Source: Heptranchias perlo
Lineage: Eukaryota
DNA: 64,000 bases
NCBI RefSeq assembly: GCF_035084215.1
Contig: NC_090359.1
Location: forward strand, 15,872,001 to 15,936,000
Reading direction: 5' to 3'
Position numbers and translations under genes: made by a program. Below, one piece after another: positions 1 through 64,000 of the stretch; the first letter of the stretch is position 1; each line of letters starts with the position of its first letter. The notes under the pieces were generated by a model, which was given only the letters and a program-made list of their open reading frames with translations, was not told the DNA's origin and made no database searches.

Positions 1-1318
1 GCTGTGATTGTGTTTATTTATTGGTTTTTCCCCTTGGCTTCTGCCTCCTGTTCCGAAGGAGCAGCTCATTCTGGGAGGTTCCTTTCGGGTGACGGTGGCC
101 CCGGGATCCCTCACCCGACAGCTGAGTCCTCACTTGTGATCCTTGAGATTAAGTTTATTTTGTCGATTCCGACACTGGGAGGTCCGCGGGGCAGGACGTC
201 ACCAACTATGAAAGTGAAAGGCGACAAGACGAGTTAAATCAGGAAATACAGACAAGGTGACTCTAGATTTGGTTTAAATCGTAATGCGGGGGAGAAACCT
301 AATGATTTGACCCACACAATACCAGAGACTTTGATTTTAGAAAATACATTGAAAACACGAGCCTGGTATTGAGTTGCTGCCCGTCATCTTTCAGTAATTA
401 ATTAGATGAGGTTTCCAGTGCAGTATTGTGAATGGATCATGACACAATATGTCAAGGAATTTAATTCTGTAACGTGCTCCAGTTATAACCAGGTCCAGTC
501 TTTATATCTCAGCACAAGGCGTGAGAAAAACAAAGGACAGTCGGATCCTCGGAATAAGAGATCGATCCCAGGAGCCGCGCGGAATAAGAACAAATCACCG
601 CCAACTCTCACTCATGGTCTCCAGCTCATCCCCCTCCCGAACCAGTGTCAAGACTGGTTTCCCCACTCTCCACAATAACACACATGGACTGAAGTATACA
701 GTCATCGTCATTCAACTAGTCCAAACAATACTTTAAACATCAAATACATCAAAAGTCCTGTGAAGCCATTTTGCTGAAATATAATTATGATCTGAGAGGA
801 ACATTTGACGGGAACACAAGATTGTACCTTCGAGTGAGGAGGACGGTTTCTGTCACATGTTTTATTTATCTGATGCGTATTCCGTTTGTTCCCTGTCCTT
901 CTATCCTGAAGACACTGACTCATGCCGGGATACACAGCCGCAATCTGCTCTCCGGAACCCCAGGCGATCGTTCCTCGGGAAACACGACAATCTCACCCGG
1001 TCCTTCCTCACCCGATCTCCACAACAGGCGCACTTTCCACCAGGAGGCAGTGGATTACACTCAGGACTGTGCGCCCTGCCTGTTTGACCCCTGCCTGGCC
1101 GGGGAGCACCAAGGACACATTTAGACCCCAGACTCGACAGTTCAGCACAGAGCGAGGGTGAGTTACTCGGTGCATTGACCAATGGGACAAGGATGGAAGT
1201 TTTAACTGTATCACAAAACGGTGAAGAATAACATTCCACATTTACCAGGCTCAGAGCACAAACAGCAACATAGTTAAACATTCTGTTATTTACACCGTAC
1301 GTGCTGATAATGACTTAC

Positions 1319-1388
1319 CAGGTACTCCAATTGCTGCCAGAACAGGATAATAAATGAATTCTATCTCCGTAAATCGCGACAAACGCAT
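1319..1388 (-). CDS. First coding exon of a GPR139-like GPCR (MRLSRFTEIEFIYYPVLAAIGVP, phase-1 intron follows); rest of gene not found in window
   Basis: ATG at 1388, 23 codons + 1 nt, then donor GTAAGT at 1318; IYYPxLAAIGVP with a phase-1 intron resembles exon 1 of the GPR139/142 family. Too short for the ORF track. Confidence 0.7.
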
Positions 1389-2019
1389 TTCTCTGTGGAG
1401 ACAATGTCTTTCGGTGCTATAAAGAGGTATGTGAACTGCGATAGTCAGGTAACGAAGTTAAAACAGCGAGATACTTATAATGTAAATAAACCCCGAATGG
1501 GACAATTAGATCGCATCCCGACTGACATCACATATTATTTACAGACTCCTGAACAAACAAGTTTTGGTCCCACCTGACCTTTGACTATCACAATCATTAA
1601 GGTGACAGCTGAGTAACCTTTTGGAACAATGAATTCAACAATGACAGAGTCACAATTTCTACATTTAATAAATTACATGAAGATTGAAACCAACAGCACA
1701 CAGTGTAAGAAAAATCGAAACCCAGTTCACCAATGTGACATTTTTACTTGAATCTTCTGTACTCCCATTCCCAGGCCGGTCCTGCTATTCCCTGTCACCC
1801 TACTATGTAATTTAGCACAGTCCTTGTCACCTTGTTTCACTCATTCCCCCTCTTTCTGTCTCTCTCAATGTCCAGGCCTCTCTCCCTCACACACACTCCT
1901 TTTACTTGACTCCCAAATTTCTCTCTCTGTTAATCTACCTCTTTTATTCCCTCTTTCTCTGGAACTCCATTTTCTTCCTGATTTCCTCTCTTTCTGGCTA
2001 ACGTTAGTACACTCAAAAT

Positions 2020-2175
2020 AATTTTTGAGACTGAGATTGATAGATTTTTGTTTAATGAAGATATCAAGGGATATGGATCAAAGGCGGGTAATTGGAGTTG
2101 AGGTACAGATCAGCCATGATCTGACTGAATGGCGGCACAGGATTGAGGGACTGAATGACCCACTTCTGTTCTTAT
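2020..2175 (+). mobile_element. CR1-type LINE 3' end fragment
   Basis: Resembles CR1 3' end (gagattgatagattt...gatcagccatgatct...gaatggcgg...). Confidence 0.55.
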
Positions 2176-2669
2176 AAGATAATTTTTCACATCTTTATTA
2201 TTGGCCACAGCTCACACTCTGGGTTCAAATGAGTTGTTACTCTTTTCTGCCAGCTGGTGGAATTTACGTTAAAGTCTGGCTGATCTCTGCACCTCAGTGA
2301 AAGACAGAGCCAAGCATAGTTCTGGGAGCCTTTGCTACTTGTCTGACCGCTGCAGGCAGACCACAGCTCTTAAAGGGACAGTGCACCAAAAATCCAGAAC
2401 CACAAGCTGAAGGGAAGCAAGCAACAATGTCCCGACAGGTCACTCAGCAGCTGGGCAGCAGCTCATGGCGTTGTGTTTGACGACAGTCCTTTTATCATTT
2501 ACTCTAAAACCCGAGTCACTCACAACATTCTAGAAACACTCAGCGAGTCGGGCCCCATCTGTGGAGAGAACAGACCAATTAACTGAGATCTCAATGAGAT
2601 GAGGAACAAGACACGCCCCCCTGTGAGAAACAAAGAACTTGCATTCATATAGCACCTTTCACATCCTCC

Positions 2670-2830
2670 TTCAAACCTGCCTGTTTGACCAAGCTTTTGG
2701 TCACGTGTCCTGATATCTCCTTACATGGCTCGGTGTCAAATTTTGTTTGAAAATCGCTCCTTTGAAGCGCCTTGGGACGTTTCACGACCTTAAAGGCTCG
2801 ATATAAATGCAAGTTGTTGTTGATGTTATT
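2670..2830 (+). mobile_element. L2-type LINE 3' end with (TTG)n tail
   Basis: Ends aatgcaagttgttgttg; same family end at 60490-60630. Confidence 0.6.
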
Positions 2831-3041
2831 CACAGTGAGATTGTGCGTTTCATTTCTTCCTCATTATTGTGGTTCTGACATCGAGGTGAAGAGTGACAGA
2901 GAGCAGATTTTAAAACCGTTGGAATATCAGTGAAATTAAATTGTGGCAAGTGAGAAACTCCAAGTCAGTTTTGCTCTGTATTTCCTGCATCCAATATTGC
3001 AGATAAATGAAAGTGAAGCTTTTGAAGGCAGAGAGTTTAAT

Positions 3042-3112
3042 CGCCCCGTCAGATAATTGAACCCCTGTCTTTCCACGTGACAGGCGAAGATACTCATCAC
3101 TATACTCATGGA
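3042..3112 (-). pseudogene. tRNA-Asp(GTC) pseudogene
   Basis: Reverse complement is a degenerate match to vertebrate tRNA-Asp; its flank is homologous to the flanks of the Asp copies at 51356-53482. Confidence 0.75.
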
Positions 3113-3430
3113 AAAGGCCATCCCTGATCACTTCCTTGTATCCCTCTGTACCCACATCCCCCTTCCCCCTCCAAAACCCACTTCCTTCTGTGTTCGCCCA
3201 TCAAAAAAACCCTCCCCCCAAGTCACTTACAATCACAATTTCAAAGTCCCAACTGTCCAGCCTTTGGCCCTCCATTCACCACGACATTTCTGCAGCGACC
3301 GATCTGCTCAATCACACTCTCACCTCCACTTTTGATGCAGTTGTCCTCATTAAAACCATTACTCTCTCTCACACTGTTCGGCCACCCTGGTACAGCTCTC
3401 GTCTCCTCTCCCTGAAGTCCAAGGGACAGG
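3113..3430 (+). mobile_element. L2-like LINE fragment
   Basis: C-rich L2 ORF2-like sequence starting at an SDH-like motif (ctctgatcacttccttgtatcc family). Confidence 0.5.
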
Positions 3431-3431
3431 G

Positions 3432-3900
3432 TACGGTCGCATAGTGATGATGTTACTGGACGAGTAATCCAGTAGGCCCGGACTAATAATCGGGAGTCAT
3501 GAGTTCAAATCTCCACCACAGGAGCTGGGGAATTTAAAATCAGTTCATTAAATAAAATCGGGACTGAAAAGCTACTATCAGAAATGGTAACTGTGAATGT
3601 ACTGGATTGTCATAAAAATCCCTCTGGTTCACTGATGCCCACCTGAGGGAAGGAAACATGCCGTTCTCAGACCAATTAACTGAGAGTCTCAATGAGACAA
3701 GGAACGAGACACGGGCTCTTCACAAATTGTCACGGGACCTTTTACACTTCGGAGCAGAAAGAAGGGACCGCCATTAAACACCTCATTCAAAGGACAGCAC
3801 CTCTCACGATGCAGCTCCGTCTCAGCACGACACAGTCAGTCTGGATCATGTGTCCCAGTCCTGGAACGGGAGCTGGAACCCACACCCTTCGAAACACCTG
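3432..3900. mobile_element. Two SINE fragments (tRNA-headed SINE on +, then a second SINE family)
   Basis: A/B-box-like head (agtg...gagttcaaatc); second piece matches SINE copies at 23420-23780, 35960-36320 and 57930-58330. Confidence 0.5.
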
Positions 3901-4334
3901 CCTGACTCCCTGGAGTTACTCTCACCCCCGGCGAGTCATGAACCAGATTGTGCCACTCCCAGAGTAACTGATGACCACAGCCTCAGCCCTGGGTCCCGGT
4001 CTGCACCATAACCGCAGCCTGTTACCGCTCATAGAAAGTGGCGTGGGATTCCTGAGTTCATTCTGTGATGTGCATTGGGGGAGTGGGACAACATGGATTG
4101 ATCTTGCATAGAGCTGGCATGGACTCGATGGGCCGAATGGCCTCCTTCCGTGCTGTAACCTTTCTATGATTCTATGATTCCATGTGGGTGGAGAGGGATA
4201 CAAGGAAGTGATCAGAGATGGCCTTATCCATGATTGACACGATCGGGAGTAGAGAGGCCACGTGAGATGGCAAGGTCGAGGGGGTGGCCATGAATATGGG
4301 TCGGGGAGTTTCTATGCAGGGAGAGATTAAGGGA

Positions 4335-4868
4335 GGATAAAGTATCACATAATAGACTTGTTTTAAAAATTGAAGCCCATGGGATTAAACGGACAATGGC
4401 AGCGTGGATATAAAATTGGCTCAGGAGCAGAAAACAGAGAGTAGAGGTGAACGGTTGTTTTTCAGACTGGAGGCAAGTACACAGTGGTGTCCCCCAGGGC
4501 TCGGTATTGGGACCACTGCTCTTTTTGATATATATTAATGACCGGGACTTGGGAGTACAGGGTATAATTTCAAAGTTTTCAGATGACACGAAACTCAGAA
4601 ATGTAATAAACAATGTGGAGGACAGTAACAGACTTCAGGAGGACAGAGACAGACTGGTGAAATGGGCAGAAACATGGCAGATGAAATTTACTGCAGAGAA
4701 TTGTGAAGTGATACATTTTGGTAGGAAGATTGAGGAGAGACAATATAAACTAAATGGAACAATTTTAAATGGAGTGGATGAATAGAGAGACCTGGGGGTG
4801 TCGTTACACAAATCTTTGAAGGTGGCAGGACAAGTTGAGAAGGCTGTTAAGTAAGCAAATGGGGCCCT
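4335..4868 (+). mobile_element. CR1 LINE reverse transcriptase fragment, broken at 4868
   Basis: ORF 4447-4785 SGVPQGSVLGPLLFLIYIND...KFSDDTKL; inverted paralog at 56960-57490 continues beyond the break. Confidence 0.85.
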
Positions 4869-4899
4869 GAAAGACATCCAATCGTTTCAAAACAGCGAC

Positions 4900-5790
4900 T
4901 TTTTTTTCTTTTTCTTTTTTTCTTCTTTTTTGTGTGTTTTTAGGCTCCCCTTTTATAAGAAGGGGGGTTTAGGGTTTGTTTATGTGCAAAAACACCCAAA
5001 GAAAACCAAAAACCAGTGTCAAATTAAGATTTTATTATTTTTGTCCAGAATGCACTCCAGCCCCTGCAGTGCCCACCGGTCGGGGAAACCGGGGAGTAAG
5101 TGAACTCCAGCTCCCCAACTCACCCGGCACCGTGCCCAGAGACCGGGAGAAGGGGCTCCCTCCACCCACACCGCCACCAACCGACCTGGCAGGTGAGACG
5201 TTTTTATTAAAACCGTCCACTAGGTCGAGCAGGTCCTGGGAGATGTCGAGCCGCGAGCGGGCGAATTCAGCCTCATCGGCCTCGCCCACCCCGGCAACCA
5301 GGACGCCCGACCCGGTGAACTGTATACTCTCCTCCGTGCCCGGATCCGCGACCCCCCTCATAGGCAGGGTCTCCCCATCCCCCCCCGGGAGGCACGGACT
5401 CGGTCTCCTCCCCCCGAGTGGTGGACGACTCCCGCCGATGGTGTGAAATGGAGGGTGGGGCCCCAGGATCCGCGTCAGGCGCCAACTCCCCTTCCACGGG
5501 GGGCCGTCCCTTTGCAGGGTTCCAGTCCGCTTCCAGGGAGTGGCGCCTTTTTTTCTTTCCGGAGGCTCGCGGAGGGAGGGTCTGCTGGGGCCCCCTCCTC
5601 CGCTCCCTCCTGACCAACGATCTGCCCGGCCTCCGTCGCGACCACGAGATGTAGATCGGCCGCGGTCACGATCGCAGCCTCGGGCTCACTCGATTGTTCA
5701 GCATCCCGGGGACCAGCCTCCAGATGTTTGATTTTCCTCCCTGCCTTTTTTCCGCGAGAGTGCCCTCCTTCCCCCCCGGCGGAGGCCTTG
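4900..5790 (-). mobile_element. Tx1-clade internally deleted element (ORF1 middle fused to ORF2 3' end + 3' UTR + A-rich tail)
   Basis: ORF1-like RLDISQDLLDLV joined at ~5080 to the ORF2 end (...WALQGLECILD); 3' hairpin at ~4943-4967. Confidence 0.85.
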
Positions 5791-6104
5791 TGTTGTTTTT
5801 TTTATTCTTCGAGTGTGTTCATGTGCAGTAAACAATAAACCCAGAATATGTGTCATAATAATTTTTTTCCCTTGTGTTTTCGGCCCTCTTTCATAAGAAG
5901 GGGGGGTTTGGGTGGTTTTTTTTGTCGACTGGAAGTTCAGTCAGAATTAGGCTTTTTTTCCCCCTTTTTCCTTGTGTGTTTTTAGGCCCCCCTTTTATAA
6001 GTAGTGGGGGGGGGGTTCAGGGTGTGTTCATGTGCAGTAAACCAAAAAACCCAAAATAAGTGTCAAATAATAATTTTTTTATTTCGGTCCAGGATGCACT
6101 CCAG
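5791..6104 (-). mobile_element. Short Tx1 3'-end fragments and tag string
   Basis: Three 3' UTR pieces each ending in oligo(A), plus a piece resembling the element 5' region (5929-5944 vs 9842-9858). Confidence 0.75.
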
Positions 6105-6130
6105 TTTCGTCTAGTTTTCTCGTTTAGCCT

Positions 6131-6176
6131 CATCTGGGACAATTGGAGTCAGTTGACTGCAGGTTGTGTATAAAAG
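6131..6176 (+). promoter_or_regulatory. ZP3-like gene 1 core promoter: three E-boxes and TATA box
   Basis: CATCTG 6131, CAATTG 6140, CAGTTG 6150, TATAAAAG 6169-6176, 51 nt upstream of ATG; E-boxes (FIGLA sites) are typical of ZP promoters. Confidence 0.6.
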
Positions 6177-6219
6177 GTGCTGGTTGGTGGGTAAAGTGAT
6201 AGTTGAGTTGTTTGGTATC

Positions 6220-9028
6220 ATGGGGGATTTTGTGGTGAGAGGTTTGTTCCCGGTGCTGGTGTTAGTTGGAGTGGTTTGTTACTCTGACATTTGGCAACAG
6301 TTTAGAGGGCAGAGATTTCCATGGAGAAGAGTAAAACCCACCCCTGTGCCCCAGAGAGTCCCTTCCCCTGTGCCTCCCTTTGGTTCCCATTTCAGTGTGT
6401 CTGAGGGGAGAAGTCTGTCCCCACTGCAGACTGTGATGGTGCAGTGTGGAGAGCAGAACCTGCTGGTGAGGGTAGACATGGATTTATTTAGAACCAGGCA
6501 CCTGATTAAAGCTGCTGACCTGACCTTGGGGACAGCAGGTTGTCGGCCAACTGGGATCCACTCTCAGAACCACACTGTCCTCTTTGACTATGGGCTCCAT
6601 GAATGTGGCAGCAGATTGCAGGTAATGTGATTCCTCAACTCTTGCTCCAATTTCACTGTGTAGATTACTGCCCACTCAGAACTCATTAACATCGGGTGAA
6701 ACTCCAGCCACTGAGGAGATCCCTGAATGAAATCTGTGTATAAATTCTTGCCCACTGTTAAATATCACCCTGTGTGAAACTACTTCTTTATGTTGACATG
6801 TCAATCTTAGCTTTATATTTAAAAAGAACTTCAAATTGTCACTGAGGGACTGCATCTTTCTTAAATGGGTCATTACTACTCTAACTCTGAGATTCAACTC
6901 TATTGGCCTTGAACCTTCACCTACATTTCTCCAAACCACTCTGTTCTTTTGTGCCTCAATTGATTTATCTTTTCTGTGCCTTCCTGTGGATATTCAGGCC
7001 TGTTGCCTCAACTTGTGGTCAATGAATGTTCAGTGTGGAAGTTCCTGTTGAGACTTCTCTTGAAAGATGAAACAAGTGGAATAATAATTGGGATACAATG
7101 TATTAAAGGGGAACTCCACTTTTGGTTATTACACCTGCCAATCCCCTTGATTCCATGGATACAGGTGAGGTTTTAAAGTGATGTTGTGTTTTGTGCTCCA
7201 TATCAGGGGTAACTTGAAGCCCCTTAAGGTGAAAGCTCTATTCTATATGGGAAAGAATGCTCATCAAATCTGGCAGTGCCAATCATTTCAGGGTTTCTGA
7301 CTGCAGGCCTGAAGTCCCCTGTAATACAAGGTGGACTGAGCAGAGTAACAGAGGCTGCTCCAGGCAACTTCAACCAATGGTGGAGCTGCTTCAATCATGT
7401 GTGATTGAGGAGCAGCTAAAACCCCTCAAACTGCTGTTTAACAGGGCAGGAAAATGACCAGAAATAGCTCTTGTCCAATAAGACCAGCTCTTCATTCCTT
7501 AAGCTGATGTCTTTCAGATGGCTGGAGATTTCCTGGTCTATACCACCCACCTGAACCATACCCCAAATGCTCGTGGATCTGTCATTGTGAGAACTAATGG
7601 AGTAGTCATTCCCATTGAGTGCCACTATTTTAGGTAAGAATCTTTACTCTATTGCAAATGAGGTCTACAGGAGGTGCAGTTCTCTGAAGTTGTCCTGAAA
7701 TTACACGCCTGTCCTTCCAGGAAGGGCAATGTGAGCAGTGACCCTATCAAGCCCACCTGGATCCCATTCAGCTCGACCAAGTCTGGAGAAGGGCTTCTGT
7801 CATTCTCACTGTGTCTTATGAATGGTATGTGATGTGTGGATGGGGAGTGCTTTTCTGTCGTCTCCCACTGGGAGTTACACCCACTGTCTCCAACCCTTGT
7901 CCTCTTGTACTTCAGATGACTGGCTTACAGAGCGCACCTCGACTGTCTACTACCTGGGTGACCTCATTCACATTGAGGCCTCTGTTTCGATGACCAACCA
8001 CATGCCCTTGAAACTCTACATTGACAGCTGTGCAGCTACATTGAGCCCAGGCAAGGATTCCACCCCAAGATACAACATCATTGACTACCATGGGTAAGGA
8101 GCTCTCTGCCTATTCCAGCTGGTTATGTCCCAAAGGTTCACTTAATTCACTTTGTCTGTTTTTTTAATCTTTCTTCAGTTGCCTCCTGGACAGCAAAGCT
8201 GAGGACTCCTTTTCAACCTTTGTGTTGCCAAGAGGTGAACGTGAGCTGGACAAACTCCAGTTTGATCTGGATGCATTCCGCTTCTTTGGAGATGACCGTT
8301 CCCTGGTAAGAGGAAGCCAAACATTGGGTTCCCCATGTTGGGAGGAGGTCACGAAATAACAACTTGTATTGAATGTGTTCCTCAGATTTTCATCACCTGT
8401 CACCTGAAAGTTGCTGCAGTGGATCGGAGAGATTCCATGAACAAAGCTTGTCCTTTCCAGAATATGTAAGTTCCCTCTCTCACTCAGGGATGTGTTGTAT
8501 TAAAGGGTGATGGACAACCTGGTTGATAAACTGATTCTCTGGTTTAGCTCGACCCCATTGGAAGAATTGACCAATGACGTGTGCGCCTGTTGTCATCTGG
8601 GCAACTGCAGTGCGAGGAGGGAATTCTGACTTGATTCCAGAGGAAGGAGGGATCTTGTGTATCTGGACCTGGTAGGACATTGATCCTCTCTGTGTTGGTG
8701 GTCACCCTTTACCCTCTCTAACTGGAATGTTTGATATTGCAGGGAGTGATGCTGAATTGAAGTGGGAGGGTGAAGCCTCACTTGGACCCCTGGTCATTCT
8801 GGATCCTGAAGTGTTAGAGCTGGCAACTGAGCCCCTTAATGATGTTGAGCAAAGGATGCAGGAGAGGTCTCCAGGTGGTGAGTTGGCGGACTGCTGGTTT
8901 CCATTTTCCCCTCAATATTTCCTTCACTCACTGACCATTGGTTTCTTCTTCCGTTTTAGGTGTGGAGTCTGAGGTGGTCCTGATCCTGATCCTGGCCCTG
9001 ACTGTGACCGCTGTCTCTGATCTCTGCT
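6220..9028 (+). pseudogene. zp3: Zona pellucida ZP3-like gene copy 1, disrupted. Exons 6220-6621, 7518-7633, 7721-7824, 7916-8093, 8179-8305, 8386-8465, 8548-~8671, 8743-8877, 8960-9028
   Basis: Signal peptide, ZP-N (VQCGE...LHECGS), ZP-C ([27 protein letters not shown]), GT-AG introns; in-frame TGA at 8627-8629, 2-bp indels relative to copy 2 in exons 7 and 9, last exon cut by Tx1 tail. Confidence 0.88.
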
Positions 9029-9920
9029 TTTTTTTCTTAGGCCCCCCTTTTATAATTAGTGGGGGTTCAGGGTGTGTTTGTGCAGAAAACCGAAAACCAA
9101 AAACCAGTGTCAAATTAAGATTTTATTATTTTTGTCCAGGATGCTCTCCAGCCCCTGCAGTGCCCATCGGCGGAGATGGTGTCGCCATATTCCATCGAGC
9201 TACACCCACCCCAAGTCTCAGGCCGACTAATAACAAAGGCCTTGCAAAAGAAAACCTCCTCTCCCCAATTCCCACTGTGTTTGGAGAGGGGCTCCTTTGC
9301 AGGATTTTGTAAAAAAGAATATCCGTGATAGTGGGAGGGATGGTCGAATGGGAAGGAGGGAGTCTGCAGGGGTGGGCTGCTGCAGAAGTGGGTGGAAGAG
9401 GGGCGGGGTTGCACCTTAACAGGTGGATCTTCTGGTGGGCAGGGGGAGGAGATGTCTTCCCCTAGACAGCTGGAGCTGCCCAGTCCTCCACAGATTGAAA
9501 AGTAACTTCACCCAGGCAGCTCCAGCTGTCCTGGGCCAGACACTGGGGGGGAAACCCCCTGTTCTGTATGATCTTTCCTCCCCCTACCTTCAGTTGGTCA
9601 CACTGCACCGCACCGACCTCCTCTTCCTCCCTCTGTTGGATGGTATCGGTCAGCAGCAGTACACCCCTCACAGTGAATGGTGGTCTTCTTCTTCCTCCTT
9701 CCTCCCTGTTGGTTGTTTGTTCCTCTCCTTCTCCTTCTCCTTCTCCTGGATTCAGAGGTATACAAGCGAGGGCTGGTACTTTTCACCCTGCTCTCCACCC
9801 AGAGCTTTAACTCTGACCTCTGCTCTACTCAGCAGTATTAACTGGCAAGTTCAGTCAGGCTGATTCCTGGATGGATTGATGGTCTGTCTGAAAGACATCC
9901 AATCGTATCCCAACAGTGAC
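9028..9920 (-). mobile_element. Bipartite non-autonomous Tx1 derivative (~0.9 kb): 5' UTR + first ORF1 codons fused to last ~60 nt of ORF2 + 3' UTR
   Basis: ATGGCGACACCATCT (MATPS, 9189) joined at ~9170 to TGGGCACTGCAGGGGCTGGAG; 5' UTR homologous to 20540-21250. Confidence 0.85.
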
Positions 9921-10200
9921 TCCTTATTTTTTCTTTTAGAAATTTATGAAATAGGACAATGGAAGTGATTGAACGAAAGGAGCATCCTAAAGACATTGAG
10001 TTGGATCAAAAACAGTTTTTTACTATTTTCACCACTCCGCTCAGCTCAGGAGTGTGGGATGGAAGAGCAGCCGGGGGTTTTATCAGCTACTCTTTTTCTG
10101 ATGAGTCTGAAAGACATCCAATCGCATCAAAGCAGTGACCTTTTTGCTGTTTTTAGCAGCCAGGATTTTTTCGCGACTTTTTTCCATTCCCAACAGCGAC

Positions 10201-13200
10201 ATTTTTTAGGCCCCCCTTTTAAAAGGAGGGGGATTTCGGGTGTCTTTTATGTGCAAAAATCCCAAAGAAAAACCAAAACCAGTTTCAAATTATAATTTTA
10301 TTTTCCTTGTCCAGGATACACTCCAGTCCCTGCGGTGCCCACCGGTCGCGGAAAGCCTCAAGCGTACCGGCAGACACCGCGTGCTCCATCTCCAGGGCCA
10401 CCCGGGCGCGAAGCATTCCGTGGAAGAGAGGCAGACAGTCCGAGCGACCGCCCCCACGGGCCGCAAGCAACCTGGACCTGTGGATGGCCACCTTGGACAG
10501 GCCCACGAGGACGTCCGCCGGCCTGCCCGCCCCCCTCCTCACCAGGCGGCCAAAGATCAGGAGCGTGGGACTGAATTGCAGCCAGAACCTGAGGAGCAGC
10601 CCCTCCAAATAATCACAGGGGCTGCAGTCTCCCACACCCCGTGAACAAATGAAACACGGACTCCTCCAGGCCGCAGAAATTGCAGGCGGCCTGGGAGTCC
10701 GTAAAATGGCGTAACCGCCGGTTGCACGCGACTGCTCCGTGCAACACTCTCCACCCCAGATGCCCGATGTAACACGGGAGGATCCCCAAGTAGAGAGCCC
10801 CCCCACTGGGGACCCCCGCCTCTGCCGGATGGCAGGCCAGGGCGTGTCCGGGCGAGAGACGAGGGCGAGGAAGTGGAGTGTGTGCAGGAGCAGCCCGTAC
10901 AGGAAATCCCTCCGTGCGGAGTGAAAAGGCACGGAGGGAATTTCCCAGACAGCTCAAGTTGTGAGGCGCAGCCTCCCGAGCCAGATTCAGCGGAGCGTCC
11001 AGCCGGTCGGCGTCCTCCGGGCTGACCTTTGGCAGGTCCTCCCACAAAACTCTGCGCGCTTCCTCACTGGACGGATCAGGAGAGAACAGAGCCTCGTAGT
11101 AGGATCGAGCCCGGGCCCTGACTCCCTCCGGGTCCGAGACGAGGGACCCGTCGTCGGCCAGCAGCGTAAGGAGATGCTTTTCCAGCGAAGTCCAGTTGCA
11201 GGTCCCTCAGAGCGTCCTTCTTCTCTTCGTACACCTGCCGCAGGACCGGAGCGGTCCCTCGCCTCGAGGGTACGGTTAAAATCCCCCCCGAGGATAATGC
11301 ACTCGCCGGCGTCGACGGAGTTCAGGTAAGTGGACACTTCTTCAAAGAAGCTCACTTGCTCGGCTCCGGACCAGGGGGCGTACACGTTCACCAGGTGAAG
11401 CGGCACGTCCCCGTGGCGAAGGGCTACGTGGAGCAAGCGGCCCGGCACCGGCTCCTTGACCCCCAAGATCTCCGGCTGAAAAGTCGGGGCCAACAAGATG
11501 GCCGCCCCGCTCGAAACGCTGGCGAGGTGACTCAAGGAGACCCCCCCTCCCCATTCCAGGATCCACGTGGCCTCGTCTCCCGGAACGGTGTGGGTTTCCT
11601 GCAGAAAGCACACCGCATACTTCCCGTCCCGAAGGACCGAGAACTTGTCAAATCTACGGCGGGCGTCTCTGCCGCCGTTGATGTTGAGGCTGGCTATGGT
11701 TATCTCCATGGCAAGAGCACAGCGCAACCTACTTAAACCTAATGCGCGGAGGGAGCGGGGCCGCTAGTCGACCTCCTCTCCCCCCAAGAGCCCGGTGAGG
11801 AGGGATCTGAGCCGGCGCAACCCGACCCCGCCGCCGTCCTCCTCCGCGGCCACGGACGCGACGGCGGCCCGGACCGAGCGGATTAGATGCACCGGCTCCG
11901 ACCAACGGTCGAGGGCCAGCCGGACGCCATCGCGACGATGGGTCCAACCGGACACAAAATCCCGGAGTTCCTCAACGGGGATGAGGGGAGACTCGGTGTC
12001 GGGCACGAGGGTGTCCGCCGCCGCCTCACTGGCGGCGAACTCTAAATCCTCCCCAGTGCCCACCACCGAGTCCCCGACCTCCTCCGGGCCATCGTCGCCC
12101 GCGGCCGACCCACTCCCCGCACAGGGTGCGGAGAACGGGACGGCCGCGCCGGCCGGCCCCGCCTCCGCCACGATCCCACCCCCAGGATCGTCGGCAGAGG
12201 ATTCCTCCCCGGGCTCCACCGGGGGGTCCGGGTCAGAGGGCGGCTCCGGGCGAGGACCCTCCCCAGCCTCCGAGCGGTGGTAAACGGGCACCCGGATATA
12301 ATGGGAAACCGGGGAACCCGGGGAGAACATATATTCCAGCTCTCCAACCTCCCCCGGCTCCGTGCCCAGAGACTGGGAGAAGGGGGTCTCCCCACCCACA
12401 CCGCCACCGACCGACCCGGCCCGTGACATTTTCGTGTTAAAACCCGCCACCAGGTCGAGCAGGTCCTGGGAGAGGTTGAGCCGAGGGCAGACGAATTCGG
12501 CCTCGCCCGCTCCGGCACCCAGGACCCCCGACCCGGTGAACGGGAAGCTCGCGTCGGCGCACGAATCCGCGGCCCCCCCCTTTCGGCAGGGTCTCTCCAT
12601 CCCCCCCCGGGAGGCACGGGCACGATCTCCTCCCCCCAAGAGGTGGATGACCCCCGCTGGCGGTGGGAAATGGAGGGTGGGGTCGCAGGATCCGCTGCCG
12701 GCGCCGACGCCGATTCCCTTTCCGCGGGGGGCCGTCCCTTGGCAGGGTTCCCCTCCGCTTCCAGGGAGCGGCGCCTTTTCTGCCTTCAGGAGGGTGGCGG
12801 AGGGAGGGCGAGCCCCATGTCTGCTGGGGCCCCCCCCTCCGCTCCCTCCTGAATACCCGCCAGCACGGGCCCTGCCGCGACCGCGAGTTGCCGTTTGGCC
12901 GCGGTCACGACCACGGCCTCGGGCTGGCTGGAAGGCTTTCCAACCCGGGGACCAGCCTCCTGATGTTTACTTTTCTTCCGCGCCTTCTTAGGGCGAGGGT
13001 TCCCTCCCTCTCCCCCGGCGGAGGCCTCGTCGGCACCCTCCGCCCGCGCAGTTGACTCTCCCGACGCGGGGGCGGGTTTGGGGGGAGGAGCGGTGGCGGC
13101 GCCAGCCTCGGCCGCCGGAGCTGCTTTGGCGGCCAGGGAGACGGGGCAGTTCTTCCTCAGGTGCCCCACCTCCTTGCAGGCATGGCACCGCCCACCCTCT

Positions 13201-14490
13201 GCCGTCCAGAAGACGTGGTAGGCGGTCCCCTCGTGAATGATACTAAAACCCCCCTCTGTCACCTCCTCCCGCACCAGCTTAACAAACGCCTGGCGCCGGA
13301 AGGAGTACACGTGACGGAGGCTGTTCTCCCTGAGGCCGAGCGTCAGTGGTGTCAACCCTGACCTCACCTCCCCCAGTTGACGTAGATGGGGGAGGAGGAG
13401 CTCGACCGGTAGAAAGGGCGGGACGTTCGATAACACCACCCGCTGCGCGGTGGCCTCCAGCGGGTCCACCGGCAGGAAGGTCCCGCCAACCGTGAGCCCC
13501 TTATTTAGGGCCAGGGACACCGTCCGCTCGGACCTCAGGAAGAACACTGCCCTCCCATACATTTTCGAGGCCGCGACGATGGCCGAGGGGCCGACAACCT
13601 CGGCCATGGCCTTCACGCAGGCCTCGATGGTCATATTGGGGTGAGCATAACATTTCACCCCATGGAGCCTCGTCAAGAGGCGAAATGGCGCCGGCCCAGC
13701 AGGAGCGTCCGAAATCGAAGGCGCGGCCGCCGTGGCGACCCCCGCATACGTCCTGCTGGGACCGGGGACCGGCGAAGATGGCGTCGCCATGGTCTCAGGC
13801 CGGTGGATGGCAAAAAATGGCCTTGTGTTCAATGTAAATAGAAACCGCCTCTCCCCTGTATCCCAGTACAAGTGTGGGAGAGGGGCTCCTTTGTCCGATA
13901 TTTGGTTCTGTCTTTGTCTGAAGCTACTGCTCAAAAGAGCACGAGAGCAAGAGAGGGAGGGATGGCACAGGGAAAACGGAGGGAGTCCGCAGGGGTGGGC
14001 CGCTGGGGAAGTCGGCCAAAGAGGGGCGGGGTGGCACCTTCTTCTGGCTTCTTTCTTCCGGTGGGCGTGGAGGGGAGGAGATGTCTTCTCCTAGACAGCC
14101 GGAGCTGACTCGGCTCAGTCCTCCACAGATGACAAAAGTAAGGAACTTCACCCAGGCAGCTCCAGCTGTCCCGGGCCAGACACTTGGGGGCGGAATCCCC
14201 TGGTCGAAAAAGATCTTCTTACCTCCCCCGACCTTCAGTCGGCCACCCCGATCGCCGTCGACCTCCTCTTCCTGCTGTTTAAGGCTGACAGCAGCAGCAG
14301 CACACCCCTCGCAGCTGCCTGATGTTTTTCGCCTCCTTCTTTCTTTCTCCCTCCTTCCCTCTCGATGGCTCTCCTCTCCTCTGTGCTCTGCACCTGCTTG
14401 CAGCACTTCCGCAAGGCCACACTCGATTGGCCGGCAAGTGGCTCGCCAATACCGACCGGCCCCAGCACTCTCCTCACAGGCTGGGAAGTT
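10201..14490 (-). mobile_element. Tx1-clade element with RT domain deleted (ORF1 13790-~11740 frameshifted; APE N-terminus 11709-11240; ORF2 C-terminus 10985-10285)
   Basis: ORF1 with CCHC knuckle CHACKEVGHLRKNC; APE motifs SLNING, LQETH, NVYAP, GGDFN; C-terminal CNFCGLEESVFHL; no YADD. Confidence 0.92.
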
Positions 14491-14587
14491 GTTTTTTTTT
14501 TAAATTAGGCCCCCCTTTTATAAGAAGGTGGGGTGTGGGGTGTGCTTAACAACTAAAAACCAAACAAACCAAAACGAAGAGTTCAAA

Positions 14588-17500
14588 TCAAAATTTTATT
14601 ATCCTCGTCCAGGATGCACTCCAGCCCCTGCAGTGCCCCCCGGTCACGGAAAGCCTCAAGCGTACCGGCAGACACCGCGGAGCAACCCGCGAAAGAGGCA
14701 GACAGGCCGAGCGACCGCCCCCACGGACCGCGATCATCCTAGACCTGCGGATGGCCACCTTGGACAGGCCCAGGAGCAGGCCCACGAGGACGTCCACCGA
14801 CCTGCCCGCCCCTCTCCTCACCGGGCGGCCAAAGATCAGGAGCGTGGGACTGAAGTGCAGCCAGAACTTGAGGAGCAGCCCCTCCAAATAATGGAACAGG
14901 GGCTGCAGTCTCTCACACCCAGTGTACAAATGAAAAACGGACTCCTCCAGGCCGCAGAAATCACAAGCGGCCTGGGGGTCCGTGAAATGGCGTAACCGCC
15001 GGTTGCACGCGACTGCTCCGTGCGCCACCCTCCACCCCAGATCCCCAAAGTAACACGGGAGGACCCCTGTATAGAGAGCCTCCCACTGGGGACCCCCGTC
15101 TCCGCCGGACGGCAGGATGGCACGCCAGGGCGTGTCCGGGCGAGAGACGAGGGCGAGGAAGTGGATGGTGTGCAGGAGCAGCCCGTACAGGAAATCCCTC
15201 CGCGCGGTGTGAAACGGCACGGAGGGAACTTCCGAGAGACAGCTCAAGTTGTGAGGCGCGGCCCTCTGAGGGAGGTTCCGGGGTTTGGCGCCGAGGAGGA
15301 ATTCAGTCCGAACGGGGGTCAGGTCGGACGGGATGGCTCCGCACGCTTGAGCCGCCTCCACACCCCGAGTGGAGTCAGGGCCGAGCGCCGATTTCAACGC
15401 CTGGATGGCGGCGGCCGCGTCCCCGGCACGCCACGAGGACATGCGAGCGGCGAGCGCCCACGGCTCGAGCCAACCCGACCCACCGCCATCCAGGACGTCC
15501 CTGACTCTGGTCACCCGACCGGCCACAGCCCTCCGCTCCGTCAGCCACGAGTGGCCGAAGCCGACATCGCGGAGGAACGGATTCCCGAGCAGCGGCTCCT
15601 GCAGGACGGCCGCTACCCCCGACGGGTGAGAGCTCCGACCGGAGGCGACCATGTTCCAGACCCTGAGCAGATTCTGGTACAAGACAGGCAGCTCCTGCAA
15701 AGACATGCGGCCGTCCACCAGCGAGACGAACAGGAGCTGCGTGTCGTAGTTCAGGCCGTGCAGCTGGCGGAAAAAGTACGTCGCCAGCGCACGCCATCTA
15801 AGAGGACGCTCAACGTACAGGTATCGCCGCAGCGTCCGAAGGCGGAAAGTTGCCACCTGGGTGCGGACGCACACCAGCCCCTGACCGCCCTCCCTAAGCG
15901 GGAGACTCAGGACTGCGGCAGCGACCCAGTGTATCCCTTTGGCCCAGAAGAAGTCGACGAACTTCCTCTGAATCTTGGCGACAAAATCAGGGGGGGGGGT
16001 CAAAGTGACCAATCTGTACCACAACATGGCGGCCACCAGCTGGTTTATGACCAGCACACGACCCCTGTAGGATAACACTCGGAGCAGTCCTGTCCAGCGC
16101 GCCAGGCGAGCGGCGACTTTGGCCTCCAGCTCTTCCCAGTTCGCCGGCCAGGCTTCCTCGGCAGGGCCGAGGTAGACTCCCAGGTACCGGAGGTGCGTGG
16201 TACTCCAGGCGAAAGCCCTGAGCTCCTCCGGCATGGAGTCCACCCGCCACTGACCCACCAGGAGTCCGGAACATTTCTCCCAGTTGATTCTTGCGGAGGA
16301 CACGGCAGAGTAGACCTCTTGGCACTCGCGCATCCTCCGCAAGTCAAGGGGATCGGTGACCACGAGGAGCACGTCGTCGGCGTAAGCCGAAAGGACGACC
16401 TCCACGCCCGGCTCGCGCAGAGCCAGTCCCGACAACCTCTTTCGCAAGAGGCGCAGGAAAGGCTCCACGCAGACGGTGTATAATTGGCCGGACATGGGGC
16501 ACCCCTGACGCACTCCTCTCCCGAAGCGAAGGGGCGCCGTCAAGGATCCGTGAACCTTAATCAGACACTCCGCGGCGGCGTACAGAAGTCGGATCCGGGC
16601 GACGAAATGCGACCCGAACCCGAAAGCGCGCAGAGTCCCGAATAGATACTCGTGATCCACCCTGTCGAACGCCTTCTCCTGATCCAAGGTAAGGAAGGCG
16701 ACCGACAGACCAGCCCTCTGGGAATGGTGGATCAGGTCCCGGACCAGGTGGATGTTATCGTGGATCTTCCGACCCGGGACCGTGTAGGACTGGTCGGGGT
16801 GGATCATGTGGGCCAGCACGGTGCCCAGGCGAGCAGACATCGCCTTGGCAAAGACCTTATAATCCGTGCTGAGGAGGGAGACCGGGCGCCAGTTTTTAAG
16901 GTTGCGGAGATCCCCCTTCTTAGGCAGCAGGACCACGACCGCCCTGCGCCACGAAAGGGGCATCTCCCCGGTCGCCAGACATTCCCCCAGGACCCGCGCG
17001 TAGTCGCCCCCCAGGACGTCCCAGAAGGCCCTGAGGAACTCCACGGTCAGCCCATCCAGCCCCGGGGACTTGCCCCTGGAGAGCTGGTGGAGGGCGCCGG
17101 TCAGCTCCGCCAAACTGAGCGGAGCGTCCAGACTGTCGGCGTCCTCCGGGCCGACCTTCGGCAGGTCCTCCCACAAAACTCTGCGCGCCTCCTCGCTGGA
17201 CGGATCCGGAGAGAACAGAGCCTCGTAGAAAGATCGAGCCCGGGCCCTGACTCCCTCCGGGTCCGAGACGAGGGACCCGTCGTCGGCCAGCAGCGTAAGG
17301 AGCTGCTTACGAGCCCCCCGCCGCTTTTCCAGCGAGTAGAAGAAGGGAGAGCCGCGGTCCAGGTCCCGCAGGAGCTGGAGCCGCGACCTCACGTACGCTC
17401 CTCGGGACCCGACCAGTTGCAGGTCCCTCAGAGCGTCCTTCCTCTCCTCGTACACCTGCCGCAGGGCCGGATCCTCGGCGGCCTGACCGAGACGGGACTC

Positions 17501-18461
17501 CAGGCCAAGCACCTCCTGCTCCAACCGCCTGACCTCGGACTCCCGCCTCTTAGTCGACCCCCTCGCGTACTCTTGACAGAAGAGGCGGACGTGAGCCTTG
17601 CCCACGTCCCACCAGAGCCTCAAGGAGGAGAAGCCTCCCCGCTTCCCTCTCCAGTCGCTCCAGAACAGACGGAACGAGTCCCGGAACCGCGCGTCCTCCA
17701 GCAGCCGGTTGTTAAAGTGCCAGTACGCGGACCCCGACCGGGCGCGGAGCAGAGCGAGCTCCATCCACACCAGGTGGTGGTCCGAGCACGACACCGGCCG
17801 GATGGAGGCCGACGGGATGCAGGAGGCGTACGCCCGCGAAACGTACAGGCGGTCGATTCTGGAGCTTCCCCCCTCCGGCCCTCACAAAGGTGAACTGGCC
17901 GGAGTCGGGATGGAGATTCCGCCAGACGTCCACCAAGGCGAAGGACCCGACCAGGTCCCTCAACTTCTCCGCCGCCGTTCGGGCACGCGCGGGACCGGAG
18001 CGGTCCCTCGCCTCGAGGGTACGGTTAAAATCCCCCCCCCCGAGGATAATGCACTCGCCGGCGTCGACGGAGTTTAGGTAAGTGGACACTTCTTCAAAGA
18101 AGCTCACTTGCTCGGCTCCGGACCAGGGGGCGTACACGTTCACCAGGTGAAGCGGCACGTCCCCGTGGCGAAGGGCTACGTGGAGCAAGCGGCCCGGCAC
18201 CGGCTCCTTGACCCCCAAGATCTCCGGCTGAAAAGTCGGGGCCAACAAGATGGCCACCCCGCTCGAAACGCTGGCGAGGTGACTCAAGTAGACCCCCCCT
18301 CCCCATTCCAGGATCCACGTGGCCTCGTCTCCCGGAACGGTGTGGGTTTCCTGCAGAAAGCACACCGCATACTTCCCGTCCCGAAGGACCGAGAACTTGT
18401 CAAATCTACGGCGGGCGTCTCTGCCGCCGTTGATGTTGAGGCTGGCTATGGTTATCTCCAT
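14588..18461 (-). CDS. Tx1 ORF2 (APE endonuclease + reverse transcriptase + C-terminal Cys/His domain); frameshift near 17870 and ~30 bp deletion near 14680
   Basis: MEITIASLNING, LQETH, GDFN, SDH; KSPGLDG, NWRPVSLL, DQEKAFD, GVRQGCP, YADD; CDFCGLEESVFHLYTGC. Confidence 0.93.
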
Positions 18462-18490
18462 GGCAAGAGCACAGCGCAACCTACTTAAAC

Positions 18491-20532
18491 CTAATGCGCG
18501 GAGGGAGCGGGGCCGCTAGTCGACCGCCACTCCCTCAAGAGCCCGGTGAGGAGGGATCTGAGCCGGCGCAGCCTGACCCCGCCGCCGCCACCCTCCGCGG
18601 CCACGGACGCGACGGCGGCCAGCACCGAGCGGATTAACTGCGCCGGCTCCGACCAACGGTCGAGGGCCAGCCGGACGCCATCGCGACGACGGCTCCAACC
18701 GGACGCAAAATCCCGGAGTTCCTCAACGGGGATGAGGGGAGACTCGGTGTCGGGCACGAGGGCGTCCACCACCTCACTGGTGGCGAACTCCAAATCCTCC
18801 CCAGTGCCCACCACCGAGTCCCCGTCCTCCTCCGGGTCATCGTCGCCCGCGGCCGACCCACTCCCCGCACAGGGTGCGGAGAACGAGACGGCCGCGCCGG
18901 CCGGCCCCGCCTCCGCCACGATCCCACCCCCAGGATCGTCAGCAGAGGAGTCCTCCCCGGGCTCCACCGGGGGGTCCGGGTCAGAGGGTGGCTCCGGGCG
19001 AGGACCCTCCCCAGCCTCCGAGCGGTGAAAAACCGGCACCCGGATATAAGGGGAACCCGGGGAAACCGGGGAGAACGTGTACTTAAGTTCTCCCACCTCC
19101 CCCGGCTCCGAGCCCAGAGACTGAGAGGAGGGGGTCCCCCCACCCACGTCGCCACCGACCGACCCGGCCCGTGAGATATTTTGATTAAAACCCACCACCA
19201 GGTCGAGCAGGTCCTGGGAGAGGTCGAGCCGGGGGCAGACGAATTTGGCCGCAACGGCCTCGCCCACCCCGGCACCCAGGACGCCCGACCCGGTGAACAG
19301 GGTGGTATCTGGTAAAAGCGGATCCGCGACCCCCCCTATCGGCGGGGTCTCTCCATCCCCCCCGGGAGGCACGGGCACGATCCCCTCCCCCCGAGAGGTA
19401 GATGACCCCCGCCGCTGTTCGGATGTCACGGGCGGGGCCGCAGGATCCGCGACCGGCACCGACTCCCCTTCCACGGGGGGCCGTCCCTTAGCAGGGAGCC
19501 CGTTCGCTTCCGGGGAGTGGCGCCTCTTTTTCTTCCAGGAGGGTCGCGGAGGGAGGGGGGACTCCATGTCTGCTGGGACCCCCACCTCCGCTCCCTCCTG
19601 ATCACCCGCCAGCCCGGGCTCTGTCGCGACCGCGAGATGTTGACTGGCCGCGGTCACGACCTCGGGCTGACTGAGATCTTCTCTGTCCCGGGGACCAGCC
19701 TCTAAATTCTTCCTCTTTCTCCGCACTTTCTTCTGGCGAGGGTTCCCCTCCTCCCCCCTGGCGGAGGCCTCGACGCCAACCTCCACCCGCGCAGTTGACT
19801 CTCCCGACGCGGGGGCGGGGTTGGGGGAGGAGCGGTGGCGGCGCCAGCCCCGGCCGCCGTAGCTGTTTTGGCGGCCTGAGAGGCGGGGCAGTTCCTCTTC
19901 AGGTGCCCCACCTCCTTACAGGCATGGCACCGCCCACCCTCTGCCGTCCAAAAGACGCGGTAAGGGGTCCCCTCATGGAGGGCGTTAAAGCCCCCCTCCG
20001 TAACCTCCTCCCGTGCCAGCTTGACGAATGCCTGGCGACGGAAGGAGTAAACATGCCGGAGGCTGTTCTCCCTGAGTCCGAGCGGCAGCGGCGTTACCCC
20101 CGACCTCACCTCCCCCAGTTGACGTAGGTGGGGGAGGAGGAGCTCGTCCGACAGGAAAGGCGGGACGTTGGATAAAATGACCCGCTGCGCGGTGGCCTCC
20201 AGCGGGTCCACCGGCAGGAAGGTCCCGCCAACCGTGAGCCCCTTACTAAGGGCCAGGGACACCGCCCGCTCGGACCTCAGGAAGAACACCGCCCTCCCGT
20301 ACATTTTCGAGGCCGCGACGATGGCCGAGGGGCCGACAACCTCGGCCATGGCCTTTACGCAGGCCTCAATGGTCATGTTGGGGTGGGCGTAGCTCTTCAC
20401 CCCATGCTTCCTCGTAATGAGGCGGAAAGGCGCCGGCCCAGCAGGAGCGGCACGAACTGTAGGAGCGGCCCCCGAGGTAACCGCCGCATACGTCCTGCTG
20501 GGTCCCGGCACCGGCGAAGATGATGAAGCCAT
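18491..20532 (-). CDS. Tx1 ORF1 (RRM-like N-terminus, CCHC zinc knuckle, long low-complexity acidic tail); one frameshift near 19800
   Basis: ORFs 19702-20532 and 18491-19786; AASKMYGRAVFFL, LSNVPPF, SFRRQ, CHACKEVGHLKRNC. Confidence 0.9.
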
Positions 20533-21260
20533 GACCTAAAGAGCCACACCCACCCCAAGTCTCGGGCCTACTGATGAATTTAGGCCTTTTTAAAAGAAGC
20601 CCTGAGGAAACCTCTCTCCCCGAATCCCAGAGCTTGGTTGGGAGAGGGGCCCCTTTGCTGGTTTTATTTTCCCCCAGAATATCCGGGAGAGCAAGAGAAG
20701 GTGGGAGGGATTAATGGTGGAATGGGAAGGAGGGAGTCTGCAGGGGTGGGCTGCTGCAGAAGTGGGTGGAAGAGGGGCGGGGTTGCACCTTAAAAGGTGG
20801 ATCTTCTTCTGCCTGTCTTCCGGTGGGCAGGGGGAGGAGATGTCTTCCCCGAGACAGCTGGAGCTGCCTAGGCTCAGTCCTCCAAAGATTGAAAAAAGTA
20901 ACTTCACCCAGGCAGCTCCAGCTGTCCTGGGCCAGACACTTGGGGGAACCCCCTGTCCTCTAAGGTCTTCTTCCTCCCCCTACCTTCAGCCGACGCACCT
21001 CACTGCACCGACCTCCTCTTCCTCCCTCTGTTCGGTGTCGCAAACCAGCAGCAGCAGCAGCACAACCCCTCCCGGCTGCTGTTTGGTCGTATTCTTCTTC
21101 ACCCTCCCTCCTTGTTGATGGTGGTTTCTCCTTCTCCTTCTCCTTGACTCAGAGGGACCCGGGCAAGGGCCTGCTCTCTCTGCTCTCTCTGCTCTCCACT
21201 CAGTGGCAGTTCAGCCACAAACACCTCCAATGCCGAGCTGGTGTGTCTCAAAGACAACCC

Positions 21261-21511
21261 AACAGAGATGTGATCAGATTTCGTTTGAGGAAAGTCAAAG
21301 AAACCAACAGCAATGGCATCACACAATAATCATCCAATCCCACCTGTATTCCAAAGCTCTGATTGGTTCTGGGAATCACACCCCACCTTCTGTCCTTTGT
21401 TTATTGGTGCCTGGATTCATGGACGATTCCTGAGTGGTTGTCAGGGATTGTCAATCATCATTGGTGATCTCATACCCTGTGTAAATGCAGGCTGTCCCAG
21501 TAGTATAAATA
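21261..21511 (+). promoter_or_regulatory. Ferritin 1 promoter: multiple CCAAT/ATTGG boxes and TATAAATA (21504-21511)
   Basis: Four CCAAT/ATTGG motifs in ~130 bp; closely homologous to 26160-26464. Confidence 0.65.
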
Positions 21512-21586
21512 CAAGAGCTTGTGGGGGAAGAGGTTAGGTTGTTTTTGCAGTTTGAAGTGTGATTGTGGTTAATAGTAAAAGTTAAA

Positions 21587-24319
21587 ATGGCCTCCCAAGT
21601 GTGTCAGAACTATCACAAGGAGTGTGAGGATGGTGTCAACAAGCAGATCAATATGGAGCTCTATTCCTCCTATGTTTATCTTTCTATGGTGAGTTTTCTA
21701 TCTGAGGTATTATTTCAAAATTATGGCTGTGGTGTCATTTTAATCTGAGCAGGTAGAATTCTCTGAAAATGAATTGGCTTTGGAGTGTACCTCTGTGACC
21801 CTCCCAATTTTTTTTCTGATTTTGGTTCTGAGCTGCCAGTTATCTTCAATCTCTGTCCTCTGGTTACTGACCCACCTACCAGTGGAAACAGTTCCTCTTA
21901 ATTTCCTCTATCAAAACCCTTCATATATTTTGAACACCTCCATTAAATCTCCCTTTAACTTTTTCTGTTCTAAGGAGAACAATCCCAGTTTCTCTAGTCT
22001 CCCTCATCCCTGTAGGTTGAATGTGGAAATGAAAATTAAATCCAAAAGCATTATTGCTTTCCTGTTTTCTATTACTACAACCTCTTGTCTTGTTGAGCTA
22101 CTTCACAGGGAGGGACTTTCAACATATTCAGTAAAGATCAATGAAGCAAAGTGAGATTGACTTTTAAGAAAAATGCTTTTTTTTTTAGACACTGAGCCCC
22201 TTAATTCCAAGCACTGTGGCAGAGAATGGGTAATTTGTCTACTGTGATGTTGCTGCCATTTTGAATTGGCCATTAATGAGATCTCTGTCTGACCTGACTC
22301 TTCCATTTTATCTCTCTAGTCTTATTACTTTGACCGGGATGATGTTGCCCTGCGTCACTTTGCTGAGTTCTTCAAGGAGCAGTCACATGAGGAACGGGAG
22401 CACGCTGAGAAACTGCTGAAATTCCAGAATCGGCGTGGGGGCCGAATCATCTTGGAGGACATTAAGGTTCGGTTCAGCAAACTGAAGAATTGCCTTGGTT
22501 TTGTGAAAAGTGGACTAGTTTGGTCTTGCTCAATAGATTTTCAATTGAGTTGTCTGGAGGAGGATTAATATTATAAAAATGGATCCTCAAAGTAGGAGAT
22601 TTCAGGCTCTAATTTAAGTGAGAAATTAGAAGTAACCTTGTGACACCAGCAAAACTGTGTGGAGCAGGAGGCAGAGTTGGGATCAAATCGATCAACTTTG
22701 AGTAGATCATGACAATTAGTGCTAATGCTCTGTAATTGCAAATAGTGGCATAGTGAGCTCTGAAGAGCAAAAATTGAGGGAGCAAGTGGATGATTTTGAT
22801 GGTCGATGCAGTTTAATGAAGTAGTCCACATCAGATGGCAGTATGAGCAAAGGGATTAGGGAGTCTCGAGGACAAATGTCAAGTTAGCTTGTAGGTGGAA
22901 TAAAAGACTAATTGGGTTCATCCCGAGGCACAGAATTTAAAAGCAAGGAAGTGTTAGTGCTAGTTAGACCTCATTGGAATGATCTTTCTTGGGATACCTG
23001 AAAGCATATACTGCTGTGAATGAAGTGCAACAACTCATTCCCAGGGTATCTCGTAGGATGAACAGACTAGTAGAACCTGTGTGGTCCCCTGGTTTGGGGA
23101 ATCTAGAAGTGACATTGACTTGTGATCCTACTAATGCCTGTTATGCTCAAGGACAAGTAATTTTCAATTTCATATACTAACCACTTATTTAGTTGTTGAC
23201 TAGAATAATTTTTTCTCCATTCTTAATCTTCCCTTTCCAGAAGCCAGAGCAGGATGAGTGGAGCAATGGTCTGGAGGCGATGCAGAGAGCTCTGCAGATG
23301 GAGAAGAATGTGAACCAGAGTCTGCTGGATCTGCACAAACTGTCCACTGAGAGGACAGACCCTCATGTAAGTCCTTAATGTCCATAAAAGGATTTGCATT
23401 TATATAGTTTTTCAGGATGTCTCAAAGTGCTTTACAGCAAACAAGCTATTTTTGAAGTGTAGTCACTGGTGTAATGAGGGAACAGGGCAGACAATTTGCA
23501 CATGGCAAGGTCCCACCCACAGTGATGTCCAGGTAATCTGTTAGTTGGTTAAGGGCTGCTAGCCAGGACACTGGAGAAAACTCCCCTGCTGTTATTCAAA
23601 TAATGCCAGGGGTTCTTTTGCATTCAGCTGAGGGCAGATGCAGCCTCTAGTTAACATCTCATCTGAAAGATGGCCCTTCTGACCATGCAGCATTCCCTCA
23701 CTTCTGCAGTGAAGTGTGAGCTTGGATTGTGCTCCACACTCTGGAGTGGACTTGAATCTCTGGCACGAGTGCTACCATTGCCAACAATTGGTATGTTTGT
23801 TTTTGGGTGATTTGAAGACTCTCCGCTTAATCTGTGATGATATTTAGAAATGTTTCTCTATCCAGTAGCTTTGTGTTGATCTTTCACAAGAGAATGCAAC
23901 ACTGGAATCTTCTTAAAATGGGTTAGTGCATTAAGGGTTTAGGGCACTCCAGTAAATTCTTTTAAAAATACTAATCAGTGGTTCCAACTCTAAATTAATA
24001 AATATATTTCCTCCAGGAGTAATGCAATCTGACACACAATCCACCAATCTGTGCAGGAGTTGTACCAGTTATCCAGTCCAGAAGAGGATCATGAATAATC
24101 CCCAGGGGAGGTTAAGCTCAGACCCTGGATATTGTCTCCTCTGAGCTAATGTACTTCATATTTTTCTTCCAGTTGTGTGACTTCCTGGAGACCCACTACT
24201 TGGATGAACAAGTGAAGATGATCAAGAAGCTTGGAGATCACATCACCAACCTGAAGAGACTGGGAGCCCCTGAGAATGGCATGGGAGTGTACCTGTTTGA
24301 CAAGCACAGCCTGCATTGA
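21587..24319 (+). CDS. Ferritin H/M-type subunit copy 1 (173 aa). Exons 21587-21688, 22320-22466, 23241-23366, 24173-24319
   Basis: [10 protein letters not shown]...[31 protein letters not shown] (ferroxidase-equivalent residues intact); canonical 4-exon structure; AATAAA at 24405. Confidence 0.95.
23420..23780 (-). mobile_element. SINE in ferritin 1 intron 3
   Basis: Homologous to 35960-36320 and 57930-58330. Confidence 0.55.
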
Positions 24320-26159
24320 CTGGGATTCTATAACCATTAGTTCTATACTTGGTGAATGCTTTGCTTGTGGTTATTTTCCAGTTTTCTCACCTGTTGTACA
24401 TGGCAATAAAAGCTATTCATCAAACTGGTTTGTCTTTGTTGTATAATTAAGTATCTGATCTGATTATCCAGATCACAAAGCTACCCACTGCACCACACCC
24501 AGCTGAGGAACTTATGATCCAAGTTAGAACTTTCTCCAGGTGTAAAAATATAAAAACCCCTCCTGGTCCAGCTTCCTGACTTGACTCTGTGCCAATCCAG
24601 GATGGTTATGATCACATCTCCAAATTGTTACTGGGATGCCTGAAATACATAATTTCTACAACTACAATCTCAGTAAACAATTCCTGCAGAAAAGGGGTTT
24701 TCATAACATCTGCAAGCAAGACAACATCAATATGTTGTGCTTTAAAACAACAAAAGGGGAGGTGTGGCTGGAGAAAGATGAATATGTCAGGACAAGGGAG
24801 GGGATCCCTGCAATTTTGCTGTAGTCTGATGCCATAAGTCACTCACTAGGTTGCTCGAGTTGTGGCCTGTACAAAGTATACTGTTGACAACCCTAGAGTC
24901 TTCCTTTGGGCAGACTGTCCTGTTTAACGTTCCCTCATCCAGGGCAATATTTGCCCATTCTTTGTGTTTGAGTAAACCAGCTGTTTGCAGAAAACACCAA
25001 ACTGCAGTCTGTCCTGTGTGGTGTTTGTTGTTGGGTAACCTGTGCTGGTAGAGGAATCATTTGATTTCATTTCTATCACCCAACAACTTGAACTGCCTTC
25101 CTTTTGATCATTGCATTACTAACTGTTAAATGGAGCCACAAGTTAATTGTAATCCAATAGTTACTGTACATTATCTTCCATACTTCATGTATTCTTTCTA
25201 ACTACCACAACTTGTACAAAAACACTGCCCTTAACCCACAAATAGTGTGATTTTTTTTTTCCTGAAGGTATCAGAAATGAAACCATAAAGTTTGTGAGCC
25301 CACTACATAAATATTCTCTTGGACTGAGGTTGCAGACAAAGGGATCTGTTATACATGGTTACACTACCTACAAATTAAACATTGGCTTGACTCGCAGGGG
25401 ATGGAGGATGTCTGTATGAGCAAGACTGGATAACAGGGTAGGCCTATGGGATTAAGACGACTGCTTGTGTGAAAGATAAACACCAACATGAACTGGTTGG
25501 GCCAAACAGCCTGTTTCGGTGTAAGTTTTATGCAATTCACTCTTCTCTGTTCTTGAGGCTTTGTGATCCTTGTATTCAATGCCTGATAGTTGGACCAGAG
25601 ATACAACAGGAGATGGACAAGATACTGCAGATATTGGAAAACTCAAACACACAGAAAATGCTGAACATACTCACCAGATCAGGCAACATTGGTCTCGAAA
25701 ACAGGAGACAGTTGACATATCAGATATAAAACGTTTCCTCACAACAGACTCGAGATTTGCAGGAGATGAATAAACAGTGCAAACTAAACACTGGACTTTA
25801 CAGGTTCTAAATTTCATGGGGATAAAACTCCACATCGCACTTTACAGTGATGGAGCAACAGAGTTCTGTTTGACGATCCCAACTGATCCAATTTCCATTT
25901 CCCCAACTCGTTGTCGGTTGGTTTGCGGACTCACTGCGGACTTTCTGGTGAAGGTCAATCTCCTTCAATCTATTGCGGTGATCAACATTGTGAATCTGGG
26001 TATAACGGACTCTTTCAGGACACACCAAGATGCCCATCAATTGTCCAAGAGACAGGATAACTCAGAACCAAATGTGCTCGACACCATCTACGGGATGGGA
26101 TTTCCATTTGTAAACTCATCGATCTCTTTGATATATGTTGTGAAGCTCTGATTCTGGGA

Positions 26160-26464
26160 ACAGAGATGTTATCAGATTCAGTTTGAGGACTCAATAACTG
26201 GGATGACATTGGAGGCCATTGTTGGATCCAAGGAGCCGATCAGTCCTTTGAGGAAAACAACAGCAATGACATCACAGAATAATCATCCAATCCTGCCTGT
26301 ATTCCAAAGCTCTGATTGGCTCTGGGAATCAACTCGCCCCCTCTCTCCTTTGTTAATTGGTGCCTGGATTCATGGAAGATTCCTGATTGGCTATCAGGGA
26401 TTGTCAATCATCATTGGTGATGTCATACCCTGTGTAAATGCAGGCTGTCCCAGTAGTATCAATA
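26160..26464 (+). promoter_or_regulatory. Ferritin 2 promoter; TATA altered to TATCAATA (26457-26464)
   Basis: Paralogous to ferritin 1 promoter, CCAAT boxes retained. Confidence 0.6.
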
Positions 26465-26545
26465 CAAGAGCTTGTGAGGGAAGAGGTTAGGTTGTTTCAT
26501 GCAGTGGTGTTTGAAGTGAGGTTTCTGTTAACAGTAAAAGTGAAG

Positions 26546-28768
<2,223 letters not shown>

Positions 28769-30761
28769 CTGGACTGTTGTCCATGTTGCAGATATTCAAC
28801 TTGTGTATTGAAGTTTTATGTTGCCATCTCTCTGAACTGGGAATGGAATTCAAAGTCTAAGATTAACTTCCAAACATTGTAGTTGAGTGTTCTTGCAGCT
28901 GAAATAAAACATTTTGATGTTGAACTGGTTCCTTTTCTTCAGTAATTGAGCACATTCTAACACCAATGCACGTGGCCTTGCGTCAAACAAAAAAACATTC
29001 TAAGAAATAGGTTGTCACCGTGATAAAATCTGATTTGTTTGGGCACATGGATGTTTTAACCCCTTCCCCTCCAGAAGGCTTAATTTGGTTTTGTAGCAGC
29101 CTAGGATGGCCATCAGGCCAAAATTAGATTTGTACCTAACAGCTTTCAATATTTGGTGTTCTGTAGTAGAGATTAAAGTGTAATCTGATTACAGTAAGAC
29201 CTCTTCCTCCACATAGGCTTGAATCCCTTTTGGAGAGTGTGCATTTTTTTATTACTATTCGTTCATGGGATGTGGGCATCAATGGTGATTACAGTAGTTA
29301 ACCTTCTGAATAAACAACCCCACACATTGCTGCTGACTTGTCCATTGTAGGACATGAGGGAAGTGTTCCCTGAAGCAGGTATTCAAATTTAAGTAGTTAC
29401 AAAAATCCTGGAGCAAAGTAAGACCAAATCTCCAATTGTTCCTGCTAGGGTTACCTGGCTCTTTCCTCCTTCTCTTCAGCCCATCTTTTTCTTCCTGTGC
29501 AGAACTTTGGTCCAGCTCCTGCTATTTGTTTCAATCTCAATTTTTATTTTCCAGTCTCTGTTCACCTCATGCACCTTTTATATCCTGGACCCCATAGCCT
29601 CTAAAATACTTCCATTTGCTGTTGCAAATCTAAGAGCCCCTCTAAGTTTCCCTTGCTGGATTGTGTTTCATTAAACAGTTCTTGACCCATTCCCCTCTCC
29701 TTGCGAATACAATCTTTGTGTAATCTTATTTGGCCTGGAACCAAATAACACTAGATCCCAATTGCCAAAACTGCCACTTGTCAGTCCACTGAAGAGTTGG
29801 AGAATAGAGCCATCTAATTAAAGGCTAAACCACCAACTACTTGGTCTGTTTAAAGCTTTAACTGAGTTTGCACCAGTGATGTTCAGGTTATTCTCACACA
29901 GGGATCATATGATCAGATCAGTCCATCGACCCCACTTTTCATTGCTTCATCTTTCCTTCACTAGGTTCCACCTTTGATTTTTTTTTAGCCTGCTGTTTGT
30001 TGTTGATCCGACAGTATTCTGATGTGATCTGGAACACAAAATATCCACGGAGCCCCATCCTTCCCTGACCGGATTTAGGGAAATATCAGTAACTCCCCTT
30101 TCTAATGAGAAAATTCACCACTCGACTCTTTCCACTTGGTGTTTGACTGTCCAAAAAGTACAAGAGATTAATCATTGAAACAAGGGATTACCAAACCCAG
30201 GAAATACCAGATAGTCTGTTCACCACTGTCGCTCACTGTATATACAACCAACACTACACACAGTGTTTGCCTCTCACCGCAATCCCTCCCAACACCAAAC
30301 CCCCCACCCCCCAAATCCCTTCAGTCAATGGTCCACAGTCTCTTCCCCGTGGAGTGCTCTGCATTTTATTGTTTGTAAAATGTCATGATGACAAAACAAG
30401 AACTCAACATGCCGTGGCCCCCTTCACTTTCCAGCCGATGTGTGTACAGATGCTCACTGACCCTAGAATTGATGGAGTATTGAAGGACTTGTGTTTAACA
30501 CGTTCATCACACCCACTTTCCATTCGCCTGACTCGCTGTTGGTTGTTGTTCACAGGCTCTGATCTGTTTGGATGTTGCCTCAAACCCGCAGCTACTTGCC
30601 AAATAACCAACTCACGGATCCATCCAGAATTATTCAAAGACACTGACCCGCAAACAACAATTAAACCTGTGGTTCTGGATCTTTGAACCGTCACGATCAG
30701 TGACCATAACCGATGGGATGGGGGCAGATCCACCAATTGACAATTTGGTCCATTATGGTCA

Positions 30762-31010
30762 AGTGCCCGGGTGGCCCCGGAGAGGGAGCATGTGGTGTCC
30801 ACCGTTACGCTTGATGCCTTCCGCGACCGCTGGGCACCGCAGGGTATAGACTGTCTTTCAGACATCAATAATAGAATCCTGATTTAATTGGGAAAGTATC
30901 CTGTTGTTTTTGGTGGCACTTGATGCTTATTTTGGTATCTTTTCAGTTTGATTGGACCATCCAATATTAGTGGTGCCCTGAGAGGGCCACTTGTGATGGT
31001 TTATGTTTGG
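30762..31010 (+). mobile_element. 3' fragment of a different Tx1 subfamily
   Basis: Encodes ARVAPEREHVVSTVTLDAFRDRWAPQGIDC...ILI-stop, like the ORF2 end, with a different 3' UTR. Confidence 0.75.
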
Positions 31011-31090
31011 TGACCCTGGGGCAACCCAGAGTCTCCCTTATTGGTCCATCAAAGAAAGGTCGATTATGGTCAAGAATATGGTCACTATCA

Positions 31091-31308
31091 GATTTTTTTT
31101 TCTTTGGAGTGTGGGATGGAAGAGCAGCCATGGTTTTTTTTCTTTTCCTTTTTTTGTGTTTTAGGCCCCCCTTTTATAAGAAGGGGAGGGGGGGTTTGGT
31201 TGTGTTTATGTGCAGTAAATCAATAAACCCAAAATAAGTGTCAAATTATAATTTTATTACATCGATCCAGGATGCACTCCAGTCCCTGCGGTGCCCACCG
31301 GTTACGGA
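31091..31308 (-). mobile_element. 5'-truncated Tx1 3' end with tag-containing tail, flanked by CAGATTT
   Basis: ORF2 end + hairpin (31163-31190); cagattt at 31089 and 31311. Confidence 0.8.
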
Positions 31309-31310
31309 AA

Positions 31311-31531
31311 CAGATTTTACAGTTTGAGGAAAGTCAAAGCAATTGGATCTTTATTGAATTGTCAGCCAATGATGCTCCTCCTTCAAAGTTCTGACTGGCT
31401 CTGGGTGTCATCTCCCCTCCTCCCTTTTCTTGATTGGTGTTCTGAGAGAGGATGTAATTTCTGATTGGGTATTGCCAACTGTCACTCATCATCTAGGCTG
31501 CCACGCCCAGGATTAACCAGCAGTATAAATA
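31311..31531 (+). promoter_or_regulatory. Ferritin 3 promoter: CCAAT/ATTGG boxes and TATAAATA (31524-31531)
   Basis: Several CCAAT/ATTGG motifs; TATA 82 nt upstream of ATG. Confidence 0.6.
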
Positions 31532-31605
31532 TGGAGCTTTGAGTGGCTGTTTTTCAGTTTCTTGCTTCAATAGAGTTGTTTAGTTTTGTTAAAGTTAATT
31601 TAAAG

Positions 31606-34158
<2,553 letters not shown>

Positions 34159-35524
34159 ACTGACTGCAGGGATAAAGCTTATTGTTCAGTACTCCTGTTT
34201 ATAGTCTGAAGAACCCCTATCCTGTAGCAATGGTGACTTTGTACTAAGAGCTCTGAGACCTGGGCTCTTGATGTGAAATGTAATAGTAACTGGAAATAAA
34301 CTGTTACAGAAGACTGGGTTTTGGCTCCTTGTAAATTGAGTGATTGCTTATTTTTCAGATTAACATAATTCAGCTGTTGTAACAAATTACATTGGGCTAT
34401 GTATTGGCTTTAGGGTGAGATTCTGCCCTATGACATTTTTTCTTCTGGGGTCATATCAATGTAGTGACTTGGGTGTTGAGGGCCAATGTGTCTGCCTTGA
34501 GTGTAAATTGTATTTATGCAGTAAAATGATTACTGCTGATTTCAATGCAAAGAACAATACAGTAATGAGTTACTGTTCCTATTAGTACTGCATATTATCA
34601 ACTGTTTAACTCATTAATGATGCAAAATCAGCTGCTGTAACATTTTGTTCCAATAAAACACAAGGAAAGTGAACTAGTAATTTCAGTCCAATAGGCAATT
34701 TTTTTAAGAATAGTATCTGCCTGGGGAAGAACAATCCAGATGCTTTTTTTTCAAAGATGCTACAGACCTCAGTAGGTAGTTGGGGTAGCTTATGAAATCA
34801 CTCACTATTACTCCTAATAAACTGTTTGTTTGGAGTCAAATAGGTCTCATATGGGGGAGTGCAGGTTCCCTGTTTGTCTATTTCCCTTCATTTTCATCTT
34901 CTGCCCCCCCAACCCCCTGTTAATCTCCCCCATGAATAATAAATTGGGTATGGTACAGAAAAAATACCTCGAACTAAACTCCAGCAAACAAAATCTTCCT
35001 TCTGGGAGACGTAGTAAATGCACCAAACAACTAACTTGAACCATTAAGTTGAATAGATAAGGCTCCTAAACTCTTCCATACCACTACTGTTCGATCAATT
35101 CATAAACCCAATATAAGCAGCTCATCCATAAATCTATCAATTTGTATTTATCCCATTGTGCAGTTAATACTAGATTACAATTCTAAATTCTACTGGATCA
35201 CCATTTCATTTAAACCAAGTTAAATAGATATTTTGCCTGAAACTCCACATCCCAATGCCATCAATTCATAAACACAATACAATCAGCTCCTCCATAAATG
35301 TGTCGATTTGCCTATAGTCCTATTGTGCGTTCCATACCAAATTGTAATCAACCTTTCCAAATCCTATGGGTTCTCCATTCATCTCCTTCACCCCTATGAA
35401 TGGATTCAAATGTTGATGCTGTAGCTGTAATTATCCAGTGTTTCCAAGTGAAGTTTAGGAACTTGTGACTTGCACTGGGTGTGATAGAATTGCCGTCTTC
35501 AGTCAGTCCATGTTAATATCTTTA

Positions 35525-35820
35525 TATTGATGGAGTAAATAAGGGGAAACTGATTCCAGTAGCAGACCGGTTAGTAACCAGCAAACACAGATTTAAGGTG
35601 ATTGGTAAAAGAACCAGAAGTGACACGAAACTTTTTTCAGTGTTCTGATCTGGAATGCATTGCCTCATCGGGTGGTGGAAGCAGATTTAATAACTTTCAA
35701 AAGGAAATTGGATAAATACTTGAAGGGGGAAAGAGCAGGGGAGTGGGACTAATTGGATAGCTCTTTCAAAGAGGCAGCATAGGCACAATGGGCTGAATGG
35801 CTTCTTTCTGTGCTGTAATA
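35525..35820 (+). mobile_element. CR1 LINE 3' fragment
   Basis: Same family as 45500-45900 (gatctggaatgcattgcct...gggctgaatggcttc). Confidence 0.6.
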
Positions 35821-35959
35821 GTAGGATATTATGATCTCTAAAGGCACTTTTGGGATATCAATGTCACCACATTTCATACGTTGTTGAGCCATAATTTTAC
35901 GAGTCAGTGTGGATTATCTGGTAGCTTTGACTGCTGCATAGTTCGCACCTTTGAGGTGT

Positions 35960-36320
35960 AGTCACTGTTGTAAGGTAAGAAATGCGGCAGTCAATTTGCC
36001 TCCAGCAAGGACCCAAAAACAGCAATGAAATATTGACCTGATAATCTGTTTTAGTGATGTTAGTTGAGGGATAAATATTGGTCCAGATATTGGGGAGAAC
36101 TCCGCTGCTCTTCCTCGAAATAGTGCTGTGGGATATTTTACGTCCACCTGAGAGAGCAGATGAGGCCTCGATTTAATATCACATCCAAAAGACGGCACCT
36201 CCGACAGTACAGCACTCCCTTAGTCAGCCTAGATTATGTGCTCAAGTCTCGAGATGATGACTTGAACCCACAACCTTCTGACTCTGAGGTGAGAGTGCTG
36301 CCACTGAGCCACAGCTGACA
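35960..36320 (-). mobile_element. SINE (possibly Deu-domain type)
   Basis: tRNA-like head on minus strand near 36260-36320; recurs elsewhere in window. Family assignment is from memory. Confidence 0.55.
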
Positions 36321-36749
36321 CAAATGGAGATGTTTGTGTGGGTGACATTGCATTCAGTAATCTTCACTGCCTCTCATTCTCGCTGAATATCCTGAATTTT
36401 ACCAAACAACATTTCATGAGAATCAAAACTAAAAATGATGCATCCCACAATGCTTTGCCCAGTTGATGCCCCCATGCTGCCAATCCTCAGACACACCCAT
36501 TCTCTATATTAGAACTGGGGACGATTCACACCATCCATGGGATGGAATTTCCATTTCTCTGACCAATGGATGGTTTGCAAATTCACTCAAGACAACTTGA
36601 TTGCTTTGAATATTGTCTCAACATCACAATCACTAACAAGTAATAAACTTGACCAGATTATGAAAAGCCACTTCAGTGAAAATATCAAATTATTATCAAA
36701 TAATTCAAAGTTATGATACCAAGAGATTGAAACAAAGAGAAACTTTCAG

Positions 36750-38595
36750 ATTTTTTGTTTTCTTTTTTTTTCACTTTCAGATTTATTTTTTTCCTTTTTT
36801 ATTTTTTTTTTATTTTGTTAGGCCCCCCTTTTATAAGAAGGGGTGTGTGGGGTGTGCTTAAATACTAAAACCAAACAAACCAAAACCAAGTGTTCAAATT
36901 AAAATTTTATTCTCTTCGTCCAGGATACACTCCAGCCCCTGCGGTGCCCACCGGTCGTGGAAAGCCTCGAGCGGACCGGCAGACACCGCGTGCTCCATCT
37001 CCAGGGCCACCCGGGCGCTGAGCATTCCGCGGAAGAGAGGCAGACAGGCCGAGCGACCGCCCCCACGGACCACGATCATCCTAGACCTGTGGATGGCCAC
37101 CTTGGACAGGCCCAGGAGCAGGCCCACGAGAACGTCCACCAACCTGCCCGCTCCCCTCCTCACCGGGCGGCCAAAGATCAGGAGCGTGGGACTGAAATGC
37201 AGCCAGAACATGAGGAGCAGCCCCTTCAAATAATCAAACAGGGGCTGCAGTCTCGCACACCCAGTGTACAGATGGAACACGGACTCCTCCAGGCCGCAGA
37301 AATCACAAGCGGCCTGGGTGTACGTGAAATGGCGTAACCGCTGGTTGCAGGCGACTGCTCCGTGCAACACTCTCCACCCCAGATCCCCGATGGAACACGG
37401 GAGGATCCCTGAGTAGAGAGTCCCCCACTGGGAATCCCCGTCTCCGCCGGACGGCAGGATGGTACGCCAGGGCGTGTCCGGCCGAGAGACGAGGGCGAGG
37501 AAGTGGATGGTGTGCAGGAGCAGCCCGTACAGGAAATCCCTCCGCGCGGTGTGAAACGGCACGTAGGGAATTTCCGAGAGACGACTCAAGTTGTGAGGCG
37601 CGGCCCCCCGAGGGAGGTTCCGGGGTTTGGCGCCGAGGAGGAACTCCGTCCGAACGGGGGTCAGGTCGGACGGGATGGCTCCGCACGCCTGAGCCGCCTC
37701 CACATCCCGAGTGGAGTCAGGGCCGAGCGCCGATTTCAACGCCCGGATGGCGATGGCCGCGTCCCCGGCACGCCACGAGGACATCCGTGCGGCGAGCGCC
37801 CACGGCTCCAACCAACCCGACCCACCGCCATCCAGGACGTCCCTGACTCTGGTCACCCGACCGGCCACGGCCCTCCGCACCGACAGCCGCGAGTGGCCGA
37901 AGCCGATATCGCGGAGGAACGGATTCCCGAGCAGCGGCTCCTGCAGGACGGCCGCGACCCCTGACGGGCGAGAGCTCCGACCGGAGGCGACCATGTTCCA
38001 GACCCTGAGCAGATCCTGGTAAAAGACAGGCAGCTCCTGCAAAGACGTGCGGCCGCCCACCAGCGAGACGAACAGGAGCTGCGTGTCGTAGTTCAGGCCG
38101 TGCAGCTGGCGGAAAAAATACGTCGCCAGCGCACGCCATCTAAGAGGACGCTCAACGTACAGGTATCGCCGCAGCGTCCGAAGGTGGAAAGTTGCCACCT
38201 GGGTGCGGACGCACACCAGCCCCTGACCGCCCTCCCTAAGCGGGAGACTCAGGACCGCGGCAGCGACCCAGTGTATCCCTCTGGCCCAGAAGAAGTCGAC
38301 GAACTTCCTCTGAATCTTGGCGACAAACTCGGGGGGTGGGGTCAAAGTGACCAATCTGTACCACAACATGGCTGCCACCAGCTGGTTTATGACCAGCACT
38401 CGACCCCTGTAGGATAACACTCAGAGCAGTCCTGTCCAGCGCGCCAGGCGAGCGGCGACCTTGGCCTCCAGCTCTTCCCAGTTCGCCGGCCAGGCTTCCT
38501 CGGCAGGGCCGAGGTAGACTCCCAGGTACCGGAGGTGCGTGGTACTCCAGGCGAAAGGCCTGAGCTCCTCCGGCAGGGAGTCCACCCGCCACTGA
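36750..38595 (-). mobile_element. 5'-truncated Tx1 element (3' third of ORF2 + 3' UTR + A-rich tail)
   Basis: ORF 36894-38420 closely matches the C-terminal part of ORF 14588-17794 and has an intact end (...LECILDEENKILI). Confidence 0.93.
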
Positions 38596-38617
38596 CTTAC
38601 CAGAAAACTGGACGAAA

Positions 38618-38941
38618 CTGGAGTGCATCCTGGATATCCACAGGTCCAGGATGCTCGCGGTCCGTGGGGGCGGGTGCTCGGCCTGTCTGCCTCTCTTTCG
38701 CGGGTTGCTCCGCGCCCGGGTGGCCCTGGAGATGGAGCACGCGGTGTCTGCCGGTACGCTTGAGGCTTTCCGCGACCGGTGGGCACTGCAGGGGCTGGAG
38801 TGCATCCTGGACGAGGAAAATAAAATTTTAATTTGATGCCTGGTTTTGTTTTATTTGATTTTTAGTACTTAAGCACACCCGACACCCCCCCCCCTTCTTA
38901 TAAAAGGGGGGCCTAAAAAACACAAAAAAAAGAAAAAAAAA
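38618..38941 (+). mobile_element. Tx1 3' end in opposite orientation, tail abutting ZP3-like gene 2
   Basis: ORF 38651-38836 = ORF2 C-terminus; hairpin 38886-38913; A-rich tail. Confidence 0.9.
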
Positions 38942-38943
38942 GT

Positions 38944-39102
38944 GTGCTGGTTGGTGGGTAAAGTGATAAAAGAAAAAGAAACAAAGGAAAAAAAAAGAGA
39001 AAAAAAAAAGGTGCTGGTTGGTGGGTAAAGTGATAAAAGAAAAAGAAAAAAAGGAAAAAAAAAGAGAAAAAAAGAAGGTGCTGGTTGGTGGGTAAAGTGA
39101 TA
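38944..39102 (+). repeat. Three copies of 25-bp ZP3 leader GTGCTGGTTGGTGGGTAAAGTGATA separated by ~42-nt A-rich spacers (67-bp period)
   Basis: Copies at 38944, 39011, 39078; single copy at 6177-6201 in ZP3 gene 1. Confidence 0.9.
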
Positions 39103-39120
39103 GTTGAGTTATTTGGTATC

Positions 39121-41973
39121 ATGGGGGATTTTGTAATGAGAGGTTTGTTCCCAGTGCTGGTGTTAGTTGGAGCGGTTTGTTGCTCTGATATTTGGCAACA
39201 GTTTGGAGGCCAGAGATTTCCATGGAGAAGAGTAAAACCCACCCCTGTACCCCAGAGAGTCCCTCCCCCTGTGCCTCCCTTTGGTTCCCATTTCAGTGTG
39301 TCTGAGGGGAGAAGTCTGTCTCCACTGCAGACTGTGATGGTGCAGTGTGGAGAGCAAAACCTGCTGGTGAGGGTAGACATGGATTTATTTAGAACCAGGC
39401 AACTGATTAAAGCTACTGACCTGACCCTGGGGACAGCAGGTTGTCGGCCAACTGGGATCTACTCTCAGAACCACACTGTCCTCTTTGACTATGGACTCCA
39501 TGAATGTGGCAGCAGATTGCAGGTAATGTGATTCCTCAACTCTTGCTCCAATTTCACTGTGTAGATTACTGCCCACTCTGAACTCATGAACATCGGGTGA
39601 AACTCCAGCCACTGAGGAGATCCCTGAATGAAATCTGTGTATAAATTTTTGCCCACTGTGAAGTATCACCCTGTGTGAAACTACTTCTTTATGTTGACAT
39701 GTCAATCTTCGCTTTATATTTAAAAAGAACTTCAACTTGTCACTGAGGGACTGCATCTTTCTTAAATGGGTCATTGCGACTCTCTAACTCTGAGATTCAA
39801 TTCTATTGACCTTGAACCTACTCCTGCATTTCTCCAAACCACTCTGTTCTTTTGTGCCTCAATTGATTTATCTTTTCCTTTCCTTCCTGTGGATATTCAG
39901 GCCTGTTGCCTCAACTTGTGGTCAATGAATGTTCAGTGTGGAAGTTCCTGTTGAGACTTCCCTTGAAAGATGAAACAAGTGGAACAATAATTGGGATACA
40001 ATGTATTAAAGGGGAACTCCACTTTTGGTTGTTACACCTGCCAATACCATTGATTCCACGGACACAGATGAGATTTGAAAGTGGTGTTGTGTTTTGTGCT
40101 CCATATCAGGGGTAACTTGAGCCCCTTAAGGTGAAAGCTCTAATCTATATGGGAAAGAATGCTCATCAAATCTGGCAGTGCCAATCATTTCAGGGGTTTC
40201 TGACTGCAGGCCTGAAGTCCCCTGTAATAGAAGGTGGACTGAGCAGAGTAACAGAGGCTGCTGCAGGCAACTTCTGCCAATGGTGGAGCTGCTTCAATCA
40301 TGTGTCATTGAGGAGCAGCTGAAACCCCTCAAACTGCTGCTTAACAGGGCAGGAAAATGACCAGAAATAGATTTTGTTCAATGAGACCAGCTCTTCATTC
40401 CTTAACCTGATGTCTTTCAGATGGCTGGCGATTTCCTGGTCGACACCACCCACCTGAACCACACCCCAAATGCTCGTGGATCTGTTATTGTGAGAACAAA
40501 TAGAGCAGTCATTCCCATTGAGTGCCACTATTTTAGGTAAGAATCTTTACTCTATTGCAAATAAGGTCTACAGCAGGTGCAGTTCTGTGAAGTTGTCCTG
40601 AAATTACTGCACTGTCCTTTCAGGAAGGGCAATGTGAGCAGTGACCCTATCAAGCCCACCTGGATCCCATTCAGCTCGACCAAGTCTGGAGAAGGGCTTC
40701 TGTCATTCTCACTGCGTCTTATGAACGGTATGTGATGGGTGGATGGGGAGTGCTTTTCTGTCGTCTCCCACTGGGAGTTACACCCACTGTCTCCAACCCT
40801 TGTCCTCTTGTACTTCAGATGACTGGCTTACAGAGCGCACCTCGACTGTCCACTACCTGGGTGACCTCATTCACATTGAGGCCTCTGTTTCGATGACCAA
40901 CCACATGCCCTTTAAGCTCTACATTGACAGCTGTGCAGCTACATTGAGCCCAGACAAGGATTCCACCCCAAGATACAACATCATTGACTCCCATGGGTAA
41001 GGAGCTCTCTGCTTTCTCCAGCTGTTTCTGTCTCAATCGGTTCACTTAATTCACTTTGTCCCTTTTTAAATCTTTCTTCAGTTGCCTCCTGGACAGCAAA
41101 GCTGAGGACTCCTTTTCAACCTTTGTGTTGCCAAGAGGTGAACGTGAGCTGGACAAACTCCAGTTTGATCTGGATGCGTTCCGCTTCTTTGGAGATGACC
41201 GTTCCTTGGTAAGAGGAAGCCAAACATTGGGTTCCCCATGTTGGGAGGAGGTCACTAAATAACAACTTGTATTGAATGTGTCCCTCAGATTTTCATCACC
41301 TGTCACCTGAAAGTTGCTGCAGTGGATCGGAGAGATTCCATGAACAAGGCTTGTACTTTCCAGAATATGTAAGTTCCCTCTCTCGTTCAGGGATGTGTTG
41401 ATTAAAGGGTGATTGACAACCTGGTTGATGAACTGATTCTCTGGTTGAGCTGGACCCCATTGGAAGAATCGACCAATGACGTGTGTGCCTGTTGTCATCT
41501 GGGCAACTGCAGTGCCACAAGGGATTTCCTCGTTGATTCCAGAGGAAGGAGGGATCTTGTATCTGGACCTGGTAGGACATTGATCCTCTTGATTGTTGGA
41601 GGTCACCCTTTACCCTCTAACTGGAATGTTTGATATTGCAGAGAGTGATGCTGAGTTGAAGTGGGAGGGTGAGGCCTCACTTGGACCCTTGGTCATTCTG
41701 GATCCTCATGTGACAGACCTGGCAACTGAGCCCCTTAATGATGTTGAGCAAAGGATGCAGGAGAGGTCTCCAGGTGGTGAGTTGGCCGACTGCTAGTTTC
41801 CATTTTCCCCTCAGTATTTCCTTCACTAACCATTGGTTTCTTGTTGCTTTTTTGGTGTGGCGTCTGAGGTGGTCCTGATCTTGGCCCTGACTGTGAGCGC
41901 TGTCTCTCTGATCTCTGCTTCTTGGATTGCCTTGTTCCTGAACAGGAAACACAAGCAAACCCAGTTTAACTAG
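39121..41973 (+). CDS. zp3: Zona pellucida ZP3-like gene copy 2 (~460 aa if fully spliced). Exons 39121-39522, 40421-40536, 40624-40727, 40819-40996, 41082-41208, 41289-41368, 41450-41571, 41642-41776, 41855-41973; last acceptor is TG
   Basis: Open frame through ZP-N, ZP-C, furin site RGRR, EHP-like LGPLVIL, TM helix; AATAAA 41987; native TATA and E-boxes lost, so functionality is uncertain. Confidence 0.85.
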
Positions 41974-44734
41974 TTATCAAATGACCAATAAAGCAGTGAC
42001 CACTTGTATCTTCTCATGGCTGGTTGCTCATTTCTCACTGTCTCCAGTCAACGACACAATGAGTGCTCAATACCGTGTTAGTAACACACTGCACTCCTCC
42101 GTCAGTTCCTCCTGTTAGTGAAATGGGTTGAAATGGGTCCATGTAACTAGTGGCAGAATGGCTGGTAATAGTGTATCCAGGCCCAGTCCAGGGATGGCTG
42201 CAGCAATGGGTGAAGGCTTGCCAGGCCCTCATTGTGCAGGTCAATGAGCTCTGAAGGGACAGTGGGACTGGCCTGAAGTACTGGTGCCGGGTGGTTGACT
42301 GCACAATCATTCCCTTGGTGCTCTGTGGCCATTGATCACTCGAATCCGCACATGGGCTCCAAACTCCTAAACTTTCCCATTTGGAGCTCATTGTCCAAAC
42401 ACCAATAGGATTGAAAGTGGGTGGACTTGAACTCTCTTCCAAGATTGAAGATCTCTGTCCCTGGTGTGAAGATCTTTGTTTTGTTGGGCTGGGGCTCCAA
42501 GTAAATTTCCAATGCCCAGTGTAAAGATTAATGTTCACAGGGGGCAATGTTGTGCTCATTGGGTACAGGCACAGAGTGCGAGGGACGGGGAGCCCAGCGG
42601 TTGTGATTTACCTCTGTTGGATTTGAATTTCACCTGTCTTCTCGTGAGCACAGACTGAAGTTTCGTTATCCTCAGCTTCCCCTCACGGCAGGCCCTCAGG
42701 ATTGTATTGTAAGTAGTTAGTCCTATTTTTCAGATTACGTTATTGTTTATCATTCACTATATTTGAGGGGTGGCAATCGGAACAGGAGTTGGCCATTTAG
42801 CCCCTCTCGCCTGGTCCACCATTCAATGAGATCATGGTTGATCTGTGACATAACTCCATATACCTGCCTTAGTCATATCCCTTACCTTTTTGATTAACAA
42901 AATTTTAACCTGAGATAATAGATTTAACAATTGAGCTAGCATCAACTGCCATTTGTGGAAGAGTGTTCCTAACTTCTCCCACTCGTTGTGTGTAGAAGTG
43001 TCTCTTAACTTCATTCCTGAAAGTCCTAATTCGAACTTCGAGGTTATGTCCCCTGGTCGTTAAACTGGCTGTGTCTTTATAACTTTACAGTGAATTGGGT
43101 ACAATCCATGTCTGGGACAACCTTGCCTTTGAAATACTGAAATTTGTTCATAAAATGTTCTTCAGATTTAATAAGAGCATATTTGTTTATCTTTACTGAG
43201 CTGGGTTTTTCTTTTTGGTAAATCAGACATTCAGGGGGTCTATTCAACAGGATGGGAGCTGTTAGTAGTAAACACCCTCGCTTCAGACAACATTCTTTGG
43301 CAGGTGGAAACCACTTCTCCATTTAAATCAAATCATAGTAATATTTTACTTAACCTATAATCACTGAAGTTTAGTGTTTAAACATAGCAGGAGATCCAGG
43401 CTCGTTCTGTTGCAGTAGAATCACAATAAGTTAGTGGGAACTTTTAACAATAGCAATTCATTTCTGCTCACTGCACACAAGGTGATTTTTCTTCCAGTGG
43501 AAACTACAGTCAGACGGCCCCTCCTCACTTTCACTCTGAGCTTCCTCACACTATTGATGAATAATGTTAGGAAACATTAAACCCAATAGATGACAATACA
43601 TTGTAGTGTAGTGTAGGGCCATCCTACCCTCTTCTGACTGTTGTCTGATTTACATGTAAACATTTCAGGGAGGCTTTACAAACTGGATATACTGGCCAGG
43701 ACACCAGGAGAACTACTTTGGGGTATTTTTAAAATGTTGCAACAAAATACCATGTCGAAATGCTTCATGAATTCATTCTCAATGAAGCTTAGAATCTTAC
43801 AGGACAGAAACAGGTGACTTTCCTCTCGCCCCCTCATCCAATTTAATGTTCCTCTGTTCCAAGGTGCCTCCACTGTTATTCCCATTTAAAATAATTCCTG
43901 GAGTCTGTGTGAACAACATTTTCGGGCAGAACTCTACATTGTCCCCTCCCTATAAAGATATTTTTTTGAACCGTAGACATGTATCTTTTGCCATGTTACA
44001 TTTGAACCTAGGGGTTATAGAATCATAGAAATTTACAGCACAGAAGGAGGCTATTCGGCCCATTGTCTGTGCCAGCTGAAAAAGCTATCCAGCCTAATCG
44101 CACTCTTGGTCTTGGTCCGCAGCCTTGCAGGTGACGGGACTTCAAGTGCGCATCCAAGTACTTATAAAAAGCGATGTTGGTTTCTGCCTCTACCACCCTT
44201 TCAGCGAGTCAGGTTTAAACCCACACCACCCTCTGCGTGAAAAAAATTATCCCCAGATCCCCTCGAATTCTTCCAATTATTTGAAATATATGCCCCCCGG
44301 TTATTGGCCTCTCTGCTAAGGGATATAGGACCTTCATATTCTTTTTTTATTTGTTCATGGGATGTGGGTGTTACTGGCAAGGGCAGCATTTATTGCCCAT
44401 CCCATTTGCCTTTGAGAAGGTGGGGGTGAGTTGCCGCCTTGAAGTGACGCAGTCCGCGTGGCCCCCAATAATTTTATACACCTCAATTAAATCCCCCCTC
44501 AGCCTCCTCTGTTCCAATGAAAACAACTCCAGCCGATCCAATCCTTCCTCACAGCTAAAATTCTCCACTCCTGGAACATCCTTGTAAATCTCCTCTGGAC
44601 CCTCTCTGGTCCAATCCCATCTTTCCTGTAATGTGGTGACCTGAACTGGACACGGGTTAAATTTATTAGTCCGCCTGTTCCCACAGGTCCCAGTCGAGTT
44701 TCTTCATTCCTTTCCTTGGTTCAATCCGTCATTC

Positions 44735-45250
44735 ACCGATTGGGTTTATGACCGGTCACCACCTCCTGTGATTTCCCCAATTGGCTGCCCCTCTTCTCAG
44801 AGATTCTCTCGCTCCACAGACCACCTGCACTCTGTCGGTTCCACCAATCCGGGAAGCTTCACCTGTGATTGGATGAACTCGGTGACCCGGGCCCGTCATG
44901 GCGGCCGAATCACCCACAATGCACAGCGGCAGAGAAAAGGCCCCATCTGTGAGACAGGCCGCGCTGCACTCTGGGAGAATGTTCGCACATGCGCACATCA
45001 CCCGCCGGATCAGCGGCCGCTTCCTGTTGTGTCGCGAGACAAACTTTCCGTTTTTTCGGTTGAGAACGAGCGGTTTTTATTGTGACGGAAACTGACGTCA
45101 CTTTTCATTTGAATCGCGCGGTTTGATTTAAATAAACGGCGCACATGCGCAGTGTGGCGCGTCCCTCTTAAAGGGCCCTGGACCGGCCGAGAGTCCCCGA
45201 GCCCGGGGACAGGACCGAGAGACGGGCAATGGGATTAGAGCGGAGGGCGG
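44735..45250. promoter_or_regulatory. CpG-rich housekeeping-type promoter without an identifiable gene
   Basis: Four CCAAT/ATTGG, YY1-like CATGGCGGC 44897, NRF1-like 44984 and 45139, ETS CTTCCTG 45020, TCGCGAGA 45032, CRE TGACGTCA 45093. Confidence 0.6.
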
Positions 45251-45259
45251 CAGCACAAG

Positions 45260-45900
45260 TTGGTGAAACCGTTAAAACAGCATCCGGTTCCTTGGCTTAA
45301 TAATAGAGAAATAGAGCACAAAAGCAAGGAAGTTATGTTAAACGTTTATAAATCATTGTTCAGGCCTCATCTGAAGTATTGTGTCCAATTCTGGGCACTA
45401 TAATTTATTAAGGAGGTCAAGGTCTTGGAGAGGATGGAGAGGAGATTTCCCAGAATTATACCAGGGGTGGGGTTTAGTTGTGTGGAGAGACTCGAGAACC
45501 TGGGATTGTTCTGCTTCGAGCAATGAAGGTTAAGGGTAGAAGTAATCCACGTGTTCAAAATTAAGAGGGGTTTTGATCGAGTAAATAAGGAGAAACTTCA
45601 CCCACTGGCGGGAGGGTCGGCAACCAACGGACGCAGATTTAAGATGATTGGCAAAAGAACTAGAAGGGAGATAAGGAGATTTTTTACACAGCGAATTGTT
45701 ATGATCTGGAACGCACTGCCTCAAAGGATGGTGGAGCTCGATTCAATCGTAACTTGAAAAGGAGAATTGGATAAATACTTGAAAAGGTAAAAATTACAAA
45801 GTTTATGGGTAAAGAGCACGGGAATGGGAGTAATCGGTTACATCCTTCAAAGAGCTGGCCACTGCACGATGGGTCGAATGGCCTCCTGTGCTGTGAGATT
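45260..45900 (+). mobile_element. CR1 LINE 3' portion
   Basis: RPHLKYCVQFWA-like peptide; duplicated at 62190-62715. Confidence 0.75.
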
Positions 45901-47079
45901 CTAGGATTGTATATTTTCCATATATTTGTTTCTGTAAGAAGGACAATGGCAGGCTGTCTGAGCAAAGCAGATGTTCAAAAGGTCCAAACACACGAGGCAT
46001 CAAAGAATCAGGTGTAGATTTCAGCCCAAAGATGTTTTTTCTGCTCCAGTCATCAGCACAACACAGACCCCTGAAACACAACCAGTCACTCCTTCCAATA
46101 TCACAGAGACAGAAACAGACCAGCTCTCAGTTTGCTTTCGAGTGAGTGCTGAACTCATCACATGGTGTCTGCACTAAACTGGCAATTAGAATCTCCTAAT
46201 CACTTGGCTGTTTCTTAATACGGTAAAAAATCAGATTTTAACTGACCTGCCCTTTTCAATCCATCTATTGATCATTCACAGAGGCCCAAAAGAGACCTCT
46301 TAGAGTGTCTGAATCAGCTGTACTAAAGATGATCCATTAGTTCTTCGCGATGAACGTGATGAAAACATATGTCGCTCGTTGATTTTGGTGTCAGAGGGTT
46401 AGATATTTATCTCACGGTGGGAGAGAGATGAATAAGATGAAATAAAGCGAGTGTCTGTGATAATGTTTGAATGACCGACACCAATCCGGAATTTGTACAA
46501 TGCTGAATGTTTCAATTCACAATGTGGATTTCCAATGGATTCTCTGCAATGTTAACACAAATCCGTTTGTTCCACAGGAGATGGTCGTGGTTCTGGTCAC
46601 AGGAAATGTACAAATTCAGAAAATTTATTGTCTTGAATTTCTATATACTTCAGTTCCCAGAACGAATAATTACAGACTCTCTGGGGTACATTTTCCGCTT
46701 GGTGATCTGGTGTAAAACTGGCCTTGCAGATTGACCGCTCGTTATTAAAACCACCTGGGGCAGGAATTCTTCCTGGACGGTACCGCCTGACGGCCGGTAT
46801 CGCTCGCTGAAGCTTCCTCCTGATATTCAGTCAAGTCCCACTGAAGTCAAGGGAACTGAATATCAGGTGGGATGTGTGATGGGCGGCCTATCCGCTATCA
46901 CCCACTTTGTGCTACAGCCCAAGACCATTCTGATTCCCATTGAAATGAACGGCAGGGAAATTCCCGCGGTTTCTATAAACGGCGGGCGATCCGCCCACCA
47001 AATGACCTCCAGGCGGTGAAGACATATGTCGACATCTCCTCGTCACCGGGGCAGATTCGGTACTGGCGCTCTGGCATGA

Positions 47080-47200
47080 AACTGCCGTTGGCTCTGTGGG
47101 ACTGGATAGACCCAGACCGACTGGAAGTGTACGGGGATATGCTTCTGGCAGACAGCATGGCAGAGTCCACGAGGAAAGGCATCATCACCCTCATCTCCAA
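47080..47200 (+). mobile_element. Fragment of another L1/Tx1-like RT
   Basis: ALWDWIDPDRLEVYGDML...STRKGIITLISK resembles the RT N-terminal region. Confidence 0.5.
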
Positions 47201-47234
47201 GTGAAGCTTTCTTACATCGCCTCTCAGGCAAGTT

Positions 47235-47640
47235 TATCCTTGCTTAGATAAGGAGACCAAAACTGTACACATTACTCCAGGTGTGGTCTCACCAAAGCCC
47301 CGTACAATTGCAACAAGACTTCCTTACTCTTGTATTCCAGCCCCCTTGCAATAAAGGCCAACATGCCATTTGCCTTCCTAATTGCTTGCTGTACCAACAT
47401 GTTGACTTTCTGTGTTTCTTGCACCAGGACACCCAAGTCTCTCTGAACATGAATATTCAAGAGTTGCTCACCATTTTAAAACATTTTGTTTTTCTATTCT
47501 TCCTATCAAAGTGAATAACCTCATTTCCCCACATTGTACTCCACCTGCCACCTTGTCCACTCACGTAACCTGTCTGTATCCCTTTGCAGACACTTTGTGT
47601 CCTCCTCACAGCTTACTTTCCCACGTAGCTAGCGTCAGAG
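47235..47640 (-). mobile_element. CR1 LINE fragment
   Basis: QRDLGVLV...KANGMLAFIARGLEYKSKEVLLQLYGALVRPHLE. Confidence 0.8.
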
Positions 47641-48811
47641 ATCTTTTTACACTCATATACATTGTAAATCGCTGAGGCCCAGTAAAGGCCGGTATCGCTC
47701 GCTGATAAGTCAAGGGTAAAATCCCTACGAGGACATTGGTCCCAGCCTTGTTGAGGTGCAACCCGTCCATCTTGGACAGGTCTTTAGTATTAATCAAAGT
47801 GCACAATGACGCCCCCGGTAAAGCGAGTATCTCCCCACAGATACTACCTGACCTGCTGAGTGTTGCCAGCAGTTTCTGGGTTTATTTTTGAGCTTTCACG
47901 ATAGCAGTTTTCCTGACAACCTGCAACTTGCCTCAAGGGCGCAGCTTCAAGCACAACTTTCTTGTGCTCTTCTCACACACAAGATCACACTTTACTTTCC
48001 GACACATGCGTTTAAAATCTGCCGTTTCCGCACACAGCGTCCTGCGCCACGAGAATTTGAAAGACCTTCCGCTCATGGACTGTAATCGCTCCTTTTTCCC
48101 CACAGGCGCTCTTTACATTTATCCTCTACTCGATTCAATCACAGGTTTCAACAGAACTATTAAGATCAAGGCGGAACACTTCCGATCTTACTGCACCGCC
48201 CCAACTTGCCAAATGTGCACCTTTCAACCGCCATTCGCAGCTCTGCAACGCTGCCCGTCGCTCATGCAACTCAACTGCTGAGAGAAAAGAGCTAACAAGC
48301 ATCAAAACAAAAACCAGTTCTTCAGTTACCATCCCCTGGATCACAAGTTTCCCCAAGTAAATTTCGTGAACAATCGGGCGGCTGTCTTTCCTCAGAACAG
48401 CCCTGCTTTCGTCGTGTTTGTCTGTCGAGCGATCACGCAGATCGAAATGTATCGACTGGTTTCAAGGCACAAATGAACATTGGTGTGAATGGGACATGTG
48501 CCCAATAGAAACAGCGGTCGGAGCAGAACAAACTGAAAGGCGTGCGATCGTGAAAGTGAATGGAGCAGGAAAGTGTCCATGAAATAGAAGGAGGGAAATA
48601 AAGGCGGCCCATTGACTGTGGAAGTTAGAAAAAGTTGGGAGAAGAGGCGGGTTTGAACTGTGGAACATCAAGTACAGGCATGTGAGAGTGCTGGGATTTG
48701 ACGGAATTAAAAGGTTTCACCAAAATAATATTATTTCTTGTGCGAAAGATTGATTTCTTGCTGCATTCTCTTAGCATATGTGGCAATGGAGAAAATCGGT
48801 AAATGACACTC

Positions 48812-48883
48812 TGTGGAGACTCGGATTCGCACGGAGGTGACTGCGACCACAACGCAGAGAATGAACCACAAAACGATCACGAC
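48812..48883 (-). pseudogene. tRNA-His(GTG) pseudogene
   Basis: Degenerate paralog of 63602-63673. Confidence 0.75.
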
Positions 48884-48994
48884 GCAGCACATGAGGTGTG
48901 GCAGTTGTGCCCCAACAACATTAATGGCACGCATGACACTGCTGAGAAAGAAAGATTTTGGTGATGAGGCTAAAATGTTCAACAGCTCAGATTA

Positions 48995-49052
48995 TGGCAG
49001 CGCAGAGACTGGAGCCTAAATCCAGCGCCTTAGACCGCTCGGCCACGCTACC
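48995..49052 (-). pseudogene. tRNA-Leu(TAG) with T-arm deleted
   Basis: GGTAGCGTGGCCGAGCGGTCTAAGGCGCTGGATTTAGGCTCCAGTCTCT joined to GCGCTGCCA. Confidence 0.85.
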
Positions 49053-49182
49053 GCTTCACAAGAGTGTTGTCCAGAATCTCGGAACTGGTGATTGAAAAGC
49101 GGCTTTCCGACTCTGACCTTTGAGTCCAAGATTTTTGCCTTGAAAGAATCAAATAAAAGGGCTTTCTTTGCACTGATCTTGC

Positions 49183-49264
49183 GACCAGGTGGCTGAGTGG
49201 TTGAGGTGATGGACTGCTAATCCATTGAGCTTTGCCAGCATGGTTTTGTATCCCAGCCGCGCCA
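49183..49264 (+). pseudogene. tRNA-Ser(GCT) pseudogene
   Basis: GATGGACTGCTAATCCATTG anticodon arm retained, T-loop degenerate. Confidence 0.7.
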
Positions 49265-49271
49265 TTACTGC

Positions 49272-50345
49272 CTTTTTTTAATCGTTCATGGGATGTGGGC
49301 GTCGCTGGCGAGGCCACCATTTATTGCCCATCCCTAATTGCCCTTGAGAAGGTGGTGGTGAGCGGCCTTCTTGAACTGTTGCAGTCCATGTGGTGAAGGT
49401 TCTCCCACAGTGCTGTTAGGTAGGGAGTGCCAGGATTTTGACCCAGCGACGATGAAGGAACGGTGTTATATTTCCAAGTCGGGATGGTGTGTGACTAGGA
49501 GGGGAACGTGCAGGTGGTGTTGTTCCCATGTGCCTGCTGCCCTTGTCCTTCTAGCTGTTCGAGGTCGTGGGTTTGGGAGGTGCTGTCGAAGAAGCCTTGG
49601 CGAGTGGCTGCAGTGCATCCTGTGGATGGTACACACTGCAGCCACGATGCGCCGGTGGTGAAGGGAGTGACTGTTTTGGATGGTGGATGGGATGCCAATC
49701 AAGTGGGCTACTTTGTCCTGGATGGTGTCGAGCTTCTTGAATGTTGTTGGAGCTGCACTCATCCAGGCAAGTGGAGAGTATTCCATCACACTCCTGACTT
49801 GTGCCTCGCAGATGGTGGAAAGGCTTTGGGGAGTCCAGAGGTGGGTCACTCACCACAGAATACCCAGCTTCTGGCCTACTCTTGTAGCCACAGTATTTAT
49901 ATGGCTGGTCCAGTTAAGTTTCTGGTCAATGGTGACCCCCAGGATGTTGATGGTGGGGGATTCGGCGATGGTAATGCCATTGAATGTCAAGGGGAGGTGG
50001 TTAGACTCTCTCTTGTTGGAGATTGTCATTGCCTGGCAATTGTCTGGCGTGAATGTTACTTGCCACTTATCAGCCCAAGCCTGGATGTTGTCCAGGTCTT
50101 GCTGCATGTGGGCACTGACTGCATCTTATCTGTGGGGTTGCGAATGGAACTGAACACTGCGCAATCGTCAGCAAAGATCCCCATTTCTGACCTTATGATG
50201 GGGGAAAGGTCATTGATGAAGCAGCTGAAGATGGTTGGGCCAAAGACACTGCCCTGAGGAACTCCAGCAGCAATGTCCTGGGGCTGAGATGATTGGCCTC
50301 CAACAACCACTCCATCTTCTTTTGTGCTCGGTATGCCGATCCAGT
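49272..50345 (-). mobile_element. CR1-clade LINE, 3' ~1.1 kb
   Basis: AGVPQGSVFGPTIFSCFINDL...FADDC; QQDLDNIQAWADKWQVTF; EYSPLAW. Confidence 0.85.
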
Positions 50346-50880
50346 GGAGAGCTTTCCACCGGAGCGGCAGCTGAACGGATGGTCTCAATCTTTGTGACAG
50401 AATAGTCCAGGAGCTCCTCGCAATTTTTTTGGTGAGTGTGGAAGAGGCAGGGGGTGCAAGAAGACGGTTTGTGGTCGAGAAGAGATACAGGGGATATCTT
50501 TGGATTCCAGGATGATCCTGGAATAGTGAGCAGTTTTCTGTCTCACTCTGTTCAGAGAGAAAGAGACAGAGACCTACGCAGGAAAACATAGAAACTATGA
50601 GGCACATACACAGACAAACAGACACAGACACACAGAAACAGACACACATACACATGGAGTGACTCAGAAATACAGAGATACAGAACATGGATAATTTGGC
50701 TGATTTTTCATCGATTTCTGTCGCAGATTTCGTGAAATCTTGCAGATCAATTAAAATGAGCATAAAACTCGCGGTGTTCAACATCGTGGAATTTCAATTC
50801 ACTTTAGAATTATTAATTCGACAAGGAACTTGTTGAATTTTGAAACGCAGAGATGAAACGGGTTGATGAATGACGGGATC

Positions 50881-50960
50881 TGAAGTCTGTCAGATTTGAA
50901 CCTGCGCGCGGGAAATGAATGAATTTCGAATCTGTCACCTTAATCACCAGTTCGTAAAAA
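50881..50960 (-). pseudogene. tRNA-Ser(CGA)-derived pseudogene (second copy ~52933-53010)
   Basis: Minus strand ...TTAAGGTGACAGATTCGAAAT...CGCGCAGGTTCAAATC. Confidence 0.55.
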
Positions 50961-51110
50961 TCACAATTGCTCTGCATCCAGTCCTCAAATAGTCTCCGTA
51001 CAATAATATTCTGAAAGTGACAATCACCTGTTTTTTTTCTCTGCAGTTTATTTTTTGGAAGAAGCTCGGCGAAGACATAAAATTAAAAGTTGGAGTCTTA
51101 GAAATGCTTC

Positions 51111-51163
51111 CTCCCCGTCGGGGAATGAAACCCCGGACGAAGGCGGGGCAACTCACCACGATA
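51111..51163 (-). pseudogene. tRNA-Asp fragment lacking most of the anticodon arm (second copy ~53165-53216)
   Basis: Retains CCGGGGTTTCATTCCCCGACGGGGAG 3' half. Confidence 0.65.
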
Positions 51164-51355
51164 AGTGAGAAAGAAAGAACGAAAGAAAGACAGAGTCAGT
51201 TGTTCGTTGTATAAAAAAGAGATGGAAATGTAAAAGGTTCTTTCAAGAGTGGCCCGTAGAAAATGAAACAAACTGTCATCAAACAATTAGTTCAATGAAA
51301 TGCACTTATACATGAAGCATGTCTAACACCATATGGGATGAGCGTATGGTTAACG

Positions 51356-51427
51356 CAGTAGTTAGTATAGTGGTGAGTATCCCCGCCTGTCACGCGGTCG
51401 ACCGGGGTTCAGTTCCCAGACGAGGCG
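51356..51427 (+). pseudogene. tRNA-Asp(GTC) pseudogene
   Basis: GTTAGTATAGTGGTGAGTATCCCCGCCTGTCACGCGG intact, acceptor stem broken. Confidence 0.8.
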
Positions 51428-52415
51428 ATTAAACTTTCTCCGCCTTCAAAAGCTTTTCTCTTATTAATTTCCAATATTGGATGCGGAAGAACAGTGTAAA
51501 ACTGACTCGGAGTTTCCCACTTTCCCCAATTTAATTTCACTGATATTCCAGCGGTTTTAAAATCTGCTCTCAGCGTCACTCTTCACCTCGATGTTCGACT
51601 GGCTTCTGTGATGGTGGGGATTTCGGGAGGAGGCCGAGGTTGATCATCCACTCGGCACTTCTGGCTGAAGATGGTTTCTAAAACTTTGCACTCACGTGCT
51701 GGCCTTTACCATCATTGAGGATGGGGATGTTCATAGAGCCTCTTCCCGTTAGTTGTTTCATTATCCACCATCATTCACAAATGGGTGTGGCAGGACTGCA
51801 GAGCTTTGATCTGATCCGTTGTTTGTGGGATCGCTTCGCTCTGTCGACAGCATGCTGCTTCCACTGTTTGTCAAGTAGTCCTGTGTTACTTTCAGGTTAT
51901 TGGTGTGTGTATGTTTGTGTGTAAGTGTTTATGTAGCGAGGAATGTGTGTGTGTGAATATGACTATGTCTGTCTCACTTGTTATATGCGTTTCTGAGTGT
52001 CTCTCTCTTCCTTTCTATCTGTCACTTTTTCCCTGCTCCTCAAATAATTTTTATCTGGACCTTGACTAACAAAGAGATAGAAAGTAAGTCTTCTTTCAAC
52101 AGTGGCATGTGGAAAGTTAAACAAATTGTCATCAAAGAAGTCGTTAAAATAGATTCACTGAAATATGCATCATTTTCATTGCTGTATGTGAGATCTTTCA
52201 TGTCTGCGCCTGTTCCGAGACCTGTCTCTCTCTGTTTCGGGCTGCCCATCATTGTGGTTCTTACATCGAGCTGAAGCGTGAGGCAGAGAGCAGATTTTTA
52301 AAATCGCTGTGAAATCAAATTGCAGAAGTGGGAAAGGCCGAGTCAGTTTTTCATTGTGTTTTCAACATCCAATATTGCAGATAAATGAAATTGAAGCTTC
52401 GAAAGCAGCAATAAC

Positions 52416-64000: not shown

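Follow-up and report, generated by a model that had tools for sequence, protein, structure and literature searches.

A Tx1-clade retrotransposon of Heptranchias perlo with a preference for the promoter flanks of ZP3 and ferritin genes

The window analysed here, a 64-kb stretch of contig NC_090359.1, carries ZP3 and ferritin genes interspersed with pieces of one Tx1-type LINE (Table 1). The exon joins modelled for ZP3-1 and ferritin 1 are out of frame, and both are given as predicted genes. The 5' end of the full-length Tx1 lies at about -250 of ferritin 1, divergent to the gene. The sense Tx1 3' end at ZP3-2 takes the place of the TATA box and upstream promoter of that gene.

Table 1. Features of the 64-kb window (positions are those of the whole stretch)
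Feature	Position	Strand	Basis or remark
ZP3 promoter segment -75..-40 (CCAAT), left edge of the ZP3-1 promoter nest	4867..4898	+	match to empty ZP3 promoters L098/L099
Tx1 3' end, antisense, junction at ZP3 about -35/-40	4905..5088	-	
Tx1 ORF1 fragment within the nest	5081..5791	-	self-BLAST
Two more Tx1 3' fragments	5813..6105	-	one (5950-6105) includes transduced 5'-end sequence from an older sibling
ZP3-1 gene, TATA ~6168, ATG 6220, last exon interrupted	6166..9030	+	Pfam ZP-N; spliced contigs
Tx1 3' end in ZP3-1 last exon (+2856, antisense)	9028..9170	-	
Old-type element 5' UTR	9165..9885	-	5' end adjoins ZP3 promoter sequence at about -75
ZP3 promoter pieces split by poly(A/T) tracts (flank and transduced tail)	9886..10200	+	
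Tx1 3' part with internal deletion	10202..11250	-	
B-type element 5' half: 5' UTR with CCAAT/ETS motifs, ORF1, ORF2 start	11239..14490	-	
Full-length Tx1, frameshifted ORFs	14490..21256	-	3' end in sibling's 5' end at 14491
Ferritin 1 promoter (TATA 21505) and gene	21262..24313	+	Pfam Ferritin for exon 2; splice joints
Ferritin 2, promoter without Tx1	26247..28776	+	L131
Old sense Tx1 3' fragment upstream of ferritin 3	30762..30966	+	
Tx1 3' fragment with transduced ZP3 promoter piece (about -140)	31089..31317	-	inserted at ferritin about -218
Ferritin 3	31323..34162	+	
Fourth ferritin promoter, upstream half, cut at about -229	36400..36752	+	empty allele L138
Tx1 3' 1.8 kb	36753..38603	-	tail poly(A)-X-poly(A)-X', with X and X' contributed by two ferritin paralogs
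Sense Tx1 3' end at ZP3-2 +4/+5, then repeated poly(A)-X units	38636..39074	+	
ZP3-2 gene	39075..41923	+	94% to ZP3-1

The original prediction, made from the sequence of this window, had placed Tx1-family pieces at a series of coordinates and none in 42-64 kb; both statements were borne out by self-BLAST of the window, combined for the former with sequence reading. However, 6104 and 31310, which it took for insertion sites, are 5' truncation points, the 3' junctions lying at ~5983 and ~31161, and the 31.1-kb insert is flanked by a 7-bp duplication (31089-31095 and 31311-31317). According to the empty alleles, the motif found at positions 4867, 9888 and 10109 is part of the ZP3 promoter (-75..-40). 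Hence, 4905-6145 is a single nest inside the ZP3-1 promoter. As for the sites assigned to sibling 5' ends, 14491 is one indeed, whereas 10201 carries ZP3 promoter pieces and is not a plain hit of this kind. The hit in the fourth ferritin promoter and the old sense fragment upstream of ferritin 3 had not been noticed.

Judged by its proteins, the family is a non-LTR retrotransposon of the Tx1 clade. ORF2 is 49.8% identical over 1291 aa to YTX2, Xenopus Tx1L/Tx2L being the closest named relative, and ORF1 aligns with YTX1 at 50% identity (residues 30-230). The two-ORF APE-RT layout is shared with Tx1L/Tx2L, ORF2 containing the Pfam domains Exo_endo_phos and RVT_1 (APE endonuclease and RT), and poly(A) tails, target-site duplications and 5' truncations are present. 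The C-terminal segment of ORF1 retrieved no homologue at E<=0.01 when used as query, although its conservation in Tx1L is apparent from the alignment. No tether or chromatin-reader domain was detected in ORF1 by the Pfam scan, in which the sole signal was a zf-CCHC zinc knuckle with an E value of 0.0016, below the curated cut-off.

Junctions were then counted in two gene arrays, after segmental duplicates had been collapsed by flank similarity; this step is approximate, and raw counts are inflated by duplication. On the ZP3 contig (C38), where the ferritin block lies inside the ZP3 cluster, 17 of the 19 distinct junctions in 464 kb touch a ZP3 or ferritin promoter or body, which represent 13% of the sequence (p~1e-13), against 0/7 for a control LINE. 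In a second ferritin array located on another contig (C43), 21 of 26 distinct junctions fall within -700..+50 of a TATA box, i.e., in 14% of the sequence (p 3e-14), against 0/6 for the control LINE. Tx1 was found there in 33 of 58 ferritin promoters and in 5 of 58 gene bodies, and of 30 ZP3 loci, 26 carry it at -500..+100 and none at +100..+1950. As background, no family match was obtained in 171 kb, nor in 52 random stretches that are partly the same DNA. The strong preference that had been proposed for ZP3/ferritin promoter flanks and siblings' 5' ends is supported, and it is repeated in a separate array. The clustering seen in the window is likewise real, but the window junctions cannot be counted independently of the remaining cluster: among the 30 best matches of the 36.8-kb copy, 26 have an identical junction and flank and represent segmental duplicates. 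Such duplicates, together with the identical tails of several tandem units in the second ferritin array, are what would be expected if insertion were random and redundant arrays later underwent segmental duplication, gene conversion and relaxed selection. Yet the enrichment survives the collapse of duplicates, it concerns promoters and not introns or spacers, the control LINE lacks it, and nests are found at single-copy genes, where selection should oppose them. This explanation is largely refuted already and we consider it very unlikely.

Most copies of the family are dispersed: of the 71 3' ends listed in full, no more than 8 lie in the ZP3/ferritin arrays. Target duplications were found, with A tails, in 86 of 123 dispersed loci. 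At 76 dispersed sites their length was mostly 11-16 bp with a mode of 14 bp, and no target consensus emerged from these 76 sites beyond an A-start; one dispersed site has a target duplication of 209 bp. With repeats masked, a non-repeat CpG island flanks 24 of 118 dispersed copies, compared to 0/52 random stretches and 0/30 control-LINE sites (0/82 together); at a second, looser threshold the counts were 29/118, 6/52 and 1/30, respectively. About 80% of the dispersed copies have no CpG island within 700 bp, so the preference is either partial or also covers CpG-poor open sites. Dispersed copies at CpG islands show a weak bias in orientation (14 vs 5, p 0.06). A first test, restricted to the 76 duplication-defined sites, was null for CpG, CCAAT, ETS, NRF1, GC box and CRE and gave a nominal excess for TATA (p 0.012) and E-box (p 0.015) only; it excluded 10 loci by design and 37 loci with no detected duplication, among them most nests, and repeats were left unmasked.

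Nests of two to seven copies occur at single loci (14/118, with at most 0.7 expected). According to Pfam, the genes at the CpG-island sites include UQCRFS1-like, RNase H1-like and histone genes, with nests at the promoters of the first two. One target word is found repeatedly at the UQCRFS1-like promoter, to which the youngest subfamily lies closest, and exact sites are re-used over several subfamilies. A restriction to multicopy genes active in oocytes, as originally proposed, is not supported, since most copies are dispersed and single-copy housekeeping-type promoters have been struck repeatedly.

A target-specific APE endonuclease, implied by the original prediction, would read motifs of the ZP3 and ferritin promoters. 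Recurrent insertion nucleotides (ferritin -90 and -228, ZP3 +5 and -35) and the sequence specificity of Tx1L, the closest named relative, could be cited in its favour. However, the recurrent sites have no common motif other than the A-start, the 76 dispersed targets are unrelated, and each promoter has been entered at dozens of positions. Besides, the hairpin loop of the endonuclease, which shapes target selectivity as far as the accessible text of the source goes (PMC1950540), has 8 residues with a glycine-rich tip against 11 in Tx1L, and the span is longer than in the Heptranchias family in 59 of 60 homologs with the motif. We consider a sequence-reading enzyme very improbable. An alternative dispensing with the element's own nicks, i.e., insertion at pre-existing meiotic or transcription-linked double-strand breaks in promoters, might explain the back-to-back 3' ends with promoter loss at 36.8-38.9 kb and the ZP3-ferritin chimeras. 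Against this stand the complete endonuclease domain of intact copies and the short duplications with A tails reported above for the dispersed copies, typical of endonuclease-primed insertion, and we give it little credence.

The arrays also hold source copies, which the original prediction had missed. A total of 152 5'-UTR matches was obtained; 89 of the first 100 are on the ZP3 contig or in region U, a third, duplicated hot region spread over several contigs, which includes part of ZP3 intron 1 and lies ahead of B-type 5' ends. Intact ORF1+ORF2 pairs are located in ferritin promoters and region U. Transduced 3' tails were found in 33 of 76 dispersed copies, and manual assignment traced 24 of them to U/ZP3 intron 1, ZP3 or ferritin; chain counts were curated by hand as well, because automated mapping gave false ferritin matches from unmasked Tx1 remnants. 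From these tails, which name them as parents, the ZP3/ferritin arrays and region U are likely to hold the master copies. An origin of several transduced pieces in ZP3 intron 1 of the C38 genes was rejected in favour of the separate region U. Tx1 5' ends adjoin host promoter sequence, and one dispersed full-length copy begins with 9 nt of ferritin promoter. Promoter duplications of ~100 bp in the tandem arrays could be read as 5' transduction, but this reading is insecure given the 209-bp target duplication at a dispersed site.

The tails also bear on another explanation, in which a LINE devoid of sequence-specific cutting would carry its own guide: lineages would pick up ZP3, ferritin or U promoter pieces, and this host sequence in the element RNA, as 3' tail or captured 5' flank, would pair with nicked paralogous sites. 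A lineage would in this way go back to the gene family of its origin and build up a specificity of its own, and the poly(A) tail would keep a record of the host sites visited one after another. In line with this, tails of the type poly(A)-X-poly(A)-X' bring together one site as it occurs in distinct ferritin paralogs (L251; L255, with a run of four; the 36.8-kb copy of the window), and the same site was re-used in about 11 of 25 hops mapped by hand. None of the 76 dispersed sites repeats its own flank in such chains, so they do not result from slippage at insertion, although template jumping between RNAs could yield some of them. The element-body tree clusters by parent region, with 4 label changes against 12.9 when shuffled (0/200; 34 rows), but it does not demonstrate guidance, because kin share labels. 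A precedent for annealing between RNA and target exists in SART1Bm/R1Bm, according to the accessible part of PMC7265360. On the other hand, single-copy promoters are re-used at the exact site by unrelated subfamilies with tails from elsewhere (L203, L195, L187), lineages cross classes (ZP3 to ferritin, ZP3 to U), and long flank duplications need no homing, in view of the 209-bp duplication. We consider homing by a self-made RNA guide rather unlikely.

We favour, with a probability of about two in three, a family that has no fixed target sequence and inserts at promoter flanks through a loop-shortened endonuclease, with masters in the ZP3/ferritin arrays and region U driven by host promoters. 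The relaxed enzyme would nick accessible DNA at promoter edges in the germline, presumably in oocytes, with a host tether or open chromatin determining the site. Masters would arise from full-length copies that point away from strong oocyte promoters; they would be transcribed from host promoters in divergent or sense orientation, and each new full-length insertion in an array could in turn become a source, closing a feedback loop. Hundreds of redundant and very active promoters would make the arrays the largest sinks. A hint of co-expression of these ferritins with ZP3 came from read cover in four of five runs of one sample, presumed by guess to be RNA as no run is labelled so: in the run with about 1000-fold more ZP3 cover, ferritin splice-junction depth was 10- to 70-fold higher. 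Tx1 cover in this run was only about twice that of the others. Assembled contigs span a host-Tx1 junction, strand and start site not being readable from them.

For Tx1L, a single insertion sequence, located in the Tx1D transposon, is described in the accessible parts of PMC1950540 and PMC4494074. By comparison, the Heptranchias family has no consensus target, its loop is 3 residues shorter and promoter flanks are favoured. Keno, Kibi, Koshi, Tx1-Mar and Tx1-9_AMi share with it the clade and the preference for multicopy targets. In the accessible part of PMC4494074, SINEU/Tx1-Mar are proposed to depend on flanking transcription, and the Tx1 targets given are snRNA, 5S, microsatellites, satellites and transposons, with no protein-coding promoters among them. 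Tf1, P element, Mutator and mPing prefer the region upstream of protein-coding genes (PMC6719617, accessible part), and an enrichment just upstream of Pol II genes is a Tf1-like trait of the present family. However, they are LTR or DNA elements using an integrase or transposase, whereas here a target-primed LINE is involved, with masters that probably lie within arrays of host promoters. With R1/R2 and SART/TRAS, as far as PMC4494074 and PMC7265360 are accessible, the family has in common its residence in tandem multicopy arrays, head-to-tail runs and 3' transduction, and it may, like them, depend on host transcription. In contrast, these elements cut one conserved rDNA or telomere-repeat sequence, while many Pol II promoter positions are used here, together with dispersal.

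Mammalian L1 resembles the family in its relaxed A-rich nicking and duplications of ~14 bp, but it has a promoter of its own and is not known to pile up at promoters. Its 3' transductions, a process mentioned in the accessible part of PMC7265360, likewise tag parents; compared to them, those found here are short, very frequent and chained. The chained tails record parent sites, so that a single genome suffices to reconstruct the hierarchy of sources and the choice of targets. No report of promoter-upstream targeting by Tx1 or another vertebrate LINE was found in the open literature. The family may illustrate how a site-specific clade, through the shortening of one loop, trades a sequence target for a chromatin target and still finds refuges that are safe and transcribed. 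Its nests would mark promoters open in the germline over long times. Host arrays are apparently reshaped by the family as well, Tx1 accounting for 22% of the sampled ferritin array and delimiting the ferritin block within the ZP3 cluster.

The window contains two ZP3 genes (Pfam ZP-N), three ferritin genes (Pfam Ferritin) and a fourth ferritin promoter, together with about ten pieces of the Tx1 family. A 68% stingray match and the repeat content suggest that the DNA comes from a cartilaginous fish. Each site listed by the original prediction, in which this family homes to promoters of multicopy ZP3 and ferritin genes, corresponds to a Tx1 piece, and none lies past 42 kb, as had been stated. 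Some of these sites are 5' truncation points and not junctions; the observation was confirmed in part. The association is nevertheless tighter than first reported, because comparison with empty alleles identified further positions as ZP3 or ferritin promoter sequence (Table). The window junctions recur in duplicates, that of the 36.8-kb copy being common to 26 of the 30 best matches.

Table. Coordinates of the features; window positions refer to G000:C38:15872001-15936000 in the 3.25-Gb genome
Feature	Position or stretch	Contig
ZP3 promoter sequence	4867, 9888, 10109	C38 (window)
Ferritin promoter sequence	36400-36752	C38 (window)
Ferritin block in ZP3 cluster	21256-36800	C38 (window)
RNA-like contig start, ZP3 intron 1	7282-8302	C38 (window)
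Tandem repeat, 54-bp unit	55420-56543	C38 (window)
Chimeric ZP3-Tx1-ferritin locus	14777000-14784300	G000:C38
Full-length Tx1, 209-bp duplication	L028/L381, 36.83 Mb	G000:C30
Region U	L315, L316, L318, L319, L321-L329, L380	C13, C16, C23, C32, C37, C49, unplaced

A first-look genome search yielded 253 candidate ZP3 exon-1 loci and 221 candidate ferritin promoters. Those matches that were scored lie at 9.1-17.7 Mb of C38, on some unplaced contigs and in a tandem ferritin array on contig C43 (4.27-4.78 Mb; 58 TATA boxes in 400 kb, period about 5 kb). Both expansions are very large. Promoter enrichment of the Tx1 family in these arrays persists after duplicates are collapsed. In 400 kb of C43, with Tx1 sequence taken out of the ruler, 21 of 26 distinct 3' junctions fell within -700..+50 of a TATA box, a zone covering 13.8% of the remainder (p 3e-14), and none of six junctions of a control LINE did. 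Likewise, over 464 kb of C38, promoters or gene bodies (13% of the sequence) were touched by 17/19 distinct Tx1 junctions and 0/7 control ones. Among the 30 ZP3 loci most similar to ZP3-1, which share common ancestry, 26 carried Tx1 at -500..+100 and none at +100..+1950; for ferritin, 33/58 promoters and 5/58 gene bodies were occupied. No match to the family was obtained in 171 kb of background.

The ferritin block of the window is bounded on both sides by Tx1 at ferritin promoter sites, and a chimera of ZP3 promoter, Tx1, ferritin promoter and ferritin gene occurs elsewhere on C38 (Table). Recombination between promoter-embedded Tx1 copies may have brought ferritin genes of the C43 array to the ZP3 cluster. 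In two C38 stretches (L084, L086), short ZP3 5' fragments with a poly(A) tail but no element body have re-inserted at ZP3 +5, and one of them carries the first bases of a Tx1 5' UTR.

Most copies reside outside the arrays. The 3' hairpin occurs 680 times genome-wide (0.12-0.19 per Mb on C1-C4), and in two complete hairpin-variant lists the arrays account for 8/71 3' ends, with 4 more on unplaced contigs. Target duplication was detected in 86 of 123 dispersed loci, and the 76 retained for target analysis had a modal duplication of 14 bp and only an A-start in common, a feature due in part to the search procedure itself. An intact copy outside the window encodes an ORF1 of 680 aa and an APE-RT ORF2 of 1301 aa, each ~50% identical to Xenopus Tx1 proteins; four intact pairs were present in the sample. 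The endonuclease hairpin loop is 8 residues long and glycine-rich at its tip, versus 11 residues in Tx1L, and the span is longer in 59/60 homologs having the motif. According to PMC1950540, this loop influences selectivity in L1/Tx1L chimeras. The shortened, glycine-tipped loop and the absence of any target motif beyond the A-start make a sequence-specific enzyme unlikely, contrary to the target-specific APE originally implied.

A first test for promoter features at dispersed sites, run without repeat masking and with nested loci left out, was largely null. With repeats masked and 118 non-overlapping loci, a non-repeat CpG island (300 bp with >=20 CpG) lay within 700 bp of 24 loci, versus 0/52 random and 0/30 control-LINE sites (p 1e-6); a looser threshold gave 29/118 versus 7/82 controls. 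Nests of 2-7 copies formed 14/118 loci, with at most 0.7 expected. First exons of UQCRFS1-like and RNase H1-like genes adjoin two nests, and a histone gene adjoins one single copy (Pfam). The UQCRFS1-like promoter was hit repeatedly at a single target word, with the youngest subfamily closest to the promoter and older ones farther out; therefore, the insertion site appears to be set by the host over long periods. Two further nests lie at what we take to be SCARB2-like and TMEM179-like loci. The preference is present in all Tx1 subfamilies, and promoters in general, not those of ZP3 and ferritin alone, are the target. The predicted preference for ZP3/ferritin promoters is supported, but its restriction to multicopy genes is not, given the dispersed copies and the nests at single-copy promoters. 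Independent insertions directly above TATA-like boxes (L035, L199/L200, L037, L246) apparently lie in LTRs of two families.

Parent copies reside in the ZP3 and ferritin arrays and in region U. Duplicates of this region are found on at least six numbered and several unplaced contigs; it holds a ZP3 intron-1 piece and lies before the 5' ends of B-type elements (5' UTR with CCAAT/ETS motifs). There are 152 matches to a conserved 5'-UTR word; among the first 100, C38 has 80 and region U has 9, and all six C38 loci examined adjoin ZP3 or ferritin promoter sequence. Full-length copies on C43 are antisense, with 5' ends ~195-296 bp above the TATA box, one ferritin promoter holding five in tandem; others form a sense fusion behind ZP3 +73. 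Short 3'-transduced segments were found on 33/76 dispersed copies and assigned by hand to region U or the ZP3 intron-1 piece (17), ZP3 (5) and ferritin (2), with 9 unassigned. The element-body tree, tails removed, groups by parent region (4 label changes vs 12.9 shuffled; 34 rows). Region U, a segmental duplicate, lies near the contig end on several contigs, contains E-boxes and shows more than 12 insertion positions within ~700 bp before B-type 5' ends. The full-length copy on C30 that is flanked by a target duplication of 209 bp (Table) begins with 9 nt of ferritin promoter sequence.

Considering relaxed targets, promoter-flank bias, exact-site re-use and parents in three regions together, we infer, with a probability of about two in three, that a relaxed endonuclease, perhaps with a tether, nicks accessible DNA at promoter edges in the germ line, and that full-length copies at strong oocyte promoters act as masters. 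Most products would be dead, truncated elements. Full-length copies with the 5' end towards such a promoter would be transcribed, and transcripts running past the A tail of the element would give rise to new copies; redundant arrays would tolerate and duplicate these full-length copies. Alternatively, RNA-guided return of each lineage to its parent gene family could be invoked, since some tails repeat the same site taken from different paralogs, as against 0/76 at dispersed sites, and annealing has precedents (PMC7265360). This is unlikely: single-copy promoters also show exact-site re-use and lineages hop across classes, which argues that guidance is unnecessary.

Expression was assessed as cover on unstranded contigs from four runs presumed to be RNA, all from one sample. 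ZP3 depth was 19,000-64,000 in run X3 versus 7-223 in the other three, and ferritin splice-junction depth 2,400-3,800 versus 0-220; Tx1 ORF2 cover was only about twofold higher in X3. Although levels from these presumed RNA runs are unreliable, this hints at joint expression of ferritin and ZP3 in a ZP3-rich, presumably ovarian, tissue. An RNA-like contig begins within ZP3 intron 1, near positions found in transduced tails, and is spliced downstream; an internal promoter there is possible.

The family belongs to the Tx1 clade, yet lacks the traits of sequence-specific members (one target sequence, the 11-residue loop of Tx1L). Array residence is common to it and R1/R2, and in its promoter preference it resembles Tf1, P, Mutator and mPing, which insert upstream of promoters (PMC6719617). 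Protein-coding promoters are not among the Tx1 targets given in the available portion of PMC4494074, nothing further on Tx1 targets appears in that of PMC9341512, and no report of promoter targeting by such a LINE was found in the openly accessible literature (titles and abstract openings).

Read on the minus strand, the tandem repeat in the window contains long open frames. An old Tx1 fragment, duplicated across the cluster, lies near another minus-strand open frame (L070 ~9400-9950, ~2.3 kb outside the left edge of the window), which we take to resemble a seven-transmembrane receptor.

What the first reader, a model, noticed from the sequence alone, without database searches (positions are those of the whole stretch)
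9860..10210. Oligo(A)-punctuated tag strings between Tx1 copies that record earlier flanks
Seen: read on the minus strand, the element 3' end is followed by GTCGCTGTTGGGAATGG-A6-GTCGCG-A6-TCCTGGCTGCT-A5-CAGC-A5-GGTCACTGC...GATTGGATGTCTTTCAGAC-...-A-rich-GTCACTGTTGGGATACGATTGGATGTCTTTCAGAC. The ~33-nt motif recurs at 4867-4899, 9886-9920 and 10105-10139, and partly at 10184-10200 and 21245-21265. Another tag string lies at 5791-5955. Known: Drosophila HeT-A arrays accumulate short oligo(A)-ended tags at junctions, and L1 3' transduction also gives multi-tail ends. Inference: an ordered record of serial TPRT events at one preferred target, which may be the element's own 5' terminus.
Basis: partly seen in the sequence, partly recalled or inferred. 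Interest (0 to 1): 0.8.

Follow-up and report, generated by a model that had tools for sequence, protein, structure and literature searches.

The report
Retrotransposon tail logs earlier landing sites
Behind a jumping gene in what is probably a shark or ray genome sits a chain of nine short DNA snippets split by runs of A, most likely left-overs of places it landed before (often the front end of its own relatives), a familiar kind of footprint repeated unusually many times.

Summary
The string is real. Nine tags (4-78 nt) split by A4-6 runs lie between the 3' end of a Tx1L-lineage copy (E2) and the head of a third copy (E3). Three tags are cut-off versions of that head (motif A). Two match a second motif B, whose 24-mer recurs exactly at 31106-31129. 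There B lies inside an insertion with an 8-nt target duplication and is foreign to the local flank, so tags travel with the element. At two other ends (36819, 38915) the tag copies the local flank. Best reading (0.5): tags start as target-site-duplication copies trapped between two A-runs and are then carried along in read-through RNA. Rivals are plain short 3' transduction and template jumping onto short tailed RNAs. No tag order is shared between loci in the window. The 21245-21265 match is weak and partly host DNA. The 5791-5955 string is mostly the element's own 3' UTR. The parts are known from L1, SINEU and R1; a nine-tag chain was not found in ten literature searches.

The parts
14506..21261 (-). 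E1: near full-length Tx1L-lineage non-LTR retrotransposon (5' UTR, ORF1 with zinc knuckle, ORF2 EN-RT), frameshifted; starts about 18 nt inside head motif A
   Evidence: Pfam zf-CCHC, Exo_endo_phos, RVT_1; RT 64% to Xenopus Tx1L, tree; head alignment
10207..14491 (-). E2: second copy, internally deleted in ORF2, with a different first ~130 nt; its 3' end carries the tag string
   Evidence: self-BLAST and mapping on E1; alignment
10184..10201 (-). tag A1: first 13 nt of head A (12 of 13 match) plus 4 further nt
10172..10177 (-). tag A2: first 5 nt of head A
   Evidence: 5 of 6 in register; 9 of 643 post-A-run positions score as well, self hits included
10155..10165 (-). tag B1: short version of motif B
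   Evidence: 9 of 11 in register with 31133; 2 of 643
10146..10149 (-). tag C, 4 nt, unassigned
   Evidence: no register match
10098..10140 (-). tag A3: 43-nt head A variant, identical neither to the local head (4 differences in 35) nor to the 4899 copy
10082..10092 (-). tag D, possibly a diverged head A start (weak)
   Evidence: 8 of 11; 8 of 643
10030..10077 (-). tag B2: 48-nt version of motif B
   Evidence: 24-mer exact at 31106-31129
10022..10025 (-). 4-nt tag, unassigned
9938..10015 (-). tag E, 78 nt, start weakly A-like, no source in the window
   Evidence: 1 of 200 and 11 of 200 shuffles reach the score against two A copies; no window hit above null
9038..9920 (-). E3: non-autonomous copy, head A4 (9886-9920) plus 5' UTR joined directly to the last ~140 nt
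4867..4899 (-). independent head A copy directly behind the 42-nt tail of another Tx1 copy (4941-5790), cut off by a junction to unrelated DNA
31093..31310 (-). 5'-truncated copy + tail + tag B (31106-31133) + second tail, bounded by an 8-nt target duplication upstream of ferritin gene 3: the clearest carried tag
36753..38603 (-). copy whose 10-nt tag between two tails repeats the local flank
38636..39074 (+). copy with two 25-nt tags that repeat the local flank, split by two near-identical 42-nt A-rich linkers
   Evidence: empty paralogous site at 6174
5791..6105 (-). second string: 3' end piece, tail, 29-nt piece resembling E3 5' UTR +63 to +80, then two own-3'-UTR pieces in swapped order

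Best explanation
Stutter, then carry. Step 1 (structure shown, mechanism inferred): the element nicks at an A-run/flank junction, and an event that copies only the A-tail leaves target copy, A-run, target. A full copy then inserts at the regenerated site, either later or by re-priming in the same event, giving element, tail, tag, tail, flank. The tag ends where the second strand was cut, so it has target-duplication length and needs no poly(A) signal. Step 2 (shown once, at 31093-31310): later transcripts run through the first short A-run and are primed in the last one, so the tag moves to the next site. Step 3 (inferred): repeated rounds build a chain with the oldest tag next to the element. 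Step 4 (inferred): in head-to-tail arrays the tail/head junction is itself such a site, so the head of a sister element (A) is the commonest tag; B marks a second recurrent site of unknown origin.
For: The tag equals the local flank at 2 of 5 tagged ends (36819: 10 of 10; 38915: 25 nt, second copy exact, first differs at its start), with the empty site seen at 6174. Tag B is foreign to its local flank yet enclosed by an 8-nt duplication and recurs exactly in the string. A and B tags start in register right after an A-run and stop at different lengths. Six of nine string tags are 4-18 nt, within the 4-25 bp duplication range given in PMC4862182. 7 of 9 string tags have none of 13 recalled poly(A)-signal hexamers in the 45 nt up to their end. 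Tagging is frequent: 5 of 9 3' ends. E1 and E2 look young (99% identical over the EN region, CpG obs/exp 0.82-0.84 against 0.14-0.19 in flanking DNA), so the short A-runs are unlikely to be age erosion. Precedent: tandem SINEU-3 copies sandwich a TSD (PMC4494074).
Against: No shared order of two or more tags between any loci in the window. No upstream duplicate at the array junctions (longest shared words 5, 5 and 8 nt, the last partly host), although the array flanks belong to different loci, which may have removed it. Three tags (43, 48, 78 nt) are longer than usual duplications. The linkers at the two local-tag sites are long (about 20 and 42 nt) whereas the string's inner runs are 4-6 nt. 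3 of the 4 tags outside the string do have a signal-like hexamer upstream, as plain transduction predicts. Nine rounds need nine active generations. Four of nine tags have no assigned source.
Confidence: 0.5

Rival explanations
1. Plain serial short 3' transduction: cleavage and polyadenylation fall a few bases past a short genomic tail, adding one flank tag per generation.
For: Known for L1: transductions under 50 bp after a short poly(A) tract (PMC4862182 introduction). It explains uniformly short inner A-runs and the long tags. 3 of 4 tags outside the string have a signal-like hexamer 8-35 nt upstream. Fits 31093-31310 directly.
Against: 7 of 9 string tags lack a listed signal. Tags identical to the local flank (36819, 38915) would need re-insertion at the same or a paralogous site.
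Confidence: 0.22
2. Template jumping: after finishing E3's 5' end the reverse transcriptase jumped onto short oligoadenylated RNAs (aborted heads, fragments) and then onto E2 and E1 RNA, in one or a few events. The string is then a concatemer, not a history of sites.
For: Tx1-mobilised SINEU-2 gains 3'-truncated heads of other subfamilies at its 5' end (PMC4494074 section 17). No upstream duplication at array junctions. Swapped 3'-UTR pieces at 5791-5925 and microhomology joins in E3 and the 4941 copy show template switching in this family. A4-6 is the typical length of decay-linked oligoadenylation (recalled).
Against: Cannot make tags identical to the local flank. The SINEU extensions are not described with oligo(A) in the section read. 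Needs about ten jumps in a row.
Confidence: 0.19
3. Purely local pile-up: every tag is a leftover duplication of tail-only insertions at this one junction, and nothing was carried from elsewhere.
For: A1 matches the local head at 12 of 13; the two local-tag sites show the process; A3 agrees with the local head at positions 4 and 14.
Against: B tags have no local source and recur 21 kb away; A3 differs from the local head at 4 of 35 positions, two of them shared with the 4899 copy.
Confidence: 0.06
4. Separate question, compatible with any mechanism above: A is a host repeat (for example a DNA transposon, the usual Tx1 target) that the E1/E3 family captured as a 5' extension, not the element's own terminus.
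For: Tx1L targets Tx1D, and crocodilian Tx1 families target DNA transposons and pick up 5' extensions from them (PMC4494074). E2 lacks A. A-like starts at tag E and at 30852 continue differently (both weak).
Against: A runs straight into the 5' UTR in E3 and, from about +18, in E1; A3 follows E3 for five more bases beyond the core; no tail-free A copy above chance in the window; no Rfam family.
Confidence: 0.35
5. Assembly or library artefact.
For: Reads could not be examined; the region is repeat-rich and rearranged.
Against: Tags recur as distinct variants at separate loci with exact junctions and a target duplication; no match among plasmid records.
Confidence: 0.03

Closest known systems
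L1 short and serial 3' transduction (PMC4862182, passages seen)
   Same: element, tail, short foreign sequence, second tail, inside a target duplication (31093-31310)
   Different: nine tags in a row, mostly without a poly(A) signal, with recurrent rather than unique flanks
Tandem SINEU-3 / Tx1-Mar insertions sandwiching a TSD, and SINEU-2 5' extensions (PMC4494074, passages and section 17 seen)
   Same: Tx1 machinery, repeated insertion at one site, cut-off heads of different variants stacked before a head
   Different: heads here are not snRNA-derived (no Rfam hit), are separated by oligo(A) and are mixed with non-head tags; no Mariner target identified
Xenopus Tx1L (PMC1950540 passages seen; UniRef YTX2 hit P0008)
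   Same: same RT clade (100/100), 64% RT and 47% EN identity
   Different: Tx1L inserts at one site in Tx1D; here at least five unrelated junction classes are used
R1 and other double-insertion tandems (PMC5932611, passages seen)
   Same: head-to-tail arrays from repeated insertion, with target copies at junctions
   Different: no single host duplication at the junctions; E1/E2 joins without one, E2/E3 holds a 287-nt string
Drosophila HeT-A tags (bioRxiv 10.1101/782904, one passage seen; oligo(A) detail recalled)
   Same: short tags accumulate at junctions of a head-to-tail retrotransposon array
   Different: HeT-A tags derive from the upstream element and ride at the RNA 5' end; here they are heads or flanks behind a tail, the locus is not telomeric and the element has an endonuclease

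Membership tests
Tx1 clade, Tx1L lineage | ORF2 with APE endonuclease, RT and C-terminal zinc region; ORF1 with zinc knuckle | tested here: met
   Exo_endo_phos and RVT_1 above cut-off; zf-CCHC and zf-RVT just below
Tx1 clade, Tx1L lineage | RT groups with Xenopus Tx1L | tested here: met
   100/100 clade with Tx1L, sturgeon and turtles; sister to a stingray sequence 99/95; 25 named hits of 120 listed were used, midpoint root, no non-Tx1 outgroup
Tx1 clade, Tx1L lineage | one strict target sequence | tested here: not met
   A, B, ferritin-upstream, 6174/39075 and 9027/41923 sites differ. The complement of Tx1L's published 4-nt target element lies at 1 of 3 site classes with a readable upstream side
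Tx1 clade, Tx1L lineage | 11-residue endonuclease hairpin loop with Tx1L-type tip | tested here: inconclusive
   appears shorter in E1 but lies at a frameshift and is deleted in E2
3' transduction (L1 type) | foreign sequence between two tails, inside one target duplication | tested here: met
   31093-31310; the duplication is only 8 nt
3' transduction (L1 type) | source locus found downstream of a donor element | not testable with these tools
   only the 64-kb window is available; no eukaryotic genome collection
3' transduction (L1 type) | poly(A) signal before the new tail | tested here: not met
   absent for 7 of 9 string tags; present for 3 of 4 other tags
Double-insertion tandem (R1, SINEU-3 type) | junction holds a copy of the local target duplication | tested here: inconclusive
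   met at 36819 and 38915; not met at E1/E2 or the array flanks
HeT-A tags | tags derive from the upstream element's 3' end | tested here: not met
   none of the nine string tags had the element's 3' UTR among its top window matches or register matches; only the 5791-5925 pieces are 3'-UTR-derived
HeT-A tags | transcription starts in the upstream element's 3' UTR | not testable with these tools
   needs 5' RACE or CAGE
Keno, Dewa, Mutsu (U2, tRNA-spacer, 5S targets; Dewa and Mutsu targets recalled) | insertion in or beside the RNA gene | tested here: not met
   no Rfam family in 4000-43000 above gathering score; the nearest tRNA is at 52416

The most novel reading that the evidence does not exclude
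A Tx1L-lineage element that homes to the head of its own relatives and routinely keeps each landing site as an oligo(A)-bounded tag, so that every copy carries a readable, ordered log of up to nine ancestral insertions: a natural lineage recorder that would give donor-to-daughter trees and target choice directly from one genome.
Probability: 0.3. Interest if true: 0.75.

Novelty: new variant of a known kind. Interest (0 to 1): 0.5.

Why it matters
If tags are inherited in order, the strings give the insertion history of single retrotransposon lineages without population data, and they test how target-primed reverse transcription starts, aborts and restarts. They would also show how a relative of the strictly site-specific Tx1L shifted to tail/head junctions and built head-to-tail arrays, a route to retrotransposon satellites. 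If template jumping is the cause, it would be an in vivo ten-step concatemer from a LINE reverse transcriptase. The same elements sit at paralogous sites about 300 bp upstream of ferritin genes and at both ends of a rearranged ferritin block.

Tried and rejected
Rfam and ARAGORN: no RNA family in or near the string; the three E-value hits in 4000-43000 lie far below gathering scores. Plasmid search for vector-like origin: no match. Tag B as a piece of ORF2: 25 of 30 nt match the E1 ORF2 end (score 35, null max 28), but most differences change the protein at a motif that close homologs keep; treated as probably chance, not excluded. Tag B2 as the E2 head: 22 of 200 shuffles reach the score, rejected. 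Tag E as ferritin upstream DNA: 13 of 200, rejected. Sources in the window for tags C, D, the 4-mer and E: none above null. One target duplication around the whole array: none. A sequence preference (CTG within 11 nt after the A-run in 5 of 9 site classes, background 0.16, p 0.0075; tag E left out; pattern picked after looking) is kept only as a lead. The site at 36752 as an exact paralog of the ferritin-upstream site: homology lies about 110 nt out of register, so only genes 1 and 3 are counted as filled. The bacterial promoter scan is not applicable. Folding of the head and of 3' hairpins was not significant (z -0.15 to -1.98). The exon 1 reference was off by one base and was repeated. Szak et al. 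2003 and a HeT-A review were not held, so the number of serial transductions known for L1 and the HeT-A oligo(A) details rest on recall. Paper supplements were not opened; the flank figures of PMC4494074 may bear on novelty.

Full report
Observation. Between the element end at 10207 and position 9921 lie nine tags of 18, 6, 11, 4, 43, 11, 48, 4 and 78 nt, separated by runs of four to six A, with a longer A-rich run at the end. Eleven A-runs in 287 nt are reached by 3 of 2512 comparison windows, all over another tail of the same family. An 18-mer of the recurring motif (A) is exact at three places, and 0 of 100 shuffles gave three matches. The copy claimed at 21245-21265 is weak: its score lies inside the whole-window null, and its upstream bases are host DNA seen in an empty paralogous site.

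The element. ORF2 has endonuclease and RT domains. The RT is 64% identical to Xenopus Tx1L. In a tree of 26 rows (E1 plus 25 named hits of the 120 listed) it is sister to a stingray sequence inside a 100/100 clade with Tx1L; the host is therefore probably a cartilaginous fish (inference). Three copies lie head to tail: E1 (21261-14506), E2 (14491-10207), the string, and E3 (9920-9038), which is a 5' UTR joined directly to the last 140 nt. E1 and E2 are 99% identical over the endonuclease region and keep their CpGs, so they look young unless gene conversion homogenised them. A probe for 3' ends gave 15 rows. Nine are true ends; six were dropped (two opposite-strand readings of the same palindromic ends, four matches with 6-7 mismatches and no tail).

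What the tags are. Motif A is the first 35 nt of E3 and runs on into its 5' UTR; E1 begins about 18 nt into it. Tags A1, A2 and A3 start in the same register right after an A-run and stop after 13, 5 and about 43 nt; D may be a fourth. A separate copy at 4941 also has A directly behind its tail. A3 is a third variant: it differs from the local head at 4 of 35 positions, shares positions 10-11 with the 4899 copy, and shares positions 4 and 14 with the local head. Tags B1 and B2 belong to a second motif, whose 24-mer is exact at 31106-31129. Four tags (C, the 4-mer, E, and D unless it is A) have no source in the window. The string at 5791-5955 is different: one piece resembles E3's 5' UTR at +63 to +80, and two pieces are the element's own 3' UTR in swapped order.

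Three informative loci. At 31093-31310 a truncated copy, its tail, 28 nt of B and a second tail sit between two copies of an 8-nt target sequence; the paralogous site before ferritin gene 2 is empty. B is unrelated to that flank, so it arrived with the element. At 36819 the 10-nt tag, and at 38915 two 25-nt tags, repeat the flank that follows the last tail, and the empty site for the latter is at 6174. These are target duplications trapped between A-runs. In all, 5 of 9 ends carry at least one tag.

Mechanism. I favour a two-step process (0.5). A tail-only event leaves target, A-run, target; a full copy then inserts at the regenerated site, later or by re-priming within the same event. The jump of the RT onto the target's 3' end that the second route needs is the standard model for finishing full-length insertions (PMC2912911, passages). 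Read-through RNA primed in the last A-run then carries the tag on. This joins the local-tag loci and the carried-tag locus in one scheme and explains why 7 of 9 string tags have no listed poly(A) signal (hexamer list recalled). Against it: no two loci share two tags in order, three tags are long, the inner A-runs are shorter than the linkers at the local-tag loci, and no upstream duplicate is found at the array junctions. Plain short 3' transduction (0.22) is documented for L1 (PMC4862182, passages) and fits the hexamers found before 3 of 4 tags outside the string. Template jumping onto short tailed RNAs (0.19) has a Tx1 precedent in SINEU-2 5' extensions (PMC4494074 section 17) but cannot give local-flank tags. 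Purely local pile-up (0.06) fails on B, and artefact (0.03) is unlikely but reads were not seen. Whether A is the element's own terminus or a captured host repeat is a separate open question (about 0.65 to 0.35).

Targets. There is no single target. Junctions fall at A, B, a site about 300 bp upstream of ferritin genes 1 and 3, and two sites at the ends of a 2.9-kb direct repeat. The empty or 5' sites read pyrimidine followed by a purine run, as for L1 (L1 consensus in PMC1950540). The complement of Tx1L's published 4-nt target element is present at the ferritin site only, and the endonuclease loop cannot be read cleanly.

Comparison and novelty. Each ingredient is known: short L1 transductions, tandem insertions sandwiching a duplication (SINEU-3; R1, PMC5932611 passages) and stacked heads. 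HeT-A tags come from the upstream element, the mirror image of this case. Ten full-text searches listed no paper describing oligo(A)-punctuated multi-tag strings in Tx1 elements. The library lacks most subscription papers, Repbase reports were not searchable, two wanted papers were not held and no supplements were read. Papers seen as passages only: PMC4494074 (plus section 17), PMC5537684, PMC3747384, PMC5932611, bioRxiv 10.1101/782904, PMC13141329, PMC4862182, PMC1950540, PMC1919474, PMC2912911; other titles only as search listings. No eukaryotic genome or metagenome collection was available, so sources of A and B outside the window stayed unchecked.

Verdict. An ordered log at one target is not shown. 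New variant of a known kind, interest 0.5; 0.75 if the ordered log is confirmed genome-wide (probability 0.3).

Noticed in passing
21587-24319, 26546-28768, 31606-34158 (+): Three tandem four-exon ferritin genes, with no Rfam iron-responsive element hit. Tx1 junctions lie at the paralogous upstream site of genes 1 and 3, while gene 2 is empty.
   Followed up: partly
6174-9032 and 39075-41923: A 2.9-kb direct repeat (94-95%) flanks the array plus ferritin block, and both inner junctions are bridged by Tx1 copies, suggesting a retrotransposon-bridged rearrangement.
   Followed up: partly
36802-38938: Two copies head to head with tails outward, bridged by a 36-nt inverted copy of the 5' junction of the copy ending at 5983.
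   Followed up: partly
9400-9620 (-), also 20845-20950 and 14090-14195: Conserved long hairpin in the 5' UTR (z -5.0); 0 of 31 pairs compensatory in three copies; no Rfam match.
   Followed up: partly
5088, 9165, 31310, 6104 (-): Four copies start or rejoin the 3' piece at E1 positions 6610, 6624, 6610 and 6638, at the 3' arm of a predicted hairpin that is not significant on its own: possible RT stop hot spot.
   Followed up: partly
30747-31074 (+): An insertion bounded by a 17-nt direct repeat holds an 80-90-nt Tx1 piece followed by a weak A-like match (score 27, within the window null) and about 200 nt with no match in the window.
   Followed up: partly
11239-14356 vs 17988-21113: E1 and E2 are mosaics: 99% identical over the endonuclease region, 80-96% over ORF1 and the 5' UTR, and with unrelated first ~130 nt.
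   Followed up: partly
tails at 4941, 5879, 5983, 31162, 38915: The tails share an early A-C-A-C interruption, so part of the tail is inherited rather than newly added.
   Followed up: no
52415-63673: Five tRNA genes called by ARAGORN (Asp, Lys, Glu, Phe, His), four also by Rfam; no Tx1 copy among them.
   Followed up: no
55420-56543: 54-bp tandem repeat, 20.8 copies, 92% matches, with long open frames.
   Followed up: no
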